Assembly: GCA_041653675.1 (NCBI GenBank) | Contig: JBAZEY010000006.1 | Span: 837-64,836, forward strand | Direction: 5' to 3' | Source: Patescibacteria group bacterium | GTDB taxonomy: Bacteria; Patescibacteriota; Patescibacteriia; XYB2-FULL-38-15 | DNA length: 64,000 bases | Shown here: positions 1-64,000 of the stretch, piece by piece | Layout of the letters: each line of letters opens with the position of its first letter | How positions within the stretch are numbered: the first letter of the stretch is position 1 | Position numbers and translations under genes: made by a program | Notes under the pieces: model-generated | What the model was told of the DNA's origin: nothing | Databases searched by the model: none | The model's input: the letters and a program-made list of their open reading frames with translations, nothing else

Positions 1-318
1 TTCTCCCTTTGTGAAATTAAATTCACTTTAATTTATTTAAATTTGGAGGAAAACCCTCTGTTTCCATTAATATTGTATTACAATAATATTACGGAAAGAT
101 TAAGAAATTATTTAATCTTAATCCTCTGCCCAGATTAGTCAACCCCGTAGTGAAATTTTGGATTTTTGCCGAAGGCAAAATAAAATATTTTAACTTCATG
201 CATACAACGCATATATTATGATGTCATGCTTATTAATAACAAAAATTAGTTTATCTTCCAAAATTCTACTACGGGGTCAAGTTTAAAAAACCTCGGTCAA
301 ATCCGAGGTTTCGCTAGA

Positions 319-1155
319 TTATTTTTCCATTTTTGAAAAAAGGCGTCTGGCATTTTCCGTTGTTATTTTTTCTACTTCCTCGTATGATTCGTTTTTTACT
401 CGCGCGACTTCCTTCGCGACAAACTCAACATAAAGCGGCTCATTTCTCTTTCCACGATGCGGCTCGGGAGTAAGATACGGACAATCGGTTTCTACCATTA
501 TTTTATTCAAGGGAATTTTTGCCAAAGCCTCACCTTCATAATGAGCAAAAGTGATCACGCCAGTAAAAGAAATCAAAAATCCTAAATTTAAATAACGCCT
601 TGCCTCTTCAAAACTTCCCGAAAAACAATGCATCACTCCTCTTACATCAGGACCGGCCGGCTTATCAAAATTTTCTAGGAGCTGGATTAAATCGGCGTGA
701 GCTTCGCGGCAATGAACAATTACTGGTAATTTTTTTTCCACGGATAACTTTAAAAATTCTAATAAAACTCCTTTTTGTAAATTTTTTATTTCCGTTGGAG
801 ATTTTATTTGCCTACCGCTTACTCCGCTGCCGGAGCCTTCCGGCCGAATTGACGACGGCATTCTAAAATAATCTAAACCAATTTCCCCAAGTGCTACGAC
901 TTTTGGATGCACTGCCAGTTTTTTATATTCTTCTATATCAATATCTTCATCTAAAACATGAACCGGGTGAAGTCCAACCGCGGCGTAAACACCGTCGGGA
1001 AATTCTTCGGCAATGGCTACGGCCTTTTTGCTTGTTTCTAAATTACTGCCAACATTAATAATTTTAATTCCAGCATCAAGCGCCCGCTTGGCTGTTTCCC
1101 GCCAATCATTTTCAAACGCTTCAAAATTAAGATGGGCGTGAGTGTCAAATAACAT
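319..1155 (-). CDS. tatD: TatD family metal-dependent hydrolase/DNase
   Basis: N-terminal MLFDTHAHLNF and later HxH/D motifs typical of the TatD (PF01026) TIM-barrel fold. It contains a short GSGSG-rich inserted loop. Confidence 0.8.
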   Translation of the reverse strand: MLFDTHAHLNFEAFENDWRETAKRALDAGIKIINVGSNLETSKKAVAIAEEFPDGVYAAVGLHPVHVLDEDIDIEEYKKLAVHPKVVALGEIGLDYFRMPSSIRPEGSGSGVSGRQIKSPTEIKNLQKGVLLEFLKLSVEKKLPVIVHCREAHADLIQLLENFDKPAGPDVRGVMHCFSGSFEEARRYLNLGFLISFTGVITFAHYEGEALAKIPLNKIMVETDCPYLTPEPHRGKRNEPLYVEFVAKEVARVKNESYEEVEKITTENARRLFSKMEK

Positions 1156-1660
1156 AAGATTTTAATTGTTTAACCACTTCCGGAAGAAGAGGCATCAAAA
1201 TTTTCCCAACAGCGATAAGATAATGTGCAACTTTTGAATCAGCTAAAGAATTTATAAACCAATCGCCAAGGGGATATCTTTCCGCGACAAAAAGAGTCAA
1301 ACCCAAAACCAAAGTACCTTCCAAAAATCCAAACACCCCGCCCAAAAGCCGGTTGATGGTGCTTAAAAAAGGAATAATTTTTAAAAATGAAAAAATCTTG
1401 TCAATTATCCAAAAAACTAAACCCACGAGGCGGTTAATAATAATAAAAAGAAGTAAAAAGCAGACGACTTTGGCTAAATTTTCATGGCCGCCAAAAAGAA
1501 AACCAAGCCATGAAGCGACATCGTCGTACCACCGTGCCGCTAAAAACGCGCCGGCAATCGTCCCAACCAAAACCCCGAGAGCGTTAATTAAACCAAACCA
1601 TAAGCCATAAAGCACAAATCCGCCGAGAATTAGGAGAAGAATGAGGTCGAAAAGAACCAT
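1145..1660 (-). CDS. CvpA-like integral membrane protein
   Basis: 171 aa with four predicted TM helices. Size and hydropathy resemble the colicin V production protein family. The match is weak. Confidence 0.4.
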   Translation of the reverse strand: MVLFDLILLLILGGFVLYGLWFGLINALGVLVGTIAGAFLAARWYDDVASWLGFLFGGHENLAKVVCFLLLFIIINRLVGLVFWIIDKIFSFLKIIPFLSTINRLLGGVFGFLEGTLVLGLTLFVAERYPLGDWFINSLADSKVAHYLIAVGKILMPLLPEVVKQLKSYVI

Positions 1661-1669
1661 ATAATTATT

Positions 1670-3190
1670 TTATTTTATTAATCTCGGGAACAAGGCCGTT
1701 CCTTTTTTTATCTTTTTCCCCGGAACAAGTCCGCCCCACTCTTTCGCTTCTTCCAAATTTTTCTTCTTTTCCGTTTCCGGCTTCAAGCCGAGCTGCTCAA
1801 AAATTTTATCCGAAGTCATGGGCATAAACGGCGCGATCTGCCAGGCAATGTGCCGCAAAGTTTCAATCAGGGTATAAATTACTCGCGACAATCTTTCTTT
1901 ATCAACTTTAGCCAATTGCCACGGCGCTTCGGTATTTATAAATTGATCGCAAAAAGAAATCAAATCCCAAACGTCTTTCAGCGCCAAATGCGGCGCCAAT
2001 TTTTCCATATTTATCTCGTAACTCTGCCAAGTCCGCTCCACGCTGCCGGAAGTTTTATCCGGAATTTTACTATCAAAATATTTTTCACACATTGAAAGAA
2101 CCCGAGCGACAAGATTTCCTAAACCATTAGCCAGTTCTGCGTTATAACGTTCTTCCAGGCGCGTAAAACTAAAATCCCCGTCTTCTCCAAAAGAAACTTC
2201 ACGCGAAAGGAAATAGCGCGTTTCGTCAACGCCGTATTTATTCGCCAGCTCCACCGGGTCAATAACATTGCCAAGCGACTTACTCATCTTCTGCCCGTCA
2301 ATTGTGAAATATCCATGGACAAAAAGTTGTTTCGGCAAATTTTCACCCATAGCTAAAAGCATCGCCGGCCAAATCGTAGAATGAACGCGCAAGATGTCTT
2401 TGCTCATCAATTGAACATCTGCCGGCCAGAATTTTTTATACGCCTTCTTGTCTTTCGGCCAGCCGAGTCCAGTCAAATAGTTTAAAAAAGCGTCAATCCA
2501 AACATAAAGCGTGTGGTTTTTATCGAACGGCAATTCTATGCCCCACGGCACTTTTTCTTTTTTCCGCGAAATGGCTACGTCCCTTAATCCTTCCTTTTCA
2601 AAAAAAGAAATCACTTCGTTTTTACGCGTTTCCGGACTGATTTTAAATTTATCGTTTTTAATGTGTTTTAATAATTCATCCTGAAATTTGGACATTTTAA
2701 ATAAGTACGCTTCCTCCGTATGGATTTCCGGTTCAGTTTTATGATCAGGGCATTTTCCGTCAACTAATTCCGCTCTGGTTTTGTATTGTTCGCACCCGAC
2801 GCAGTAGAGCGCTTCGTATTTTCCTTTATAAATAAATTTTTTATCAAAAAGTTCCTGCGTCACTTCGGCCACGGCTTTTTCGTGCGCCGGATCGGTCGTG
2901 CGGATAAAATTATCATTTGAAATATTCAAAGTATCCCAGGCCGCGGAAAAGGCGGCGGAAATTTCGTCAACAAATTCTTTCGGCTTTTTTCCAACCTTAT
3001 CGGCGATCTGTTGGATTTTAGCGCCGTGCTCGTCCGTGCCGGTCAAAAAGAAAACTTCCTCGCCGCGCATACGGTGATAGCGCGCCAAAACATCAGCCGA
3101 AATAGTTGTATAAGCGTGGCCGATGTGCGGTTTTGCGTTTACATAATAAATCGGAGTGGTGATGTAAAATTTTTTATTTTTTGCGGCCAT
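1670..3190 (-). CDS. metG: methionine--tRNA ligase
   Basis: Class I aaRS HIGH motif (PHIGHAYT) and KMSKS motif, with a CxxC zinc knuckle. The likely start is the internal MAAKNKKFYITT, which leaves a 4-nt gap to rsmI. The ORF track extends the frame to 3220. Confidence 0.9.
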   Translation of the reverse strand: MAAKNKKFYITTPIYYVNAKPHIGHAYTTISADVLARYHRMRGEEVFFLTGTDEHGAKIQQIADKVGKKPKEFVDEISAAFSAAWDTLNISNDNFIRTTDPAHEKAVAEVTQELFDKKFIYKGKYEALYCVGCEQYKTRAELVDGKCPDHKTEPEIHTEEAYLFKMSKFQDELLKHIKNDKFKISPETRKNEVISFFEKEGLRDVAISRKKEKVPWGIELPFDKNHTLYVWIDAFLNYLTGLGWPKDKKAYKKFWPADVQLMSKDILRVHSTIWPAMLLAMGENLPKQLFVHGYFTIDGQKMSKSLGNVIDPVELANKYGVDETRYFLSREVSFGEDGDFSFTRLEERYNAELANGLGNLVARVLSMCEKYFDSKIPDKTSGSVERTWQSYEINMEKLAPHLALKDVWDLISFCDQFINTEAPWQLAKVDKERLSRVIYTLIETLRHIAWQIAPFMPMTSDKIFEQLGLKPETEKKKNLEEAKEWGGLVPGKKIKKGTALFPRLIK

Positions 3191-3194
3191 AATT

Positions 3195-3869
3195 TTACTT
3201 TTTACCGACCACGACAACAAATTCTCCTTTTGTCGTCCCGGCTTTTAATTTTTCTAAAACCTCACTTACTGTTCCCCGATAAATTGTTTCAAACATTTTA
3301 GTTAACTCACGGCACACGGCAATTTGTCTCTCCCCCGCCGCCGTCCGCAATTCTTCCAATGATTTTAAAATTCTGTGAGTTGATTCATAAAAAATAACTG
3401 TTTCTTCCGTTGCGTCAATTTTTTTAAAAAAAGCGGCGCGGCCGTGTTTATGCGGCGGAAATCCTAAAAACAAAAATTTATCAGTCGGAAAACCGGAAAT
3501 AGAAGCCGCAGTAGCGACGGCTGTCGGACCTGGGATTGGAATAATTTCTGCTTCCTCGCCAAACATTCTCAAAACTTCTTCCACCAATTTTCCACCCGGA
3601 TCAGAGATGGCCGGCGTGCCAGCATCTGAAACTAAAGCCAAATTTTTTCCGTTCCGCAAAAGTTCGATAATTTGTTGAATCTTCTGCAGCTTGCTGTGCT
3701 GATGATAACTCAAAGTCGGCTTTTTTATTTCATACTTATCCAAAAGTTTACGCGTCTCGCGTGTATCTTCACACAAAACTAAATCAACCTCTTTCAAAGT
3801 CCGAAGAGCGCGCAAAGTTATATCCTCCAAGTTTCCGATTGGCGTAGCAATAATGTAAAGTTTTCCCAT
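3195..3869 (-). CDS. rsmI: 16S rRNA (cytidine1402-2'-O)-methyltransferase
   Basis: MGKLYIIATPIGNLEDITLRAL...LCEDTRETRKLL matches the RsmI/tetrapyrrole-methylase N-terminus. Confidence 0.85.
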   Translation of the reverse strand: MGKLYIIATPIGNLEDITLRALRTLKEVDLVLCEDTRETRKLLDKYEIKKPTLSYHQHSKLQKIQQIIELLRNGKNLALVSDAGTPAISDPGGKLVEEVLRMFGEEAEIIPIPGPTAVATAASISGFPTDKFLFLGFPPHKHGRAAFFKKIDATEETVIFYESTHRILKSLEELRTAAGERQIAVCRELTKMFETIYRGTVSEVLEKLKAGTTKGEFVVVVGKK

Positions 3870-3911
3870 GAACAGATTATATCAATTTTACCTTTAAATT
3901 TCAAGAGAAAA

Positions 3912-4457
3912 CTACCACCTCGCGTTTTTAACGCGCAAAAGATATCCAATATTATTTGTAGCAATATGAAGAACTGGGCTCGCAATTAAAATCACCACCA
4001 CGGCCAGAGGAGGCGGAAAACAAATCGGCGCGGCAAAAATTAATGCGCCGAGCACAAAATCAAGTTGATCAAAAGGAATCCACGGCGCCCCGGGGGCGAT
4101 TTTTATTCTTCTTTTAAAAAAACTTTTTATCAAATCCCCAAAGAGCGCGCCAAACCCGAAAAGAAATCCCAGGAGCCACAGATTTGTTTCGGAATAATTT
4201 AATAAACTTAAATTTTTAAAAATCGGGACAGAATACAAAAAATATTGTAGCCAAGCGATAGCGATTGCCGCCACGATGCCAACCACAAATCCCCGCCAGG
4301 TTTTATGCGCGCCAAAAATCGGCTGGCCGCGCCAAATCCGACCGTCGTCAACCGGCCGCGCTAAAAATTTTAGCACGCCAAGCTTTTCTGCAAAAACCGG
4401 CGCCATGTTCGCGATGTACGCCGGCAACATAAAATATAAGCCCTGGAGGATAATCAT
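3912..4457 (-). CDS. CDP-archaeol synthase-like (DUF46/CarS family) membrane protein
   Basis: Multi-TM protein with a HKTWRG motif, like the CDP-2,3-bis-O-geranylgeranyl-glycerol synthase family. Its stop overlaps the start of the downstream phosphatidyltransferase gene (4454-4457). Confidence 0.55.
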   Translation of the reverse strand: MIILQGLYFMLPAYIANMAPVFAEKLGVLKFLARPVDDGRIWRGQPIFGAHKTWRGFVVGIVAAIAIAWLQYFLYSVPIFKNLSLLNYSETNLWLLGFLFGFGALFGDLIKSFFKRRIKIAPGAPWIPFDQLDFVLGALIFAAPICFPPPLAVVVILIASPVLHIATNNIGYLLRVKNARW

Positions 4458-4972
4458 CTCAGCTTCAAAATATTTAAAACAACTAGACCGCGATACGTAT
4501 AATTTATAAAAGCAAGAGCAAGCGAGATTGTCACGGCGCCAAAAAAGATATTGGGATAAAAATCAAAAATTACCGCGAAAAACATTATTGTTTGCATAAA
4601 AGAATTAAGCTTCCCCCAAAAAGTATGGGCAAGAGTAATGTTTTTTGTTTGAAAAAGCATTACCCATCCTAAAATTATATAGAGATGATAAAAAATGGCA
4701 AAAATTGCGAGTCCCGGCGGCAAGCCGTGATTCAAATATAAAATTAAAAAAGCAAGGAGCGCCAAAAGCCGGTCCGCGGCTGGATCCAAAATTTTTCCGA
4801 GCGTCGTGACCTGATTATATTTTCTTGCGAGATAGCCGTCCAAAACATCTGTCGCGATAGCCAATAAAAAAACTCCCGCTGCGGGAATTTTATAAGAATT
4901 AAAAAGAAGAACAGCAAAAACAAAGGCCAGTACAACGCGGATTAAACTTAAAATATTAGGGAGATTTATCAT
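4454..4972 (-). CDS. CDP-alcohol phosphatidyltransferase (PgsA-like)
   Basis: D-x2-DG-x2-AR...G-x3-D-x3-D motif (DVLDGYLARK...GKILDPAADRL). Confidence 0.8.
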   Translation of the reverse strand: MINLPNILSLIRVVLAFVFAVLLFNSYKIPAAGVFLLAIATDVLDGYLARKYNQVTTLGKILDPAADRLLALLAFLILYLNHGLPPGLAIFAIFYHLYIILGWVMLFQTKNITLAHTFWGKLNSFMQTIMFFAVIFDFYPNIFFGAVTISLALAFINYTYRGLVVLNILKLR

Positions 4973-4994
4973 ATTTTTATCCCTTATATTATTA

Positions 4995-5050
4995 TACTAA
5001 ATTTTCGCCTAAAAGAAAAACCCCGACAAAAAGTCAGGATTTTTCTTTGG
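4995..5050. terminator. hairpin plus T-run terminator between the DUF262-HNH gene and pgsA
   Basis: CCCCGACAAAAAGTCAGG hairpin with flanking A/T runs and a GC-rich stem just upstream. Confidence 0.35.
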
Positions 5051-5092
5051 CTCCACGCTCCGAGCAAACTGCCCCGCCGCCTAAAATTATTC

Positions 5093-6262
5093 TTACCGAT
5101 TTCCTTTCGCTCGATTGTGTGTCTTGCACAACATCTGACAGTTTTTGGCTGCTGTTTTGCCACCTTTGCTCCAAGCCGCGACATGGTCGGCATCCATCTC
5201 GTTCAAATTCCAAATCTTTTCCTTGTTGGCATCGTGTCCAACGGCACAAAGCGGGCAGTTTGATTTTTCTTTCTTTTCAGCCGCAGCGGTCTGTGTTGCA
5301 TACACAGTTTTCTTTGTCGCTTCATCAAAAATTCTGACTTCAAGTAATTTCGTATCAGTGGAATCACCAAGAATATACTCAAAAATTCCTCTACGATTTT
5401 TTACATACGGATCCGCATAAAGTTTATGAACTTCCGCCGACACTTTGGCAGGATTATACGCTTTCTTGTGATATGTTTCGTAAAGCCGTCCCCACGGAAG
5501 CCCGCACATTTCGCTTTCTACGTCAGTAAATACGCTAGATACCCAATCAATGACGGTGTTAAAATATTTTTTCAACTCATCAATATTTTTGTCTTTGCGA
5601 TGTTTGCTCATATAATCGCCAATATTGTCTTTGCTTACCCAATCAAGAGCACATTCCAAAAATTCCTGCCGGTTAGCGCTGCCGGATACATACGCGCTCC
5701 ATTTTTGGATATTGGCGTTTTGGCTATTGCTGAATTCCTCTTTACCGAGTGTCACAAATGGTCCGGAATAAACCGCATTGAGCAATTCCTGATTATTAAG
5801 CGGAACACCGGCAATATTTATTGTTTTAAACCATTCTTTTATCTCGCTTTCTTCACCTTTACATTCATAAATAGTTAGTGTTGTATTCAATATTTTAGAT
5901 TGCTTATTTTTTGCAAGACCTGAAAAATATTGCTCCATACCATTTTCGTCTTTGATGGCGAATTTGTCATTCACAAAACGTCCAACGCTAGTGATGCGCT
6001 GTTGCCCGTCCAAAACTTCCAGATTGTTTTCAGATACCTTATTAAAATAAATCAAACCAATCGGATACCCCTTGAGAATCGAATCAATAACAGCAACCTC
6101 TCTTTTTCCACCATCGGAGGCATAGATATAGTTACGCTGATATTCCGGCTGAATAGTGAGCTTGCCGGACAATCCGAATAGTCCCTTGCCTTCAAGTTCG
6201 TTATAGACAAACCCATCGCAAATATCTTTGACAGTAATGTTGATCTTTAAAGCTGTATTCAT
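5093..6262 (-). CDS. DUF262 (ParB/Srx-like, DGQQR motif) N-terminal domain fused to a canonical HNH endonuclease; GmrSD-like type IV restriction candidate
   Basis: N-terminal ...[12 protein letters not shown] is the DUF262 signature. The C-terminus CPLCAVGHD...[12 protein letters not shown]...[15 protein letters not shown] is a CxxC...DH...N...CxxH-N HNH motif. The start overlaps the Dam gene by 4 nt. Confidence 0.75.
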
Positions 6263-7110
6263 ATTGTTATTAAATCAAAATTTATATTTTTAAGTTTAGA
6301 ATCAAAAAACAAAATTTCTTTACCTTTTTTAACACAAAAAGCTGTATAAATTAAATTAAATTCAAAACTATTCTTTACAAATTTATATAAATTTTTGATT
6401 TTTGAAGTATTATCATATGAAACTATCCAGTGAATTGTTTTTATTTTTTTAATTTCTTGCGATACTTTTTCATGATCTTCACTACTGTAAGAATTTTTGT
6501 AAAGACTTGGGCCTTTTAAATAATATGGCGGGTCAAAATAAAAAATAGTTTGCTGATTTTTAGATTCATCTTTAATTTTTTCAATCAGCTCAATGGCGTC
6601 TAAATTGAATAATTGAATTTGCTTTTTAAATTTTGCTATTTCCCTTATTCTTTTAATTAACTCCTGTTTCTTAAAACGACAATCCATTTTATAATTTCCA
6701 TCTTGCTTAATTCCTCCTATCAACCCGCCATCAATAATTCCGGACATGTTAACTCTATTAAGGAAAAAAGTAGAAAAGCCGAGCTGGATTAAGGATGAAT
6801 ATTTTTTTGTTTTTTGAATTGCCTTTGCCTTTCTCCAAGTTTCAACATTTATTTCAACATCTTCAATCATCTTACACAATTTATTTGTATGGTTTAAAAC
6901 AGAATACCAGAAAGCATAAATAGAGCGATCGTAATCATTTATAGTAATACTATCTACTTTTCCTTCTAATAATAAATACAAAGCCACAGATGCGCCGCCA
7001 GCATATGGCTCTACATAATGACTATTAATATTATTATCAACACAAATTTGAGCAATAAATTTTGCCAGCTTATTTTTTCCGCCTGGATATCTTAACGGTG
7101 AGTAGAACAT
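6259..7110 (-). CDS. DNA N6-adenine methyltransferase, Dam/D12 class
   Basis: N-terminal RYPGGK SAM-binding motif ([11 protein letters not shown]) and catalytic DPPY (FYFDPPYY). Confidence 0.85.
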
Positions 7111-7112
7111 AT

Positions 7113-8393
7113 TTATTCTTTTTTAGTTTTAAAATAAGTTTCTAAAATATCTCCCGCAACATATGACATTTTCAACACGTCCTGTTTCGAAACACTTATA
7201 TTGCCGTGAGCATATTTTCCAAGCAGTGCCTCAAACTCAAACCTTTTGTTTAAAAAATCTGAAGTAATACTCAAATAGTTTACAACTTCTTTATCTTTGC
7301 ATTCTTTTTGAAATAATTTAATAAAACTCAAATAGGGATTCTCTTGATTTGCATTATCGGTATCTCCTTGACTTCTGTAATAAATTCTAGAAGCAACATC
7401 CAATATTAACCTCGTAGACATTCCTACAATTAACAAAATATTCTCATCATCCGTTCCTTTTTTATAAACTTTATCAACTGCCAAATACAAATCATTTACT
7501 GGACCCTGTTCTAATTGCAAAACTCTGCCAAAAAGAATATCTTTCTTCTTTGTTGCTGGAGTTTTTTGAGGTTTTATCAATTTTTCAGCTTGTTTTTTAC
7601 TAATTGATATTTCTTCAAAAACACTATTTTCTGGGTTCTTCAGTATTTCATCAATAGATTTATCTTTGTTAATTATTGTTTTTAGTTTTCCTCTGTTATT
7701 TCGAGTAGATATATCACCTTTTTGTAAAGCATCCTGTGTTGCCTCAAAAATTTTAATGAGCTGTCCATCTGAATATTTACTATAAAGTTTGCCTTCCTTC
7801 AGATCTATTCCGATATCTTTAAGATTTTTTTCATTTAAAACCTCTTCTTTCACAAATCTTTTGTTTAAAGTTTTGTTTCCTTTTAAAAAACCCGTTTGAT
7901 CATTAATGGACACAAAAATACTTTTTGGTTTATTTTTAAAATGTAACAAAAAGTAGTCTCTTTCGAGTTCTCCCCACGATCCATTATCAATATGTTTCCT
8001 TTCAATACTCGTAACAGCAGTATTTTCATCACAAACATTACACGGAAGAGTGGTTTGTTCTCTCAATAATTTTGGCTCAAGTTCTCTGAATAACTGCCCC
8101 ACATACTTGGAATACTTACTATCATCTTGTATTATTTTTAGCAAAGCAACTCTTCTGTTTCCATCATAAACTACATACTTATCATCTTTTTTGACGACTA
8201 TGGGTAACTCTGAATAATCGTAATATTCGCCCATTTTTTGTACTAACTTTTTTATATTCCATTTATTATCCGAGTCTTGGATAATACGATCAATGATTTC
8301 TTCATCGATTTTTTTAGCATCAATTGGATCTCTTGGGTTTTCCGTCCAGAGATGTAAATTTTTTATTGGGATGTTTAGAATTTCTTGTTTCAT
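7113..8393 (-). CDS. ParB-like nuclease-domain (ParB-N/sulfiredoxin fold) protein, function unknown
   Basis: N-terminal ...VYDGNRRVALLKI matches the ParB-N GxxR motif. The ~300-aa C-terminal region has no recognisable motif. It is tightly packed between two MTase genes. Confidence 0.6.
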   Translation of the reverse strand: MKQEILNIPIKNLHLWTENPRDPIDAKKIDEEIIDRIIQDSDNKWNIKKLVQKMGEYYDYSELPIVVKKDDKYVVYDGNRRVALLKIIQDDSKYSKYVGQLFRELEPKLLREQTTLPCNVCDENTAVTSIERKHIDNGSWGELERDYFLLHFKNKPKSIFVSINDQTGFLKGNKTLNKRFVKEEVLNEKNLKDIGIDLKEGKLYSKYSDGQLIKIFEATQDALQKGDISTRNNRGKLKTIINKDKSIDEILKNPENSVFEEISISKKQAEKLIKPQKTPATKKKDILFGRVLQLEQGPVNDLYLAVDKVYKKGTDDENILLIVGMSTRLILDVASRIYYRSQGDTDNANQENPYLSFIKLFQKECKDKEVVNYLSITSDFLNKRFEFEALLGKYAHGNISVSKQDVLKMSYVAGDILETYFKTKKE

Positions 8394-8403
8394 AATCTCA
8401 AAA

Positions 8404-9519
8404 TTATTTTTTCTTATGTCTTATAAGTATTCGGGTATAGAGTCTTTCGTTGTTTACATAACCCCTATCTAACTTACCTGTCCATTTAGGATTAACCAAT
8501 TTAGGTAATAAACCCTCTTTGATATTGTAATCACTTCCTAATATCTCAAACTGGTCCGGATTATATTTATCCAGAAAACTGCTCGGCACCCCCATTGCGC
8601 CACTATAATCGCTTGGGATGGAATCAGTAAACGGCACCTCTATAGCATTGTAATTGTCATATTTATCATATGTTTTTTTACCTTTAATTTCTTTGTGTTT
8701 GCTGTATTTCAAATTTTCTTCCATTGTCATAAGCGGCAATGGTTGGTGACGACGTCCGTGGTCAAGATTTGTCAACCAAACGGCAGGCACATTTTTCATA
8801 TTGACACCATCAATCACCTTATCGACATCACCATCATCCATCGTTACGAACCATAATCCGCCAGACCATCCTGTTTTTCCTGACCACATTTTATTGGCTT
8901 TAATCAACGGAAAAATTTCCTTGGATGTTACGTTATTTTTATTGCCAATAATCACAAACTTTTTATTATAATCAAAAAGTTGTTTAACATATACGAGAAA
9001 CAAACTGAACGGCGGATTTGTTACCACAATGTCGGATTGTTTAAGTAGATTTATACATTCATCACTGCGAAAATCGCCGTCGCCGTCTAGTGGCGCCCAT
9101 TCGTTTTGTTTGTTTGCTTTTAACTGCTTGGCAATATCCTTTAAGTTGAATTCGCCATCGCCATCTATGTCATGCACTTCGTTAATAATAAATTTGTTAG
9201 CGGTTACTTTCGGACGGCCTTTTGATTTCGTGAGAGTTTTGTCATCGCCATACAATGGTAGTTCCAAATTGGCAACGGGCGAGGGTTTGTAGCTCGTAGT
9301 GATAAGCCGTTTCAATCCAATCTTGTTAAAATTGAGCACGAAATAGCGAAAGAAATTACTCTCGAACGGATCGTCGCAGTTGCAATATACTACTTTGCCG
9401 CGAAAGACATCGGGATTAAAATCTAGATACGCCTGAATTTCTTTTTGAATATCGCCATACTGAGTATAAAACTCATCATTTTTCGCTCTTTTTGCGTTTG
9501 TAAGATTTTTGTTTGCCAT
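8404..9519 (-). CDS. adenine-specific DNA methyltransferase, EcoRI-methylase family
   Basis: N-terminal NDEFYTQYGDIQKEI...VYCNCDDPFESNF and catalytic NPPF (VVTNPPFSLF). It carries an insert with two DxDGDG loops. Confidence 0.75.
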   Translation of the reverse strand: MANKNLTNAKRAKNDEFYTQYGDIQKEIQAYLDFNPDVFRGKVVYCNCDDPFESNFFRYFVLNFNKIGLKRLITTSYKPSPVANLELPLYGDDKTLTKSKGRPKVTANKFIINEVHDIDGDGEFNLKDIAKQLKANKQNEWAPLDGDGDFRSDECINLLKQSDIVVTNPPFSLFLVYVKQLFDYNKKFVIIGNKNNVTSKEIFPLIKANKMWSGKTGWSGGLWFVTMDDGDVDKVIDGVNMKNVPAVWLTNLDHGRRHQPLPLMTMEENLKYSKHKEIKGKKTYDKYDNYNAIEVPFTDSIPSDYSGAMGVPSSFLDKYNPDQFEILGSDYNIKEGLLPKLVNPKWTGKLDRGYVNNERLYTRILIRHKKK

Positions 9520-9687
9520 ATTTTATTTCAATAAATCGTCGAGCGAAACGCCGAGCGCATTGACGATTTTGTGAGACGTTTGATTAAATGCATCTTCCCT
9601 TAATTTTCCCGCAAAAGAGACGAATTGTCAATTTACTCTACATTCCGTCTTTTTGAAACAAGGTCGCTATGTTATAATTGAAATGAT

Positions 9688-9900
9688 ATGAAATTAACCA
9701 ATGACAGCTATACAATTTTAATTGGCACCAAAAATTTCACTGAACGTTATTATCGCGACAAAGAGGGATGGGTGAAGATATCAGCACGCGGTAAAATCTT
9801 CCGTATGACTGCCGAACAAGTTTTAAACCATCTCTTACCAGCACTATCTGGAATTAAACCAAACCTCACAACAAAAGTGACCCACAATAAAGGAGAGTAG
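9688..9900 (+). CDS. hypothetical small protein (70 aa), divergent from the MTase operon
   Basis: Preceded by TTGAAA-N14-TGtTATAAT. There is no recognisable domain. Confidence 0.3.
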   Translation: MKLTNDSYTILIGTKNFTERYYRDKEGWVKISARGKIFRMTAEQVLNHLLPALSGIKPNLTTKVTHNKGE

Positions 9901-9959
9901 AATCTATCACCCCATAAACACAAAAACAAAATACCCAACTTGCGTTGGATATTTTGTTT

Positions 9960-9982
9960 TGGCTCGGGAGGTGGGATTCGAA
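9960..9982 (-). repeat. direct repeat of the tRNA-Asn 3' end (23 nt, identical), att-like
   Basis: tggctcgggaggtgggattcgaa is identical to 10086-10108. It lies 103 bp from the intact tRNA in the same orientation. Confidence 0.8.
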
Positions 9983-10085
9983 GGCTCCTCGGTGCGGATT
10001 CTGCCGCAACGACCTGGCGGAGTGTGGGTTCTTTCCGAACCCCAAACAAAATAAAAAACCCAACGCAAGGTTGGGTTCTTTATTT

Positions 10086-10160
10086 TGGCTCGGGAGGTGG
10101 GATTCGAACCCACGACCAACGCGTTAACAGCGCGCTGCTCTACCACTGAGCTACCCCCGA
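10086..10160 (-). tRNA. tRNA-Asn (GTT)
   Basis: Reverse complement folds as a cloverleaf. The 7-bp acceptor stem has one G.U pair, the D-arm is GCTC/GAGC, the anticodon stem is GCGCG/CGCGT with loop CTGTTAA, the T-arm is GTGGG-TTCGAAT-CCCAC, and the 3' end is GCCA. Confidence 0.9.
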
Positions 10161-10202
10161 ATAATGTAATATTTACCAAAATTACTTTGGTTTTATACTT
10201 TA

Positions 10203-11435
10203 TCAATAATCCCTTAATTTTTCAATACCCTTGAACCCTTGCACTTTTTCCAAAGCTTTTGCTTCAATTTGCCGAATGCGTTCGCGGGTTACGCCAAATT
10301 CCTCGCCAACTTCTTCCAAAGTATGCGAAACGCCGTCGGAAAGGCCAAAACGCATTTCCAAAATTTTCTGTTCGCGAGGCAGGAGGTCCTTAATTGCTTC
10401 TTTAACATATTCCCGCAAAAGCTGCAATGCCGCCGCGCGATCCGGAGAAACGTTTTTGAAATCTTCTATAAAATCTTCGAGCACGCTATCTTCATCTTCA
10501 TCGCCGACCGAAGTATCAAGCGAAACCGTGTCTTGGGAAATCTGAATTAAATTTCTAATTTTTTCCACATCCTCGCCCATCTCCGAAGCAATCTCTTCGG
10601 GCAAGGGTTCGCGCCCCAAATCCTGAATCAATTGCCTCGCCACTTGCTGATAACGGTTAATAGTTTCCACCATATGCACCGGAATTCTGATAGTGCGAGA
10701 TTGATCCGCAAGGGCACGCGTCACGGCCTGACGAATCCACCAAGTTGCGTAAGTTGAAAATTTATATCCTTTACTCGGATCAAATTTTTCCACGGCGCGC
10801 ATCAAACCAATATTCCCCTCTTGAATCAAATCTGCCAAAGATAAATTTTTTCCCACGAATTTTTTTGCAATAGAAACAACAAGGCGCAAATTGGCAACCA
10901 TTAATCTCTGCGACGCTTCCTGGTCTCCCTGATCCTTGCGGCGGGCCAAAGCCATTTCTTCTTCAGTCGTTAAAAGCGGCACTTTTCCGATTTCACGAAG
11001 ATACATCTGAATGGAATCGGTAGAAATATCGCCCAAGTCCAATCGCTTCTTTTCTTTACTGACGCCAATATCGGCCAAAAGTTTTTTTCTCTCTTCAGTG
11101 CGCCCCAAAATATCAGATTTAACTTCCACCACAGAAATTCCGGCCTCATCAATTTTATCTAAAAATTCTTCGTATTTTTTTATGTAATTTTCCAAATCGG
11201 CGAAAGTGAAAAGGATTTCCGAATCAGTCAAAAAACCTCTCATGCGGCCCTTGTCCAAGAGAGTTTTTATCGTTTCATCGCTTGGCGGAAGAATTTTTGG
11301 TGCGACGACTCTGGCGACTTTTTTCGCCTTAATTTTCTTTCCACCTCGTTTGGCTATCTTTTTCTTCCCGCCCGATTTTTTAATTTTTTTCACGCCGCCC
11401 TTCTTCTTCGGCCGACGCACTTTTTTAGTTTTCAT
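10203..11435 (-). CDS. rpoD: RNA polymerase sigma-70 factor RpoD
   Basis: Regions 2-4 are present ([34 protein letters not shown] region 4.2). The N-terminal 40 aa are Lys-rich. Confidence 0.9.
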
Positions 11436-11522
11436 CTATTTAAAATGGTCAAAATTTTAATCAAATCGTTAGCCGCCAAAAACAAATTACAAAACTCCCC
11501 TCCCCGCTTTATTTTTCTGCTA

Positions 11523-13322
11523 TTAAATATTTATCAACTTATTAAATTCTTCAGCCAGTTCTTTTATCCGACCGAGTTCTTTATTCTCTTCAGCTTTTTT
11601 CATCTCGGTTTGCAGCCGCCTTTGTTCATTTTTGATATAGCCTTCGCGTAAGGACTTAGCATTCTGTAAAATTTCATTTCCGATTTCTTCCTCACTAAAT
11701 TCGGCAAAATCTTTTTCCGCCAAAAGAAACAAACTCGCGATGTATTTTTTTTCATTCGGATCGTCTGAAACACCCAACATAACACTCTCCAAATCCGTTT
11801 TATCCACAGACTTATTATAATACAAAATCAGGTTTTTGTAAATTTCCCCCGACAAGCGATCCGGAAACATAAACGGCTCAAGATACGGGATAGCCAAAGA
11901 GAATTGGTTGGGATATTTAAAAACTAAAGCAATGAATCTTTCCGCGATAAGTGAGGGACGATTTTTTACCGCAGTGGCGACATTTTTTTTATCAGATACA
12001 GCCGGACCGGCCGCGATTTTTTCATGGGGCAGAGATTCCCGCAAAACCTGCTCGGGCACTCCCAAAATATTTCCCAACTTTTCCAGATAAAAATTTTGCT
12101 CAACTTTATCGGGAATTTTTATTAATTCCGCAAGCAATGTTTTCGCCGCCTTCTTTTTATCTTCAACTTTTCGTAAATCAAGCCCGTTCAGAGTTTTTTT
12201 AATATAATAATCCATGAAGGCCATGGAATTCGCAATCGCGTCGCGCCAAAGAGCCGGATCTTTTTTAATATAGTCATCCGGATCTTTTCCAATTTCGGGC
12301 GTTAGCATTATAACTTTGATGTTAATTCCCTCTTTTAAGGCAACATCGATTCCGCGCATCGCCGCCGTATTGCCGGCAAGATCCGCGTCAAAAGAAATCG
12401 CTAAATTCGGCGAATATCTTTTTAATAAATTCACTTGCTCAATGGTCATTGCCGTGCCGGACGATGCCACAACGTTTTGCACGCCAGCCTGATGCGAAGC
12501 AATAACATCCATATTCCCCTCAACCATCACCGCCAAATTTTCTTTTTTAATTTCCTGTTTGGCAAAATCCAAACCATAAATCACGCGGCTCTTGTCATAC
12601 ACCAAAGTCTGGGGTGTGTTCACATATTTTCCACCAGCATTTTCTTTTTTCTCCGCCTCGGGCATTAAGCGCGCCGTAAACCCGATAACGTGGCCGTGAA
12701 TATCACGAATAGGAAACATTATTCTCCCTCGAAAACGATCATAAAATCCCGAACCGCGTTCTTTTTTTACAGAAAGCCCTGCCAAAAAAATATCATTTTC
12801 CGTAAACCCCTTGCCACGCAAAAAATTTATGGCGCTATCCCAGGAATTCGGCGCGAAGCCAAGAAAAAATTTCTCTACCGTTTCCTCGGTCAGCGCCCGT
12901 TTCCCAAAAAGATAATTTCTCGCCCCTTCGGCTTCGGGTATTTTTAATAAATTGTAATGATAAAATCTTGCCGCCGCTTCCAAAATATCAAGCAATTTTG
13001 TTTTTTGATTACTCAAACTTTTATCTTCGTAGCGAAGTGTCACACCAGCCCGCTTCGCCAAAATTTTTAAAGCCTCGGGAAATTCAATATTTTCAATTTT
13101 CTGGACAAAACTTATTACGTCACCGCCCTCACCGCAGCCAAAACAATGCCAAATCTGCTTATCCTTGGAAACCATAAAAGAAGGCGTCTTCTCGTTATGA
13201 AACGGACAAAGACCCTTCCAATTACCACCCGCCTGCTTCATGTTGGACACGTATTCACCAATAACTTCAACAATGTCCAGGCGGTTTTTAATTTCCTCAA
13301 CTTGCGAATCGGGCATAAACAA
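11523..13322 (-). CDS. dnaG: DNA primase DnaG
   Basis: Zinc ribbon CPFHNEKTPSF...HCFGCG and a TOPRIM domain (MVEGNMDVIA). It forms the classic dnaG-rpoD arrangement. Confidence 0.9.
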   Translation of the reverse strand: MFMPDSQVEEIKNRLDIVEVIGEYVSNMKQAGGNWKGLCPFHNEKTPSFMVSKDKQIWHCFGCGEGGDVISFVQKIENIEFPEALKILAKRAGVTLRYEDKSLSNQKTKLLDILEAAARFYHYNLLKIPEAEGARNYLFGKRALTEETVEKFFLGFAPNSWDSAINFLRGKGFTENDIFLAGLSVKKERGSGFYDRFRGRIMFPIRDIHGHVIGFTARLMPEAEKKENAGGKYVNTPQTLVYDKSRVIYGLDFAKQEIKKENLAVMVEGNMDVIASHQAGVQNVVASSGTAMTIEQVNLLKRYSPNLAISFDADLAGNTAAMRGIDVALKEGINIKVIMLTPEIGKDPDDYIKKDPALWRDAIANSMAFMDYYIKKTLNGLDLRKVEDKKKAAKTLLAELIKIPDKVEQNFYLEKLGNILGVPEQVLRESLPHEKIAAGPAVSDKKNVATAVKNRPSLIAERFIALVFKYPNQFSLAIPYLEPFMFPDRLSGEIYKNLILYYNKSVDKTDLESVMLGVSDDPNEKKYIASLFLLAEKDFAEFSEEEIGNEILQNAKSLREGYIKNEQRRLQTEMKKAEENKELGRIKELAEEFNKLINI

Positions 13323-13331
13323 TCTATGCTG

Positions 13332-14396
13332 TTAATTTATTTCTATTTCTCTGCCACAATAAGGGCATTTAAATGGCGACCTATAATTATAACAAGTAGT
13401 TGCATACGTTACTCTTGATGAATAAAAACGATTAAGAGAATCCTTATTATATCCATATTCAGAAAGTTCTTTTTCTATATTTTTACCACAAAATGGACAA
13501 AATTTTCTTTCCGCTTCTATTACATTTGAAATACGGAACGTCCCGAAATCATTGTTTAATGAAGAAGAAAATGGCAAATTGATGCCCGATGAAACAGACG
13601 CTAAAGCGGGCGGCTCTATGCCACAATTAATTGTTCTATAAGTTCTATCAAATTTTTTCTTTTGTTCTTCTGTATAATTTTCCTTAAATTCCTTATCCAG
13701 CATATCAAGCGGGTTTTTGTACCCACTTATTTTTATATTTTCAACATTAGTCTTTTTTATAGATGTTTTTACTCCCTCATTTAATAATTTTTTTCCACAA
13801 TCTTCAAAATAATCTTTATCATCTACGCATAAAATACATTTTTGTTTCTTATCAATTTTGCTATCTTCCAAAAATTTTAAAAAAGATTCAAATGCAATAC
13901 AATCGAGGTCTTTCACATAAGCCGTTTTTCTGGGGTTCTCCGTCCATGGTGGTTCCTTTAACGAAGATCTCACCATGCCCCGAATTAAGATATCACCAGT
14001 TAATGGAATCTTTTTTGTATTTTTATGACTCATAATCCGCTTAATAATATCCTCGTTGGATCGCTCAATGTCTTCTACGGATTTTACGTTGTCTTTTATG
14101 CTTTTCGTAATTTTTTCATGTATTTTTTTGAACTGGTCTTTCTCCTTTGAAGACCCAAAAATTTTAGATGAATCTATGCAATTAATATTATCCTTTATTT
14201 CTTTAAATATTTTTTTATGTTCATCGAATATTTCTTTTTCAATTACTTCTGGAACAACAAGAACCATCTTACCGCTATCAACCTTATTTTCAATTTTTTT
14301 CAAAACATCTATATCTAAATCATCTATCTGTTCCAAGGCACAACTAATAAAAATATTTGTATCAATAAAGACTATTTGGGGTAGATTTCTTCTCAT
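13332..14396 (-). CDS. PIN-like domain protein with C-terminal zinc ribbon, function unknown
   Basis: N-terminus IVFIDTNIFISCAL resembles the first PIN acidic motif. The C-terminus has CPFCG...(x18)...CPYCG. Confidence 0.5.
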   Translation of the reverse strand: MRRNLPQIVFIDTNIFISCALEQIDDLDIDVLKKIENKVDSGKMVLVVPEVIEKEIFDEHKKIFKEIKDNINCIDSSKIFGSSKEKDQFKKIHEKITKSIKDNVKSVEDIERSNEDIIKRIMSHKNTKKIPLTGDILIRGMVRSSLKEPPWTENPRKTAYVKDLDCIAFESFLKFLEDSKIDKKQKCILCVDDKDYFEDCGKKLLNEGVKTSIKKTNVENIKISGYKNPLDMLDKEFKENYTEEQKKKFDRTYRTINCGIEPPALASVSSGINLPFSSSLNNDFGTFRISNVIEAERKFCPFCGKNIEKELSEYGYNKDSLNRFYSSRVTYATTCYNYRSPFKCPYCGREIEIN

Positions 14397-14421
14397 AGAA
14401 TTCGCTTTTAATAGCTAAAAA

Positions 14422-14430
14422 TGATATAAT
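14422..14430 (+). promoter_or_regulatory. extended -10 (TGaTATAAT) for the glucan phosphorylase gene
   Basis: TGATATAAT lies 55 nt upstream of the ATG at 14485. Confidence 0.3.
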
Positions 14431-14484
14431 ATTTAAATTCATTTGCTCTAATATTGTAGTTTAAATTTCATTTTTAGTAAAGGT

Positions 14485-16176
14485 ATGGCTGATAAAAAAA
14501 TTCCTGAGTTAAAAAACCTGACGAACGAACCGAAAATCGCTTATTTTACGATGGAAATCGGGCTTCGCGAAGAAATTCCAACTTATAGCGGAGGTTTAGG
14601 AATTTTGGCCGGAGATGCAACAAAATCCGCGGCAGATTTGGAGATTCCTTTTATCGCCGTCACGCTTTTAAATCACAAAGGATATTTTACGCAAGAATTG
14701 ACGCGCAATGGCCAACAAATTGAACATCCGGTAAAATGGAATCCAAAAAAATATTTAAAACCATTGCCTTTCACAACCGAGGTGCATATTCACAGGCGGC
14801 GGGTCGTAATTAAACCCTGGCTTTATACCATCCGGGGCGCCAGCGGAGCAAAGGTTCATGTTTTGTTTTTGGACACCGATCTTAAAGAAAATATTTTGAA
14901 AGACAGAAAAATTTCTTATTTTCTCTACGGGGGCGACGCGAAATATCGGCTGAAACAGGAAATTGTTTTGGGTGTAGGCGGCGCGCGCATTTTAAAAATC
15001 CTCGGCGTTGATGTCAAAAAATATCACATGAACGAAGGCCATGCCGCGTTTTTAACTTTGGAACTTTTGCGGATGAATAATTTTAATCTGGAAGAAACGC
15101 GAAAAAAATGTGTCTTCACAACCCATACGCCAGTAGCTGCCGGGCATGATCATTTTGATTACGCGCTCGCGGAAGAACAAATGGAAGCGCTTGTCGCGCC
15201 GGAGCTTCTCCAAAAACTTTGCGGCAAAGAAAATTTAAACATGACTCGCCTCGCCTTTAACATGAGCCATTACGTAAACGGCGTGGCCAAGCGGCATAAA
15301 GAAATCTCTGAAAAAATGTTTCCAGGATACGAAATTCACGCTATTACAAACGGCGTTCATTCTTACACCTGGACTCATCCGGCTTTTCGCAGACTTTATG
15401 ATAAATATCTGGCGGGATGGGAATCTGAGCCAGAACTCTTTATTCGCGCCCCGATAATTCCCAATGAAGAAATCTGGGCGTCGCGCAATAAGGCAAAAAA
15501 AGATTTGATTGATTACGTAAATCGTTTGACTGGCGTCGGCATGAAAAAAGATGTTTTAACTATTGGTTTTGCCCGTCGCGCTACGGCTTATAAACGCCAT
15601 AATTTTATTTTCAGAGATTTGGAACGCCTTGAAGAAATTGCTAAAAAATTTCCTTTGCAAATAATTTTTGCCGGCAAAGCTCATCCGCGCGATCTTGGCG
15701 GAAAAAAAATAATTAAAGAAGTTTTCCAAAATATCAGAAAACTTAAGGGAAAAATCAAAATAGTTTATCTTGCGAACTACAACATTGAAATGGCGAAAAA
15801 AATAACTTCCGGTGTTGACGTTTGGCTGAATAATCCCGAACGGCCGATGGAAGCCTCGGGAACTTCGGGAATGAAAGCGGCACATAACGGCGTCGTGAAT
15901 TTTTCTGTTTTAGACGGCTGGTGGCTTGAGGGGTTTGTGGAGGGCGTGACCGGCTGGGCAATCGGACCAAAGCCTGACGAAAAAATAAGCCCAGCGGCGG
16001 CGGAAAAAAGAGAATTGGATGATTTATACAATAAACTTGAATATACAATTTTACCGATGTATTATGAACGCCGCGATGAATGGATGACAATGGTGGAAAA
16101 TTCTATCAGCAAATTAGCTTATTATTTTAATACTCACCGCATGATGCGACGATATGTCCTTTATGCGTATCTATAA
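14485..16176 (+). CDS. glgP: alpha-glucan (glycogen/maltodextrin) phosphorylase, GT35
   Basis: PLP-site motif EASGTSGMKAAHNG and an archaeal/short-type N-terminal domain. Confidence 0.8.
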   Translation: MADKKIPELKNLTNEPKIAYFTMEIGLREEIPTYSGGLGILAGDATKSAADLEIPFIAVTLLNHKGYFTQELTRNGQQIEHPVKWNPKKYLKPLPFTTEVHIHRRRVVIKPWLYTIRGASGAKVHVLFLDTDLKENILKDRKISYFLYGGDAKYRLKQEIVLGVGGARILKILGVDVKKYHMNEGHAAFLTLELLRMNNFNLEETRKKCVFTTHTPVAAGHDHFDYALAEEQMEALVAPELLQKLCGKENLNMTRLAFNMSHYVNGVAKRHKEISEKMFPGYEIHAITNGVHSYTWTHPAFRRLYDKYLAGWESEPELFIRAPIIPNEEIWASRNKAKKDLIDYVNRLTGVGMKKDVLTIGFARRATAYKRHNFIFRDLERLEEIAKKFPLQIIFAGKAHPRDLGGKKIIKEVFQNIRKLKGKIKIVYLANYNIEMAKKITSGVDVWLNNPERPMEASGTSGMKAAHNGVVNFSVLDGWWLEGFVEGVTGWAIGPKPDEKISPAAAEKRELDDLYNKLEYTILPMYYERRDEWMTMVENSISKLAYYFNTHRMMRRYVLYAYL

Positions 16177-16178
16177 AT

Positions 16179-16886
16179 ATGCGACAAGAAGAATTACAAG
16201 AAATTAAAAAAAATCCGGCGTTAATCGCCAAATATATTGACCATACCGAAGTCAGCCCGAATTCCACTGCCGCCGACATTAAAAAACTTTGCGCCGAAGC
16301 GAAAAAATACGGATTTTATTTGGCTATGGTTTTGCCTTATTACGCGCCGCTCGCGAAAAAATTATTGCGCGGCACAAAAATAAAAATCGGTGTGGTAATG
16401 GGTTTTCCTTTTGGCGCGCAATGTACCGAGGCGAAACTCGCGGAAATGAAAAAGGCATTTCCTTTTGCTGATGAATTTGATTTTGTTATAAACCGCCAAG
16501 CCTTGAAAAATAAAGATTATGGATTTATTCTGAAAGAGCTAAAAACTTTGGCCCGGGCGAAACGCGGAAAAATTATGAAAGTTATCATTGAATCACCGGA
16601 ACTCACGAACACAGAAATTTATAAAGCCTCACAGTTAATTTTGGCCTCCGGCGCCGATTTTGTAAAAACCGCAGTGGGTTTACGCGGCGGCGCGAAAATT
16701 TCCGACGTTAAAATAATGAAAAAAGTTGTGGGTGATAAAATAAAAATTAAAGCTTCCGGCGGAATTAAAAATTTCAAAACCGCTCTCGCGTTTCTCGCCG
16801 CCGGAGCCTCGCGGCTAGGAACTTCGCACGGCGTGGAAATCGTCAAAGGCGGATCGAGCAGTAAGAAAAGTTATTTTCACGAATGA
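16179..16886 (+). CDS. deoC: deoxyribose-phosphate aldolase-like class I aldolase
   Basis: GADFVKTAVG...IKASGGI matches DeoC Schiff-base lysine context. Confidence 0.65.
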   Translation: MRQEELQEIKKNPALIAKYIDHTEVSPNSTAADIKKLCAEAKKYGFYLAMVLPYYAPLAKKLLRGTKIKIGVVMGFPFGAQCTEAKLAEMKKAFPFADEFDFVINRQALKNKDYGFILKELKTLARAKRGKIMKVIIESPELTNTEIYKASQLILASGADFVKTAVGLRGGAKISDVKIMKKVVGDKIKIKASGGIKNFKTALAFLAAGASRLGTSHGVEIVKGGSSSKKSYFHE

Positions 16887-17521
16887 AAACATTAACTATA
16901 AAAATAAATCCACGGAATCCGGAAAAAGAAAAAATAGAAATAGCCGCCCAAATTTTAAAAGAGGGCGGTTTAGTTGTTTTTCCCACGGATACGGTTTACG
17001 GCCTAGCCGCTGATGCAAAAAATCCGCGGGCGGTTAAAAAAATATTTAAAGTCAAAAAAAGGCCGCTCTCTAATCCCCTGCCCATTTTAATCGCGAGAAA
17101 AACTGATCTCAGAAAATACACGAAAGAGACATCAGCGAAAATAAAAAGATTAACTGATAAGTTCTGGCCAGGTCCATTGACGCTTATCTTACTAAAGAAA
17201 AAAAATATTTCAAATATTGTGACTGCCGGCCTTCCCCGCGTAGGTGTGCGCGTACCAGATAATGCCGTGGCCCTCGCATTAATCCAGGCATTCGGCCGAC
17301 CGCTCGCCACGACCTCCGCAAACATCGCAGGTAAACCGAGCCCGGCCACCTCACGCGGCGTCAAAAAATATCTGAATAATAAAATAGATTTGATCCTGGA
17401 CGGTGGAAAAACCAAACTCGGCCAAGAATCCACTGTTTTAGATTGTAGCGCTTCGCCGCCAACTTTTCTCCGCTCCGGCGCGATTCCGACAAAAAAACTG
17501 AAAAAACTTATTTCAAATTAA
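16883..17521 (+). CDS. tsaC: L-threonylcarbamoyladenylate synthase (YrdC/Sua5 family)
   Basis: GGLVVFPTDTVYGLAADA...NPLPILIA is the YrdC signature. Confidence 0.85.
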   Translation: MKTLTIKINPRNPEKEKIEIAAQILKEGGLVVFPTDTVYGLAADAKNPRAVKKIFKVKKRPLSNPLPILIARKTDLRKYTKETSAKIKRLTDKFWPGPLTLILLKKKNISNIVTAGLPRVGVRVPDNAVALALIQAFGRPLATTSANIAGKPSPATSRGVKKYLNNKIDLILDGGKTKLGQESTVLDCSASPPTFLRSGAIPTKKLKKLISN

Positions 17522-17524
17522 AAC

Positions 17525-17553
17525 GGGGTTGCAAGAAAGATTCTTACAACCCC
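17525..17553. terminator. bidirectional hairpin shared by convergent tsaC and the GC-island gene
   Basis: GGGGTTGCAAGAAAGATTCTTACAACCCC forms a 7+5-bp stem. Confidence 0.55.
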
Positions 17554-17561
17554 AGACGACC

Positions 17562-17885
17562 TCAATCCCATGGGCCTCCTTTCAGCATATCCTCGGTGCG
17601 GCCGCAGCAAGAGCAACGAGCAAGATACCAGTTCACGACGTGTTCTTTCTGCCGTCCGCAGATCTTGCATACATGTGTTACCACTTCCTGCATCCGCTGC
17701 ATCGCCCTCCCGCAGCATCGAGTGAGCGTGTAGTTCTTCTTGAGTCCCCAAAGTCTTGGGGCGGGCTCAATCCGTTTCTCGCCGATCTGCTCCCAGTCCG
17801 GCTCATGTCCCACACACTTGCTGTGAACGCACGAACCGTTGTGGACATGCAGCTCGCAAGGAACTCCCTGGTTGGCATTGGCCAT
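17562..17885 (-). CDS. Cys-rich hypothetical protein (107 aa; CxxxC, CCGR, CKICGR, CSCCGR motifs) in GC-rich island a
   Basis: Strong SD AAAGGAGGG lies 7 nt before the ATG. GC content is far above that of neighbouring genes. Confidence 0.55.
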   Translation of the reverse strand: MANANQGVPCELHVHNGSCVHSKCVGHEPDWEQIGEKRIEPAPRLWGLKKNYTLTRCCGRAMQRMQEVVTHVCKICGRQKEHVVNWYLARCSCCGRTEDMLKGGPWD

Positions 17886-17929
17886 CGCAATCCCTCCTTT
17901 TCGCCTCCCATTTTTGGGTGCTGATTAAT

Positions 17930-17958
17930 AGTGTATACAAAAATCATAAAAAGTCAAG
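17930..17958 (-). promoter_or_regulatory. putative sigma70 promoter (TTGACT -35) for the Cys-rich gene
   Basis: TTGACT lies 60 nt upstream of the start. The -10 is ambiguous (TATACA or TACACT). Confidence 0.3.
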
Positions 17959-18009
17959 CCCACAGCGGAATAACAAAAAACGGACCGAATGGCCCGTTTT
18001 ATATACAAC

Positions 18010-18038
18010 CTTGACAAAATCCTTCAAACTAAATAACA
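18010..18038 (+). promoter_or_regulatory. sigma70 promoter TTGACA-N17-TAACAT for the RHH gene
   Basis: Consensus -35 with 17-nt spacing, followed by SD GAAGGAGG and a GTG start. Confidence 0.45.
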
Positions 18039-18060
18039 TAGCTTTAGAAGGAGGAATAAC

Positions 18061-18315
18061 GTGGCGAAATCACGGAAACCATCAGTCGAACTGAAGAACC
18101 ACATCATCTCTGTGCGCATACTGGGCTCCCATCTGGAGGCGCTGGAAGCCCTGGCCAGAGTCGACGACACAACGTTGGGAGAGCAAATCCGAAAAGCGCT
18201 CAACCGATACGTGGCGAAACGCATCCGCAACAAAAACTTCCAGAAACAACTCCTGGCCTACAAGAGAAGGATGAAGGCACTCCTCAACGTGCTGAGGAAG
18301 AAACCCGGCGACTAG
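18061..18315 (+). CDS. ribbon-helix-helix (CopG/Arc-like) DNA-binding protein, GTG start
   Basis: N-terminal KNHIISVRILGSHLEALEALARV fits a beta-strand plus helix RHH pattern. It sits in GC-rich island a. Confidence 0.5.
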   Translation: MAKSRKPSVELKNHIISVRILGSHLEALEALARVDDTTLGEQIRKALNRYVAKRIRNKNFQKQLLAYKRRMKALLNVLRKKPGD

Positions 18316-18347
18316 GAGGTCGCCGCCGCCATATTCAACCGGGTTTG

Positions 18348-18375
18348 CCAGTTTACCAAAAACTGGCGTTTTTTT
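18348..18375. terminator. intrinsic terminator (CCAGTTTACCAAAAACTGG + T7)
   Basis: Hairpin followed by TTTTTTT. It serves the RHH gene and the convergent membrane-protein gene. Confidence 0.55.
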
Positions 18376-18688
18376 ATTTCACCAAAAGATTGATTACAAA
18401 CGCCACCAAAAGAATCACAAATAAATTCGCTACGGTAAAAAGAAGCATTTTCACGGCTTCTTTTTTAGCGTTATCAAACCAAAGATAAACCGGCCGGCCA
18501 AAAACTAAAAGTCCGCAGACGAGGGCGGAAAAAACGAAGAGCAAGAGAAACGTGACCGGTCCCCAATAATTTTCCATTTGACCAAAAATTTTTTCGCCGT
18601 TCGTCATGACCAAAACCACAAGCATTACGTAAGCGAAAACTCCGACCGCGTTCGCCGCGGACCACAACCAAATTTTCTGATTTTTCAT
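18374..18688 (-). CDS. hypothetical membrane protein (3 TM)
   Basis: Hydrophobic 104-aa ORF in the host-GC range. Confidence 0.4.
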   Translation of the reverse strand: MKNQKIWLWSAANAVGVFAYVMLVVLVMTNGEKIFGQMENYWGPVTFLLLFVFSALVCGLLVFGRPVYLWFDNAKKEAVKMLLFTVANLFVILLVAFVINLLVK

Positions 18689-18702
18689 AGATTTTTTAAT
18701 TA

Positions 18703-19983
18703 TTATTCTTTTTTAAGAGCGACAATTGGTTCAAGGCGCGCCGCGGCGCGGGCTGGGTAAATTCCGGAAATCAAACCAACCAAAACGGAAATGCCGACCG
18801 CGAGCAAAATATATTGTGGTGAAAGATGAAATTTCCAGGCGAAACCTAAAGAATTCGCGACGACACCCACTAAAAAAGAAATGATCGTGCCCAAAATAGT
18901 TCCGGCTAAACCGCCCAAAAAAGTTATCCCGACGGCCTCCATCAAAAATTGATTTAAAATATCATTGCGCTTCGCGCCGATGGCTTTACGCAACCCAATT
19001 TCAAAAGTCCGCTCGGCCACGGCCACGTACATTACATTCATAATTCCTACGCCGCCGACTACAAGTGAAATACTGGCCAAGGCAAAAAGTAAAATTTTAA
19101 TCGCGCCAGTGACCGTACCAAGCAAGGCCAATCCTTCCGCAGCAGACATCACGGCAAAATCGTCTTTCGTGGGATCATCTATATCATGCAATTCGCGCAT
19201 CCGCACGGTAACATCGTCGACGGTCACATCGGTGAGAGCAGTATCCTTAATTTGAATAAAAATAAATTGGATATAATCTACGCCCAAAATTAATTTCTGC
19301 ATCGTACGCAAGGGCATGATGGCAATGTCATCAAAAGAAAAAACTCCGGCGCTCCCCCGCTCTTTCATTACGCCAACAACTCGATAACTTTGTTTTCCAA
19401 TTTTTATTTTTTTCCCAATGGCATCTTCGTCACCAAATAATCGATTTTTTAAATTACTGCCTAAAACCACAATTCGCGCTAAACTTTTATCTTCCGCGTC
19501 GGTGAAAAAACGGCCGTCCTCCACTTCCCCTGAATCTATCTCGTCGAATGACGACGTAACGCCAAAAATCAAAGTCACTTTATTTTCTTCTTTATAAGAA
19601 AAAACCGCCTGGCCAGTTTGGCCGGAATAAACATCACTGACATTAGCAATTTTTCTCAATTCATCCGCGTCTTTTTCTTTTAAGGTAGTAATCGTAACGC
19701 CCTGAGCCATACTCGCCGCGTTTTCGCTTGAAACATGCTCCGTTGAAGGAACCTTCACTTCAACTTCAATATAGTCTGTTCCAAACATTGTCACCTGGCC
19801 GACGATAAAATCTTCAATGGCTCGTCCAGCTGAAAGTACAACAATCACGGCGGTAATCCCGACTGTAATACCCAAAACCGTTAAAATAGTTCTGAGCTTA
19901 TGCCGTATAAGCGCGTCAAGGGCAATATTGATTGGTGTTTTTAAAAAAGATAAATTCATTTTACTCGTAGCGCAAGGCTTCAA
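18703..19983 (-). CDS. ABC transporter permease, MacB/FtsX family
   Basis: MacB-like periplasmic core domain and C-terminal FtsX 4-TM domain. Confidence 0.8.
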   Translation of the reverse strand: MKPCATSKMNLSFLKTPINIALDALIRHKLRTILTVLGITVGITAVIVVLSAGRAIEDFIVGQVTMFGTDYIEVEVKVPSTEHVSSENAASMAQGVTITTLKEKDADELRKIANVSDVYSGQTGQAVFSYKEENKVTLIFGVTSSFDEIDSGEVEDGRFFTDAEDKSLARIVVLGSNLKNRLFGDEDAIGKKIKIGKQSYRVVGVMKERGSAGVFSFDDIAIMPLRTMQKLILGVDYIQFIFIQIKDTALTDVTVDDVTVRMRELHDIDDPTKDDFAVMSAAEGLALLGTVTGAIKILLFALASISLVVGGVGIMNVMYVAVAERTFEIGLRKAIGAKRNDILNQFLMEAVGITFLGGLAGTILGTIISFLVGVVANSLGFAWKFHLSPQYILLAVGISVLVGLISGIYPARAAARLEPIVALKKE

Positions 19984-21202
19984 TCGGATTTAATTTCGCT
20001 GCCCGTCGCGCCGGATAAATTCCAAAAACTAATCCTATCAAAATGGATATTGAGCAGGAGAGTAAAATCGCTTTATAAGAAATTATTAAATCCCATTCAA
20101 ACCCGAGCTGCCGCGCCACAAGAGCCACGAGAAGCGAAATCAAAATACCAAAAATAACACCGACAACTCCTCCTGACAAAGTTACAACAATCGCTTCCGC
20201 CAGAAATTGGCTTAAAATATTTTTATTTTTAGCACCCAAAGCTTTCCGGAGGCCCACCTCCCGCGTCCGCTCTACTACGGCGATTAACATTATATTCATA
20301 ATCCCAATGCCGCCGACTAAAAGAGAAATCGCGGCAATTGCCGCCAAAAAATAAGTTAGAGAATCAGTAATCGCCGAAAAAATTTCAATGGCTTGCGTTT
20401 GCGGGCGAAGACTGAAATCGTCGGGCTCATTTTTATCAAGATTATGGCGATCTCGAAGAAGCACCCTGATGTCGGCGACGGCCCGATCCGTATTTTCTTC
20501 AGAATTTATCTGTACTCTGGCCAAAGAAACATAGTTAACGCCAAGCATTATTTTTTGCGCGGTGGAAATTGGAATAAAAGAGAGCGCGTCCTGATTTTCA
20601 AACATTTGCGTGCCCTGTTTTGCCGCGACGCCAATAACTTTAAATTCTTCTTTTTTTATTTTAATATTTTTCCCGATAGGGTCCGTATCCCCAAAAAGTT
20701 CTTCGGCAACATCTGATCCTAATACAACCACGCGGGCTAAATCTTTTTCTTCGTCTTCATTTAAAAATCTTCCCCTTGCTATCTCCGTATTATGAACTTT
20801 CACATAACTTGTCGTTGTGCCAACAAACGTTCCGTCGTATTTTCTTTCTCGCCACTGAAAAGTCCCCACTCCACGATTGTAATAAGTCACGGCTGTAGCA
20901 TTCGGAACATTATTATTTTTCATTATCGCGTCCAGGTCGGCATTTTTTAAAGTAGTGTTAACGATCCCTAATGCCGACGGCGGCGGACCTTCTTCTTCTG
21001 AAGCGCCGGGAAAAATTCCAATTAAATTTGATCCCATCCCTTTGACCTGATTCAAAATCAAACTCTGCGCGCCGCCACCCACGGAAATAATAATAATAAC
21101 CGAAGAGATGCCAATAATTATCCCGAGCATTGTCATAAATGTTCGGGATTTTTTTGTTTTAAGTCCAATGTAAGCGATACGAACTATCGACTGTAAATCC
21201 AT
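19961..21202 (-). CDS. ABC transporter permease, MacB/FtsX family (paralogue)
   Basis: Same architecture as the upstream permease, and the two genes overlap. Confidence 0.8.
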   Translation of the reverse strand: MDLQSIVRIAYIGLKTKKSRTFMTMLGIIIGISSVIIIISVGGGAQSLILNQVKGMGSNLIGIFPGASEEEGPPPSALGIVNTTLKNADLDAIMKNNNVPNATAVTYYNRGVGTFQWRERKYDGTFVGTTTSYVKVHNTEIARGRFLNEDEEKDLARVVVLGSDVAEELFGDTDPIGKNIKIKKEEFKVIGVAAKQGTQMFENQDALSFIPISTAQKIMLGVNYVSLARVQINSEENTDRAVADIRVLLRDRHNLDKNEPDDFSLRPQTQAIEIFSAITDSLTYFLAAIAAISLLVGGIGIMNIMLIAVVERTREVGLRKALGAKNKNILSQFLAEAIVVTLSGGVVGVIFGILISLLVALVARQLGFEWDLIISYKAILLSCSISILIGLVFGIYPARRAAKLNPIEALRYE

Positions 21203-21206
21203 AACA

Positions 21207-21938
21207 CTATTTTATTAAATCTTCAGCGTCTTTCGCAAAGAGCCGCTGTTTGACTTCCATGTCTTCCTGAACGGTCCCGTCCATAATTTTTATAATGCGG
21301 CGGGCATGCTCAGCCGTATATTTTTCATGAGTAACTAAAATAATCGTTTTACCTTTTTCATTCAAATCTTGTAAAATTTCCATAACTAATTTTCCACTTT
21401 TAGAATCAAGATTTCCAGTCGGCTCATCAGCAAAAATTAATTCCGGCTCAGTCACAAGTGCCCGGGCGATGGCTACTCTCTGTTTTTCACCTCCGGATAA
21501 TTGATTGGAAAGATTATCCATGCGATGATATAGCCCGACCGCTTTAATCGCTTCTATGATAGCCTTTTTATGGTCTTTAATTCTTTTTTTCTCATCGTAG
21601 AGAAGCGGGAGGCGGACATTATCATAAACTGAAGTTTTGGGTAAAAGATTAAAAGACTGAAAAATAAATCCAATTTTTTCATTTCTAATTACGGCCAGTT
21701 CGTCATCAGTGAACTTGCTCCCGTCAAGGTCCTCAAAAAAATATTGCCCGCAGGTTTGCCGTTCCAGAAAACCTAAAATCTGCATCAAGGTTGATTTTCC
21801 TGAACCAGACGGACCCATAATCGCGACAAACTCCCCCTTGCCAATTTCTAAATCAACCTCATGCAAAACTTTGGTAATAACACCGTCGTTATTGTACTCC
21901 TTGCAAAGATGAATTGTTTTTATAAGTGGTTCTGCCAT
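21207..21938 (-). CDS. ABC transporter ATP-binding protein (MacB/LolD-like)
   Basis: Walker A GPSGSGKST, ABC signature LSGGEKQR and Walker B ELIFADEPT. Confidence 0.9.
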   Translation of the reverse strand: MAEPLIKTIHLCKEYNNDGVITKVLHEVDLEIGKGEFVAIMGPSGSGKSTLMQILGFLERQTCGQYFFEDLDGSKFTDDELAVIRNEKIGFIFQSFNLLPKTSVYDNVRLPLLYDEKKRIKDHKKAIIEAIKAVGLYHRMDNLSNQLSGGEKQRVAIARALVTEPELIFADEPTGNLDSKSGKLVMEILQDLNEKGKTIILVTHEKYTAEHARRIIKIMDGTVQEDMEVKQRLFAKDAEDLIK

Positions 21939-21941
21939 AGG

Positions 21942-23810
21942 TTACGGTTTTTTTGTAAGTATAATTACTTTATCTCCGACAGAAAGGCCGGAAATAACCT
22001 CAATCTCGCCCTCATCGCCTCGCAAACCAACCTCCACGTCTTTTTCCACTGGTTTTTCATCAATTAAAATTTTTACAAATTCTCTGCCGTCTTCATCTTC
22101 CTCAAGCGCCCTATAGGGCATAGTCAAAACATTTTCACGGCTTGCCGCAAGAATATCACAATTCGCCGTCATGCCAGACTTCGCTTCATAAGTTGATTCA
22201 TCCATTTCCACCTTAACTTTATAATACACAACATCTTGAATAACTGATTCTGCCGGATAAATAAGAATTACTTTACCGTTAAACTTCACATTATCGGGGT
22301 ACGCGTCAAGGGTTATGGAAACGGGATTTCCAAACTTAACTTTAGCAATATCGGATTCCGGGATATCCACTTCAACGTAAAATTTATTTTTTCCAAGCAT
22401 AGAGATAACTGCCTTAGTTAAACTCGTCTGCTCGCCCGCGCTATAATTCACAAAAGTTATTTTTCCGTCGGTCGGAGCCTTTAAAATATAATCATCGAGT
22501 TGGCTTTTGTAATATTGCAGCGATGCGCTCGCTTGGGCGACCTGGGCGCGATAGTAAGATACATCAACCGTGCGCGGCGCAGCGGTCTTATAATCAAGTT
22601 GAGCTTTAGTTAAATTGTAAGAACCCAGGGCGCTATCCACGCTGGCTTTGGAACTCGCGAGCTGAACATCTTTGCTCGCCATAGCCGTGGTGAGATCAGT
22701 GCGGGCCGCGAGCAAACTACTGCTTGCCGTGTTGACGGCGGCCTGGTAAGTATCAATCTGCGTCTGATAATTATTTTGCGCGTTCAAAAGCGCTTGCTGG
22801 GCAGTTTGCACCGCAGACAGGGCCGTAGAGGTTGAAGTTTGGTCTGTCTTAACGCTCGTTTTCAAAGTTTCAATGGTGGTTAATTCGTCGAAACTACCGG
22901 CCGCAGATGTGGAAATCGCCGCCAAGAGATTAGAGAGAGATGTTAAAATTTTATTTAAAGCCAAAACCGTTTGGTTCAAAGCGGAGTAAACATCATTTAC
23001 ATCATTAGTCGTTTTTGCAACAGATAAAGCAGCTTTAGCGGACGCGGACGCGCTAATAGCCGCGAGTCGATCGTTATCGGCTTGATAAACTTTTTGCTGG
23101 TCGGACGTAATACCGCTTCTTATAATGGATAAATTATAATTAATATTATTTAAAACTATGTCGCCCGAAAGCAAATTCGTTTCCATTGAAGTAAGGGTAG
23201 TACTCTTGGCACTCGTGACACTTTGGCTGTAATACACTTTCGCATTTTCCAAATTTTTCTGGCTGTCGGTAAGCGAAGTTTCCGCCGAAGTTATCGCCTC
23301 TTCATAACCATCGATATCCCTTTCCAGTTTAGCCGCGAGCGCGTCGTAATCACGTTTTGCGCTTTCATAAGCCGTCTTTGCATTATTAACCGTCTCTTCG
23401 GATATTTTTACGTCTTCAGAACTTGCTCCGGCCAAAATTTTATTTAAATTAGAAACTGCTGAAGACAAACTAGCCTGAGCCTGCGCCACTTGTGCTCGAG
23501 CGGATCTATCGTCAAGGCGGGCTAAAATTTGGCCAGTTTTTACCTCATCGTCTTCGCTCACGGAAATTTCAGTCAATGTTCCCGCCATCTTAAAACTCAA
23601 ATCAATTTTTTCAGAAGTTGTAACCGCGCCAGTAGCCGAAACCGTCTGGCTAATATTGCCGATTTTAACCTCCTCGGTAACATACTCGATTTTGTTAGCC
23701 TTAATCGCGGCATTAACAAAATATGCGCCGCCGAGAACGACTATGACTAGAATTATCCAGAAAATCTTTTTTTTGATTAGAGACTGTAAAAAACTTAATA
23801 CCCCACCCAT
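21942..23810 (-). CDS. HlyD/MacA-family membrane fusion (periplasmic adaptor) protein with a long coiled coil
   Basis: N-terminal TM, lipoyl-like segments (GTLTEISVSEDDEVKTGQILARLD) and a ~300-aa coiled coil. Confidence 0.7.
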   Translation of the reverse strand: MGGVLSFLQSLIKKKIFWIILVIVVLGGAYFVNAAIKANKIEYVTEEVKIGNISQTVSATGAVTTSEKIDLSFKMAGTLTEISVSEDDEVKTGQILARLDDRSARAQVAQAQASLSSAVSNLNKILAGASSEDVKISEETVNNAKTAYESAKRDYDALAAKLERDIDGYEEAITSAETSLTDSQKNLENAKVYYSQSVTSAKSTTLTSMETNLLSGDIVLNNINYNLSIIRSGITSDQQKVYQADNDRLAAISASASAKAALSVAKTTNDVNDVYSALNQTVLALNKILTSLSNLLAAISTSAAGSFDELTTIETLKTSVKTDQTSTSTALSAVQTAQQALLNAQNNYQTQIDTYQAAVNTASSSLLAARTDLTTAMASKDVQLASSKASVDSALGSYNLTKAQLDYKTAAPRTVDVSYYRAQVAQASASLQYYKSQLDDYILKAPTDGKITFVNYSAGEQTSLTKAVISMLGKNKFYVEVDIPESDIAKVKFGNPVSITLDAYPDNVKFNGKVILIYPAESVIQDVVYYKVKVEMDESTYEAKSGMTANCDILAASRENVLTMPYRALEEDEDGREFVKILIDEKPVEKDVEVGLRGDEGEIEVISGLSVGDKVIILTKKP

Positions 23811-23850
23811 ATGATTTATAAATAGTTAATGATTATATTATTATATCATT

Positions 23851-24090
23851 TTATGGCTTTTTGTACTTATTTATTTTTTTTAAAACGCCTGTCATCTCTT
23901 TAATGAGAGAATTAAATTTTTCCGGCTTGATCATGGCAATGATTTCGTCATCATGGGCGAAAATAAAAAACTTTTCTCCCGAATGGATCTTCATAACCGC
24001 CCTGACCTCTTTCGGGATAACTATCTGTCCTCGCTCACCGATTGTAGTTACTCCGTAAAATTTAAAATCGTCTGGTGAAAAATGCGACAT
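23851..24090 (-). CDS. AbrB/MazE/SpoVT-family DNA-binding protein
   Basis: TTIGERGQIVIPKEVR matches the looped-hinge helix (swapped-hairpin) motif. Confidence 0.65.
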   Translation of the reverse strand: MSHFSPDDFKFYGVTTIGERGQIVIPKEVRAVMKIHSGEKFFIFAHDDEIIAMIKPEKFNSLIKEMTGVLKKINKYKKP

Positions 24091-24195
24091 ATAATTTTGG
24101 TTAAATTTGAAAAGTATGATTTATCATATTTTTCATAATATCAAAAAAACCGTACCTTGTCAATACGGTTTCTGTGGATAATTTTTTCTAGAAAA

Positions 24196-24426
24196 CTACT
24201 TTTTTTCAACTACTAATGTGCATTTCGTCAGTATGCCGGCAATAGCTCCAACCGCGGCTAAAACTGGAAGAAGTACCGCGCCAACCACGACAAAAGTTAG
24301 GGGGATTTCCATTATACTTTCCTCTTTTTCGTTTTTAATAATAATTTTCCGAGCATTCCCCTCTTTAATTACCTCTTTTACTTTTTTCAAAATTTCTTCG
24401 CCGGAAACTTTAAATTCTTCAGTCAT
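24196..24426 (-). CDS. DUF4342-like small protein with a C-terminal TM helix
   Basis: Soluble acidic N-terminus, then a single Gly/Ala-rich TM. This resembles DUF4342. Confidence 0.45.
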   Translation of the reverse strand: MTEEFKVSGEEILKKVKEVIKEGNARKIIIKNEKEESIMEIPLTFVVVGAVLLPVLAAVGAIAGILTKCTLVVEKK

Positions 24427-24440
24427 ATAAAATAGTTAAA

Positions 24441-24719
24441 TTATTTATTTTTTTTAATCTTTATGTCAAATTTAATGGTGATTATTGTCCCCACAAAAGC
24501 TCCGAACGCCGCCGGAATCAAATACCACATATTGTTAACATAAGCTAAAACAACAAGACCGCCTATGACAACAATCGAGGCGGAAAAAGCCGCGGCGGCA
24601 ACAGCCTTGCCTTCGCTTGTCCGGCGGATATAAAAAACCCATAAAATGTCGGAAGCGGCTGTCGCAAGAAAAATAAGAACAGCTTCAACTGCGTTAATGT
24701 CCAATATAAGGTCAAACAT
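24441..24719 (-). CDS. hypothetical membrane protein
   Basis: 92 aa with 3 TM. Confidence 0.4.
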   Translation of the reverse strand: MFDLILDINAVEAVLIFLATAASDILWVFYIRRTSEGKAVAAAAFSASIVVIGGLVVLAYVNNMWYLIPAAFGAFVGTIITIKFDIKIKKNK

Positions 24720-24754
24720 TTTTTATTATTTAAAGTTTATCTTTAATCAAATCC

Positions 24755-25219
24755 TTAGTGAATATTTTCCAAATTGTTCTGGACTCTCTCCATTAAAAAT
24801 CTTGAAAAAGAAAAATAATCACTTATTTTATGGCTGGCCAAAAAATCAGACCAAGTGCTCTCCAGCATGATTTTATCTTGTTTATCGGTAATTTCCGCAA
24901 TCTTCGCGCTGATCGCTTCTGCTTCACTCGCGCTTATTGCTGCTATCTTCGAATCTCCGGCAACCAAAAAAGTTTCAGCCGAATTCTTGAGAATATCCAC
25001 GTTTACTTTTGCTTTATTCAAACCCTCGTCAACTAAACTGCGAAGTTGATCCAATTGTTCCCGATCTTTCCGTGCGTCGTCTTGCGCCCGCGCCAAATCA
25101 GCCCGCACCACAGAAATATTTTTTTCGTTTTCTCTGCCCTGCCAATAAAAATAACCTGCGGCGAAAATTGCTAAAGCCGCGACAATAATTGCGACTATCA
25201 AATAAATTTTTTTATTCAT
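24755..25219 (-). CDS. hypothetical membrane-anchored coiled-coil protein
   Basis: N-terminal TM followed by a charged helical region. Confidence 0.45.
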   Translation of the reverse strand: MNKKIYLIVAIIVAALAIFAAGYFYWQGRENEKNISVVRADLARAQDDARKDREQLDQLRSLVDEGLNKAKVNVDILKNSAETFLVAGDSKIAAISASEAEAISAKIAEITDKQDKIMLESTWSDFLASHKISDYFSFSRFLMERVQNNLENIH

Positions 25220-25308
25220 AAAAACAAGTTAAATTTTAACTTTATTATATCTTATCATAAATTAGCATAAATAAAAATAACGCCAAAATGGCGCGTAATT
25301 TAAACAAA

Positions 25309-25326
25309 CGGAGAGGGCGAGATTCG
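25309..25326 (-). repeat. degenerate copy of the tRNA-Ser 3' end
   Basis: cggagagggCgaGattcg compared with the tRNA's cggagagggAggGattcg (25427-25444), in the same orientation. Confidence 0.6.
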
Positions 25327-25426
25327 GGCTCCTCGGTGCAAAGTCGGCCGCAACGGGCTAGCGGTGTGAGTTCTCATCAAAACCCTCAATTTTTCAAATC
25401 TGCCACAAAAGGCAAATTTGAGAAAA

Positions 25427-25511
25427 CGGAGAGGGAGGGATTCGAACCCTCGATACCTTGCGGTATGCACGCTTTCCAAGCGTGTGCACTAGGCCACTAT
25501 GCGACCTCTCC
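25427..25511 (-). tRNA. tRNA-Ser (GGA)
   Basis: Class II tRNA with acceptor GGAGAGG/CCTCTCC and anticodon stem CACGC/GCGTG with loop TTGGAAA. The long variable arm is ATACC-GCAA-GGTAT and the T-arm is GAGGG-TTCGAAT-CCCTC. CCA is not encoded. Confidence 0.85.
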
Positions 25512-25550
25512 ATTTTTTAAATTCTATACTAAACTGATCTAAAAATCAAA

Positions 25551-25571
25551 CCCCGCCGGTAATGCGGCGGG
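25551..25571. terminator. bidirectional hairpin CCCCGCCGgtaatGCGGCGGG
   Basis: 8-bp GC stem between the tRNA-Ser 5' side and the dsbA-like gene end. Confidence 0.45.
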
Positions 25572-25597
25572 ATTTGTATTACTACTACGAAAGTCTA

Positions 25598-26344
25598 TTA
25601 TAATTTGCTGTCGATAATCTGTTTAAACTGATCGTAGGGAATTGCGCCACTCACCAATTCACCGTTTACGAAAGTCGCTGGTGTGCCTTCCACTCCAGCA
25701 GCGACCCCCGCCTCTTCTTCAGCGGCAATTTCGCTCGCGTATTTTCCGGAGTCAAGACATTCGTTAAATTTTTTCGTATTCAACCCAAGATTTTTTGCTT
25801 CTTCTTTCCATTTATCTACACCCATTGTCCCGGCCTCGTTAGCCGCAAAAATTTTGTCATACATTTCCCAAAACTTCCCTTGCTCAGCGGCGCACTCTGA
25901 AGCTTCTGCTGCTTTTTCCGCGTTTGCGTGGAAAGAAAGCGGATAATGTCGGAAAACTACCCGGACATCGTTTCCGTAATCATTTATAATTTTATCTATT
26001 GTAACTTTATGATTCAAGCAATAAGGGCACTCAAAATCAGAATATTCTATTAATGTCACTTTGGCATTTGCGGAACCAATGACATGGTCGTCAGAAGTTA
26101 CGGCCGGTACCGGAGTAAATGATGTTTCAGCTGGCTCATTCACAACCGCTTGATTAACATTTGCCGCGGCGTTTACGTTGCCGCTCTCTTTATTAGTCAA
26201 ACTTACTCCTTGGCCGGAAAAAGCCAAGATAAAAAAACCTACTAAAGCTAAAGTGCTTACCCCCGAAATTCCGCACATAAGCCCAAGAAAAAAAGAAGTG
26301 CGCCGGGTTCCCTTAACTAAGTCTGTATTAATTTGCTCATTCAT
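25598..26344 (-). CDS. DsbA-family thiol:disulfide oxidoreductase (membrane-anchored)
   Basis: N-terminal TM and a thioredoxin fold with CxxC (FECPYC). Confidence 0.75.
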   Translation of the reverse strand: MNEQINTDLVKGTRRTSFFLGLMCGISGVSTLALVGFFILAFSGQGVSLTNKESGNVNAAANVNQAVVNEPAETSFTPVPAVTSDDHVIGSANAKVTLIEYSDFECPYCLNHKVTIDKIINDYGNDVRVVFRHYPLSFHANAEKAAEASECAAEQGKFWEMYDKIFAANEAGTMGVDKWKEEAKNLGLNTKKFNECLDSGKYASEIAAEEEAGVAAGVEGTPATFVNGELVSGAIPYDQFKQIIDSKL

Positions 26345-26409
26345 AAATCTTAAATAAGTTAATGATTTAATATTTAGAAACTTTACTATAAATAATTTGT
26401 GATGTCAAG

Positions 26410-27174
26410 TTATGTTTTTTCGATAATTTTGGTCTTTAATTTTAAAAAAAGATAAATTCCCGCCGCCAATAAACCAACCGATAAATATTGTGCCAGCGTT
26501 AATCCGAAATATCTTGGATCCGCGCCAACTAAATCCTCTGCCCGCAAAAAATCCAGCAGAAATCGCGCCACGCCATATGAGGCGGCAAAAGTCGCGACGT
26601 AAAATCCGGAAAACCATTTTCGACGATGCAAAAATAAAAATACTAAAAAAATAACGAAGCCAAGAAGCGCATCATACAATCCCAAGTCGTGGCGAACTCC
26701 GCCGGGATAATTTACTCCCAAAAAAAAGTCTGTCTTCGCTCCGGGATGATCGTGGATAAAAAAACATCCGAGCCGACCGACAAAAAGTCCGAGTGGCAAA
26801 CCAAAAACTATCGCGTCGGCGTATTGCCAAAAATCAAGTTTATATTTTTTTAAATAAATAACGCTAGCCAAAATCGCGCCTAAAAATCCTCCGTAAATAG
26901 ACATTCCTCCCTGCCATAATTTTAAAATATCAAGTGGCGCGCCCAAATAAAAATTTAGATATTCTGCGATATAAAGCAAACGGCCGCCAATAAGCGCTGA
27001 TAAAATTATCCAAAAAGCCAAATCGTAAACGCGGCTAGTTTCCAGTTTGTTTTTTCTCAATTCAAAATAAGCGACAACCATTCCGACAATAAAGCTAAGA
27101 GAAACAAAAATTCCCCAAACATTCAATTTTAGGAAACCTGCATTTATTGATTGATATTCAAACCAGGGAATCAT
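26410..27174 (-). CDS. lgt: prolipoprotein diacylglyceryl transferase
   Basis: Lgt signature region (GGMSIYGG, HPGAKTD, 7 TM). Confidence 0.75.
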   Translation of the reverse strand: MIPWFEYQSINAGFLKLNVWGIFVSLSFIVGMVVAYFELRKNKLETSRVYDLAFWIILSALIGGRLLYIAEYLNFYLGAPLDILKLWQGGMSIYGGFLGAILASVIYLKKYKLDFWQYADAIVFGLPLGLFVGRLGCFFIHDHPGAKTDFFLGVNYPGGVRHDLGLYDALLGFVIFLVFLFLHRRKWFSGFYVATFAASYGVARFLLDFLRAEDLVGADPRYFGLTLAQYLSVGLLAAGIYLFLKLKTKIIEKT

Positions 27175-27182
27175 TTTTTAAT

Positions 27183-27860
27183 TTAAATTTTTCCCAGAAG
27201 CATCAGAACGCCAAGTACGAGCGATCCCAATCCAAGCACTAATCTCAGCCACTTTCTATTTTTTGTCCTCCATTCTTCCATCTGTTTCGCGGAAATCCCA
27301 AAATAAACTAAACCCAAAATAATAAAAAGCGGCAAGACAAAAATTAAATTGTAAAGCAGCAAATATGGCACGGCGGAAATTTGTGTTTCATGGCTCGCGA
27401 GTAATCCCAAAATTGCGATGTATACTCCCCCGGTGCAAGGGAGTTCAAAAGCGGAAACTAAAAAACCAAGCACGATAGCCGCGGGAATTGAGGCCTTGCG
27501 CACATATTTTTCAATCAATGGTTTTTTTGATTCGGGAATCGCCAGCGTAAAACCCTTGCCATACCAAAAAAAATCTTTAACATTCACGAGACCGACGAAA
27601 ATTAAAATTACGGCGGCAATTTTATAAATAATCCCCGCGACGCCAAACGTTGTCAGGATTTTTAATAATCCTAATCCCGCTAAAAAATAAACCACAAAAA
27701 CCGTGGCGATATAAACTAAACCAACCCGTAAAATTAATTTAGGCGAACCAATGGCCAAAAGATATCCGACTAAAAAAATCAGTACGGCAAAAGCGCAGGG
27801 ATTAATTGAATCAATCGCCGCTCCCCCGACCAATGCCGGAATGGTTAATGAATCAAACAT
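27183..27860 (-). CDS. ccdA: cytochrome c-type biogenesis/disulfide-reductant transporter CcdA (DsbD TM domain)
   Basis: Two conserved Cys, in NPCAFAVL and ELPCTGG, within 6 TM. Confidence 0.75.
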   Translation of the reverse strand: MFDSLTIPALVGGAAIDSINPCAFAVLIFLVGYLLAIGSPKLILRVGLVYIATVFVVYFLAGLGLLKILTTFGVAGIIYKIAAVILIFVGLVNVKDFFWYGKGFTLAIPESKKPLIEKYVRKASIPAAIVLGFLVSAFELPCTGGVYIAILGLLASHETQISAVPYLLLYNLIFVLPLFIILGLVYFGISAKQMEEWRTKNRKWLRLVLGLGSLVLGVLMLLGKI

Positions 27861-27861
27861 T

Positions 27862-28380
27862 TTATCTCCTTAAAAAATAAAAAATAATTAAACCAATGCC
27901 GATCGAGACAATGACTCCAATAATTACCCAGCCAACTATTTCATTTTGTCCCGCCCCTGAAGTTTCTGTCTGGTTGGTATTATTATTTATATCAGAAGTT
28001 TCCAATTTATAAAGCGGCGAAATACAAGTTTCCGCGGAACATTTTTCCACGGCATTTTTTAATTTTTCATAATTTTCCCCGACGATTGCTTCATCACCAA
28101 TAAAAATTGTTGGGACGCCGCTTGATCCGACTCCGTAGGCTTTAGCCATCTTTCCAAATAAATCCTGGTTTTCCTTGTTAAAATAAACTTCAAAATCGTG
28201 AACCGTAAGATTCGGATAATCAACTTTCATTCCTTCGAGAAAACTCTTCATTTTGGCGCAATGTTGACAGCCCTGTCCTTCAAAAAAATACAGCTCCACG
28301 GGATTTCCTGCCGCCAAACCAACTAGCGGAAAGAATAAAGCTAAAAGAAAAATAATTGAAATAATTTTTTTCATATTCAT
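27862..28380 (-). CDS. thioredoxin-fold protein with signal peptide and C-terminal TM anchor
   Basis: CxxC (GCQHC) and GVPTIF cis-Pro motifs. Confidence 0.55.
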   Translation of the reverse strand: MNMKKIISIIFLLALFFPLVGLAAGNPVELYFFEGQGCQHCAKMKSFLEGMKVDYPNLTVHDFEVYFNKENQDLFGKMAKAYGVGSSGVPTIFIGDEAIVGENYEKLKNAVEKCSAETCISPLYKLETSDINNNTNQTETSGAGQNEIVGWVIIGVIVSIGIGLIIFYFLRR

Positions 28381-28425
28381 TAATTTTACAACTAAAGGTC
28401 TCTCCGGTCAAACTGTTATCCCTCT

Positions 28426-30657
28426 TTATAATTTCACTCTTTTTAACCTCAAAGAATTTCCCACGACGCTTATACTCGATAACCCCATCGCCGCCGCAGC
28501 CAAAATCGGATTCAATAAAACTCCAAAAAACGGATAAAGGACACCCGCGGCGACTGGAATCAAAATTGTATTATAAGCATAAGCCCAAAATAAGTTTTGT
28601 TTTATAATTTTCATCGTTGCCCGGGAAAGTTCTAACGCCGCGACAACACCCGAAAGATCGCCCTTTATCAAAGTAATGTCTCCCGCCTCCATAGCGATAT
28701 CTGTGCCCGTTCCCATAGCAATGCCAATATCCGCGGCAGCCAAAGCTGGAGCATCATTAATTCCGTCGCCAACCATTGCTACAATTTTTCCCTCTGCCTG
28801 TAATTTTTGGACTTCTTCCGCTTTTCTTTCCGGTAAAACTTTAGCAATAACGCGTTCGATTCCAACTTCACGCGCGATCGCCTCAGCGGTTTTTTGATTA
28901 TCGCCAGTCATCATAATTACTTCCAATCCCATTTTTTTCAATTTTTCTACGGCGGCGCGCGAACTTTCTTTTGGTGTATCAGCCACGGCGATTAAACCAA
29001 TCTCTTTCCCATCTACTGCTACAATCATTACCGTTTTCCCCTGCCCCTCTAACTCGGCCATTTTTTCTTCCCCGCCCGACATAACAACTTCCTGCCCAAC
29101 CATCAATTGTTTTGTCCCAACTAAAACTTTTTTTCCGGAAATTTTTGCCCGAACGCCCGCGCCAGCGACGGCTTCAAAACTATCCGCTTCAGACAAAGCG
29201 ATATTTTTATTTTTTGCAGCCTCGACAATCGCCTGGCCGAGAGGATGCTCGGAATTTTTTTCCGCGCTTGCCGCCAAAAAGATTATTTCATTCTCCGGCA
29301 AAGAAGTGAAAGAAACAACGTCCGTTAAAGACGGCTTACCCGTCGTGATTGTTCCTGTTTTATCCATAACAACCGCGTTTGCCTTATGGGCGATCTCCAA
29401 ACTTTCCGCATCTTTAATTAAAATTCCGTTTGCCGCGCCAAGTCCTGTCCCAACCATAATCGCCGTCGGCGTCGCAAGTCCCAGGGCGCAAGGACAAGCA
29501 ATAATTAAAACTGCGACAAAGTTTAAAAGCGCAAAAGTAAACGCCGGAGCCGGACCAAAAATTAACCAAATAATAAAAGTTATCGCGGCAATCCCCAAGA
29601 CCGACGGAACAAAAATCGCTGTAACCTTGTCGGCTAATTTTTGAATTGGCGCTTTAGATCCTTGGGCGCGCAAAACTAACTCAATAATTTGCGCGAGTAT
29701 CGTCTCTTTTCCAACTTTAGTCGCTCTGAATTTAAACGCTCCGAATTTATTTATTGTCGCGCCGATAACCGGCTCGCCGACTTCTTTTGTCACCGGCATT
29801 GATTCACCGGTCACCATTGATTCGTCTATTGAGGTTTGTCCTTCAATAATAATTCCGTCAACTGGAATTTTTTCTCCCGGACGGACGACAACAATATCAC
29901 CGACTGCTACTTCTTCAACCGGAATATCTTTTTCTTCGCCGTCGCGCACGACGCGCGCGGTTTTTGCCCGCAGACCCATCAATTTTTTAATAGCCTCCGA
30001 AGTTCCCGCCCTGGCCCGAGCTTCAAGAAGCCGGCCGAGTAAAATTAAAGTGATGATAATCGCGGCCGTGTCAAAGTAAAGATTTACTTCCAAACCCGCG
30101 CCGCGAAAAACTTCCGGAAAAAAAGTCGCGACAAGGCTGTATCCATAAGCCGCTGAGGTGCCAACCGCGATCAGCGTATCCATATTCGCCATTTTATTTT
30201 TAAGCGCAATTAAAAATCCACGATAGAATTGCCAGCCGACCCAAAATTGAACTGGCGTAGCTAGAAAAAATAAAACTACGCGATTCATTAAAAATTCCGG
30301 CGTCCAAAAAAACCACTCAGGAAAACTTCCCCAAAAAACAAGGGTGCTTAAAACCGCGCCAACAAAAACTTTTCTTTTTAAATTTTTTAATTCTTCTTCG
30401 CGCATCATTTTTTCATGATCATGTCCGGGCGCGTGCATCGCATCAGTATCCATAAGGCTCGCCTTATATCCTAATTTTTCTATTGCTTCGATAATTTCTT
30501 TCTCGCTAACTTTTATCTCATTAAAATCAACCGCCGCTTTCGCCGCCGGCAAATTAACATTCACTTTTTCGATACCATCAATCTTTTTCAAAAAAATCTC
30601 AATATTGGCGGCGCAACTCGCGCAATCCATTCCTAAAACTTGAAAAATTTTCTGCAT
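28426..30657 (-). CDS. copA: copper-translocating P1B-type ATPase
   Basis: N-terminal HMA domain GMDCASCA, a TM CPC motif, DKTGT phosphorylation site and GDGINDAP. Confidence 0.9.
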
Positions 30658-30689
30658 AAAATATAACGTTAGTTTATTTTTAAAAAATT

Positions 30690-31823
30690 TTAATTAACAA
30701 TAAATTTTCCCCAAACCATCTTCATTCCGCAGGAAAAGGGAATCTCTCCTGTTTCGGTCGGCGTAAATTCAATGATATTTTCTCCATATTTCAAATCTTT
30801 TCTGATCCCGAATTTTTCCAGTAAAATCGCGTCGGTACAGCCGCTCATCTGTTTCACGTTTATAATCCATCTGACCGGCACATCCTTTTTTACATACAAA
30901 ACATTTGGCACATAACCGCGGTAAGTCAAATCCATTTTTATAATTTGGTATTCGCCTTCAGCCGGCGGCTCACCGCTCGCAGGATTTTCCACCACCTGCC
31001 CGTTCGGCAATAAATTTCTAAATCCCCAGCCGAAATTGGTAAGTCCGCGATTTAACATAAATAAACCCAGAATAATAACGACCACGCCGGAAATCTTCAT
31101 CATTTTTTTCACTCGTTCGCTGGAAATTGAAGTAATAAAATATCCAAAACCAAGCATCAAAAAAACCGTACCCGCACCAAAGAAAAACAAGGAAAGCGCG
31201 CCAGAGAGGGCGCTTCCGGTACCCAAGGCGTAAAACTGAACGGCTTGCAGAGGACCGCACGGCATAAATCCATTCAAAAATCCAATGATAAGCGGCCCTT
31301 TTGATTTCTTCTCGTATTTTTGGGAAAACAAATATTTGGCCACGAACATCGGCATCTTTGATTTTATTTTTTCAATGAAGTTAATGTTTTTAACAAGCGA
31401 CGCGCCCATGGCAAGCATTACGGCCGCGGCGAACAAAGTCAGGACACCGGAAAAAATGGGATTAACCCCAAAAAATGATCCGATGCCGCCCAAAACCGCC
31501 CCAACCAAAGTATATGAAATAATTCTTCCAAAATTATAATAGAGATGAGGAAGAATTTTTTTCTGATTCCCTTCTTGAAGACAGTTGCTGGCGGTGTAGG
31601 TTACTACAAACCCTCCGCACATTCCCACGCAATGAAAACTGGCAAGAATCCCGATTACAAATAATAACCCATATCCCAAATTTTTGTCCTGAAGCCGGGA
31701 AAAAATTTGAAGAACGCCGTTTTTTTGCAAAATAAAATAAACTCCCAAAAGCACTACTGCCCCTAAACCGATCAAAATATATTTTGTTGCCCTGACCTCA
31801 AAATTATCTTTTTTGTCTGACAT
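30690..31823 (-). CDS. DsbD_2/UreH-like transmembrane protein (HCxxMCGG) with C-terminal cupredoxin-like domain; probable copper handling
   Basis: HCVGMCGG motif in TM2. The C-terminal ~110 aa is a beta-rich domain with Cys/His/Met ligand candidates. The gene sits between csoR and copA. Confidence 0.45.
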
Positions 31824-31825
31824 TT

Positions 31826-32104
31826 TTAAATTTTGTTACTTGTTTTATAAATCCCCATCAATTCCTGCACCATGCTCCGCTGTTTATTCTTGCTTCTCCC
31901 GAGGGCGGCGCTAACCACGCAAGTGTCGAAGTGGCTGCCCAAAATTAACTCGTTAACTTTATGTAACGCGTTAATCACCGCTTTATTTTGTTTAATCACG
32001 TCAATACAATAAACGTCATTCTCAACCATCTTTTTAATTCCGTCCAAATGGCCTTTTAAATAACTCATTCTTTTTAAACATTCCTTTTTGACCGCGGGTT
32101 TCAT
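31826..32104 (-). CDS. csoR: CsoR/RcnR-family metal-sensing repressor
   Basis: LKRMSYLKGHLDGIKKMVENDVYCIDVIKQ...H...C carries the CsoR W-X-Y-Z ligand pattern (Cys, His, Cys). Confidence 0.8.
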   Translation of the reverse strand: MKPAVKKECLKRMSYLKGHLDGIKKMVENDVYCIDVIKQNKAVINALHKVNELILGSHFDTCVVSAALGRSKNKQRSMVQELMGIYKTSNKI

Positions 32105-32141
32105 AACTTAAATAATTTTAAAAAATTAAATATTTATTTCC

Positions 32142-32166
32142 TACCCTCCCCCAGGGGGTATGGGTA
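32142..32166. promoter_or_regulatory. putative CsoR operator (TACCC-N-GGGGTA type GC-rich palindrome)
   Basis: TACCCTCCCCCAGGGGGTATGGGTA lies ~40 bp upstream of the csoR start. It resembles known CsoR operators (TACCC..GGGGTA half-sites). Confidence 0.5.
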
Positions 32167-32273
32167 AAAGATAACATAACTAAAAAAATCTGTCAAAAAG
32201 TTATCCACATCCCCAAAAACAAAAGCAACCCGCCAAATTGACGGATCGCTTCTAAAACTTTTCTTTTGATAAA

Positions 32274-33176
32274 TTACTTTCTTTTTCTCTCAGCCAACTC
32301 TTCCCACAAAACAAGCGCCGGGCTTGCGATGAAAATTGAAGAGTAAGCGCCCAAACCAATACCGACAATCAAAGCCAGAGCAAAATATTTAACCGTCTCC
32401 CCTCCCCAGAAAAATACTGCCACGAGCGCGAGCAAAGTTGTGAGAGTTGTGTTTATTGAGCGGGCAAACGTTTGATTAACACTTTCATTTACAATCTTAT
32501 CAAAATTTTCATAATCTCCGCCGGCATGAATCAAATTTTCTCTAGTACGATCAAATACTACAATCGTATCGTTTACCGAATAACCCAAGATCGTTAAAAT
32601 CGCTGCGACAAAAGCGCTGTTCACTTCCACTCCGGCGAAATGTCCAAGTACAGCAAAAAGTCCAATAGGAATGCCGACGTCGTGAAGCAAGGCCAAAACG
32701 GCAATCATACCGTATTTCCAAGAAGCAACAGGTTTGGAAACTTTCCGAAAAGCCCAGGCGATGTAAAGAATAATACATATCAAAACAATCACCACGGAAT
32801 AAACCGCCTTGGCGCGTAATTCTTTACCAATTGTCGGCCCAATAGATTCAAATCTTTTCTCCTCTACTTCACCAAACTTTTCCCCAAGATGTTTTAAAAT
32901 TTCCTGATGTGTTTTTTCATCAACTGATTTAAAACGCAAGAGCATTCCCTCTTCTCCCACCGGCTGGATACTAACCTCTTCCGCGCCAAAATTTGCGAGA
33001 TCAGAAGCTAAATCCACGGTTGTCGGCCGATTTGCAAATGTCAGCTCCAAAAGCGATCCTCCCGTAAAATCAATGCCAAACTTCAGTCCCCATAACGAAA
33101 CGGCCACAATAGATAAGACAACTAGCGTGCCCGCGACAAGAAGCCAAAATTTTCTGTGTCCAATAATGTTAACCAT
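32274..33176 (-). CDS. secF: protein translocase subunit SecF
   Basis: 6-TM SecF architecture. It lies immediately downstream of secD. Confidence 0.85.
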   Translation of the reverse strand: MVNIIGHRKFWLLVAGTLVVLSIVAVSLWGLKFGIDFTGGSLLELTFANRPTTVDLASDLANFGAEEVSIQPVGEEGMLLRFKSVDEKTHQEILKHLGEKFGEVEEKRFESIGPTIGKELRAKAVYSVVIVLICIILYIAWAFRKVSKPVASWKYGMIAVLALLHDVGIPIGLFAVLGHFAGVEVNSAFVAAILTILGYSVNDTIVVFDRTRENLIHAGGDYENFDKIVNESVNQTFARSINTTLTTLLALVAVFFWGGETVKYFALALIVGIGLGAYSSIFIASPALVLWEELAERKRK

Positions 33177-33195
33177 ATTTATAAATTCAGATTAA

Positions 33196-35253
33196 TTACT
33201 TTTTATTTTTCACACCAAACAACCATGTCCCCTTATGAAACCACGGCGCGATAAAATTCAAAAGCGACCGCGTGATAAAAAGAGCTGAAAATAAACTCAT
33301 AATAACACCAACTGAAAGCGTCAGGGCAAAACCTTTAATCATACTCGTGGAAAACCAGAATAAAACTAAACAAGAAATCAAAGTAGTTAAATTTCCGTCA
33401 CGAATCGAAGGCCAGGCCCGCTTGAATGCCTCATCAATTGCCGAACCCAAAGGTTTTCCCCAGCGCAATTCTTCTTTTAATCTTTCAAAAATCAAAACAT
33501 TCGCGTCAATAGCCATACCTACTGACAAAACAAAGCCAGCGATACCAGCTAAGGTCAAAGTAACTGGGATTAATTTAAAGAGCGCGAGAACAAGTACAGC
33601 GTAACAAACCAACGACAAAGCGGAAAGCAAACCCGGTAAACGATAATATAAAATCATGAAAATAACTACAGCTAAGAACCCGAGTAAGCCAGCCATTAAG
33701 CTCTTTGCTACTGACTCTTGGCCCAAAGCCGCGCCAATTGTTTCCTGGCTAATCAAATTAATCGGCACTGGCAGAGCGCCGGCATTCAACCGTTGCGCCA
33801 AAAGTTTTGCTTCAGGAATTGTAAAGCTTCCGCTGATAACCGCCTGGCCATCTTTAATTGGTTCCTGAACGTTCGGAATGGATATTGCTTCACCGTCCAG
33901 GAAAATCGCTACTGGCTTGTTAACATTCCGTGTAGTAATTTCTCCAAATAATGTTTTTCCCTCATCATTAAATTCCAAAGCAACCTGCGGCTCGTTAGTA
34001 TTCGGATCAAATTGAACCTGGGCTTTTGTTAACTGTTTCCCCGTAAGACCGGTATAAGCCCATTCCTCGGCCGGAGGCAAAATTTCCGCTTCGGTTTTTT
34101 TATCAATTAAAATTCTTGAAACGCGGTATTCTTTAACTGCCCGTTCGTCTGTTTTATAAATTAAATGATATCCAAATTGTGTTTCAATTACGTCAGAAAT
34201 TTCTCCAACCTGCATAGAAAAAGTAGCATCTTCAAAAGGTTTAACCATCATCCCCTTGCCAAACCACCCCAAATCGCCGCCAGAAGTCGCCGCACCCGGT
34301 TCAGTGGAATTTGCTTTGACTAAATCAATAAAATTTTCCGCGGTCGCTTGTGTTTTCAATTCATCAATTTTTTTCTTGGCTTCTTCTTGAGTCAAACTAC
34401 CCGTGCAGCTCTGCGCGCCTTCCCAACAAATCAGTAAGTGATTGGCTTTAACCTCTTTTGAATCTTGTACTGCCGTTAATTTTAAAATGCCAATATTTTC
34501 GTCAGATTCGATCAAACCACTCACCCCGCCAACTTTAAGTTTTGCCGCGTCATCGTACCAATCTGAATATACTCCGTTTTTTGTAATAAAACCCAGGTCG
34601 CCGCCAACTTCTTTGGTTGCTTCATCCGTAGAATATTCTTTGACCAGAGCGGCAAAATCCGAGTTCTTTGCCCGGGCTTTTCTCAAAACTTCATTTGCTG
34701 TCTTTTTTGCCGCGGCATTATAATCGTTCATTTCTTTTTGCTGTTCGGCGGTCAGTTCTGTCGCGGTCGCAGTAGCTTGTTCTTTAAATTCTAAAAGCGG
34801 CGTTTCACCAATCATTTGAATTGCCTCTGACACATCTTTAATTCCGGCCAATTCCACAATCACCCGCTGGCTGTCTCCGGTACTCGTTGTCTGCACTACC
34901 GGCTCGGCCACGCCAAACGCGTTTACTCTTCGTTCAATCACGTCTCGCACGCCTTCAAGCGCGTCATCACGGTCTTTAGCAGGAATCGCCGAAGTATCCG
35001 CTTCATAAATCAAATGCGTTCCGCCTTGTAAATCAAGGCCGAGACGAAAAGGAATTTTATAAAATTCCGGCAAAGCAATGCCTGTGGTTTTTTTCAGCCA
35101 ATTTACTCCCTGATCATAATATTTTGGATAATCCAAAAATCCGGCAAGTACCGTGACGGCCAAAATTAAAATAATTAGCCACCAAACTTTAGCTCTGGCG
35201 GTCGTAAATAGCTTTTTTCCCGCGTTTGCGAAGAATCTTTTGATTTTGTTCAT
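33196..35253 (-). CDS. secD: protein translocase subunit SecD with inserted parvulin-type PPIase domain(s)
   Basis: SecD TM and P1 domains, plus two GGDLG(F/W) parvulin motifs (GGDLGFITKNG..., GGDLGWFGKGMMVKPFEDATF...FGYHLIYK) in the periplasmic region. Confidence 0.8.
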   Translation of the reverse strand: MNKIKRFFANAGKKLFTTARAKVWWLIILILAVTVLAGFLDYPKYYDQGVNWLKKTTGIALPEFYKIPFRLGLDLQGGTHLIYEADTSAIPAKDRDDALEGVRDVIERRVNAFGVAEPVVQTTSTGDSQRVIVELAGIKDVSEAIQMIGETPLLEFKEQATATATELTAEQQKEMNDYNAAAKKTANEVLRKARAKNSDFAALVKEYSTDEATKEVGGDLGFITKNGVYSDWYDDAAKLKVGGVSGLIESDENIGILKLTAVQDSKEVKANHLLICWEGAQSCTGSLTQEEAKKKIDELKTQATAENFIDLVKANSTEPGAATSGGDLGWFGKGMMVKPFEDATFSMQVGEISDVIETQFGYHLIYKTDERAVKEYRVSRILIDKKTEAEILPPAEEWAYTGLTGKQLTKAQVQFDPNTNEPQVALEFNDEGKTLFGEITTRNVNKPVAIFLDGEAISIPNVQEPIKDGQAVISGSFTIPEAKLLAQRLNAGALPVPINLISQETIGAALGQESVAKSLMAGLLGFLAVVIFMILYYRLPGLLSALSLVCYAVLVLALFKLIPVTLTLAGIAGFVLSVGMAIDANVLIFERLKEELRWGKPLGSAIDEAFKRAWPSIRDGNLTTLISCLVLFWFSTSMIKGFALTLSVGVIMSLFSALFITRSLLNFIAPWFHKGTWLFGVKNKK

Positions 35254-35284
35254 AGATTAATTATACTAAACCAAAATTTTATTT

Positions 35285-35349
35285 CCTGAGCCTGTCGAAG
35301 GATAAAATTTAAGTTTCACTGCATCAGTTATGCCTTCGACAAGCTCAGG
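35285..35349. repeat. palindromic repeat family A copy 1 (17-bp inverted arms CCTGAGCyTGTCGAAGG)
   Basis: cctgagcctgtcgaagg-N31-ccttcgacaagctcagg. Related copies are at 46329, 55366 and 60489. Confidence 0.7.
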
Positions 35350-35419
35350 CAATAACTGATTGGTAAATAAATAATTGTTTTAGCAGTTTAGCGCAGATTG
35401 ATTAAAGTGTAAAGTAGCC

Positions 35420-35707
35420 CTATCGCCCCGGTTTTATTACGATCTCTCCGTAATTTCCCTGCTCAATATCTGACACAAATCCGTTAAGGCCCTCCATCTG
35501 TTCATTTAGCTCGGCCATTTCAGCACGAAGTGTTTCCGCGCGGCTTGCGTCAATCGCTGGATCATTTAATTCAGTTTTTATTTCTTCAATTCTTATTCGC
35601 AATCCCTTCGCGTACTCTGTCATATCTCCGCCCAACTGCTCAATTTCTTCTGGAGATAAAACTTTTTCCGGACTCTCGGTTTCCGGACTTTTAAATTTTT
35701 CTGTCAT
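35420..35707 (-). CDS. hypothetical acidic protein (95 aa)
   Basis: ORF with host-like composition, but no motif is recognised. Confidence 0.35.
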   Translation of the reverse strand: MTEKFKSPETESPEKVLSPEEIEQLGGDMTEYAKGLRIRIEEIKTELNDPAIDASRAETLRAEMAELNEQMEGLNGFVSDIEQGNYGEIVIKPGR

Positions 35708-35754
35708 ATATTGTATTTCTTGACCATTTTACACAAATTTGATACTTTTAATAT

Positions 35755-35945
35755 AGCCGTAGGGAGACCTGGCCGAAATCCCTACTTCTCCTTCTGGAGC
35801 TGGAATTTCCGGACCCAGTGATGGAAGGAGCGGACAGGCGAGGGGCTGCCGCGAGAGAGTTGGGATACCTCTTCATAAGGAGCAGACGTGCTTCTTGTGT
35901 TGTACCGAAACCCCGACGTCCCTCTCTCTCGCGGCCTTTTTTTAT
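35755..35945 (+). ncRNA. putative structured ncRNA or GC-rich palindromic element (class unknown)
   Basis: A ~190-nt GC-rich segment in an AT-rich intergenic region. It has a local 7-bp hairpin at the 5' end (GTAGGGA...TCCCTAC) and a long-range stem GGCTGCCGCGAGAGAG/CTCTCTCGCGGCC ending in a T7 run. It has no SD-preceded ORF. Confidence 0.35.
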
Positions 35946-38689
35946 TTTCCGCAACACTTTTTATATTTTTGTCCGCTGCCGCAAGGGCATGGATCATTTC
36001 TCCCAATTTTTTCTCCTTCCGCCGTTCGCGGTTTGGCTTTAATGTCGGCCGGAGCGTTGCGGCTGTCGCCCTCTTTTGCTGGCGCGGATAATTTTACACC
36101 TTGGCGTTGCATCAAAGACGGCGCGGTTTTTGTCTCCAGACCAACTTTATAAACATTATAAACAACTTCTCGATTTATAAAATGCATCAATTCCTGAAAC
36201 ATTCTGTATGTTTCTTTTTTATATTCCACAAGCGGATCGTGCTGGCCATAACCGCGGAGGCCAATGCCAGTGCGCAAATAATCAACCGCGCTCAAGTGAT
36301 CAACCCAAAGCGAATCAATCGCCCGAAGCATCATCGCCCGCTCAATCTGGCGCATAATTTTTTCTCCATCTTGTTTTATTTTTTCCGCCTGCTCGGAAAT
36401 TCTCTTTTCTAAATTTTCATAAGCTCCGCGCGCGAGTTCCATCAAATATTCAATGATGCGAGTCCGAACCGCCGCGTCATGCGCCTTGTCTCCGGCCCAA
36501 CGGCGAAGATCATCCATCTTAATCCGCGCTTCCGGCGCGACCGGAAAAATCGTTCCTACTACTTCGTAAATTTCTTCCAAATTCCAATCCCCTTCCTGCT
36601 CCGAAGCGGTATGAAATAAAACGACTTGCTCAATTTCATCTTCAACCATTTCCAAAACTTTTGTTTTGCTGTCTTCCGCCGCTAAAATGTCGCGGCGTTT
36701 TTTGTAAATAACTTCACGATGTTTATTTAAAACATCATCATAATCAAGCAAATGTTTTCTAATATCAAAGTTGTGTCCTTCTACGCGATGCTGGGCTGTT
36801 TCAAGTGAACGCGAAACCATCCGATTTTCAATCGGCATATCTTCCGGCATATTGAGCCGCGCCATCAAACCCTTCAGCCGGTCCCCGGCAAAAATTCTCA
36901 TCAAATCATCTCCAAGCGAAAGATAAAATTGCGAAGAACCAGGATCGCCCTGGCGTCCAGTGCGGCCGCGCAACTGATTATCAATTCGGCGAGACTCATG
37001 GCGCTCAGTACCAAGAATGTGCAAACCGCCTAATTCCCGAACCTTTTTCGCTTCTTCCGCCGAAGGCGGGTTCCCGCCTAAAATAATGTCTACGCCGCGG
37101 CCAGCCATATTTGTCGCGACCGTCACAGCGCCCTGCCGCCCGGCCTGAGCAATAATTTCTGCTTCTTTTTCATGATGTTTGGCATTTAAAACTTGATGCG
37201 GCACGCCTTCACGCTCGAGCATTTGGCTTAAAATTTCATTTTTTTCAATGGAAATTGTGCCGACCAAAACCGGCTGCCCCTTTTCGTGGCGTTCTTTGAT
37301 TTCTTGAACCACGGCCGTAAATTTTCCCTGCTCTGTTCGATAAATCCTGTCGGGCAGGTCCTTACGAATCATTGGCTTATTTGTCGGAATGGAAATAACT
37401 TCCAAACTATAAATTTTGGAAAACTCTTCCGCCTCGGTAAGCGCGGTACCGGTCATGCCAGCAAGTTTTTTGTAAAGCCTAAATAAATTTTGAAAAGTAA
37501 CTGTGGCCAAAGTTTTTGATTCTTCGCGGACGCGCACGCCTTCTTTTGCTTCAATCGCCTGATGCAAACCTTCGCTGTAGCGCCGGCCTATCATCAGTCG
37601 TCCGGTAAATTCATCCACAATTATTACTTCACCTTCCCCGCCTCGCGTCGGCTCGCCTTCGCGAGTCGAGGCGGGACGGACAACATAATCGCGGTCGCGT
37701 TTAAATAAAGTTTCGGCGCGCAGAGCCTGCTCAATATGATGAACCATGGTAATGCCACCTGAAGTATAAATATTTTCCACGCCGAGCAATTTTTCCATTT
37801 TGGTAATGCCCGCTCCGGTCAAGGTTGCCGCACGCATTTTTTCATCAATATTATAATCTTCATTTTCTTTCAAGCCGCGCACAAGATTGGCAAATTTTGC
37901 GTAAAGATCTCCCGACTCTTCGGCCGGCGCGGAAATAATCAAAGGTGTTCTTGCTTCATCAATTAAAATGCTATCAACTTCATCAATAATCGCATAATTC
38001 AATTCGCGCTGCGCCATGTTTTCCAAACTTGTCACCATGTTGTCGCGCAAATAATCAAAACCAAATTCATTATTCGTGCCATAAAGAATATCCGCGGCAT
38101 AAGCGTCTTTTCTCGGAACTGGTTTTAAAAATTCTTGAACGACTTTGAAACTGGCGGCCTGATCATCTCCCGATGGAGTCTCGTCTTTATATTCTGGATC
38201 ATACAAAAATGCCGCGTCATGTTGGATGCAGCCAACTGATAAACCCAGTGCGTGATAAACCTTCCCCATCCAAACCGCGTCTCTTTTCGCCAAATAATCA
38301 TTCACAGTGACAACATGGACGCCATTACCCGTTAGCGCGTTCAAATATACTGCCAAAGTCGCGGTCAAGGTTTTGCCTTCACCGGTTTTCATCTCGGCAA
38401 TTTGTCCGCGATGCAAAACAACGCCGCCAATTAACTGCGCGTCAAAATGTCGCTGGCCCAAAACGCGCTTGGCAGTTTCCCGGACTACGGCAAAAGCTTC
38501 CGGCAAAATATCGTCCAGTGTCTCGCCTTTCACCAACCGCTCCTTAAATTTTCCCGTCTCGTTTTTTAATTCTTCAAAAGAAAACGACTCGAATTTCGGT
38601 TCGAGTTCGTTTATTTGCCGAACAATCGGCTCTATTTTTTCAATTATTTTTTTATTCGGATCACCGAATATTTTAGTTAACAAACTCAT
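35942..38689 (-). CDS. secA: preprotein translocase ATPase SecA
   Basis: DEAD-like motor with Walker A (GEGKT) and a C-terminal zinc-binding tail [14 protein letters not shown]. Confidence 0.95.
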
Positions 38690-38885
38690 AAATCAAATTA
38701 ATTTAGAAAGAAAACTATGATAATCATCACGTCTCGCCCCGCTTGAAGCCTCAAGATTAACACTAATTAAAATCAAATGGAAGCCGCCAGGCGTTTCCGT
38801 GGAACAGACATTAAATTATTTTATAACTGACTTCGGGCTTTGTGCGGGGTCACCAAAAATCTTTTGAAGTAATGGCATAAAAATT

Positions 38886-38987
38886 TACCCCCATACCAAT
38901 ATTTACAACTCTTCAGTGGGAGATTTTTATCTAAAATTATTTTGTTTATATTTTAAAATTCATTTCACGGATTGGTGTGGGGGTTTA
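38886..38987. repeat. palindromic repeat family B copy (ACCCCCAyACCAAT inverted arms, 67-bp spacer)
   Basis: tacccccataccaat ... attggtgtgggggt. The same core (CCCCCACACCAA) forms the tight palindrome inside murC. Confidence 0.6.
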
Positions 38988-39527
38988 CGGCACAAACACC
39001 GCCGCGGAAATAACAGTCGTCCACAAACCATTTTTATCGGCGATGGCCGACTGGGTAATGTTTGTTGTTTTAACTATTTTTCCACTGACTTTATAAATTT
39101 GTTCGCGCTCGTCCCAAGCCTGGTTGGAATCAAATTCCACGCCGAGTGTTGAAGCAAGCATGGAAGCGGCCAAATCTTCTGCATATTCTCCAGCTTTTTG
39201 ATCTGTTTCGCCAAATGGATGATGTTCTGATAGATATCCGTATTGAGCTGGGTCAGATGGCACGGCCAAACCAATTGACGAAGCTATAAGCCGGTTCGGC
39301 TCATTGGTTGCGTTTCTTGCCATGACGCAAAAAACCACTTCGCCAGCTTTAAGTTCAGTAAGCCCTTGAGTTTTGTTAATTATTTTACAACCCGGCGGAA
39401 AAATACTTGAAACACAGACAATGTTAAATTTTTCAATTCCGGCGTCTCGGAGCGCCGCTTCAAAAGACTGCAACATTTCTTTGTCCCGGCCGACTCCTTT
39501 CGTGAAAAAAACTTTACTTGGAACCAT
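38985..39527 (-). CDS. pdaD: pyruvoyl-dependent arginine decarboxylase (archaeal PdaD type)
   Basis: Size ~170-180 aa. The self-cleavage site context [13 protein letters not shown] has an internal Ser-Ser, and overall similarity is to PF01862. Confidence 0.6.
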
Positions 39528-39559
39528 CTCTTTAAAAATTAAAATTATGAATTAATAAA

Positions 39560-39988
39560 TTAAATTCCTTCGTCCCGCTCTCGTTTTCCTTTTATTTCCT
39601 CGTCTTCCGGCCGCACGCCTTTTGCCACGACTGTCATTCTTTTCGCCAGCCGCGCACCGCGTTTTACTTTCGCGTCTTTAGTGCCTTTATAAGATTTGAT
39701 CTGCCTCTCCAATTCTTTTTTCACGAGGACAATCGCTTGGCGCAAATCTTTGTGCGTTTCCTCTGCCCGCAAAATTTTTCCCGGCAAACGAAGATCTGCT
39801 TCGGCAAGATAAACCATTTCTCCGGTTTTATGATGTTTGCTTGTCCGCGCCACTTCTACCCAAACCTCAGCCACGCCGTCGGCATCATAGGTCGGAATAA
39901 ATTTTGCCAAGCCGCCGATTTTTTCATCAACAAAAACATCAATACTTTCAATCGGTTCTAAGTTTGTCCATTTTAAATTAATTTTCAT
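39560..39988 (-). CDS. hpf: ribosome hibernation promoting factor (HPF/RaiA/YfiA family)
   Basis: MKINLKWTNLEPIESI... sigma-54 modulation protein fold with a short Lys-rich C-terminal tail. Confidence 0.75.
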   Translation of the reverse strand: MKINLKWTNLEPIESIDVFVDEKIGGLAKFIPTYDADGVAEVWVEVARTSKHHKTGEMVYLAEADLRLPGKILRAEETHKDLRQAIVLVKKELERQIKSYKGTKDAKVKRGARLAKRMTVVAKGVRPEDEEIKGKRERDEGI

Positions 39989-40050
39989 AAAATAGCAATA
40001 AATTTATATTAAAACATTATAACACTACGGCACTAATTTTCAATCATTCT

Positions 40051-41043
40051 CTAAAATCCCACGTATTCTATTTCTTCCTGCAATTGTATCCCTGTCTCGT
40101 CGCGGACTTTTGTTTTTACTAAACTCGCGAGGGCAATAACATCAGCCGCCGTCGCCCCTCCCGCGTTCACGATAAAATTGGCGTGCTTCTCGGAAATTTT
40201 TGCCCCGCCGATTTGTTTTCCTCTCAGGTCGCACTGAGTTATAAGCCACGCCGCGGGAATTTTCCCTTTCTCTAAATAATCAGCTGGCACATCTTCATGG
40301 GCATGTTCTTTTATTGTTTTTACTATCTCGTCTGTAACTTCCACATTTTTCATAAACGATCCGGCGGAAGGATCCTGTGGAATTTTTCCGTCTCGGGCCG
40401 CGAAAATTTTATCCATTTCCTCTTTTATTTTATTTTTATCTCCCGGAACTAATTTAAAAATAACTTTCAAAACAATTCCACCTTCGCGCTTAAAAATACT
40501 TTCTCTATATCCAAACTTACAATCTTCTTTGCTATAACTTTTCACTTTTAATTTTTCTAAGGCCTCCACTCTTTCTATTGCCTCGCTTGTAGATTTTCCG
40601 TACGCCCCGGCATTTCCTCGTACCGCTCCGCCAACCGTCCCCGGAATTCCCGCTGCCCATTCCAGGCCAGTTAGACTATTCTCCATCGCCACGTTAACAA
40701 TTTCAGCTAATTTCACTCCCGCATCTGATTCAATTTTTGCCATGCCCCGCACCGAGCTTTGCTCTGGTGCGCGGGTACCTTGAACTTCGTATTTAGTATT
40801 TTGTATTTTTACAACTAGTCCATCAAAGCCGACATCAGAAAATAAAACATTACTCCCGCCGCTCAAAACAAAAATTTTCAAACCTAAATCTTTCGCCGCT
40901 TCCGCCGCTTTCACAATTTCCTCGGAACTTTTGGCAACAAAAAAATATCTGGCCAGTCCGCCGATTTTAAAAGTGCAATGGTTGGCGAGCGGTTCATTCT
41001 CCAAAACTCCCTCGCCTAATTTTTCTCTCAATTTATTTATCAT
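40051..41043 (-). CDS. murB: UDP-N-acetylenolpyruvoylglucosamine reductase MurB
   Basis: ENEPLANHCTFKIGG...SGGSNVLF FAD-binding motifs. The start is reassigned to MINKLREKL. The ORF-track N-terminal extension (to 41100) would translate the T-run terminator of the neighbouring GC island. Confidence 0.8.
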   Translation of the reverse strand: MINKLREKLGEGVLENEPLANHCTFKIGGLARYFFVAKSSEEIVKAAEAAKDLGLKIFVLSGGSNVLFSDVGFDGLVVKIQNTKYEVQGTRAPEQSSVRGMAKIESDAGVKLAEIVNVAMENSLTGLEWAAGIPGTVGGAVRGNAGAYGKSTSEAIERVEALEKLKVKSYSKEDCKFGYRESIFKREGGIVLKVIFKLVPGDKNKIKEEMDKIFAARDGKIPQDPSAGSFMKNVEVTDEIVKTIKEHAHEDVPADYLEKGKIPAAWLITQCDLRGKQIGGAKISEKHANFIVNAGGATAADVIALASLVKTKVRDETGIQLQEEIEYVGF

Positions 41044-41052
41044 AACATCAAC

Positions 41053-41100
41053 AAGTTTAGCAGAAATTGAATACAAAGACAAGAATAAAAAAGCCCGCAC
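41053..41100 (-). terminator. intrinsic terminator of GC island b gene (GCCCGCA...TGCGGGC + T6)
   Basis: On the minus strand, GCCCGCAttggtcaattccggttcgtcggagtttggctggTGCGGGC is followed by TTTTTTATT. Confidence 0.45.
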
Positions 41101-41143
41101 CAGCCAAACTCCGACGAACCGGAATTGACCAATGCGGGCATCA

Positions 41144-41602
41144 TCACGAAGCTACGCGATGCAGTGCCTCCGCAAGAGTTGCGGGACGGTCTTCGCCCTC
41201 CCACTCGTGGATAACGAACTCACGCAGCCACTTGCCTCCGAAGTCGGCCGTATAATCATACGGTCCGCCGCCGAAGCGAGGACCTCGCTTGTATCCAAGG
41301 ATGCGGTCGTAGACCGCCTGTCCTGCCGCCTCCCCCTTCCGGCAAAACTCATCGAACTTCGCTTGATCCGCAGAAACTTGGATCAACGCCGCCTTGTGCT
41401 CATCTTCACCGCGCCCATCCAAGTCGTACCAACAGAGAAGAATGTGCTGACCCGGAGCGACCGTCACCCGGAAGTAACAGTCGCCATGCGACTTCCGCGT
41501 TGGACATTCGACCAGCACCTTCGCCCCGTCGGTTTCCAGACGCCCGTAGTAACCGGAGGGCGAATCGTACTCGGAAAAGTAGAAAGAACAAACCCCAGCC
41601 AT
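41144..41602 (-). CDS. hypothetical protein (152 aa) in GC-rich island b
   Basis: SD AAAGGGAGGG lies before the ATG. GC is high, and no motif is recognised. Confidence 0.5.
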   Translation of the reverse strand: MAGVCSFYFSEYDSPSGYYGRLETDGAKVLVECPTRKSHGDCYFRVTVAPGQHILLCWYDLDGRGEDEHKAALIQVSADQAKFDEFCRKGEAAGQAVYDRILGYKRGPRFGGGPYDYTADFGGKWLREFVIHEWEGEDRPATLAEALHRVAS

Positions 41603-41771
41603 TTTACCACTCCCTCCCTTTATTCAACTCGCTCAATTCTTCATCAAGCGAGTGTAAATTTTCACTCTTGGCTCTTACCCGCCGGCGCACCATGCGACCG
41701 ACAAGCATTTGCCAATGCTTTATATTATTACCCTTTTACCTTTTTGTCAATAAGATGTATAATTTCAAATT

Positions 41772-42542
41772 ATGGATAAATCTTGTCAAAAAATAGAATC
41801 TGACGATCCGCTGGCCGAGAAGAAATATTCGCCGGTTAAAGGGATTGTCCGCAAATATTCTGACCGGGTGATCTTTTGTCCGACCTACGCCTGCCCCTCG
41901 CACTGCGATTTTTGTTTTAGAAAAAATTTGGTTGACGGAAAAAACGGCGAGCTTAGTGAAAGCGAAATGTCCGCGGCAATTGATTATATTAAAAAAAATA
42001 AAACCATCCGCGAAGTGATTTTGTCCGGCGGCGATCCATTATTTTTGAGTGAAAAAACTTTGTCGGATATTTTAAAAAAACTCCGCGTGATTCCGCATAT
42101 CAAACTTTTGCGCGTCCACACCCGGATTCCGGTTACGTTTCCAGGACGTGTCACAAAAAAACTTGTGGCCATTTTTAAAAACGCCGCGCCGATTTGGATT
42201 GTCGTTCACATCAATCATCCAAGAGAAATAACGCCGCAATTTAAAAAAGCTGTCACGGAATTAAGAATAGTAGGCATTCCCCTTCTCTCCCAATCGGTTT
42301 TACTCCGCAACGTAAACGACAATGCGGAAACTTTAAAAAAATTATTTTACGGACTCGTGGAACTTGGCGTGAAGCCGTATTATTTACATCAATGCGATCC
42401 GGCGCGCGGCACAAAAAAATATTGGGTTAACATAAAAAAAGGTAAAAAAATAATGCGCCAATTGCGCAAAGAAATTTCCGGAATTTGTCTTCCGACTTAT
42501 GTCCAAGACTCGCCGCACCGCGGAAAAAATCCCTTATTTTAA
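41772..42542 (+). CDS. KamA-family radical SAM protein (lysine 2,3-aminomutase-like, short form)
   Basis: CPSHCDFCFR matches CxxxCxxC radical-SAM cluster motif. It is preceded by a TGtATAAT extended -10. Confidence 0.6.
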   Translation: MDKSCQKIESDDPLAEKKYSPVKGIVRKYSDRVIFCPTYACPSHCDFCFRKNLVDGKNGELSESEMSAAIDYIKKNKTIREVILSGGDPLFLSEKTLSDILKKLRVIPHIKLLRVHTRIPVTFPGRVTKKLVAIFKNAAPIWIVVHINHPREITPQFKKAVTELRIVGIPLLSQSVLLRNVNDNAETLKKLFYGLVELGVKPYYLHQCDPARGTKKYWVNIKKGKKIMRQLRKEISGICLPTYVQDSPHRGKNPLF

Positions 42543-43997
42543 TTTTTCTAACAATAATTCTCCCACTCTCCAAACATCGCCCGCGCCCATGGTTATCACA
42601 ACATCGCCGCTTTTCACTTCTTTAGCTAAAAATTCCGCGGCTTCAGAAATTGTCGGAATATAGAGTGCATCATTGCCCTCTTTTTTTATTGCTTCTACCA
42701 AATCGCGGGAACTTACTCCGCCCGCCACTTCACGCGCCGAACCATAAATATCAATGACAATTATTTTATCTGCCCCGCCAAACGATTTAGAAAAATCTTT
42801 GAGCAACGCTTTTGTTCTTGTAAAAGTGTGCGGATGAAAAACACACCAAATCCGACGGTCTGGATATTTTTGCCGCGCCGCTTCTAGCGTCACGCGAATT
42901 TCCGTCGGATGATGGCCGTAGTCATCAATCACTAAAACTCCGCCAACTTCGCCTTTTATTTCAAACCGCCGCACCGCACCGGAAAATTTTTCTAACGCCT
43001 CGCGGATTTTTTCTAAATCAAAACCTAACTCTTTAGCCGTGGCAATTACCGCCAAGGCGTTGGCCACATTATGATTACCGAGTAACTGAATTTTAAAAAC
43101 CCCGCGCGACTCGCCTTTTTCAAAAACTTCAAATTCTACACCCCCACACCAAAAATTTTGGTGTGGGGGCATGTTCCCGCCATTTTTCTGAATAATATTT
43201 TTCGCCTGCCTCGCCGGCTCGCCTCGCTGAAGCTTGGGCGAAGCGGGTAGGCGGGCCTGCCAATCGCCGGCCGTCAATCCATAGGAAATTATTTTACACT
43301 TTGCCGACTTAGAAATTTCTAAAACATTTTTGTCGTCCGCGCACGCTACCAAAAACCCGTCTGTTGGAATTTTTGCCACAAACTTTCGGAAAGCATCAAT
43401 ATAATCTTCCGGCGTTTTGAAAAAATCAGGGTGATCATATTCCGCGCTTGTTAAAACTATCGCCCGCGGATCAAAATACAAAAACTTATTTTGGTATTCG
43501 TCGGCTTCAATAACGACATGTTCGCCACGACCAGCCCGAGCATTCCCGCCAAGTTGCGGTACAGCCGAACCAACAATCACTGTCGGGTCCGCACCTAATT
43601 CCTGCAAGACAAATCCTAACATTGCTGTTGTCGTAGTTTTTCCGTGTGTGCCAGAAACGGCAATTCCAAAACCTTCTTTCAAAATTTCGCCGAGCACTTC
43701 GGGATAACTCAAAATCGTAACCCCACTCTTCCGCGCCGCCGCCAATTCGGGATTTTCGTCAGTATAGGCCGTGGAATAAATTACCAAGTCCGGTTTTTCT
43801 TTTTCCAAATTCACCACGTCAAAACCCTCATAAAATTTTATTCCGCTTTTTTCCAAAACCTCATCAGTAAAAAACTTCTCATGCGTGTCCGAGCCCGTAA
43901 CTTCCGCCCCGCGCAATTTCAAAACCTGAGCAATGGCTGTCATACCCACGCCCTTGATCCCGATCATATAAATTTTCTTCGCGGTCTTTAAATCCAT
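42534..43997 (-). CDS. murC: UDP-N-acetylmuramate--L-alanine ligase MurC (with in-frame palindromic insertion)
   Basis: IGIKGVGMTAIA, GTHGKTTTT (P-loop) and DDYGHHPTEI motifs. It has ~35 extra residues (RLPASPKLQRGEPARQAKNIIQKNGGNMPPHQNFWCGG) relative to typical MurC. Confidence 0.85.
   Translation of the reverse strand: MDLKTAKKIYMIGIKGVGMTAIAQVLKLRGAEVTGSDTHEKFFTDEVLEKSGIKFYEGFDVVNLEKEKPDLVIYSTAYTDENPELAAARKSGVTILSYPEVLGEILKEGFGIAVSGTHGKTTTTAMLGFVLQELGADPTVIVGSAVPQLGGNARAGRGEHVVIEADEYQNKFLYFDPRAIVLTSAEYDHPDFFKTPEDYIDAFRKFVAKIPTDGFLVACADDKNVLEISKSAKCKIISYGLTAGDWQARLPASPKLQRGEPARQAKNIIQKNGGNMPPHQNFWCGGVEFEVFEKGESRGVFKIQLLGNHNVANALAVIATAKELGFDLEKIREALEKFSGAVRRFEIKGEVGGVLVIDDYGHHPTEIRVTLEAARQKYPDRRIWCVFHPHTFTRTKALLKDFSKSFGGADKIIVIDIYGSAREVAGGVSSRDLVEAIKKEGNDALYIPTISEAAEFLAKEVKSGDVVITMGAGDVWRVGELLLEKLK
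43141..43169. repeat. perfect 29-bp palindrome of repeat family B inside the murC ORF
   Basis: cccccacaccaaaaattttggtgtggggg, followed by a ~90-bp GC-rich stretch (43170-43265). Confidence 0.8.
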
Positions 43998-44015
43998 ATT
44001 TGAATTTATATTCTA

Positions 44016-44747
44016 TCACTTTTTCGCGATTGTGACAATATTCCAACCGTTCCAGGAATGTGCCTTTTTTCCCTTTTTTATATAAAAATTTTCCAAAACT
44101 TCAAGCCCCGCTCCTTTGACGAGACGCTTCAATTCCCGTAAAGTAAAAGCATGAACATACCGTTCCGCGAGAACTTCTCCACCCTCATTGCTTTTCCAGG
44201 GAACCGCGGCATCGCCAAAATCTAAATCACTCTTCCTAAATAATTTTAAAAAAATATTTTTTGTTAAGAACGCCAAATATTTTTTTCTAAAAAGCGCCCA
44301 ATTGGTCATAATCAAAAATCCGTTTGGCGCGAGCACTTTGCCAACATTTTCCAAAACTTTTTTCCGCAAATCCTCCGATGGAATATGGTGCAAAGTGGCA
44401 ATCAAAAAGACAACGTCATATTTTTCTCCCTTCCACCAATCCAAATTTGTCACGTCACCCAGTAAAAATTTTCGCGACCCGTTTTCACCCCATCGCTTTT
44501 TAGCAAACTCCAAAAGTTCCGGAGAATTATCAACACCGGTATAATCAATTGACTTTTCTTTCAAAGCCTCGTATAATCTTCCGTTACCACAACCCAAATC
44601 AAGTACACGGTCACCTGGTGCCATACTTTCAGCAAAGTCACGCATTTCATTCCAAAACCTTTGTCTAGTCTGGGAAAAATGCGGCGCGATAACCGCGTAG
44701 TTCTCTTTCACCTTATTTAATATTTTTTTCGCAACTGCTTCTTTCAT
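44016..44747 (-). CDS. class I SAM-dependent methyltransferase
   Basis: Motif I VLDLGCGNG and post-I acidic residue. The substrate is unknown. Confidence 0.6.
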   Translation of the reverse strand: MKEAVAKKILNKVKENYAVIAPHFSQTRQRFWNEMRDFAESMAPGDRVLDLGCGNGRLYEALKEKSIDYTGVDNSPELLEFAKKRWGENGSRKFLLGDVTNLDWWKGEKYDVVFLIATLHHIPSEDLRKKVLENVGKVLAPNGFLIMTNWALFRKKYLAFLTKNIFLKLFRKSDLDFGDAAVPWKSNEGGEVLAERYVHAFTLRELKRLVKGAGLEVLENFYIKKGKKAHSWNGWNIVTIAKK

Positions 44748-44750
44748 AAA

Positions 44751-46319
44751 ATGAATACTTTAGAAATCATCACGAGACAACTTATAAAAAATAAGCCCGA
44801 AACCCGCGAAAAACTTGCTGACTTAAAGCGGCAAGCGGCGGGTAAATTTAAATTGGCTTCGCCTCTCTCCGCCGATATTTTTAGAATTTATAAAAAACTT
44901 TTGCGGCAGAAAAAAATTAAACGCGACGAACGGCTGGAATTGCTTTTGAAAAAACGCGAGGTGCGGACAATTTCCGGCGTGGCGCCAATTGCAGTTTTAA
45001 CAAAATTCTATCCTTGCCCCGGCAAATGTTCTTACTGCCCGACTGAAAAAAATATGCCGAAAAGTTATTTGTCCAACGAACCGGCTGTGATGCGCGCCGT
45101 AACTTTTAATTTTGATCCCCAAAAACAAGTTGCCGGACGAATTAAAGTTTTGGAAATGAACGGCCATCCGACCGACAAACTGGAATTAATTGTGATCGGC
45201 GGAACGTGGTCGGTTCTTCCTGACCGCTACCAAAAATGGTTTATTCAAAGATGTTTTGACGGTGCGAATGGCAGGAAATCTTCTTCACTCGCCGCCGCGC
45301 AAAAAACAAATGAAACTGCCGCGCACCGCATTATCGGCATTACTCTTGAAACTCGGCCTGATTATATTACGCCTGGAGAAATTAAACGAATGCGCGAACT
45401 TGGCGCTACAAGAGTAGAACTTGGCGTACAGAGTATTTATAATTCTATCTTACAGCGAAACCGCCGCGGACACAATATTTTAGAAACCATCCGCGCCACA
45501 AAACTCCTGAAAGACGCCGGATTCAAAATCTGCTATCACATGATGCCAAATCTCCCCGGATCAACTTTGGCCAAAGATTTAAAAATGTTTAAGGAAATTT
45601 TTACTAATCCTGATTTCCAGCCGGATATGGTAAAAATCTATCCCTGCGTTGTGACGCGCGGTTCGGAAATTTATAAATGGTGGAGGCAAGGGAAATACAA
45701 ACCGTATTCAGAAAAACAACTTTTAGAATTGCTTATTAAAATTAAAAAAATAATTCCGCCTTACGTCCGTGTGAATCGCTTGATCCGCGACATTCCAAGC
45801 CCGAGCATCGCGGCGGGAAATAAAGTTTCCAATTTGCGGGAAGTCATTGCTAAGGAAATGGCGCGACGCAAACTTTATTGTAAATGCATCCGTTGCCGAG
45901 AAATTGGACACCAAAAAAATCTTAAACATGCTGCTCCAAAATTGTTTATCAAAAAATATAAAGCGTCGGGCGGCGTGGAATATTTTATAAGTTTTGAATC
46001 GCCGGACAAAAAAATTCTCTACGCTTTTGTTCGCCTCAGAATTCCTGATTTTAAAACACCGTCCATTTTGCCGGAGCTAGAAGGCGCGGCGCTCATTCGC
46101 GAACTGCATACTTACGGCCATCTCGTGCCGATTGATAAAAAATCTCCCGGTGCGACGCAGCATCTTGGTCTTGGAAAAAAATTAATGGCCGAGGCGGAAA
46201 AAATTGCGCGAAAATCAAAAATAAAAAAAATGGCTGTTATTTCCGGCATTGGCGTCCGGGCATATTATAAAAAAATCGGATACCACCTCGAAGGAACGTA
46301 CATAGTGAAACCTTTTTAG
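44751..46319 (+). CDS. elp3: Elp3-like tRNA carboxymethyluridine synthase (radical SAM + GNAT)
   Basis: Radical SAM CPGKCSYCP and a C-terminal GNAT fold. The architecture is that of archaeal/bacterial Elp3. Confidence 0.8.
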   Translation: MNTLEIITRQLIKNKPETREKLADLKRQAAGKFKLASPLSADIFRIYKKLLRQKKIKRDERLELLLKKREVRTISGVAPIAVLTKFYPCPGKCSYCPTEKNMPKSYLSNEPAVMRAVTFNFDPQKQVAGRIKVLEMNGHPTDKLELIVIGGTWSVLPDRYQKWFIQRCFDGANGRKSSSLAAAQKTNETAAHRIIGITLETRPDYITPGEIKRMRELGATRVELGVQSIYNSILQRNRRGHNILETIRATKLLKDAGFKICYHMMPNLPGSTLAKDLKMFKEIFTNPDFQPDMVKIYPCVVTRGSEIYKWWRQGKYKPYSEKQLLELLIKIKKIIPPYVRVNRLIRDIPSPSIAAGNKVSNLREVIAKEMARRKLYCKCIRCREIGHQKNLKHAAPKLFIKKYKASGGVEYFISFESPDKKILYAFVRLRIPDFKTPSILPELEGAALIRELHTYGHLVPIDKKSPGATQHLGLGKKLMAEAEKIARKSKIKKMAVISGIGVRAYYKKIGYHLEGTYIVKPF

Positions 46320-46328
46320 GTTTTTATT

Positions 46329-46374
46329 CCCTGAGCGAGCGTTAGTGAGTCGAAGGGCCTTCGACAGACTCAGG
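46329..46374. repeat. palindromic repeat family A copy 2, at the left edge of GC island c
   Basis: ccctgagcgagcgttagtgagtcgaaggg / ccttcgacagactcagg. Confidence 0.65.
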
Positions 46375-46464
46375 CCATAAACTTTACCCGCCTTTCTGGC
46401 GGGTTTTTGAAATAAAAAAAGCGAGATCCAGTGATCTCGCAGACTCGTGTTGCCGGAACATGGA

Positions 46465-47094
46465 CTAGCTTGTCCGAGCGGCCTTAGGCGGCGGTTCATG
46501 CGCGTAGCAGTTGGTGCCGCAGAAAGGACACAGTGTAGCTTCTTCGGACGGCTGATCCTTCTGACCCCCGGACCTGGTCTCGTACGCCACGTAGCCGCAC
46601 TCGCAGACCAAGGTGTACTTGTCCAGGAAATCCTGCCCGAGACCGACGTCTTCGGAGTAGCACTCCGCTTCCTCTCCGCACTTCGGACATTTGGGCTTGG
46701 GCTTGGACTTCAACTCCACCTTCTTTTCTTCGGCCATGGTTTCCTCCTTCGTCTGCTCCTCGCAAGGCAAGAGGCCAGCCCGCCCCGCCATCGCAAGGAA
46801 ATTTATCATCTCCTGACAAACAGAACCGCAATATGGTCCAACTCGGCCGTTCTCATCGTAAGCGCCGAGTTCTTCACGAAGACGATGCACATCCTGCTGT
46901 GCGGCGTCCAAGAAGGCCGCCTCTCTCGCCGGCTCCCGCCGCGCCTCGCACATGTACACGTCAAGGCGTGCAATTGAGATGTAAAGGTACAGTGCCACAA
47001 CGGCGTCAATGTTTGGTACCTGGATCGTCTCTCTAACCTTGGTGCCGCAACTTAGAAATGCAGCCGCCAAGGCAACCATGAGGATTTTTTTCAT
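46465..47094 (-). CDS. Cys-rich putative lipoprotein (209 aa) with a Y-C-G-x-V-C-Q-E-M domain, GC island c
   Basis: Signal peptide plus lipobox-like FLSC. SD GAAGGAGG and a TTGACT-N17-TATATA promoter are present. Cys pairs CPKCG/CECG/CPFCG resemble a zinc ribbon. Confidence 0.6.
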   Translation of the reverse strand: MKKILMVALAAAFLSCGTKVRETIQVPNIDAVVALYLYISIARLDVYMCEARREPAREAAFLDAAQQDVHRLREELGAYDENGRVGPYCGSVCQEMINFLAMAGRAGLLPCEEQTKEETMAEEKKVELKSKPKPKCPKCGEEAECYSEDVGLGQDFLDKYTLVCECGYVAYETRSGGQKDQPSEEATLCPFCGTNCYAHEPPPKAARTS

Positions 47095-47110
47095 CTCTTT
47101 CCTCCTTCAA

Positions 47111-47139
47111 TATATAATCACTCTGAACAAAAAAGTCAA
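47111..47139 (-). promoter_or_regulatory. sigma70 promoter TTGACT-N17-TATATA for the 46465..47094 gene
   Basis: Both hexamers match consensus and the SD-ATG lies 20 nt downstream. Confidence 0.5.
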
Positions 47140-47140
47140 G

Positions 47141-47205
47141 AATAAAAAAGGGCTTCTGCGATAAGTATTGCAACGCTTGTGCAACACTAAACCGCAAAAG
47201 CCCAA
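47141..47205 (-). terminator. terminator hairpin (GGGCTTTTGCG...CGCAGAAGCCC + T6) after the 47210..47731 gene
   Basis: Compound hairpin followed by TTTTTTATT on the minus strand. Confidence 0.4.
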
Positions 47206-47209
47206 CGAC

Positions 47210-47731
47210 TCACGGCCCGCAAAAGAGGCCGTTTGCCCTCGCCTCCAAAAGAAACTTCGTCATCTCCTGGCAGACCGGACCGCAGTAGCAATCGGTCCGG
47301 CCGCGTGCGCGGTAGACGTCGAATTCCTGGCCCAGGCGGTCCACATCGCGCTCGGCGAAGTTACGAATCGCCTGACGGGCGCTCTCCTCCGCCATCGCCG
47401 CCTCGCAGATGCCGACTTCCATACGCTGAGTTTCCAGACTGAGATACTGCCCATGTGTTCCGCCGAGCGTCGGCTCGCAGGCGACTACCTCGACCGTGAC
47501 CGGATCGGTCGGCTCTGGCAGACTTCCTCCGCAGCCGACCAAAATGAGCAGAAGAATCCCGGCCAACGTGCTGGATCCGCCGCCGAAGGCCCAAGCATGT
47601 TCGCTCGGGTCCCAAACGCGCCACGGAACCTTGAGGTAATCGTTGTCGTTCAACAGCCCGCCGATCACCGCCGCGCCGCAGAGCAAAAAGAGAATTCCCA
47701 AGAAAACCGCCGTACTTCCACAGGATTCCAT
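47210..47731 (-). CDS. Cys-rich membrane-anchored/secreted protein, paralogue of 46465..47094 (shares the ~70-aa CEA...YCGxVCQEM...GL.C domain)
   Basis: Start reassigned to MESCGST, which is preceded by SD GAAGGAGGAGG. The conserved block ...VDRLGQEFDVYRARGRTDCYCGPVCQEMTKFLLEA... aligns with ...VHRLREELGAYDENGRVGPYCGSVCQEMINFLAMA... Confidence 0.6.
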   Translation of the reverse strand: MESCGSTAVFLGILFLLCGAAVIGGLLNDNDYLKVPWRVWDPSEHAWAFGGGSSTLAGILLLILVGCGGSLPEPTDPVTVEVVACEPTLGGTHGQYLSLETQRMEVGICEAAMAEESARQAIRNFAERDVDRLGQEFDVYRARGRTDCYCGPVCQEMTKFLLEARANGLFCGP

Positions 47732-47858
47732 TGTCCTCCTCCTTCTTGCCTCAATCGCCAATTTTAGGCGAATATAAAATTATCCAACATTTTTTGCTTT
47801 TTGTCAAGATTGATGATAAAATGAAACTACTTTTAAAAATATTTTAATTTAAAAACCC

Positions 47859-49139
47859 ATGTCTTTTTTATCAAAATTTGATCCCGAAATCGCGGACGCG
47901 ATTGAAAACGAAATCAACCGCCAACGCTCTGGTTTGGAAATGATCGCTTCGGAAAATATCGTTTCCCGCGCCGTGCTTGAGGCCATGGGCACCCCGCTCA
48001 CTAATAAATATTCCGAAGGCTATCCGGGGAAACGCTATTATGGCGGAAACCAATTTATTGATGTTTCGGAAAATTTGGCGATTGACCGCGCGAAAAAAAT
48101 CTTTGGTGCCGAGCACGCCAACGTCCAACCACATTCCGGCAGCCAAGCCAACGCCGCGGCCTACCTCGCGCTTATAAATCCTGGTGATAAAATTTTGGCC
48201 ATGAATCTCGCGCATGGTGGGCATCTTTCTCATGGCTCGCCGGTAAACTTTTCCGGAAAATTTTATAATGTTGTTTTCTACGGAGTAAATAAAGATACCG
48301 GCCGGATTGATATGGATGAAGTTAGAAAAATCGCCTTGGCAGAAAAACCAAAATTAATTTTGACTGGCGCCTCGGCCTATCCCAGAGAAATTGATTTCGC
48401 CGCTTTCCGAAAAATTGCCGACGAAGTCGGGGCGTATTTAATGGCCGACATTGCCCACATCGCCGGACTAGTCGCCGCAAAAATTCATTCCGACCCAATT
48501 CCCGTTTGCGATGTTGTGACAACTACGACTCATAAAACTCTTCGCGGCCCGCGCGGCGCCCTAATTCTTTCTAAAATCGCCGATCGCCTGCGTCCAGAAG
48601 ATAAAAAAAATCTAGCGCAAAAAATTGATTCCGCCGTTTTCCCGGGAATGCAGGGCGGCCCGCTTGAACATATTATTGCCGCCAAAGCCGTGGCTTTTTT
48701 AGAAGCACTGCAACCGGATTTTATTGAATACCAAAAACAAATTGTGAAAAATGCCAAAGTTTTAGCGGACACACTTTTGGCCGGCGGATTAAAATTAGTT
48801 TCCGGCGGCACGGATAATCATTTGATTTTAATTGACTTAACCGACACCGGACTCGGGGGCAAACAAGTTGAAGACGCGCTGGGCGAAGTGGAAATTTATG
48901 TCAACAAAAACATGATTCCCTACGATACCAGAAAACCACTTGATCCATCCGGCATCCGCCTTGGCACTCCGGCGCTTACCACCCGCGGAATGAAAGAAGA
49001 AGAAATGAAATTGGTCGGCGAGATGATTGTAAAAATTATAAAAAATATTTCCGACGAAAATATAAAAAAAGAAGTCCGCGAAAGCGTTCACGGACTTGTG
49101 ACGAAGTTTCCTCTTTATCCAGGGCTTTCAGTTTTATGA
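47859..49139 (+). CDS. glyA: serine hydroxymethyltransferase
   Basis: PLP lysine context [13 protein letters not shown] and overall SHMT motifs. Confidence 0.95.
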
Positions 49140-49954
49140 CACAAATAATCGATGGCAAAAAAATCGCCGCGGAAATCCGCGGAGAAATAAAAAGGGAAAT
49201 TACCGAACTGGGAATCGTTCCCGGATTGGCTGTAATTTTAGTTGGCGCTGATCCGGCCTCGCACCTTTATGTTGGCCTAAAAGAAAAAGCCGCGGCCGAA
49301 GTTGGAATTCATTTTGAAAAATATTTATTCTTTGCCACTGAGCCGGAAGAAAAAATCATCGCGAAAATAGAGGAATTAAACGCCAGACCAGACATTCACG
49401 GAATTATCGTCCAACTTCCCCTACCCCAAGGATATAACGAAAATAAAATAATTGCCGCCATCGATCCCAAAAAAGACGCGGACGGTTTTCATCCGGAAAA
49501 TATTAAAAAACTTATGGCTGGCGAACCGAAAAATATTCCGCCGGTTATCTCGGGAATTTTGAAATTAATTGAATCAACTGGAACCGAACTCACCGGAAAA
49601 AAAATCGCCATATTGGTAAACAGCGAAATTTTAGCAGAACCGTTGGCGAAAATTTTGGAAGGAAACCAAGTGAGCGTGACGATCCGGCCGGAAGATCCCG
49701 CGATGCATACTCACGACGCCGATATTATTGTCACGGCGCTCGGCCGACCCAAAGTCATCACAGCCAACGCGATTAAATCCGGCGCGATTTTAATTGATGT
49801 CGGCACAACACGATTGGAAGATGGCAAAACTGTTGGCGATCTGGACTTCGATTCCGTTGCGGAAAAAGCCGGATGGATTACGCCCGTTCCCGGCGGCGTT
49901 GGACCGATGACTGTCGCAATGCTTTTGCAAAATGTCCTGAACCTCGCAAAATAA
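49136..49954 (+). CDS. folD: bifunctional methylenetetrahydrofolate dehydrogenase/cyclohydrolase
   Basis: FolD architecture (GLAVILVG..., PGGVGPMT) and translational coupling with glyA. Confidence 0.9.
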
Positions 49955-50086
49955 GCGCCGCGGCGGCGCTTGAAATTCCGTCGCTCGCCCCAAATGTCCC
50001 ACAAAATGGGACGCTTGCGGGCTCGCTAGAAATTATAAATTTTCTAAAAAAACACGGCCGTTTTGGAGCCGTGTTTTTTGATTATA

Positions 50087-50527
50087 TTAAATTTTATAGA
50101 GCAGCCAATTTTTTTCCTTAAAATTTACAAGCGCGTAATCCCCTTTTAATTTTTTACCCCGCAACTCAAATTTCATGGCCTTGGCATTTTTCTCTTTCAA
50201 AATAAATTTTCCCTTATCCCAAATTTCCACTTCGCCCGCGCCATACTCTCCCTCGGGAATTTCTCCCTCAAAATCAATATACTCTACCGGATGATCTTCA
50301 ACTTGTACCGCCAGTCTCTTCACTCCCGCAATCTCCGGCGGACCCTTGGGCACTGCCCAAGATTTTAAAACACCATCCATCTCCAAACGAAAATCATAAT
50401 GCAAATGGCTCGCGTGATGTTCTTGAACAACAAACCTGCTTTGGCCGGTTTGTTTAATCTCACCTTTTGGTTCTCGTGTGACGGAAAATTTTCTTTTCGC
50501 CTGATATTTTTTTAAATCCGTAGCCAC
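50087..50527 (-). CDS. stand-alone LigD-type 3'-phosphoesterase domain protein
   Basis: [18 protein letters not shown] matches the LigD-PE signature (HxHxxxRxHYDxRLE). Confidence 0.75.
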
Positions 50528-50537
50528 AAATTTTTTC

Positions 50538-51674
50538 TTATGATTCGGGATAAATTATTTTATAAATAATTCCCAAAATAAATACAAACGCCACCAAACT
50601 CAACACCCATTCGGAAATTTTAACTTTATATTCCGGCGTTCTCTTCCCTTCTTTTTCCGCCTTAAGCCAAATCAAAATTATCAAAAGTCCCTCAATTCCT
50701 CCGAGCACCGCTCCGGTAAAGCCGATGATTGAAATGAACGACGGCTTGGCCAGAAGAAAAATTATAAACGGCACAGCACAGGCCAAGAGCCAAGACAACC
50801 AGCCATTAATCTTATAATCAAATTTAAAAATCTCCTTTAAGTTAAGACCTAAAACTAGAAAAGAAGTCGCAATGGCCAAAAATCCAAAAATAGCGCCCAA
50901 AACAACTATATTATTCCCAAGCGGCGCAATCAAACCACTGATTGCTTCCGTAGAAGTATTTTCCCCGCTGATCCCAATCACCACGAAAGAAAAAAGAATT
51001 GTAATGGCAACGGGAATTGCCGTACCCCAAATCAAAGCTTTTTTCATTTTCTTTTCTTGGCCGCGCAAAAGATCGCGAATTTCCGGAACAGCCGCCGCGC
51101 CGCCCAGAGCAAAAAGGATTACCCCGTAAGGAAAAAATATCTCTTTCAGATTCATGACATAAAGATTTGGTGACCAAACGTAAGGCAGGCCAAGGGCCAA
51201 AATAACTCCTACGATCGCCAGAAGAAGAATCGTCATGGCAAATTCAATTGATGCCACGAGCTTCAATCCGGCGCCGACAAAAAGCGACATAAAAATAAAA
51301 AATCCAAGCTGGTACATCAAAACCGTTCCGCCCAAAATCGGCCCCAAAAACATGTGTAAAAATTGCCCGCCAATTACAATGTAAGCAATTAACGCGCCAT
51401 AAAAAGAAAAAATCTGCGCCAGAGCCGCCACCATCTTGCCCTTACTACCAAGATATATTTCCGCGTAACCAACCAGCCGATGCTTCCCTTCCGTGCGAAG
51501 CGCTACCTCGCCATAAAGAATATGCACGAGCAGAAGAAGCATGCCTAAAATAAAAATATAAGTAACACCCAAAGCGAAGCCCACTTTTTCCACGGCGTAA
51601 GGCACGCCAAAAAGTCCTACTCCAACAATCATGCCAACCATCATGGCAATAGCATGATAAAAACGTTTGTTCAT
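50538..51674 (-). CDS. amino acid permease (HAAAP/aromatic amino acid transporter-like), 11 TM
   Basis: Polytopic membrane protein with an N-terminal GxG-rich TM1, like the Trp/Tyr permease family. Confidence 0.45.
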
Positions 51675-51840
51675 AATTCACTAAAATTAGTTCTAATGGC
51701 TTAAAATATTATAACATAAACAAAATCATAACTCAAAATGGGCCATTTCCCGATAATTAGAGGCGTGGACAAAATGTGCAAAAATCCATTTGCTTTTTTC
51801 CCGCGAATTGTTTAAGATTTAAGAACCTAAATCGCCATCT

Positions 51841-53205
51841 ATGGCTATCGAAAAAATCACTCCGCAAAATATTGAAGCCGAACAATCTCTTTTGGGCTCG
51901 CTTTTAATTGATAAAGATTCAGTTATTCGCGTCGCCGACATTGTCCGAACAGAAGATTTTTATAAAGAAAGCCACGCCGTAATTTACGAAGCGATTTTGG
52001 ATCTTTTTGGCCGGCACGAACCGATTGATATTTTGAGTTTGACTTCAAAGCTTGAAGAGCACGGAAAATTGGAAATGATTGGCGGAAGAAGTTATTTAAT
52101 GACACTCGCAAACGGTGTCCCGACCGCCTCGCACGTTGTCCATTACGCGAACATCGTCCAAAAAAAAGCGACTCTTCGGCGCTTGCTTACTGCCGCAGGA
52201 GAGATTACTGCTCTCGGCTATAACGAGGAAGAAGACGTGGAAGTCGTTTTGGATAAAGCCGAGCAAAAACTTTTTTCCGTTTCCCAAAAATATTTAAAAC
52301 AAATTTTCATCCCGATTAAAAATATTTTGACCGAGGCCTTTGACCGCATTGATGAACTGCATCGGGAAAAAGGAAAACTCCGCGGCCTCACGACCGGCTA
52401 CCACGACTTGGACAACCTCTTGGCCGGACTTCAAAAATCAGATCTTGTGGTTTTAGCCGCAAGGCCTTCCGTCGGTAAAACTTCGCTCGCTTTGGATATC
52501 GCGCGAAATGTCGCCACAAAGGCAAAAGTCCCAGTCGGCATCTTCAGTTTGGAAATGTCTAAAGAACAACTTGTTGACCGCTTGCTTTGTTCCGAAGCCG
52601 GAGTTGATCTTTGGAAAATGCGAACTGGCAAATTATCCGACCGCGACGAAGATGATGATTTTCCGCGCATCGGCCATGCTATGGGAGTTTTATCCGAGGC
52701 CCCAATTTTCATTGATGATTCGGCAACTTCAAATATTATGGAAATCCGGACCAAAGCCCGCCGGCTTCAAATTGAAAATGGTTTGGGTCTTTTGATTATT
52801 GACTATTTGCAATTGATGGAATCCCGTTCCCAAAAAACCGACAACCGCGTTCAGGAAATCGCGGAAATCACGAGATCGCTAAAAGGTATTGCTAGAGAAT
52901 TAAATATCCCCGTGCTTGCCTTGTCTCAATTATCCCGCGCCGTGGAAGCTCGTTCCCCGGCCATCCCGAAACTCGCGGATCTCCGCGAATCGGGATCAAT
53001 CGAACAGGACGCCGACGTGGTTTTGTTTATTTATCGCAAAGCCATGGATCGAAATTTCCGCGAAGTCACGCCTGAAGAAAAAAATATCGCGGAAATCCAC
53101 ATTGCCAAACATAGAAACGGCCCGACCGGCATCGTCAATCTATTTTTTGACGAAAATCGGGTCAGCTTTAAAAATCTGGACCGCCACGCCGAAGATCAGC
53201 AATAA
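51841..53205 (+). CDS. dnaB: replicative DNA helicase DnaB
   Basis: N-terminal NIEAEQSLLGSLL, Walker A ARPSVGKTS, and a RecA-like fold with an arginine finger. Confidence 0.95.
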   Translation: MAIEKITPQNIEAEQSLLGSLLIDKDSVIRVADIVRTEDFYKESHAVIYEAILDLFGRHEPIDILSLTSKLEEHGKLEMIGGRSYLMTLANGVPTASHVVHYANIVQKKATLRRLLTAAGEITALGYNEEEDVEVVLDKAEQKLFSVSQKYLKQIFIPIKNILTEAFDRIDELHREKGKLRGLTTGYHDLDNLLAGLQKSDLVVLAARPSVGKTSLALDIARNVATKAKVPVGIFSLEMSKEQLVDRLLCSEAGVDLWKMRTGKLSDRDEDDDFPRIGHAMGVLSEAPIFIDDSATSNIMEIRTKARRLQIENGLGLLIIDYLQLMESRSQKTDNRVQEIAEITRSLKGIARELNIPVLALSQLSRAVEARSPAIPKLADLRESGSIEQDADVVLFIYRKAMDRNFREVTPEEKNIAEIHIAKHRNGPTGIVNLFFDENRVSFKNLDRHAEDQQ

Positions 53206-53211
53206 AAAATA

Positions 53212-53823
53212 ATGTCCAATTTTCCTCCGTCTCTTCAAAATCTAATTGATTATTTTTCCCGCCTGCCGGGCGTCGGACCGAAAACCGCGCTCCGGTTTGT
53301 TTTTTATTTGCTGAAACAACCAAAAATTGACGTCGAAAAATTCGCCGCGGCTCTGGGTGTTCTTAAAAATCAAATGGCCATCTGCCAGGTCTGCCAAAAT
53401 TTTTCTGAAAAAAATCCTTGCGCAATTTGCAGCGACTCCCGACGCGACCATGAAACTATTTGCGTCGTAGCCGAGTATCAAGATTTGCCAGTCATTGAAA
53501 ACACCAACGATTACCACGGTACCTACCATGTTTTGGGCGGAGTTTTAGATCCGCTTCACGGCATCACGCCAGACCAATTGAAAATTAAAGAGCTCGTGGC
53601 GCGCATCCAAAATGGAAATGGAAAAATTAAAGAAATTATTTTGGCGTTGAATCCCGACCTGGAAGGCGAGACAACAATGCTCTATCTCACAAAACTTATA
53701 AAATCTTTTGGCAAAAATATAAAAATCACTCGCCTCGCCCGCGGCCTGCCGATGGGATCTGATCTTGAATACGCCGATGAGGTGACTGTTTCCGACGCGC
53801 TGAAGGGCAGAAAAGAAATGTAA
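53212..53823 (+). CDS. recR: recombination protein RecR
   Basis: HhH (RLPGVGPKTA), C4 zinc finger (CxxC...CxxC) and Toprim. Confidence 0.9.
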   Translation: MSNFPPSLQNLIDYFSRLPGVGPKTALRFVFYLLKQPKIDVEKFAAALGVLKNQMAICQVCQNFSEKNPCAICSDSRRDHETICVVAEYQDLPVIENTNDYHGTYHVLGGVLDPLHGITPDQLKIKELVARIQNGNGKIKEIILALNPDLEGETTMLYLTKLIKSFGKNIKITRLARGLPMGSDLEYADEVTVSDALKGRKEM

Positions 53824-53888
53824 AAAATAGTAATTAGCAATTTTAAAGATACAAAAAATCAGCCGCGTTTCGGCTGATTTTTATTTTA

Positions 53889-54200
53889 TTATTTTATGCT
53901 CGTCACTTTTACCTCCGTAAACATCTGCCTGTGGCCATTTTTTCGGCGATAACGGACTTTCGGTTTGTATTTGATGATATTTATTTTTCTCGCCCGGCCC
54001 TGTTCCAAAATTTCCGCCGAAACTTTCGCTCCAGAGACGAGAGGTTTTCCGACTTTTATCTCCTTGCCGTCTTCATCGGATAAAAGTAAAACTTCAAAAT
54101 CAAGTTTATCACCGGCATTTCCGGCGACTTTTTCAATCTTTAAAATTTCCCCTTCTTTAACTTTGTATTGTTTTCCACCTGTTTTTATAACTGCAAACAT
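53889..54200 (-). CDS. rplU: 50S ribosomal protein L21
   Basis: MFAVIKTGGKQYKV is the bL21 N-terminus. Confidence 0.9.
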   Translation of the reverse strand: MFAVIKTGGKQYKVKEGEILKIEKVAGNAGDKLDFEVLLLSDEDGKEIKVGKPLVSGAKVSAEILEQGRARKINIIKYKPKVRYRRKNGHRQMFTEVKVTSIK

Positions 54201-54275
54201 AATCTTCCCTTGAGTATTAAAAAATTAACATTCAAATATTAAACCATCTATCCCAAAAATTGTCAACTTTTAAAC

Positions 54276-54845
54276 TTATCTAATACTCTTAGCTAGCTCC
54301 CTATCAACTGCCCCAATAAAACTTCTAAATCTTTCCAATTCCGGATCGTCCTGAGCTTTTTTCAAATTCTGTCTTATTTCTTCTTGCCTTCCCGCGACAT
54401 CGCCGATGGCATCATCAATATTGCCAATCTCTTTTAAAATAGCCTGAACTTTTTTCATGTCACCTTTATCTTTTGCCGTTTCCAATTGTTTCAAAAACCG
54501 CGCGCTTTCTTTATTAAGTTTATCAACCTTCGGTTTCGCGGCGGCGATCGCTCGACGTAAATCCCCGGCAATCTGCGCGACCGCCTGCTCTTTTTCATCT
54601 ATAAGTTTTTCAAAAAATTCTCGGGCTGGCGAGAGGTGTCCATTTTTTAAAGAGTCAATAATCCCATCTAAATAATCAATTCTTTGCTGCCTTATTTCTT
54701 TGCTTTGTTCATCAAATACTCCAAAATTTTGAGCGCGACGCAACTCATGCTGGAGAAAATTTATCATTTCTTCTTTTTCCTTAAAAAAATCTCGCTCCTC
54801 AATATTTCTTTCCCCCTCCACTTTTGACATATCAATCTCGCGCAT
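54276..54845 (-). CDS. hypothetical coiled-coil protein
   Basis: Charged, helical 189-aa ORF. Confidence 0.4.
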   Translation of the reverse strand: MREIDMSKVEGERNIEERDFFKEKEEMINFLQHELRRAQNFGVFDEQSKEIRQQRIDYLDGIIDSLKNGHLSPAREFFEKLIDEKEQAVAQIAGDLRRAIAAAKPKVDKLNKESARFLKQLETAKDKGDMKKVQAILKEIGNIDDAIGDVAGRQEEIRQNLKKAQDDPELERFRSFIGAVDRELAKSIR

Positions 54846-54851
54846 ATCTTT

Positions 54852-55292
54852 TTAAATTTTAATATCAACTTTATCCCCTACTTTTATCCCATAATTTTCG
54901 GCAAATCCAGCGTTAACTTCCAAAACATAATTTGCTGGTTCTTTCGGCGTATAGGTTGATAAAAATTCCGCGGCCACGACCGGCAGATTCGGCGCGATGT
55001 CAACCACCACATCATTTTTAATCCAAATAATATCAATAGAAAATTCCATATCTTTCATCCAAAACGCCGGCTGGCCCGGAGTGGCAAACACAAAAAGCAT
55101 GCCATGATTTTCATCCAAACTTTTACGATTACTCAAACCTTTTGACATTTCCGCGGCGTCATCGGCAATCTCCACTTTAACTTTTGCATTATCAATAATT
55201 ACGGAACCATGTTCTTGCGCATATTGGCCTGCTTTTAAAAATCCTGCCGCTGCCAAAATTACAATAAAAATGACTGAGTAAAAACGCTCCAT
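54852..55292 (-). CDS. DUF192 (COG1430) domain protein with signal anchor
   Basis: GMLFVF...FWMKDM...DIIWI motif set of DUF192. The start is reassigned to MERFYSV, because the ORF-track extension overlaps the inverted repeat at 55366-55452. Confidence 0.6.
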   Translation of the reverse strand: MERFYSVIFIVILAAAGFLKAGQYAQEHGSVIIDNAKVKVEIADDAAEMSKGLSNRKSLDENHGMLFVFATPGQPAFWMKDMEFSIDIIWIKNDVVVDIAPNLPVVAAEFLSTYTPKEPANYVLEVNAGFAENYGIKVGDKVDIKI

Positions 55293-55365
55293 ATTTTTAA
55301 AATTAGTATATTTTCTTCTCTTTATAATACCGCAAATTTTTTCTGGTGGCAAGCTAAAATAAAAA

Positions 55366-55452
55366 CCCTGGAGTGAGTGAATAGTCCTCGGATGTCCAGA
55401 CAAATAGAGAGAGATTTATTTGCTGAACGAAGATTATTCACTCGCTTCAGGG
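55366..55452. repeat. 18-bp inverted repeat (CCCTGrAGyGAGTGAATA) related to family A, at the left edge of GC island d
   Basis: ccctggagtgagtgaata-N51-tattcactcgcttcaggg. Confidence 0.55.
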
Positions 55453-55659
55453 TTCAAACATTTTTTGAGACCGCCACTTTTGTGATGTTCTCGAAAAATG
55501 TGGGGAACGAATGATGTGTAGTCACTCGTTCCCCGTGTGTTCGGTTTGTCTAGGCCGAAACCTGAGGGCTACTGCCTCCCTTGGACTCACCACTACGCAG
55601 GTGACGCGTTCCATCGCGGGCGGCGAGCGTTGACCTTGCGGTCAAGCGATAGCGGCTAT

Positions 55660-55839
55660 CTATCTCACGCCTACCTCCTCCTCTTCACCGAGCAGGAACT
55701 GGACGAACCGGTCCAGCTGCGGTTCATACCGCTGCATGAATCGGACCGTCGCCCGCGGTGCGATCCGGTCGGCGATTCTGACCACGATGACCGCGGAGAC
55801 AAGAATCGCCGTGCTGGCGACCTCCCGTACCACCTTCAC
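55660..55839 (-). CDS. small hydrophobic protein (59 aa, GTG start) in GC island d
   Basis: SD GAAGGGAGGAAG lies 4 nt before the GTG. The sequence has one TM-like segment (STAILVSAVIVV). Confidence 0.35.
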   Translation of the reverse strand: MKVVREVASTAILVSAVIVVRIADRIAPRATVRFMQRYEPQLDRFVQFLLGEEEEVGVR

Positions 55840-56077
55840 AATCTTCCTCCCTTCTAGCCGCCAAGGACCAGCAAAGAGGCGACAAAAGCGAAGAACAAAC
55901 CGAGCCAGAACACGTGGCCTTCTCCGGCTCCCTCCATCTCGCCGACCACCATAAGCCGGCGACGCTCGAACTTTTTGACTCCTTTCATGATGACGTAGAC
56001 GTCCGCGCCTACCACCAAAATTCCCAGAATCACCCTGGCCGTGGACAAATTTTCTTGCCTCCTCTTGGTCGGATGAA

Positions 56078-56227
56078 CTAGGAGCAATCCTCGCCGTCGT
56101 CGCCGTCGCAGGCGTCGACCACATCATCGCATCCCGCGTCCGCCTCGCACGGCGGAGAGAGATCGATGAACGTGTTGCTGCAACCGAGCGCGAACATCAC
56201 GAACAGCACCATGAACATCTTTTTCAT
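56078..56227 (-). CDS. truncated paralogue (49 aa) of the Cys/Asp-rich lipoproteins
   Basis: MKKMFMVLFVMFALGCSNTFIDLSPPCEADAGCDD... has the same signal, lipobox and first Cys-motif as the two large paralogues. It is preceded by the third copy of the leader repeat. Confidence 0.4.
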   Translation of the reverse strand: MKKMFMVLFVMFALGCSNTFIDLSPPCEADAGCDDVVDACDGDDGEDCS

Positions 56228-56371
56228 CTCGTTTCTTTCCCTTCTTTTGCCTCCGCCAAAGGCGGAAAAATTTATGAAATGAACTTTCCTCTCTTCGAGT
56301 TCACCTGTTTACTGTTCGAGCGGAGCGTTAGCGAAGTCGAGAACTTCTCGACTCACTTCGTTCGCTCGAAG

Positions 56372-56545
56372 AATAACAGATGCCCTCGAAAGAAGGCGGA
56401 ACACATTTTTTAGGTGGGTTCCGCTAAGCTCGTATTTTTTCTTGCTGTCACCTTGCGGTGATTTAGGAAAATTTACGAGCCACCGTCCGAAGGACTCGGA
56501 CGATTTCCGGCATACTTTTGGAAGCCGGCTTATTTTGGAAGGTGC
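56372..56545 (-). repeat. leader repeat copy 3 (distal ~175 bp, near-identical)
   Basis: Matches 57727-57900 and 59469-59640 almost base for base. Confidence 0.85.
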
Positions 56546-56547
56546 TA

Positions 56548-57627
56548 CTACGGGCAGTCCTCGTCGACCAGTCCGTCGCAGTTGTCGTCGAGGCCGTTGC
56601 CACACGTGTCGATGGAACCCGGAATGGACCAGATGGTTCCGGGTGGCGACGAATCGCAGGCCAGCTGGAACATCTCACCAGGCGCGTTGCAGGTGATGAC
56701 GCCGAACTCGGTGCAAAGACCTTCGTCGGAGAAGATGACGCAGGTACGACCGAGATCCTCTCGGTAGTCCTCGTCCGTTTCCCCATCGCAGTCGTTGTCG
56801 ATCTCGTCGCAGAGTTCCTGGGCGTCCGGATTGATAGCCGCGTCGCTATCGTCGCAGTCTTCCGCATTGGTAACGTACCCAGGAGGCATATCCTCGGTTG
56901 GACAGTGTGACGAGGTAGCGGTGGGGGTGTCGAATCCGAAGCCGTCGCCGTCTCGATCAAAGTAGATCGGAAAGCGATCGATGGCATCCGCGTCCGTCTC
57001 GCCGTCGCAGTCGTTGTCGAGGCCGTCGCAGATCTCGCCAACGCCGGGATGGACAGCCGGATTGTGATCGTCGCAGTCGTAGTACTCACCCGGCGAAGAA
57101 CCACAGAGCTGATGACCATCGACGTCATCATCACGTCCGACAAGCAAACAGTGATTCATCACACAACGGGAGATGATGCACTCACTGTCGCGAAAACCGC
57201 AGTCATCGGAAGTGACACACTCTGGCGGCGCGCAGGCGGGATCATCGGACGGAACGTGGCGACAGATGCCGCCAACCTCGCAGAGGTCGACCGTGCAGTC
57301 GTCGCCGTCGTCGCAGTCCGCACTCGTCTCACATTCGGTAGTCGGGAGACACACGCACATGTCGCCGGAACAAACGCCGGTTGACATGCCTTCTGCCTGG
57401 CACTCGAAAACGCAATCGGTCGGCACGCAGTCGGACGGCGGCTCGCAGGCCGGATTGTCGGAGGGAACCATGACGCAGGTGCGGTCAATGCCGCAGATGT
57501 CCACCGTGCAGGGGTCGCCGTCGGCGCAGTCCGCGTCCGAAACGCACTCCTGACTCAGATCGAGGAACGTGTTGTTGCAACCGATCGCGAACAGAACCAC
57601 GGACAGAACCATCAACGTATTCTTCAT
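56548..57627 (-). CDS. secreted Cys/Asp-rich lipoprotein with MopE/TSP3-like DxDxDGxxDC metal(Ca)-binding repeats
   Basis: Start reassigned to MKNTLMVLSVVLFAIGC (SD AAGGAAGGAAAG). It has repeats CDGLDNDCDGETD, CDEIDNDCDGETDED, CGNGLDDNCDGLVDEDC and ~14% Cys. The ORF-track N-terminus (MFRLLSRV...) is the upstream leader read in frame. Confidence 0.65.
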   Translation of the reverse strand: MKNTLMVLSVVLFAIGCNNTFLDLSQECVSDADCADGDPCTVDICGIDRTCVMVPSDNPACEPPSDCVPTDCVFECQAEGMSTGVCSGDMCVCLPTTECETSADCDDGDDCTVDLCEVGGICRHVPSDDPACAPPECVTSDDCGFRDSECIISRCVMNHCLLVGRDDDVDGHQLCGSSPGEYYDCDDHNPAVHPGVGEICDGLDNDCDGETDADAIDRFPIYFDRDGDGFGFDTPTATSSHCPTEDMPPGYVTNAEDCDDSDAAINPDAQELCDEIDNDCDGETDEDYREDLGRTCVIFSDEGLCTEFGVITCNAPGEMFQLACDSSPPGTIWSIPGSIDTCGNGLDDNCDGLVDEDCP

Positions 57628-57900
57628 CTTCTTCTCTCTTTCCTTCCTTGTTGTAAAGAACTTTGTCCCGGACACGCGAAACATCGCGGCCGAGAAACTT
57701 TCCTCTCTTCGAATTTGCCACGCAACGCGTGGTACCCTCGAAAGAAGGCGGAACACATTTTTTAGGTGGGTTCCGCTAAGCTCGTATTTTTTCTTGCTGT
57801 CACCTTGCGGTGATTTAGGAAAATTTACGAGCCACCGTCCGAAGGACTCGGACGATTTCCGGCATACTTTTGGAAGCCGGCTTGTTTTTGGAAGGAACTA
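57565..57900 (-). repeat. leader repeat copy 1 (~335 bp, identical to 59307..59640), comprising the first codons plus 5' UTR/promoter
   Basis: An exact duplicate covering the signal-peptide codons, SD and ~270 bp upstream with several hairpins (TCACC-GCAA-GGTGA, CCACGC-GTT-GCGTGG, TCCGA-GTCCT-TCGGA). Confidence 0.85.
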
Positions 57901-59370
57901 CTCGGCGATCACGAGCTTCGTGGAGGCGATCATGGGGAGACCCGACAGGAAACAGATCTCATGGCCGACGTCAATGTCGTCCGCGCTCATGATCCCGAAC
58001 TGGAAGATCTCTCCCAATTCGGGATGGTCGGCTCCGAACCCGCTCAGAGAAAGCTCGACGTACGAGATTTCGACTTCCGGCGGCACCGCGATGTTTTCGA
58101 AGACAATCTGATCGCCGGGACTCCCTTCTCCACTGGGTACGATCTTCTCCTTCCGGATCGAAACCCATTCGCCCGAGAACGGAACCCTCCCATGCAGTGT
58201 CAGCCACGCATCCAAGCTGGCATCACCCTGGAGAACCGTGAAGGCAATCCGAGGGATCACGCCTGTTTCAATCTGAACCATGAAGGCGAACTTCGCCACC
58301 GAAACCTCGTAAGTGCTGCTGTCCATCGGTGCGCACCAAGTGTCCTCGGCACACTCGCTCGGTACCACCTGTCCGTACGTAACCCAGTTGACCCACGGAA
58401 ACACGGGCGGACCACTGATGAAGAGCGAGCTGCAGAAATCCGCGGGGTAACGTGGTTCAGTGACGGTTGAAGAACAGGAATGGAAAGGATGGCTGGTGCA
58501 CGCGGGAGCTGGTGGGCAAACGGAATCTTCGTCCGTCTCGCCGTCGCAGTCGTCGTCCGCGCTGTTGCAGACCTCGGTAGTCGGGATGCAGGCAGGCCCA
58601 CAGTCCTCGTCGACCGCCGTGTCGCAATTGTCATCTCGACCGTTGCCGCAGACCTCGTCGGCGCCGGGATGAACATCCGGATCGTGATCGTCGCAATCGT
58701 AGCGTTCGCCTTCCGGCAGACCGCCGCAGAGCGACCGACCGTCGCCATCGTCATCACGTTCGAAAGCGAAGCACGAATTCGCCAAGCAGCGGAAGACGAG
58801 ACACTCGCCGTCGAAGCGAGCGCAATCGGCATCCGTGCGGCACTCGGGTGGTGTCTCACAGGCCGGATGACCGGCGCAACCAGAGTCGGCACAGTCGGCA
58901 CGACCGTCGCGATCGTTGTCTGCGCCATCCGTACACTCGCCGGGCTCGTCACCCTCGTAGTCGTCGACTTCCACATCCGCATCAGCGTCCGCATCGGCAT
59001 CGACGTCCGCGTCAGCATCCGAAGGCGTCTCGCAGGCCGGATGACCGGCGCAACCAGAGTCGGCGCAGTCGAACTGACCGTCACGGTCATTGTCCACGCC
59101 ATCCGTGCATTCTCCGGGCTCGTCGCCCTCGTAGTCGTCGGTACTTGCATCCGCGTCGGCGTCAGCATCGGCATCCCGGTCGTCCACCGGCTCGCAAGCC
59201 GGGTTGTCGGAGGGAACCATGACGCAGGTGCGGTCAATGCCGCAGATGTCCACCGTGCAGGGGTCGCCGTCGGCGCAATCCGTGTCCGACTGGCACTCGC
59301 TGTCGAGGAACGTGTTGTTGCAACCGATCGCGAACAGAACCACGGACAGAACCATCAACGTATTCTTCAT
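57898..59370 (-). CDS. secreted Cys/Asp-rich lipoprotein paralogue (~490 aa) with duplicated GECTDGxDNDRDGxxDCADSGCAGHPACETP modules and a C-terminal ~170-aa beta-rich domain
   Basis: Same signal, lipobox and first 25 residues as 56548..57627. It has poly-(DA) linkers, an internal exact module duplication and SD AAGGAAGGAAAG. Confidence 0.65.
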   Translation of the reverse strand: MKNTLMVLSVVLFAIGCNNTFLDSECQSDTDCADGDPCTVDICGIDRTCVMVPSDNPACEPVDDRDADADADADASTDDYEGDEPGECTDGVDNDRDGQFDCADSGCAGHPACETPSDADADVDADADADADVEVDDYEGDEPGECTDGADNDRDGRADCADSGCAGHPACETPPECRTDADCARFDGECLVFRCLANSCFAFERDDDGDGRSLCGGLPEGERYDCDDHDPDVHPGADEVCGNGRDDNCDTAVDEDCGPACIPTTEVCNSADDDCDGETDEDSVCPPAPACTSHPFHSCSSTVTEPRYPADFCSSLFISGPPVFPWVNWVTYGQVVPSECAEDTWCAPMDSSTYEVSVAKFAFMVQIETGVIPRIAFTVLQGDASLDAWLTLHGRVPFSGEWVSIRKEKIVPSGEGSPGDQIVFENIAVPPEVEISYVELSLSGFGADHPELGEIFQFGIMSADDIDVGHEICFLSGLPMIASTKLVIAE

Positions 59371-59640
59371 CTTCTTCTCTCTTTCCTTCCTTGTTGTAAA
59401 GAACTTTGTCCCGGACACGCGAAACATCGCGGCCGAGAAACTTTCCTCTCTTCGAATTTGCCACGCAACGCGTGGTACCCTCGAAAGAAGGCGGAACACA
59501 TTTTTTAGGTGGGTTCCGCTAAGCTCGTATTTTTTCTTGCTGTCACCTTGCGGTGATTTAGGAAAATTTACGAGCCACCGTCCGAAGGACTCGGACGATT
59601 TCCGGCATACTTTTGGAAGCCGGCTTGTTTTTGGAAGGGA
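59307..59640 (-). repeat. leader repeat copy 2
   Basis: Identical to 57565-57900. Confidence 0.85.
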
Positions 59641-60123
59641 CTAGAGCGTGATGACGCCGTCGTGACCGTACATCATGACCATCGCCATTGCGCCGTTCTT
59701 CATCACGAGGCCTCCGAGGCCTCGCACCAGCTCCCGCGCTTCCCTTCCGGTTGCGTCATCGGGAGTGGTGGTGCAAAGAGCGACATCGTCGTAGGGATAG
59801 CCGAGCTCGTCGCGGAGCCGCTGCCGCGCTTCGTCCTCCGAGGAGGACGAAGCGATGATGTGTCTCGCGGCGACTTCGATCTCGGCGTCGGTCATGTCGG
59901 GGTAGGACTTGCACTGCACCACGGCGGCTCCGACCAAACCGATGAGCTTGGTGTGCTGGGCCGCACGAATCACGGAGTTGGCGAGCGCCAAGGCCTTGCA
60001 AGGGTTGCGTTCACCCACGAAGGACATGGAGGGGTTGTGACCCCTCGAACGCTGCCATGCAGCGTGCGCCACGACCTGCTCGGCAGAGCCTTCGGGCCAG
60101 CCGAGAACACCAGACTTCTGCAT
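59641..60123 (-). CDS. hypothetical protein (160 aa) in GC island d
   Basis: SD GAAGGGAAGGAAGAG lies before the ATG. GC is high, and no motif is recognised with confidence. Confidence 0.5.
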   Translation of the reverse strand: MQKSGVLGWPEGSAEQVVAHAAWQRSRGHNPSMSFVGERNPCKALALANSVIRAAQHTKLIGLVGAAVVQCKSYPDMTDAEIEVAARHIIASSSSEDEARQRLRDELGYPYDDVALCTTTPDDATGREARELVRGLGGLVMKNGAMAMVMMYGHDGVITL

Positions 60124-60488
60124 CTCTTCCTTCCCTTCTTTCGTCCCGCGATTCTGCGGGAAGTCAACGAACTCTTGTTCCCTCTCCGCACCATGCGGTT
60201 TAGGAAATCTTTCGGACAGAAACTTGCGCTTCTGCCCTGGCTTGAATCGGCGAATCTTCGTCGCCTCAAGTCATTTGGACAAACAAAAACGGGCGGAGAG
60301 AATCCGCCCGAAATTAAATTATTTGTACAAATAATTTAGGGTGGTTTTCCCGCCACTTTGGCGAGTCTCTCTCAAACCGACCTATTTCATTGTCAACAAA
60401 TTAGTATACCATAAAAACAACAATCTGTCAAGAGCCTTTGACAGATTTTAGATGATATTTTGGCTAATTTTAGATAAAATATATTATG

Positions 60489-60553
60489 GCCTGAGCTTGT
60501 CGAAGGCCCCTTTTGATAAACCCTTCGACTTCGCGCTACGCGCTCCGCTCAGG
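60489..60553. repeat. palindromic repeat family A copy 3, at the right edge of GC island d
   Basis: gcctgagcttgtcgaagg ... cccttcgacttcgcgctacgcgctccgctcaggg. Confidence 0.65.
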
Positions 60554-60565
60554 GAATAAAATAAA

Positions 60566-61690
60566 CTACTCCCCTATTTTCTGCTCATTTTGATGCCCCT
60601 TCACCAAAACCCCAATCCAGAGTAAACCCAAAACCGCCAAAATTCCAAGAGCAAATAACTTTCCTTCTGATTTTAAAATTAGGGTTGAAGTGCCAAAAGC
60701 CAGGGTGACAAAATACAAAGAAAGCACGGCTTGGCGCTGGGTCATGCCGGCGTCCAAAAGCCTAAAATGTAAATGTTTTTGGTCAGCTAAAACCAGACTT
60801 TTTGGTCTGTTCCAAAGCCGCCGCAAAATAACAATCGCCGCGTCCAAAATCGGCAAACCCATAATCAAAAGTGTGGTCGCTATTTTACCGCCGGCAATAA
60901 TGGACAAAACTCCCAAAATAAAACCGGTAAACAAACTTCCGCCCTCGCCCAAAAAAATCTTCGCCGGATTAAAATTCCAAACCAAAAATCCCGCGCAGGC
61001 ACCGGCAAAAATTATCGAAAGCATCGCTGTCCCCGGCTGGGCGACTTCGGCCATTAAACTGACGAAAAAAATTATCACCGCGCCGATTGTTGAAACTCCA
61101 GAAACCAAACCGTCTAAACCGTCTAAAAATTTTGTCGTGTACATCATTCCCATTAACCAGAGAAATGTGAAAAGGTCGGCGAGGATCGTAATTTTGTAAG
61201 GAATGCCCTGCCACCAAAAAATAATTTTTTGCCAGGAATCAAGGTGCAACAGTCCGCCGAAAGGATTTGTAATTTGGCTGATACCCACACCACTTACAAT
61301 TACGACCGCCGTGGCGAGCACTGGCCAGATAATTTGATATTTTGGCGCCAATTTATATTTATCATCCAAAAATCCGCCGATCATTAAGAGCGCGCCGCCC
61401 AAAAATACGCCGATTAAATTTTTCGCAAAAATTTCCGTGCCCAAAATTTTATCCGTAAAAAAAACGTAATAAGCTAAAACTCCGAAAAAAGATAAAAAAA
61501 TCGCGAAGCCTCCGAGAAGCGGCATTGGCTTTTTATGAATTTTCCTCGGTTCAGTCGGCTCGTCAACAATTTTGTATTTCAAAGCCAACCGACGGACAAG
61601 CCCGGTCAAAAAAACCGCCAACAAAAAAGTGACGATGAAGGAAAAAAAATACATGAGCATTTTAACTTTATAGTTCTCTCGCTTTTTCAA
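60566..61690 (-). CDS. glycosyltransferase family 4 polyprenyl-phosphate HexNAc-1-phosphate transferase (WecA/TagO/MraY family)
   Basis: 10-11 TM with DDxxD-like DDKYKLAP and the FLDGLDGL motif. Confidence 0.75.
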   Translation of the reverse strand: MKKRENYKVKMLMYFFSFIVTFLLAVFLTGLVRRLALKYKIVDEPTEPRKIHKKPMPLLGGFAIFLSFFGVLAYYVFFTDKILGTEIFAKNLIGVFLGGALLMIGGFLDDKYKLAPKYQIIWPVLATAVVIVSGVGISQITNPFGGLLHLDSWQKIIFWWQGIPYKITILADLFTFLWLMGMMYTTKFLDGLDGLVSGVSTIGAVIIFFVSLMAEVAQPGTAMLSIIFAGACAGFLVWNFNPAKIFLGEGGSLFTGFILGVLSIIAGGKIATTLLIMGLPILDAAIVILRRLWNRPKSLVLADQKHLHFRLLDAGMTQRQAVLSLYFVTLAFGTSTLILKSEGKLFALGILAVLGLLWIGVLVKGHQNEQKIGE

Positions 61691-63926
61691 CTTTAAAATT
61701 CCCGTCGGCTTCCAGAATAATTTTATCGCGCCGGCCGACTTGTTTTGTCAAAAGTAAATTGGCCAAACCATCTTCTACTTTTTCTTGAATTACGCGGCGC
61801 AAAGGCCTCGCACCGAAAACCGGATCAAACCCGGCAGCCGCAAGCGCGGCTACTCCTTCGGGGGTAACCTCAAAGATAATTCCGTGTTTATTTTCCAATT
61901 GTTTGGCAATTTTGTCAAGCATCAGGCGGGCGATGGTTTCAATCTCAGTTTCAGTCAATGGTTTATAAACAACTACCCCGTCAAAACGATTTAAAAATTC
62001 TGGCCGGAAATATGGTTTTAATTCTGTGTTTATTAAGCGGTCTTTAATGGCCTCAATTGATAATCCGCCTCTAATCCCCTCTTGAATCGCTGGAGATCCT
62101 GCGTTTGAAGTGGCGATTAAAATAACACTCGTGAAATCAATTGTTCTTCCTTGATTGTCGGTCAAACGGCCGTCGTCCATCACTTGCAAAAAAACATTTA
62201 AAATATCCGGGTGGGCTTTTTCAATTTCATCCAGAAGCAACAATGTGAAAGGATTTTTTCTGATCGCTTCAGTCAAAAATCCTGGGGAATTGCCGGCCGG
62301 CGCGCCAATTAATTTATAAATACTTGCCTGATCCTGGTATTCTGACATATCAAGACGGACCATATTTTCTTCGCTGCCAAAATAAACTTCGGCCACGGTT
62401 TTCGCGGTTTCAGTTTTCCCAACACCGGTCGGCCCCAAAAATAAAAAATTGGCAATCGGCCGTTTGCCTTCGCGAAGTTCGGCCCGAGAACGCCGGAGCG
62501 CCGCCGCCACCATTTTCACGGCTTCGTCTTGGCCGATAACGCGATGATGCATTACTTCTTCCAACCGCAAGAGTTTTTCAGTTTCGCCTTCAGTTACGGC
62601 CGTCACGGGAATTTTTGTTTTTTGCGCCACAACTTCAGCGACGTCCTCGCCGGCAACAACCGCGCCTTCGCCTTTTTTACTATGGGTGTAATGCGCCGAC
62701 TCGCGTAAAATTTCTATGGCTTTTTCCGGCAAAAATCTTTCGTGCAAATATCTGTCGGACAAAGTGACGGCCTTGGAAAGCGCGTCGTAAGAAAAAATAA
62801 CTTTATTTTGATATTCCACGCCGCCAACTTTCGCTTCCAAAATTTGGATTGCTTCGTTTACTTCCGGCTCTTTCACTTCAACTTTTTGTAAAACATTTCC
62901 AAGCGATGATGATTCAATGTGCTTGCTCCAATTCGCCGACGTGGCTGTCGCCAAAACAAAGAAATAACCTTTGGAAAGTTCATCCGCCAAAACGCGCGAA
63001 AGATCAACGCTTTCCTCCGCCCCCGCGGTGATGCCGATTAATCCTTCAATATCTTGGATATAAAGAACAATGTTGCCGGCGCGGGCAATTTCATCGCAAA
63101 TTATCAAAAGCCGTTCCTGGGCTTCGGCCGGAGTCGCTCCCGCCACGAGTTGCCCAACATTTAAACCAATCAATCTTTTATCCTGTAAAATTTTTGGCAC
63201 GTCTTCTTCGAGCATTCTCTCGGCAATGCCTTCAATAATCGTGTTTTTTCCGACGCCGGGGTGGCCGATTAAAATTACACTCTGATGTCCGCCTTCAATA
63301 ATTCTCATTATTTCTTCAGCTTCTTTTTCGCGGTCAACGCAAGGCGCGAGGTACGCGAACTTTGCCATTAAAGTCAGATCCCGGCTGAATTGGTCCAAAT
63401 ACGGCGTGGCCATGGCGGTCATAGCTCGAGACATTGTTCCGCCCGGACGAAGCCTGGCCAATGCCCGCGACTGTTTCCATTTTTTCCGCAAAAGTTCGGA
63501 AATCTTCAGCCATTCCACCACATTTTGAAGTTTAGTTAAATCAACTTCAAGAGAATATAAAACTTCCTGAATTAATTCTTCCGACTCGGCCGTAGACAAA
63601 AGAAGTTCGGCAATGTCAATCTGTTCGCGGCGCGCCTCGTATGCTTTAAAATATGATTCAAAGAAAACTAAAATTCCCGCCGGAGAAATGCGGGGTTCTT
63701 CCCGTTCCGGCAAATCGGGCGGCAGAGAGGAGAGCTGTTTAATAATTTTTTCCTGTAAAGTTTTTAAATTCACTCCGAGCCGCCCGAAAACCACAGCCGA
63801 TTTTCCGGAAAAAAGAAGCGCGCCAAAAATATGGAGCGGCGAAACTTCCGCGTGGCCGAATTTCAACGCCGCTTTCCAGGCGTCAACTAACGCGTGCTCG
63901 GCCTCAAGGCTTAAAGTTTTAGTCAC
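61668..63926 (-). CDS. ClpC/ClpB-like AAA+ chaperone ATPase (Clp N-domain plus two AAA modules)
   Basis: Clp_N repeats, Walker A GHPGVGKN and GPTGVGKTE, and a sensor-2 region. It lacks a long ClpB middle domain, so it is ClpC-like. Confidence 0.85.
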   Translation of the reverse strand: MTKTLSLEAEHALVDAWKAALKFGHAEVSPLHIFGALLFSGKSAVVFGRLGVNLKTLQEKIIKQLSSLPPDLPEREEPRISPAGILVFFESYFKAYEARREQIDIAELLLSTAESEELIQEVLYSLEVDLTKLQNVVEWLKISELLRKKWKQSRALARLRPGGTMSRAMTAMATPYLDQFSRDLTLMAKFAYLAPCVDREKEAEEIMRIIEGGHQSVILIGHPGVGKNTIIEGIAERMLEEDVPKILQDKRLIGLNVGQLVAGATPAEAQERLLIICDEIARAGNIVLYIQDIEGLIGITAGAEESVDLSRVLADELSKGYFFVLATATSANWSKHIESSSLGNVLQKVEVKEPEVNEAIQILEAKVGGVEYQNKVIFSYDALSKAVTLSDRYLHERFLPEKAIEILRESAHYTHSKKGEGAVVAGEDVAEVVAQKTKIPVTAVTEGETEKLLRLEEVMHHRVIGQDEAVKMVAAALRRSRAELREGKRPIANFLFLGPTGVGKTETAKTVAEVYFGSEENMVRLDMSEYQDQASIYKLIGAPAGNSPGFLTEAIRKNPFTLLLLDEIEKAHPDILNVFLQVMDDGRLTDNQGRTIDFTSVILIATSNAGSPAIQEGIRGGLSIEAIKDRLINTELKPYFRPEFLNRFDGVVVYKPLTETEIETIARLMLDKIAKQLENKHGIIFEVTPEGVAALAAAGFDPVFGARPLRRVIQEKVEDGLANLLLTKQVGRRDKIILEADGNFKVEKAREL

Positions 63927-64000
63927 GTTTATTTTTTCTTTTGCCGGCAGCTGCCGAACCGCCGCCCAATCGGTTATTTCCCCGACCGGCGCCGCTTTTA

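Follow-up and report, generated by a model that had tools for sequence, protein, structure and literature searches.

What is the short GC-rich segment that stands between a tRNA gene and a second copy of that gene's own 3′ end? In the window, i.e., the whole 64-kb stretch of Patescibacteria DNA analysed here, this arrangement follows tRNA-Ser(GGA) and is found again after tRNA-Asn(GTT). A preliminary description had drawn attention to both sites, and its account of one module fused in each case to a copy of the tRNA's own 3′ end is correct in coordinates, sequences, and architecture. The tRNA-Ser locus (25280–25512) comprises the following elements:

25426–25512, minus strand: tRNA-Ser(GGA), found by ARAGORN and by Rfam (tRNA, 56 bits); read as the integration target
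25395–25420, minus strand: long A/U-rich hairpin adjoining tRNA-Ser, from sequence and fold; left part of the putative inserted unit
25327–25387, minus strand: A-type module (nhmmer E=1.8e-17 against the family profile)
25309–25326, minus strand: putatively displaced copy of tRNA-Ser from the T-loop to the discriminator, CGAATCTCGCCCTCTCCG, attR-like (sequence match)
25280–25294, minus strand: intrinsic terminator-like hairpin with T-run, 3′ of the Ser copy (terminator prediction)

The tRNA-Asn locus, together with the defence island adjoining it (5021–10160), comprises:

10086–10160, minus strand: tRNA-Asn(GTT) with encoded CCA, the second target in the window (ARAGORN; Rfam)
10057–10077, minus strand: terminator hairpin after tRNA-Asn, left part of the putative inserted unit (sequence; terminator prediction)
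9983–10043, minus strand: A-type module (sequence, shared pattern, family profile)
9960–9982, minus strand: copy of tRNA-Asn from the T-loop to CCA, exact at 23/23 positions (sequence match)
9923–9960, minus strand: terminator after the Asn copy (terminator prediction)
5093–9900, minus strand: restriction-modification (R-M)/defence island of low GC (0.295 at 6–8 kb), distal to the Asn unit (Pfam; GC)
5021–5054, minus strand: older remnant of the tRNA-Asn 3′ end, GGAGCCA, followed by a terminator of its own, at the close of the island array

At both tRNAs, the order is tRNA, hairpin, module, 3′-end copy, and terminator. Each module is about 60 nt long and GC-rich, and the two are ~80% identical over a 49-column core; that at tRNA-Ser opens with a 5′ hairpin, GGGTTTTGATGAGAACTC, which leads into the core, CACACCGCTAGCCCGTTGCGGCCGACTTTGCACCGAGGAGCC. 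In the window, there are exactly two occurrences of the pattern GTTGCGGC-N4-T-N2-GCACCGAGGAGCC, where shuffles lead one to expect 0.00. Since the hairpin at 25395–25420 has no T-run, it is not an obvious terminator, and it was not called as one. The terminators flanking the Asn module (9923–10077) are near reverse complements of each other (AACCCAACCTTGCGTTGGGTT versus ATCCAACGCAAGTTGGGTA) and form a long inverted repeat around the Asn unit, to which Rfam returned weak miRNA-precursor-like hits, far below threshold. Elsewhere in the window, the stretch from 56463 to 59508 has a GC content of 0.56–0.60, compared with ~0.41 for the window, and carries overlapping ORFs on both strands, those on the minus strand encoding MopE-type Cys-rich metal-binding repeats.

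The two copies on which the preliminary description was based have now become more than 15 units in related genomes, at three tRNAs (Asn, Ser, and Trp). A scan of 185,579 species genomes for the exact motif gave 41 chance hits, in high-GC genomes, and a single real one in an 886-kb MAG (locus L030), where the module lies 3′ of tRNA-Trp and is followed by a copy of the T-loop and T-stem of that tRNA. Scanning of metagenomes added two further real loci, namely L043, where a 20-nt copy is found at tRNA-Trp, and L044, orthologous to the tRNA-Ser locus of the window. L030, L043, and L044 were all retrieved by an exact match, and so the invariance of the box CGTTGCGGC...GCACCGAGGAGCC in them is built in. 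An unbiased sample was obtained through the RpoD gene that precedes tRNA-Asn, by which 13 distinct rpoD–tRNA-Asn loci were reached. The organism itself is a member of the Patescibacteria (CPR), close to Candidatus Falkowbacteria, and the 13 loci belong to its clade. There, the box drifts, to GCACCGAGGCGCC in L059, GCCTCGAGAAGCC in L070, and GCACCGAGGAGCT in L073, and its apparent invariance is thus rejected as an artefact of ascertainment. A subfamily, B, lacks the hairpin and the box altogether, as in GGGGTGATAGATTCGAACCCACCCACCGTTAAGCCATCGGGCGTAGC abutting the copy. Furthermore, when orthologous sites are compared, as in L059 and L068, the module has diverged faster than the hairpin beside it.

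The tRNA-Ser loci of the relatives also bear on the copy itself. In the window, CGAATCTCGCCCTCTCCG agrees with the 3′ end of the adjacent tRNA-Ser at 16 of 18 bases, and with tRNA-Ser of L044 at all 18. The T-stem of the window's tRNA-Ser is GAGGG/CCCTC, while that of the relatives L044 and L067 is GCGAG/CTCGC, i.e., two base pairs have changed, on both strands; the CTCGC strand is kept in the window's distal Ser copy, as in L044 and the element-free L067. A change of this kind, between loci with inserted modules that are ~93% identical, suggests that the T-stem was replaced by gene conversion and not altered by point mutation.

A further GC-rich segment lies in L030, in an AT-rich tRNA cluster: the spacer of ~110 nt between tRNA-Thr(GGT) and tRNA-Tyr (6372–6483, minus strand), for which there is no Rfam match at the gathering threshold.

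Occupied, empty, and stacked sites

Among the 13 rpoD–tRNA-Asn loci, the Asn unit is present in the window and in L059, L068/69, L070, L073, L080–82, L083, L084, and L055, and the site is element-free in L061/62, L066, and L067, the last of which is element-free at tRNA-Ser as well. L057/58 have a different island at the tRNA-Asn site, with no distal copy within 10 kb. The units, as is the case for tRNA-integrating elements, pair an intact target tRNA with a displaced 3′ fragment that bounds the insert as a direct repeat, and they are present or absent at one and the same site among relatives.

Which of the two 3′ ends, then, came with the unit? The functional tRNA-Asn of L080 ends in ...CTCGGAG-CCA, followed by the hairpin of the unit, and its distal copy ends in ...CTCGGAG/ttta without CCA, the same as the tRNA in the element-free L066 and L067. 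Since only the proximal copy of L080 has the CCA, the proximal 3′ end arrived with the unit; judging from these junctions, it belongs to the element, and what was displaced to the distal position is the host tRNA's own end. The distal Ser copy of the window, with the ancestral CTCGC beside a tRNA that now differs from it, points the same way. The CCA is carried by the Asn units and is missing from those at Ser and Trp, from which it follows that the repeat is adapted to its tRNA and element-borne. Identity within the repeat always starts in the T-loop (positions 54–56) and stops at the tRNA 3′ end. Williams reportedly described, in 2002, a T-loop class of crossover and attachment sites in tRNA genes, and the T-loop start of the units seen here fits that class. 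A C55 variant of the T-loop is shared by tRNA and copy in L030, whereas in L043 the copy alone has it, a distribution that points to exchange across the T-loop. The L030 tRNA-Trp in question (5845–5916, minus strand) has the T-loop TCCGATT, in which the normally invariant position 55 is a C.

The same repeats allow us to weigh the idea that the units are MITE-like miniature transposons, inserted in the T-loop with a target-site duplication of 18–23 bp. The units are short and gene-less, many of the insertions look independent, and the 5′ end of the module shows an imperfect, inverted-repeat-like complementarity to the T-loop and T-stem of the copy. This complementarity, which involves the module 5′ G-run/TTCG, is inherent in the near-palindromic sequence of the T-arm. 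The repeats of L080, on the other hand, are not duplicates, as the CCA is only on the proximal one, and this largely refutes a target-site duplication; a repeat that carries CCA at Asn but not at Ser or Trp, and is thus tRNA-adapted and element-borne, argues in the same direction. Moreover, long or short, the duplication always stops precisely at the 3′ end of the tRNA. We know of no transposase family that makes 20–23-bp duplications, and an origin by such a transposon seems to us very improbable indeed.

The other end of tRNA-Asn in L080 has an oddity of its own. Immediately upstream of the tRNA (6276–6600) lies a gene for an 82-aa GIY-YIG endonuclease, flanked by a duplication of approximately the first 28 nt of the tRNA-Asn 5′ end, and the upstream 5′-end copy is interrupted by a 30-nt GC-rich insert. 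The GIY-YIG unit looks like a second, different small element, targeting the other end of tRNA-Asn.

Two different units follow tRNA-Asn in tandem in L073 (B and then A) and in L084 (A and then B). L083 and L084, with identical RpoD and flanks that are 99.1–99.4% identical, differ by one 130-nt unit; their terminator hairpins are swapped, and one breakpoint lies at TCGAACCC of the module 5′ hairpin. In addition, the modules at Asn sites hold an internal, decayed copy of tRNA-Asn from the T-loop to the 3′ end (z = 3.0–5.7), for example TTCGAA-CCCACCCACCG[TTA]AGCCA, and in the window the 5′ half of the Asn module is a decayed sequence of this sort, running from the T-arm to the 3′ end (z = 3.6, p = 0.006). 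As read from the sequences, this shows that older repeats decay in place, and it points to accretion.

We consider it probable, with some reserve, that the module and copy form the attR-type junction of a gene-less cassette of ~100–125 bp integrated at the tRNA T-loop. The best-supported history is that of a family which entered tRNA-Asn, tRNA-Ser, and tRNA-Trp in one Patescibacteria clade, and which stacks and decays in place. Such a cassette would have three parts. The first would be its own version of the tRNA sequence between T-loop and 3′ end, by which the functional tRNA would now be completed; a hairpin or terminator would come next and, last, a right-arm module of ~45–65 nt. The host's original 3′ segment would have been displaced to the far side, where it would survive as the “copy”. 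The resulting geometry would be that of the attL and attR of conservative site-specific integration into tRNA genes, and the combination of a restored target and a displaced fragment has a precedent in tRNA islands (PMC4383910). The crossover would take place in or next to the T-loop, by a recombinase presumably supplied in trans. For T-loop crossovers, the classical enzyme is a tyrosine recombinase. The cassettes may be non-autonomous miniature elements or, alternatively, strongly reduced remnants of larger islands, and homologous exchange between repeats may have shuffled them further. The distal copies could offer extra landing sites, with cargo islands beyond them, such as the R-M island of the window. 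The earlier suggestion that a small mobile element captures or targets the 3′ ends of tRNAs agrees with units at three tRNAs, their varying presence, and the tandem stacks.

Tests of an RNA role

A quite different possibility is that the segment acts as RNA in the 3′ trailer of the tRNA, be it as a mimic or decoy of the tRNA 3′ half, as a processing signal, or as a scaffold whose 3′ guide is directed at the tRNA gene. At tRNA-Ser, a predicted promoter lies ahead of the tRNA, and no terminator is met before the one that follows the copy; co-transcription of the module with the tRNA is therefore probable. At the Asn loci, however, a strong terminator precedes the module. The module is GC-rich inside an AT-rich spacer, and its layout resembles that of a scaffold followed by a 3′ guide, as in the TnpB omega-RNA and the Cas12 crRNA; against this, a search of the window and of the annotated flanks of the related loci found no TnpB, IscB, Cas, or CAST effector domain.

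Between the 5′ G-run of the module and the C-rich strand of the copy, base pairing is possible, and RNAalifold proposed this pairing as a closing helix from six A-type members; from 11 members, however, it predicted 0 pairs and no consensus structure. Single-sequence folds of module plus copy are not more stable than shuffles (z = -0.3 and +0.3). In the A core, two alternative, mutually exclusive helices keep 92–97% pairing, and the changes from G-C to G-U fit only the tRNA-sense strand. Yet the pairing survives solely because one pyrimidine replaces another opposite G; the two candidate helices have 0 compensatory double changes, and column shuffles score identically. A conserved RNA hairpin, UGCGG-N6-YYGCA, finds no support on these grounds, the mutually exclusive alternative helix being its equal. 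Nor do the box, which drifts in L059, L070, and L073, the B subfamily, with neither hairpin nor box, or a module that outpaces its flanking hairpin in divergence speak for a trailer RNA. Rfam, at the gathering threshold and at E<=10, recognised the tRNAs only and left the module unmatched, and ARAGORN found no second tRNA in the unit. On balance, we regard a functional trailer RNA as quite improbable.

The preliminary description had also thought of a processed element and of a gene for a tRNA-like minihelix RNA. With no Rfam hit, consensus structure, or compensatory changes, and no significant similarity to tRNA bodies, neither is borne out. It had held that a lack of further copies and of covariation, or else a relic status of both units within classical genomic islands, would speak against its view. 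Further copies do exist; covariation, on the other hand, is absent, and the context is one of island integration.

Other candidates were examined and set aside. To the eye, the B module resembled tRNA-Asn, as a decayed tandem duplicate of the tRNA would, but global alignment of modules to tRNA 5′ bodies gave z<2; the only significant tRNA-derived sequence in the modules is the decayed 3′-end copy, and this only at Asn sites. The absence of CCA from the copies at Ser and Trp led us to reject a retro-derived copy, from tRNA-primed cDNA. For a hammerhead or other ribozyme, a tmRNA fragment, an integron attC, or IS200/IS605-type ends, we found no conserved core and no Rfam hit.

Islands and recombinases at the tRNA loci

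Returning to the integrated cassette, what lies beyond its distal copy? In the window, the R-M island (5093–9900) is bounded on one side by the distal copy of the Asn unit and on the other by the remnant GGAGCCA with its terminator (5021–5054), which directly precedes a CDP-alcohol phosphatidyltransferase gene. By Pfam, the island encodes an EcoRI-like N6-adenine methyltransferase, a D12-class methyltransferase, and a GmrSD-N/HNH protein; it also has a 426-aa ORF, with no Pfam family match, that is possibly the cognate endonuclease of the island. L059 and L066 have no such R-M island, and the CDP-alcohol phosphatidyltransferase gene comes directly after their tRNA-Asn locus.

In L055, an 8.3-kb island (11327–19538) extends from the tRNA-Asn 3′ end up to a GGAGCCA-plus-terminator remnant, and a B-type unit follows this remnant. 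The island encodes a 569-aa large serine recombinase, the ORF of which runs into the tRNA, a 441-aa reverse transcriptase (RVT_1), and SpoVG-like and DUF5659 genes. The junction ...aattc/GGAGCCA, as at 5021–5054 in the window, recurs in L055 (19540) and L068 (12081). L068 has two junctions of GGAGCCA plus terminator, and the type is present in L059 as well. Variable genes also lie beyond the distal copy at tRNA-Ser in L044, over 1.1 kb, and at tRNA-Trp in L043; the L044 segment includes what we take, from an ORF read by eye, to be a cold-shock gene, which is absent in the window. The tRNA-Asn locus is an accretion hot spot, and the arrays with remnants that it contains match published descriptions in which serial integration pushes older elements outward and leaves partial tRNAs behind (bioRxiv 10.1101/2020.12.28.424599; PMC3146451; PMC9897764). 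Among the alternatives offered in the preliminary description, that of an integrase arm-site remnant or island relic comes closest to the evidence, given the displaced host end in L080 and the position of the units at the head of island arrays with tRNA 3′ remnants.

It may be argued that the units are no more than passive scars, each left by the independent deletion of a large island, never mobile and without function, their similarity reflecting common island ancestry and homologous exchange. The internal decayed repeats would agree with this, as would the further remnants and islands at the tRNA-Asn locus, the streamlined nature of CPR genomes, and the quick evolution of the module. However, over 15 units, spread across three tRNAs, keep the architecture of hairpin, module, and copy. 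The stacks bring two distinct units together without island genes in between, a single unit is the difference between strains whose flanks are 99% identical, and no island with a module at its far end was seen. Scars of this kind are, in our opinion, an unlikely explanation.

If the units were integrated as cassettes, where is the recombinase? The unit, of ~100 nt, contains no ORF and hence no integrase gene, and a recombinase domain was found in none of the window's ORFs of >=150 aa. A full-length parent element with the module was absent from genome, metagenome, and viral scans by exact motif, the three viral scans giving chance hits or nothing, and from phage and plasmid BLAST, which gave nothing; the searches for parent and recombinase covered exact motifs and about 0.4 Mb of sequence from relatives. 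At the tRNA-Asn locus, a single recombinase was seen, the large serine recombinase of L055. It is unsupported as the agent, as its junctions are at GGAGCCA and not in the T-loop. We have, accordingly, att-flanked units with no integrase, and one recombinase-bearing element at the same tRNA that uses another join.

These results count against the cassette, and so do some others. A circle of ~125 bp is a physically awkward substrate for recombination. The GAGCC beside the T-loop copy is not an inverted repeat of the T-stem, unlike a classical core site. Homologous modules at three tRNAs call for repeated retargeting, and the differences in arrays between strains could come from homologous exchange rather than from site-specific recombination.

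It is tempting to go further and to propose an active family of gene-less mini-integrative elements, a counterpart of MITEs in the world of integrases, composed of a tRNA 3′ end, a terminator, and an arm of ~50 nt. These would be mobilised in trans by a putative T-loop-specific recombinase of Patescibacteria, would retarget themselves by capturing new 3′ ends, and would seed landing pads for defence and cargo islands. To this extension we attach a modest probability only. If the cassettes do move as units, they would rank as the smallest integrative elements on record, and they would indicate that some recombinase recognises the conserved T-loop, which would interest both mobile-element biology and the discovery of integrase tools. 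In any case, a recurring odd feature beside the tRNA genes of streamlined CPR genomes finds an explanation, and it marks the head of variable island arrays. It can thus be used for delimiting horizontally acquired DNA in MAGs and for avoiding the mis-annotation of tRNA fragments.

Comparison with known systems

In the RNA-guided systems, a scaffold is followed by a 3′ guide, as in the TnpB omega-RNA, the Cas12 crRNA, and the homing guides of CAST. The units are similar in that their conserved segment precedes ~20 nt that are identical to a genomic target close by, the tRNA 3′ end. They differ in having no effector gene, Rfam match, or conserved fold, and the “guide” is here the displaced end of the host tRNA.

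CIMEs are cis-mobilizable elements flanked by att sites and without an integrase of their own; they measure several kilobases and derive from identifiable ICEs at the same site. Like them, the units are flanked by att-type repeats, have no recombination genes, and could be mobilised in trans and accreted in tandem. Unlike them, the units are miniature, and our searches found no parent element.

In geometry, the units resemble the islands in tRNA and tmRNA genes, and the prophages, mapped by Islander (PMC4383910). There too, an element-borne 3′ segment restores the tRNA and the displaced 3′ end makes up a direct repeat; the identical stretch begins at the T-loop and reaches the 3′ end, and presence varies among relatives. 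In contrast to those islands, the units are only ~100 bp long, encode neither an integrase nor any other gene, and have a conserved right-arm module common to three tRNA targets.

As regards the arrays, the parallels are the tycheposons of Prochlorococcus (bioRxiv 10.1101/2020.12.28.424599) and the ssrA-specific islands of Dehalococcoides (PMC3146451), likewise cases of serial integration at one tRNA or tmRNA gene in streamlined genomes. In both, older elements are pushed outward, partial tRNA repeats and degraded remnants accumulate, and serine or tyrosine recombinases are involved (bioRxiv 10.1101/2020.12.28.424599; PMC3146451). Those elements, however, are kilobases long, with a recombinase and cargo genes, whereas the units described here are gene-less and miniature. 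Integrative elements that target tRNA genes, and the relics of such elements, are well known; what is unusual here is the miniature, gene-less, and repeatedly stacked form.

Follow-up and report, generated by a model that had tools for sequence, protein, structure and literature searches.

A probable small non-autonomous palindromic repeat in transcribed spacers of a Patescibacteria genome

Introduction

Several palindromes with closely similar arms lie near GC-rich segments in a 64-kb stretch of Patescibacteria DNA (the window; here always the whole stretch analysed). Their placement raises the question of whether they mark or mediate the insertion of GC-rich islands, or are dispersed elements that happen to lie close by. 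The initial annotation had described four copies of one family, here called family A, with arms of 17–18 bp around centres of 30–50 bp, three of them placed precisely at island junctions, and had offered MITE-like elements, recombination sites or REP-like terminators as possible identities. We examined the copies, their orthologous sites in relatives and their occurrence in other bacteria.

Results

Three genuine family-A copies are present in the 64-kb window (35285–35349, 46330–46374 and 60490–60553), all of them intergenic. The fourth palindrome originally listed, at 55366–55452, lacks the family core. The three share CCTGAG-NNN-GTCGAAGG ... CCTTCGAC-NNN-CTCAGG, a likeness far beyond chance. 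The arm CCTGAGCYTGTCGAAGG occurs four times in the window with up to three mismatches, against 0.14 expected, and the composite pattern CCTGAGNNNGTCGAAGG-N1-31-CCTTCGAC is found only at 35285–35349, 46349–46374 and 60490–60529, and not at all in shuffled sequence. Beyond the three copies, the half motifs GTCGAAGG and CCTTCGAC do not recur in the 64 kb. Strong hairpins are predicted for all three (z = −2.3 to −8.5). The copies and their neighbouring signals are:

35285–35349, no strand assigned: family-A copy 1, perfect 17-nt arms CCTGAGCCTGTCGAAGG / CCTTCGACAAGCTCAGG around a 31-nt centre
35385–35413, minus strand: promoter-like site upstream of secD, TTTACA-17-TAAACT, in a block kept in relatives L128 and L131; copy 1 lies downstream
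46330–46374, plus strand: family-A copy 2, long arm CCTGAGC-GAGCGTTAGTGA-GTCGAAGG, then G, then short arm CCTTCGACAGACTCAGG
46386–46409, plus strand: intrinsic-terminator-like hairpin of Elp3, ACCCGCC-TTTCT-GGCGGGT then TTTTT, predicted by folding and kept in the alignment of all relatives
60403–60447, minus strand: terminator-like hairpin (60447–60422) overlapping a strong promoter-like site, TTGACA-17-TATACT (11/12 matches), in a block kept in L134
60490–60553, minus strand: family-A copy 4, in the sense of WecA, long arm CCCTGAGC-GGAGCGCGTAGCGCGAA-GTCGAAGGG, 15-nt centre, short arm CCTTCGACAAGCTCAGG

Copy 1, whose palindrome reaches 35270–35364, is placed in the 5′ UTR of secD, downstream of the promoter-like site and ahead of the start codon at 35253. 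Its predicted RNA fold reaches −40.6 kcal/mol (z −8.45), its mismatch being G-U rather than C-A on the transcribed strand, and it scores 55 bits (E ~1e-12) against a covariance model built from non-window members in other phyla. Copy 2 lies 10 nt past the Elp3 stop codon and 11 nt ahead of the Elp3 terminator; CCAUAAAC follows it directly on the 3′ side, and then comes the separate canonical terminator. Its centre is only ~1–3 nt and one arm contains a 13-nt insertion. Copy 4 begins 12 nt past the stop codon of a WecA/MraY-like gene, and another metagenome contig from the same population carries it unchanged; the long arm of copy 4 holds an inserted 18-nt mini-hairpin, and the predicted fold is a three-way junction. 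The dimensions first given for the family therefore describe copy 1 and not copies 2 and 4, which have shorter centres and arm insertions. Insertion is tolerated within the arm between CCTGAGC and GTCGAAGG. The flanks of the window copies read TTATnn / nnATAA.

Hairpins in such positions could be functional cis-acting RNAs under selection, serving as 3′-end stabilisers, terminator adjuncts or small-RNA precursors rather than being selfish insertions. Location immediately past stop codons, the very stable folds and the G-U pair on the transcribed strand of copy 1 are all consistent with this, as is a sub-threshold match (46 bits, E 1.4e-9) to RF02901, a related hairpin in an Rfam-classed sRNA family. 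Against it, terminator scans did not call the elements and no U-tract directly follows them, copy 2 precedes a canonical terminator, copy 1 lies in a 5′ UTR, and the long arm does not keep one orientation relative to transcription among loci (the window versus L030 and L115).

Comparison with relatives bears further on this point. At orthologous intergenic sites, which the initial annotation had proposed to compare, close relatives differ in having or lacking family-A copies. Four syntenic relatives, with Elp3 86–90% identical, have orthologous spacers without any of the three copies; relatives of 80–86% DNA identity lack the element there yet keep their own terminators. Copy 1 is missing from the orthologous spacer in L128. 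The site of copy 2 is empty in L128, L129 and L130, where the stop codon runs straight into the same terminator, and L131 has a different palindrome at this position in the same 30-nt Elp3 spacer. Copy 4 is missing from the orthologous spacers of L132, L133 and L134, in which other palindromes are present. A second palindrome type, GTCATTCCCG...CGGGAATC, fills the same spacer in a relative. Because the four syntenic relatives lack the copies at orthologous spacers, we take all three to be recent, lineage-specific insertions. That other palindromes occupy the Elp3 spacer (in L131) and the WecA spacer suggests that the stretch from stop codon to terminator is an insertion hot-spot. An Uhrbacteria locus (L022) considered as an ortholog of copy 1 was rejected; it shares just 42 bp around the element and differs in gene context.

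Family-A sequence is also found within genes. A single arm lies inside murC of L131, in frame and with a net insertion of 15 nt, and murC of the window likewise carries an intragenic copy; a single long arm is orthologous in L132 and L133. An element able to sit inside a coding gene, and missing from spacers whose terminators are kept, is not what a selected RNA hairpin would predict, and we consider that explanation quite improbable.

The palindrome originally counted as the third copy behaves differently:

55364–55454, plus strand: separate 91-nt hairpin, not family A, with 27-nt arms and a conserved apical region

Its arms at 55366–55452 are CCCTGGAGTGAGTGAATAG / TATTCACTCGCTTCAGGG, and against the family-A covariance model it scores 11 bits (E ~0.9), amid generic hairpins. 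It sits between the terminator of a small-gene cluster and the promoter of a DUF192 gene and is orthologous in L128, L129, L130, L132, L134 and five metagenome contigs. Compensatory changes are seen in 8 of its 37 predicted pairs, and it has invariant G-U pairs on the plus strand; Rfam has no family for it. By these alignments it is an independent hairpin kept at its orthologous site, unlike the true family-A copies.

The GC-rich 'islands' consist of genes for GC-rich, Cys-rich lipoproteins and small membrane proteins. In relatives these GC-rich genes occupy matching loci without the repeat: the ortholog of 47210–47761 has a GC content of 0.57–0.60 in all relatives and no family-A copy, and MopE-type genes occur in L128 and L134 without one. 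In island c the sole extra gene specific to the window, 46465–47094, is an insertion with a conserved terminator on either side; copy 2 lies beyond one of these terminators (46386–46409), and the other border of the gene has no copy. At island d, which had been said to carry copies on both edges, the left edge is occupied by the 55364–55454 hairpin, which is present also in relatives without MopE genes, while on the right the terminator-like hairpin and promoter block at 60403–60447 parts copy 4 from the variable GC-rich region. A separate idea, that the GC-rich sequence at 55.5–56.5 kb is a large non-coding RNA, was rejected; it codes for three small membrane proteins kept in L130 and L132.

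Could the copies nonetheless be recombination or attachment sites for island insertion, as first proposed? Copies 2 and 4 do lie ~30–150 bp from GC shifts, and the adjoining loci are indel-rich among relatives; the claimed placement at junctions is only approximate. It is not precise, since conserved terminator and promoter blocks intervene before the true indel junctions of copies 2 and 4. The repeats are absent from the exact junctions, where attachment sites of a genomic island would be expected, and other borders have no copies. Moreover, the arms are inverted whereas attachment sites are expected as direct repeats, and a Pfam scan of the island ORFs gave no integrase or recombinase domain. 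Elsewhere the element occupies ordinary convergent-gene junctions in other bacteria, the kind of observation that the initial annotation had named as refuting its island-border reading. Because of the intervening conserved blocks and the GC-rich genes that relatives have without the repeat, the reading as island borders or recombination sites is unsupported, and we regard it as highly improbable. Instead, the GC-rich clusters are fast-evolving genes for surface proteins that every relative keeps at the same loci, and the copies neither delimit nor mediate them. Two of the three copies adjoin hypervariable loci, nominally unlikely by chance (rough estimate, p ~0.02), and there may be a loose link with fast-changing spacers.

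Family A is not confined to this lineage. The composite 22-base pattern occurs at no fewer than 120 genome loci in 596 Gb, against a calculated chance expectation of ~2–5, and a complete second arm, which the pattern does not require, is present in 76 of 120 loci. The loci span at least ten phyla (Actinomycetota, Pseudomonadota, Bacteroidota, Chloroflexota, Patescibacteria, Myxococcota, Desulfobacterota, Spirochaetota, Acidobacteriota and Eremiobacterota). Replicons of ~1 Mb in Sphingobium have 8–14 places each, all in unannotated spacers, and in annotated replicons generally the element is always in such spacers, also at convergent-gene junctions. A crude ORF caller, unreliable at high GC, gave a gene context for the 120 loci that is tandem in 32, convergent in 23, divergent in 16 and 'inside ORF' in 36. 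Only seven viral contigs match, a weak association with phage. There is no family-A match in E. coli. At the gathering threshold Rfam finds only tRNAs in the window and 18 loci from other phyla, and full-text literature searches with the 17-mers and the peptides they would encode gave nothing relevant. Four arm fragments (TCGAAGG, CCTTCGA, GCTCAGG and CCTGAGC) are absent from the texts of two REP surveys, one of them PMC3733652.

Alignment of these loci reveals what is conserved. Outer stem positions are Watson-Crick paired in 72–85% of cases with 3–4 pair types, compared with 30–41% after shuffling; the sequence of this outer extension is lineage-specific, yet complementary. Tags at the outer end differ by lineage (CCGTTCG, CCGTAG, GTCAC and CCTCAT). 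Arm position 8 (Y/R) shows no covariation and is free on each arm independently. In many lineages the entire element, centre included, is a near-perfect palindrome, and the shortest elements are ~35 bp (L043 and L098).

Conservation of this kind would also be expected of a classical MITE. Such an element derives from an insertion sequence by deletion, and its 17–25 bp arms would be the terminal inverted repeats to which a DDE transposase, acting in trans, binds as double-stranded DNA. The arms are conserved in sequence beyond complementarity, with position 8 independent in each; the outer extension is mirrored at both ends, as when one transposase reads both; and presence or absence varies among relatives. 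To these may be added the TTAT...ATAA flanks of the window copies and a marginal excess of 2-bp flanking direct repeats (14 observed versus 6 expected among 90 elements, control maximum 15). The same 90 elements show no excess of target-site duplications of 3 bp or longer, the check that the initial annotation had suggested. Nor was a transposase found nearby: no mobilising enzyme or recurrent protein family lies within ~4 kb among 127 loci, and no mobilising enzyme or Y1 transposase domain in the window at 1–30.7 kb, among the ten ORFs of 33–61.7 kb (NCBIfam) or in the ORFs of the GC-rich regions (Pfam). No annotated mobile element underlies any of 131 plasmid or chromid matches, and no insertion sequence with family-A termini was seen there or near the 127 loci. 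Near-perfect palindromy through the centre, isolated single arms, insertions within an arm and elements of ~35 bp also fit poorly, and a classical MITE origin is in our judgement unlikely, albeit the strongest of the competing accounts.

We also considered the arms individually. A scheme that makes every arm a REP-like mini-hairpin with tandem G-A closing pairs, and places the long-arm insertion in its apical loop, is unsupported by single-arm folding, in which short and long arms fold as DNA no better than shuffles (z −0.1 to +1.4). Ribozyme cores (hammerhead and others), k-turn or C/D-box motifs, tRNA or tmRNA fragments, attC, dif and oriT nic sites were compared by eye, and none fits.

Discussion

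Family A is most probably a small, non-autonomous, hairpin-forming dispersed repeat, REP/REPIN- or MITE-like (probability about 0.7). Of the identities first suggested for it, dispersed palindromes of MITE or REP type remain and recombination sites do not. The unit comprises a pair of inverted arms, each of 17 nt and conserved in sequence at the core, and a centre free to vary; a factor recognising the arm sequence would copy it in trans. Each copy in the window is an insertion in a spacer that is transcribed: two lie after a stop codon and ahead of the gene's own terminator-like hairpin, and one in a 5′ UTR. AT-rich spacers beside existing hairpins are probably favoured. Because target duplication of 3 bp or more is absent and half-elements exist, the likeliest route would be through hairpin or single-stranded DNA intermediates, of the sort used by REPINs and by RAYT or IS200-type HUH enzymes. 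Terminal inverted repeats recognised by a single transposase should show covariation in the outer stem just as much, so it is no proof of a hairpin intermediate. Once inserted, the element would be transcribed within the UTR, where its hairpin would be neutral or mildly stabilising and not needed as a signal.

The 17-nt arm is near-invariant in at least ten phyla, from candidate-phylum genomes at 41% GC to actinomycetes at 70%. It is conceivable, though we hold it only tentatively, that family A is one homologous and still-active palindromic replicator, perhaps belonging to a wider group of such palindromes that also enter essential genes in frame. If true, this would imply either a widely conserved trans-acting factor that reads the exact arm, or repeated transfer of a tiny gene-less element between phyla. 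If arm conservation reflects a common recognition factor, family A offers a handle on the spread and persistence of gene-less repeats, including in the very small genomes of candidate phyla.

The palindromes in the window should not be taken as island borders, and its GC-rich segments are hypervariable surface-protein loci common to the lineage. Tiny palindromic insertions of this type turn up in UTRs and, in frame, even within essential genes such as murC. They give rise to spurious ORFs and may lead searches for islands or regulatory RNAs astray.

Among known systems, RF02901 (AaHKsRNA41, Aggregatibacter sRNA 41) has a long consensus hairpin with arms GCUGAGCUUGCCGAAGC / GGUUCGGCAAGCUCAGC containing the same CUGAGCUUGYCGAAG core, but the match reaches 46.1 bits against a gathering score of 97, and the rest of the 187-nt model has no convincing match. 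Bacterial MITEs such as the Coxiella QMITEs (PMC5896051) are likewise small and non-coding, with terminal inverted repeats and insertion polymorphism. Family A differs from them in lacking target duplications that reach 3 bp, in being much shorter (35–90 bp) and in often being fully palindromic. The GTAG- or CGTC-tagged stem-loop repeats, intragenic REPs and Rickettsia palindromic elements surveyed by Di Nocera et al. (2013; PMC3733652) are also dispersed stem-loops with some copies inside genes, and some of those stem-loop repeat families have no dedicated transposase; they belong to another sequence family, and their tags are not kept in family A.

A close resemblance is to REP sequences and REPINs (Bertels & Rainey 2011; PMC3116915), which are short and extragenic, with two inverted conserved units, a variable spacer and a predicted long hairpin, and which share with family A the occurrence of doublets and singlets, non-autonomy, presence/absence polymorphism and absence of target duplication (in family A, of 3 bp or more). 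A REP unit is itself an imperfect palindrome of 20–40 nt, whereas a single family-A arm is not a stem-loop; having no fold of their own (z ~0), such arms are not classical REP units. Family A also lacks a constant GTAG or CGTC tag, a CCGTAG outer end being found only in its Sphingomonadales subfamily. REPINs are reportedly described, in the work of Bertels and Rainey, as lineage-specific. Compared with such lineage-specific sequences, the family-A arm is kept across phyla.

Three family-A copies and one unrelated hairpin

Three copies of palindromic repeat family A are present in the window. Allowing up to three mismatches, the 17-mer CCTGAGCYTGTCGAAGG gives four hits (0.14 expected). Hits to the composite pattern CCTGAGNNNGTCGAAGG-N(1-31)-CCTTCGAC are confined to 35285-35349, 46349-46374 and 60490-60529, with 0 matches in shuffles, and outside these loci the half motifs GTCGAAGG and CCTTCGAC do not recur in the 64 kb.

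35285-35349: copy 1, a clean palindrome with a centre of 31 nt
46330-46374: copy 2, with one long arm
60490-60553: copy 4, with one long arm

The long arms of copies 2 and 4 carry 13 or 18 added bases between CCTGAGC and GTCGAAGG; those of copy 4 form a GCGC-GUA-GCGC mini-hairpin, and a three-way junction is predicted. Each of the three copies has a strong predicted fold (z between -2.3 and -8.5). Under a covariance model trained on 40 elements from other organisms, copy 1 reaches 55 bits, copy 4 ~15 bits and copy 2 ~14 bits. The initial annotation had counted a fourth copy; this locus has different arms, lacks the core and was rejected as a family member, its score of 11 bits (E about 0.9) ranking among those of unrelated hairpins.

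55364-55454, + strand: a 91-nt orthologously conserved hairpin, distinct from family A

This hairpin occupies the same place in all relatives (loci L128, L129, L130, L132 and L134) and in five metagenome contigs. It is flanked on one side by a terminator-like site belonging to the small-gene cluster and on the other by the promoter-like site ahead of the DUF192 gene. Eight of its 37 predicted pairs are compensatory, its + strand G-U pairs are invariant, and so is the apical sequence GUCCAGNNAAAYAGAGAGAGAUUURUUUGCUGAAC. It matches no Rfam family and may be a small RNA or a regulatory hairpin specific to this lineage.

Relatives lack family A at the orthologous sites

Comparison with orthologous intergenic sites, as initially proposed, drew on four syntenic relatives (L128/L129, L130/L133, L131/L134 and L132) found through Elp3 and WecA homologs. 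Their Elp3 is 86-90% identical to that of the window and their DNA about 80-86%. Family A is absent from the three orthologous positions in all four.

60447-60422: terminator-like hairpin of a block conserved in L134, overlapping a promoter-like site, TTGACA-17-TATACT
35413-35385: secD promoter-like block, conserved in L128 and L131

In L128, L129 and L130 the Elp3 stop codon leads directly to the terminator ACCCGCC...GGCGGGTTTTT, ahead of which the window carries copy 2; in L131 that spacer of about 30 nt contains another palindrome, GTCATTCCCGTGAAAACGGGAATCCAG...CTGGATCCCCGATCAAGTCGGGGATGAC. Copy 4 lies between the WecA stop codon and the L134-conserved block, a spacer occupied by other palindromes in L132, L133 and L134. 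At secD, L128 passes from the promoter block through a short leader to the start codon, whereas the window leader is ~100 bases longer, with copy 1 inside. Two of the three insertions thus sit between a stop codon and that gene's own terminator-like hairpin. Because the relatives' orthologous spacers lack family A, copies 1, 2 and 4 are recent, lineage-specific insertions. They lie within transcribed spacers.

A selected RNA function for the window copies is unlikely, since they are missing from close relatives, whose own terminators are retained. In its favour is a match to RF02901, an sRNA by Rfam's classification, at 46 bits with a shared CUGAGCUUGYCGAAG core; family A does not reach the Rfam threshold, and this sub-threshold match suggests that a related hairpin is transcribed in Aggregatibacter.

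Other palindrome families (GTCATTCCCG...CGGGAATCCAG and TTTCCCCTCC...GGAGGGGAT types) fill the spacers between stop codon and terminator where the window has family A (L131 11582-11647; L132 about 9100-9150; L133 about 9090-9130; L134 about 5300-5420), and these spacers look like insertion hot-spots. Downstream of TatD, a 21-nt inverted repeat with a GTAG motif, ACCCCGTAGTGAAATTTTGGA / TCCAAAATTCTACTACGGGGT (142-277, centre 94 nt), is possibly a palindromic element as well.

GC-rich segments are hypervariable loci

The initial annotation placed family A at the edges of GC-rich islands, possibly as recombination sites. Island c holds two paralogous genes with GC-rich, Cys-rich lipoprotein-like products.

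47210-47761, - strand: gene with an ortholog in all relatives (40-59% identical in amino acids; GC 0.57-0.60 throughout)
46465-47094, - strand: extra, window-specific paralog

The extra gene is flanked by the conserved Elp3 terminator and the next gene's conserved terminator; copy 2 lies on the opposite side of the Elp3 terminator, and no copy lies at the other border. Island d comprises three small membrane-protein genes (kept in L130 and L132), two MopE-repeat lipoprotein genes and a 160-aa ORF. L128 and L134 have MopE-type genes there (GC 0.58-0.62) without family A, and L130 and L132 have none. Homology to L134 continues through the promoter block adjoining copy 4 and stops beyond it. With conserved terminator or promoter blocks intervening and relatives keeping the GC-rich genes without family A, the palindromes are not junctions of these segments and had no part in the origin of their genes; the evidence does not support reading them as island edges or recombination sites. 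The segments themselves are surface-protein loci that the lineage shares and that are hypervariable. That two of the three copies adjoin loci of this sort has a low nominal probability (p about 0.02, our rough estimate), and fits AT-rich, fast-changing spacers taking insertions more readily.

The MopE-repeat genes (56548-57756 and 57898-59499, minus strand) are paralogs whose N-terminal regions are identical and whose upstream regions (57737-57901 and 59480-59643) are duplicated; a sister metagenome contig ends at 59572, exactly at this duplication. The WecA-DUF192 interval, a hypervariable surface-protein locus, differs in content in each relative.

Distribution and anatomy

A composite 22-base pattern scanned over one-genome-per-species contigs (596 Gb) matched at least 120 loci, against about 2-5 by our calculation of chance, and the second arm, which the pattern does not demand, is also complete (a match on both strands) in 76 of the 120 matches listed. 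These include cultured Actinomycetota (Agromyces, Agreia, Microlunatus, Plantibacter, Nocardioides), cultured Pseudomonadota (Sphingopyxis, Blastomonas, Novosphingobium, Polaromonas, Azohydromonas, Ideonella) and metagenome-assembled Bacteroidota, Chloroflexota, Myxococcota, Desulfobacterota, Spirochaetota, Acidobacteriota, Eremiobacterota and three Uhrbacteria. Only seven viral contigs match, and the pattern was not found in E. coli. Matches in a plasmid collection are mostly in large non-mobilisable Sphingobium replicons, at 8-14 places each and always without annotated features beneath. In the two cases inspected the element lies 50-75 nt past a stop codon between convergent genes, an ordinary setting of the kind that the initial annotation had named as evidence against its reading.

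The arm core hardly varies among 99 elements, a property partly built in by the search pattern. Six positions outside it are lineage-specific yet complementary (72-85% Watson-Crick, 3-4 pair types; shuffles 30-41%). The outer stem reads CCGTTCGCC... in many proteobacteria, CCGTAGCC... in Sphingomonadales, GTCACC..., CCTCATC... or CCGTTCC... in actinomycetes and TTTATnnCC... in candidate-phylum genomes. No covariation at all is seen at arm position 8, a Y on each arm (C-G 30, T-A 24, C-A 23, T-G 19). Centres span about 1 to 53 nt. Long arms recur in several phyla (L030, L048, L088, L103, L108, L115, L120), a single long arm is orthologous in L132 and L133, and a single arm in L131 murC makes a net 15-nt in-frame insertion (GPSTSSGN). 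Single arms folded alone give no stable fold.

Small palindromic elements appear to have entered the essential murC with its frame intact. Beside its family-A arm (8141-8157), L131 murC has a second, 7-aa insert (PASSADK; murC column 226-232). Window murC (42534-43997, minus strand) has two in-frame insertions found in none of three relatives: a perfect 14+14 palindrome, CCCCCACACCAAAA|TTTTGGTGTGGGGG, encoding NMPPHQNFWC (43141-43169), and a 17-aa insert, ARLPASPKLQRGEPARQ (about 43195-43250). The called murC ORF of L128 reaches upstream through a GTCATTCCCGCGAAAGCGGGAATC-type palindrome (MFLDSRFRGND).

The genes of the window indicate a member of the Patescibacteria (candidate phyla radiation). 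They include SecD with a rotamase insert, SecA, bacterial Elp3, GlyA, FolD, DnaB, RecR and a WecA/MraY-like transferase; top protein matches are labelled Patescibacteria, Uhrbacteria or Falkowbacteria, and an identical contig is present in JGI metagenome 3300014205. The parvulin/rotamase (PPIase) domain inserted in SecD (33196-35253, minus strand) recurs in L128. An AT-rich cluster (5093-9519, about 30% GC), probably serving restriction-modification or defence, encodes a GmrSD-N-domain protein, a D12-class adenine methyltransferase, an unassigned 426-aa ORF and an EcoRI-type methyltransferase.

Mode of spread and relation to known elements

Family A is a palindrome that carries no genes, has sequence-specific arms and is found dispersed, with polymorphic insertions, in many phyla. 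This supports the initial REP/MITE-like option: its copies differ in presence between close relatives. No transposase domain was found by Pfam in called ORFs of 1-30.7 kb or among GC-rich-region ORFs, or by NCBIfam in ten ORFs from 33 to 61.7 kb, and no recurrent protein family lies near the elements. Copies would be made in trans by something reading the arm sequence. Target-site duplications, which the initial annotation proposed to look for, did not appear: in 90 elements no flanking direct repeats of 3 bp or more were found, so that family A fails this test for a MITE. At 2 bp there is a marginal excess, and a DDE-type MITE that duplicates 2 bp is a less likely alternative. A hairpin or single-strand mechanism of REPIN/RAYT or IS200 type is tentatively favoured, at perhaps one chance in three, because target duplications are lacking, half-elements occur, bodies are fully palindromic and sites beside existing hairpins are preferred.

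In how it works, family A comes closest to REP/REPIN elements (PMC3116915) and to the tagged stem-loop repeats that Di Nocera et al. describe, who also report intragenic copies and families lacking a dedicated transposase (PMC3733652). Unlike both, its single unit forms no stem-loop and the constant GTAG or CGTC tag is missing; membership in either is not demonstrable, and the sequence is in no searchable paper. It is a small selfish palindrome, an ordinary kind of thing, whose one unusual property is an arm conserved over at least 10 phyla without a known mobiliser.

Follow-up and report, generated by a model that had tools for sequence, protein, structure and literature searches.

A GC-rich island of predicted modular lipoprotein genes, punctuated by a structured RNA, at a fixed site in Ca. 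Falkowbacteria

Results

Gene content, base composition and position of the island

The sequence analyzed here, referred to as the window, is a 64-kb stretch of DNA from a very small-celled member of the Ca. Falkowbacteria (Patescibacteria, candidate phyla). Between positions ~55,495 and 60,285 its GC content reaches 55–66%, as compared with 35–45% in the flanks and ~40% in the host. This confirms the GC-rich block of minus-strand genes described in an earlier note, although inspection of the open reading frames yielded six genes, all on the minus strand, instead of the five claimed (Table 1). The genes of this block, island d, have GC3 values of 0.72–0.84 versus 0.35–0.48 for adjoining host genes, and they carry strong Shine-Dalgarno sites that are mostly absent from host genes.

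Table 1. Features of island d and their coordinates in the window.
Feature	Position	Strand	Remarks
Head promoter, TTGACA, 17-nt spacer, TG-n-TATACT	60403..60431	-	11/12 match, extended -10
Head RNA, ~110 nt	60283..60396	-	Terminator scan and conservation
P160, 160 aa, cytoplasmic-looking	59641..60123	-	GC3 0.80
Intercistronic element copy 3	59480..59643	-	Opens with P160 stop TAG; CM R1 190 bits
336-nt exact repeat copy B	59303..59638	-	Equals 57560-57895
LP490, predicted lipoprotein, 490 aa	57898..59370	-	ORF and HMM matches
LP490 predicted signal peptide and lipobox	59320-59370	-	
LP490 acidic double-disulfide repeats, two	58850-59001 and 59024-59175	-	
LP490 top-scoring MopE motif	58606-58698	-	
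LP490 orphan all-beta C-terminal domain	57901-58524	-	
Intercistronic element copy 2	57737..57900	-	Opens with LP490 stop codon; CM R1 190.9 bits
LP359, predicted lipoprotein, 359 aa	56548..57627	-	Two CTxDxC-type Cys modules, three MopE motifs
Intercistronic element copy 1	56385..56550	-	Opens with LP359 stop codon; CM R1 191 bits
LP49, predicted small Cys/Asp-rich lipoprotein, mature part ~33 aa	56078..56227	-	GC3 0.84
sm77, small two-helix membrane protein	55854..56048	-	GC3 0.72
sm59, small single-helix membrane protein	55660..55839	-	GC3 0.80
GC-rich structured tail	55495..55659	-	13-bp terminator hairpin at end, 55502-55534

The position of the island, between a Glycos_transf_4 gene (MraY/WecA-like) and a gene for a DUF192 protein, is constant in about 20 related assemblies, while its size ranges from 1.5 to 5 kb and its gene content is unlike in each (L004, L006–L011 and L087–L102); it is missing from L012, a more distant relative. 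The same site, different genes and atypical composition across relatives were thus all found, as in replacement flexible genomic islands. The base composition and the Shine-Dalgarno sites, together with distant homologues of the lipoproteins in Sandaracinus, Myxococcota and 'Deltaproteobacteria', detectable at the level of repeats only, could also mean that the island was recently acquired by horizontal transfer from a GC-rich organism (e.g., from the Myxococcota), in which case it would be passive foreign DNA and its repeats leftovers of a donor family. We consider this unlikely, because the island, its head RNA, the intercistronic element and sm77/sm59 occupy the same site in species in which the flanking protein is 74–91% identical, the island copies in those species are all GC-rich, the promoters are AT-rich and host-like, and the Myxococcota matches span short repeats only, with 30–55% identity. 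The island is an old, position-conserved feature of the Falkowbacteria clade rather than a recent insertion; an ancient acquisition may be compatible with these observations. A PHROG search for prophage or phage-derived genes gave no match in the island, and LP359 had only two matches in IMG/VR, both at the repeat level (33–36%).

Short-read contigs of the same strain stop in the repeat without exception, and neither LP490 nor LP359 is present as a full-length entry in the protein collection, as might be expected if the assembly were chimeric or a repeat had collapsed. Such an artifact is extremely improbable in view of the host/island junction, which is 99.4–100% identical in three independent assemblies (L001–L003, all ending inside the first repeat), and of about 20 independent assemblies from relatives that display the two junctions and this architecture again. 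For LP490 and LP359 the order given is that of the assembly, since short reads cannot confirm it across a 336-nt exact repeat.

The cytoplasmic-looking P160 is identical to a Patescibacteria hypothetical protein in NCBI, and all those of its 74 homologues that have a source-given name stem from Patescibacteria. Its AF2 model has a pLDDT of 94.7; no relative was found in the PDB, there was no match in Pfam, NCBIfam, PADLOC or PHROG, and it was not found in IMG/VR. At the other end of the island, sm77 (probable TTG start at 56,048, alternative GTG at 56,033) is kept in L006, L007, L009, L011, L088, L089, L091 and L100 (47–93% at the amino acid level), and sm59 in L006, L007, L009, L011, L088, L089 and L093 (53–78%). 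The structured tail, in which the scan reported a terminator (MFE z=-4.1), is 79–85% conserved in L004, L007, L097 and L102.

Modular architecture of the predicted lipoproteins

Judged from the lipobox alone ([LVI][ASTVI][GAS]C, identified by inspection), LP490, LP359 and LP49 are predicted lipoproteins, with MKNTLMVLSVVLFAIG directly preceding the cysteine in the two large proteins and MKKMFMVLFVMFALG in LP49; relatives show the lipobox pattern again, with xxTF(I/L)D after it. The claim that the large proteins contain MopE-type motifs and acidic disulfide repeats was upheld by HMM searches. Both exceed the gathering score of 27 bits of PF11617 (Cu-binding_MopE, a 30-residue motif), LP359 with 79.2 bits (E=2.5e-22, three stretches) and LP490 with 38.7 bits (E=1.2e-9, two stretches), and island proteins of L008, L010 and L011 contain the motif as well. 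The acidic double-disulfide repeat NF033662 (curated cut-off 41 bits) matched two stretches of LP490 (E=3.3e-16, 58.7 bits) and was not found in LP359. The proposed likeness to thrombospondin type 3 repeats did not hold, as no window protein matched PF02412 at E<=0.1; this model did match an island protein of L009 (27.5 bits, cut-off 25). Asp-Ala linkers, reported for both proteins, are present in LP490 but not in LP359. Going by their motifs, among them the DxDxDG-like pattern, the proteins may bind a metal (Cu or Ca) and may be exposed at the surface; since the copper site of MopE lies outside the PF11617 motif, a role for copper cannot be deduced from it. For the C-terminal domain of LP490, 1.84 billion representatives yielded no relative, and the AF2 model of the protein, which is of low confidence (pLDDT 44), places beta strands at residues 359–459.

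LP49 had been taken for a truncated paralogue of the large proteins. This has to be rejected, as 65-aa orthologues with the same mature sequence across the portion displayed occur in L007 and L098; the 49-aa reading frame is thus a conserved small lipoprotein gene.

Shared leaders and traces of recombination

As the earlier note had claimed, leader and signal peptide are identical in the tandem paralogues LP490 and LP359: the longest exact repeat (336 nt) comprises the leader and codons 1–23 (MKNTLMVLSVVLFAIGCNNTFLD) of both genes, and the repeat region overall is 95% similar over 483 nt. The Cys module that follows the exact tract, said to be identical as well, is so at the protein level from DCADGDPC to PACEP, while the DNA is only ~91% identical (120-nt window). 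A third copy of the leader is indeed present (56383-56549, 98–99% identical); the common part, however, is confined to its first ~165 nt. The supposedly exact internal duplication in LP490 proved inexact, its two copies, at 58850-59001 and 59024-59175, agreeing in 84% of the DNA and in 36/39 residues.

That the family recombines is borne out by relatives, in which zero to three full-length, truncated or mini lipoprotein genes lie at the locus and the same modules occur in other orders and combinations (permuted in L102, for example); the best matches to segments of LP490 and LP359 fall in different loci. A further trace is an allele from another sample, L101, in which an LP359 body with 100% identity is preceded by a leader and a signal peptide unlike those of the window and by another upstream gene. 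Identity to the window is 100% from ~57,460 down to 56,391, amounts to 48–49/50 in the preceding two bins and gives way to divergence upstream of ~57,560, i.e., where the exact repeat of the window ends, with which the recombination breakpoint suggested by this comparison coincides. Recombination is deduced here from the comparison of assemblies with each other, and all variation observed is variation between assemblies.

These features raise the question of programmed antigenic or phase variation, in which a single expression site would be fed by silent or partial cassettes via identical leaders. The 336-nt identical leader on two tandem genes, the partial third copy, the swapped-leader alleles and the mosaic nature of the family would fit such a scheme. 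The recombinational switching envisaged earlier is nevertheless improbable: the island contains no gene for a recombinase or invertase, no invertible promoter and no silent cassette, only three inverted-repeat pairs occur between 55 and 61 kb and none of them flanks a leader, as would be the case in a shufflon, every copy is an intact reading frame with its own ribosome-binding site, LP49 is a conserved gene, and no homologous cassettes are present elsewhere in the 64-kb window. Programmed antigen switching is thus unsupported, as neither a recombinase nor silent cassettes were found.

A conserved structured RNA between successive genes

The first ~160 nt of the shared leader form a conserved four-stem RNA element that begins at the TAG stop of the upstream gene (whole-leader fold at copy 3: z=-6.7). 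That the leader consists mostly of intercistronic structured RNA starting at a stop codon had been overlooked in the earlier note. We found 35 copies of the element, in arrays of one to three. In 29/33 copies the upstream reading frame ends, in frame, on this TAG, and the gene 3' of the element encodes a lipoprotein or a membrane protein wherever one was found (30/33 copies). The alignment was fitted to the structure model and the pair counts are therefore somewhat inflated, with 95.8% of the cells paired (78.6% in shuffles) and double changes in 29/39 pairs. The covariation score was 0.408 versus 0.146 for shuffled alignments, a value reached by 0/500 shuffles, and slid controls gave 0.04–0.08. 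The element is a structured RNA whose base pairs are kept via compensatory changes. Rfam 15 provided no match to it or to the head RNA; only two tRNAs in the whole window reach the gathering score, and matches in 55300–60600 at E<=5 are at chance level. The element was not found in IMG/VR.

The last stem, P4, is an invariant 7-bp stem (GCGGAAC/GUUCCGC) with a loop of 5–15 nt, followed by C(C/U)UYUUYCGAG. It was not reported by the terminator scan, whose limit of 3–8 nt most of these loops exceed, and it is not a textbook terminator because of the large loop and an only moderate U tract. Most likely, transcription is terminated or the transcript processed at the invariant hairpin and its pyrimidine tail, which would thereby determine how much read-through reaches the next gene.

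The layout of reading frames, each followed by a folded repeat starting at the stop codon, the invariant P4 (GCGGAAC...GTTCCGC in DNA) and the arrays of one to three copies are reminiscent of integron attC cassettes and of attC clusters lacking an integrase, in which a folded repeat overlaps the stop of each reading frame and array length varies. The whole element or the AAC...GTT hairpin P4 would then serve as a site at which cassettes move site-specifically. We regard this as very unlikely: the element consists of four separate stems instead of a single long imperfect hairpin, it is conserved in sequence and not only in structure, and G-U pairs on the sense strand and a GNRA loop on P3 in most copies indicate RNA. 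Furthermore, no integrase reading frame or Pfam match was found in the window island, nor an integrase in the fetched loci of relatives, and the only breakpoint seen maps to the signal-peptide region, away from P4.

At the head of the island, the promoter hexamers are near-invariant across 14 related loci, and the promoter occurs once in the window. The head RNA, 68–100% conserved in all island-bearing loci, contains a stem P1 (GGU(C)GGUUU/AAACCACC) enclosing GAGAGAGAC and a variable hairpin, for which at least six different complementary stems were found, followed by an AU-rich palindrome (60315–60338) and an intrinsic terminator (60290–60310) with a T run. It may act as an sRNA or an attenuator.

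Discussion

Island d is probably a hypervariable island of the replacement type, in the form it takes in this genome, at a fixed site in the Ca. Falkowbacteria clade. The array lies on one strand and consists of a conserved AT-rich promoter, the head RNA of ~110 nt with its terminator, GC-rich genes that encode a varying set of predicted lipoproteins and small membrane proteins, and the structured tail with a terminator; the ~160-nt structured RNA separates successive genes from the upstream stop codon onward. Each lipoprotein would consist of a signal peptide with lipobox, a disulfide- and Asp-rich stalk built from CTxDxC modules, acidic double-disulfide repeats and MopE motifs with DxDxDG loops, and a lineage-specific C-terminal domain; such proteins may be envelope-anchored binding proteins under diversifying selection. 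Their diversity probably arises through homologous recombination of the ordinary kind and through gene conversion, between tandem paralogues and also between strains, with the repeated stretches (RNA element, leader, signal-peptide region and modules) as substrates. This account does not cover why GC3 stays high and Shine-Dalgarno sites strong when the surrounding genome is low in GC and poor in such sites.

Tandem lipoprotein genes with a near-identical 5' leader and signal peptide and divergent, repetitive mature parts are also typical of the variable lipoprotein families of Mycoplasma (vsp of M. bovis, vlp of M. hyorhinis and vsa of M. pulmonis), which switch by site-specific inversion or homopolymer slippage. 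Island d, in contrast, has neither a recombinase nor a slippery tract, and its repeats are Cys/Asp-rich disulfide modules. Proteins with PF11617 motifs or NF033662 repeats are abundant in Myxococcota, and many of them are likewise lipoproteins with variable C-terminal domains; the same repeats score above the curated cut-offs here, but the host is a patescibacterium and the C-terminal domain of LP490 is an orphan. With replacement flexible islands for cell-surface structures, such as O-antigen and capsule loci or the cell-wall island of Haloquadratum walsbyi (PMC4535781), island d shares a fixed site between conserved genes, strain- or species-specific content, atypical base composition, envelope protein products and broken metagenome assemblies. 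It differs in being GC-rich in a low-GC genome, in its small size, in encoding modular lipoproteins instead of glycosylation enzymes and in its punctuation by structured RNA. In a Gracilibacterium, also a member of the CPR, a locally hypervariable, assembly-breaking gene for an extracellular protein was read as attachment-related (PMC6851277); that case concerns a short tandem peptide repeat in one gene, while island d is a multi-gene cassette island.

A further, rather doubtful idea is that head RNA and intercistronic element constitute a previously undescribed RNA control system, that the repeats also swap cassettes and that the islets form a separate, long-lived gene pool. If so, P4 would be a regulated site of termination or processing, with read-through or cleavage governed by a factor or ligand and thereby setting the number of cassettes expressed, the RNA repeats would double as DNA homology for cassette swapping, and recombination-linked biased gene conversion or continual exchange would keep the GC-rich, Shine-Dalgarno-rich pool apart.

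A life spent attached to other cells is assumed for the CPR/Patescibacteria, and to our knowledge almost none of their attachment proteins are known. A small island of modular, disulfide-rich predicted lipoproteins, different in every relative and with direct traces of recombination, is a concrete and comparably placed candidate for such proteins. That the differences between island and core genes in GC3 and ribosome-binding sites have lasted across species makes the locus a sharp test case for the upkeep of compositional islands, and gene regulation in a phylum without cultured members could be approached through a new, strongly covarying structured RNA that is linked to a single operon type.

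Gene content of the island

The GC-rich block termed island d (about 55,495-60,285) has 55-66% GC, compared with 35-45% in both flanks, and the contrast arises mainly at third codon positions: GC3 amounts to 0.72-0.84 in the island ORFs versus 0.35-0.48 in the neighbouring host genes (Glycos_transf_4, ClpC-like, DUF192, L21 and RecR). An earlier note, made from the sequence alone, had described five minus-strand genes; the strand is correct, but the GC3 signature is carried by six ORFs. The identical leader reported for the two large lipoprotein genes corresponds to a 336-nt exact repeat (57560-57895 and 59303-59638), which is embedded in a 483-nt stretch at 95% identity. The third leader copy is present at 56383-56549 and comprises only the first ~165 nt, and the internal duplication of LP490, described as exact, is 84% identical in DNA and matches in 36 of 39 positions in protein. 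In the 64-kb window, all tblastn matches of LP490 and LP359 fall within the island, and no further copies of these two lie outside it. Small corrections apart, the original observation is confirmed.

Features of island d and its non-coding borders
Feature	Position	Strand	Remarks
Head promoter	60403-60431	minus	near-consensus, AT-rich; nearly invariant in relatives; upstream of first island gene
Head RNA, ~110 nt	60283-60431 (including promoter)	minus	directly after conserved promoter
P160	59641-60123	minus	ORF with GC3 signature
LP490	57898-59370	minus	ORF with GC3 signature
LP359	56548-57627	minus	ORF with GC3 signature
LP49	56078-56227	minus	ORF with GC3 signature
sm77, small membrane protein	55854-56048	minus	ORF with GC3 signature
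sm59, small membrane protein	55660-55839	minus	ORF with GC3 signature
Tail	55495-55659	minus	GC-rich, non-coding, structured (z = -4.1); ends in 13-bp terminator hairpin

A fixed site with variable content

The flanking Glycos_transf_4 gene has its nearest relatives in Candidatus Falkowbacteria MAGs. The junction between host and island recurs at 99.4-100% identity in three other assemblies (JGI 3300014205, ENA ERZ27247358 and Logan SRR6484325), and a chimeric island is thereby ruled out. All three stop within the first repeat copy, as would happen if short-read assembly failed at the repeat.

In relatives with a Glycos_transf_4 protein at 74-91% identity to that of the window, the interval between this gene and DUF192 is always GC-rich and measures 1.5 to 5.3 kb. 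The number of lipoprotein genes varies, with no full-length one in locus L007 (an LP49 orthologue only) and three, including a truncated copy, in locus L098, and other membrane proteins also belong to the variable content. The more distant L012 (Glycos_transf_4 64% identical) has just a 0.75-kb low-GC spacer at the site. The recurrence of sm77 in eight and sm59 in seven of the related loci, and of the non-coding head and tail regions in most of them, always GC-rich, argues against a recent insertion. Island d is thus a fixed-position, hypervariable site of a Falkowbacteria clade, in line with what is known of replacement-type flexible islands for surface structures.

Direct repeats at the borders (55471-55497 and 60350-60376, 74% identical) were considered as att sites; this reading was rejected because one copy falls in the head-RNA hairpin that is variable and takes a different form in each relative. 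There is no tRNA or tmRNA near the island that could have served as an insertion target. In five relatives (L006, at 9194-9625, L007, L008, L011 and L088), a low-GC gene for a DUF559 protein (Vsr-like endonuclease fold) separates Glycos_transf_4 from the island head; neither the window nor L004 has it. L006 additionally encodes a 23S_rRNA_IVP/bAvd-like four-helix bundle between ClpC and Glycos_transf_4 (7602-7979), with no reverse transcriptase seen nearby in this one relative.

Island proteins

By inspection, LP490, LP359 and LP49 each have a short N-terminal signal peptide, basic and hydrophobic, that ends in a lipobox (…AIG|C, …ALG|C). The MopE motif suspected earlier was recovered in both large lipoproteins, where PF11617 scores above the gathering threshold (E=2.5e-22 and 1.2e-9), and the duplicated LP490 module is matched by NCBIfam NF033662, an acidic double-disulfide repeat (E=3.3e-16). 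The TSP3 model has no match among the window proteins; it does match an island protein of the relative L009. For the C-terminal 208 residues of LP490, the only relative among 1.84 billion representative proteins is a fragment of LP490 itself. A low-confidence model suggests that this C-terminal part may form an all-beta domain; a single-sequence structure of LP490 (pLDDT 44) was unusable for a fold search.

P160 has 74 homologues at 44-80% identity, and all that any source names belong to Patescibacteria; the exact sequence is deposited at NCBI as a hypothetical protein of "Patescibacteria group bacterium". Its confident model (pLDDT 94.7) has no relative in the PDB. This family of ~160-aa proteins is encoded by genes that, in other genomes too, are locally GC-richer than their surroundings, and in locus L105 the gene lies near IS110 transposases. 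None of the island proteins has a match in the phage and defence libraries (PHROGs, PADLOC), and IMG/VR returned nothing useful; neither a phage origin nor a defence system was retained as an explanation on these grounds.

A covarying intercistronic RNA element

The leader of the two large genes is shared as the earlier note had stated, but it is mostly a structured intercistronic RNA rather than a plain leader. The whole 275 nt fold with a minimum free energy of -105 kcal/mol, compared with -72 ± 5 kcal/mol for shuffled sequences (z = -6.7), and the first ~160 nt, here called the element, recur between island genes of relatives. Folded singly, all full-length copies give one architecture of four hairpins, P1 to P4. 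P3 is a three-tier hairpin that carries a GNRA loop (GCAA, GUAA or GCGA) in most copies, and P4 (GCGGAAC…GUUCCGC, followed by C(C/U)UYUUYCGAG) is invariant while every other stem varies.

A search with a covariance model built on six copies retrieved 35 copies in 21 loci and found no further ones elsewhere in the window. In the 35-copy alignment, which was fitted to the model and hence favours the structure but agrees with the independent single-sequence folds, 95.8% of cells are paired compared with 78.6% in shuffles, 29 of the 39 pairs have changed on both sides, and the covariation score is 0.408 versus 0.146 for shuffled alignments (0/500 reach it) and 0.04-0.08 for slid partners. Plain MAFFT alignments left the stems out of register, so that RNAalifold underestimated the structure on them; the covariance-model alignment was used instead. 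G-U pairs are frequent and the reverse strand scores far lower (about 20 versus 190 bits), so that the structure resides on the sense strand, pointing to RNA.

TAG opens every copy whose 5' end could be identified (26 copies), and in 29 of 33 copies this triplet terminates, in frame, a long and GC3-rich ORF upstream. The following gene starts 47-340 nt downstream and encodes a lipoprotein or membrane protein wherever one was found (30/33 copies). All metagenome matches of the element (14/14) lie in GC-rich stretches, and those reaching a flanking gene represent this same locus. The element has no match in Rfam 15 or IMG/VR; it is a new component of the locus, a covarying RNA motif absent from Rfam.

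Head and tail of the island

The head RNA consists of a conserved closing helix, an invariant GAGAGAGAC and a covarying variable hairpin, for which at least six different complementary stems occur. It contains a perfect AU-rich palindrome (60315-60338), ends in a strong intrinsic terminator (60290-60310) and has no match in Rfam. A small RNA gene and an attenuator of the array are both candidate readings. The tail includes a GCAA-capped hairpin and is conserved in L004, L007, L097 and L102. Just upstream of DUF192, a 27-nt inverted repeat (85% complementary) is followed by a T run (55364-55454) and resembles a large terminator hairpin, placed at the island's low-GC edge. In three relatives (L087 6430-6475, L088 7393-7477 and L099 2327-2371), the first island gene has a tRNA-like piece in its leader that is absent from the window; the similarity of this piece to both ends of the tmRNA model stays below threshold (24-26 bits, E about 1e-6), and it received no call from ARAGORN.

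Recombination within the array

The lipoprotein family is mosaic. The relatives P0001, P0003, P0004 and P0011 join stretches near-identical to parts of LP359 with others near-identical to parts of LP490, and L102 carries two LP359-like segments in reversed order relative to the window. When the island was compared in 50-nt steps, the best-matching locus switched segment by segment. The most informative case is L101, sampled together with L002, the 99.4%-identical contig. It matches the window at 100% identity from ~57,460 down to 56,391 (the preceding two 50-nt bins match in 48-49 of 50 positions), a stretch that spans the LP359 body and the element behind it. Beyond ~57,560, on the upstream side, the similarity drops sharply, and L101 has another signal peptide, leader, RNA-element variant and upstream gene. 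This breakpoint coincides with the end of the window's 336-nt exact tract; therefore, either LP490 donated its leader to LP359 in the window strain, replacing the previous one, or recombination in this tract brought LP490 in. The island repeats thus coincide with a recombination breakpoint, and the differing arrangements across assemblies contradict a single fixed structure, which the earlier note had set against its own reading. The interpretation in the earlier note finds partial support: a recombining surface-lipoprotein family is supported, programmed switching is not. A diversity-generating retroelement was also considered and dropped, as the island ORF list contains no reverse transcriptase and the repeat list no template/variable pair.

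Further GC-rich islets and translation signals

Two more GC-rich islets (GC3 0.65-0.73) are situated between housekeeping genes. The one at 46465-47767 comprises two paralogues with a common CG(S/P)VCQEM motif, a lipoprotein (MKKILMVALAAAFLSCG...) and a membrane-anchored protein; this islet is missing from the corresponding site of L006, and L004 has a GIY-YIG gene in its place. The other (41144-41602) contains one 152-aa ORF. The genes of both have no match in Pfam, NCBIfam or PHROG. A 24-26-nt sequence (GGCCTTCGACAAGCTCAGGCC...) occurs three times at 92-96% identity (60484-60509, 46355-46380 and 35332-35355), and two of these copies adjoin GC-rich islets. Strong GAAGG/GGAGG ribosome-binding sites precede all nine genes of island d and the islets at 46.5-47.8 and 41.1-41.6 kb, whereas the host genes nearly lack Shine-Dalgarno motifs, with only 7 of 48 ORFs having one before any candidate start. 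Between the GC-rich ORFs, the promoters are AT-rich. The foreign-looking composition and translation signals kept across species may be due to repeated import, to biased gene conversion at a recombination hot spot or to selection.

Proposed function of the array

The island genes encode modular lipoproteins and membrane proteins, with a conserved structured RNA between them. Flexible islands for surface proteins are of a known kind, and island d is a variant with an additional covarying RNA motif of its own. The island is fixed in position and variable in content, and we consider the overall picture of a recombining surface-lipoprotein array with RNA punctuation, as outlined below, probable; we are much less confident about the specific role of the element. 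The head promoter would transcribe the whole array, P4 and its pyrimidine tail may act as a leaky terminator or as a processing or stability site, and read-through past P4 would then set the expression of later cassettes. The lipoproteins themselves may be stalks, stabilised by Ca2+ and disulfides, that present variable binding domains at the cell surface, and their diversification could be driven by the partners or phages that they face.
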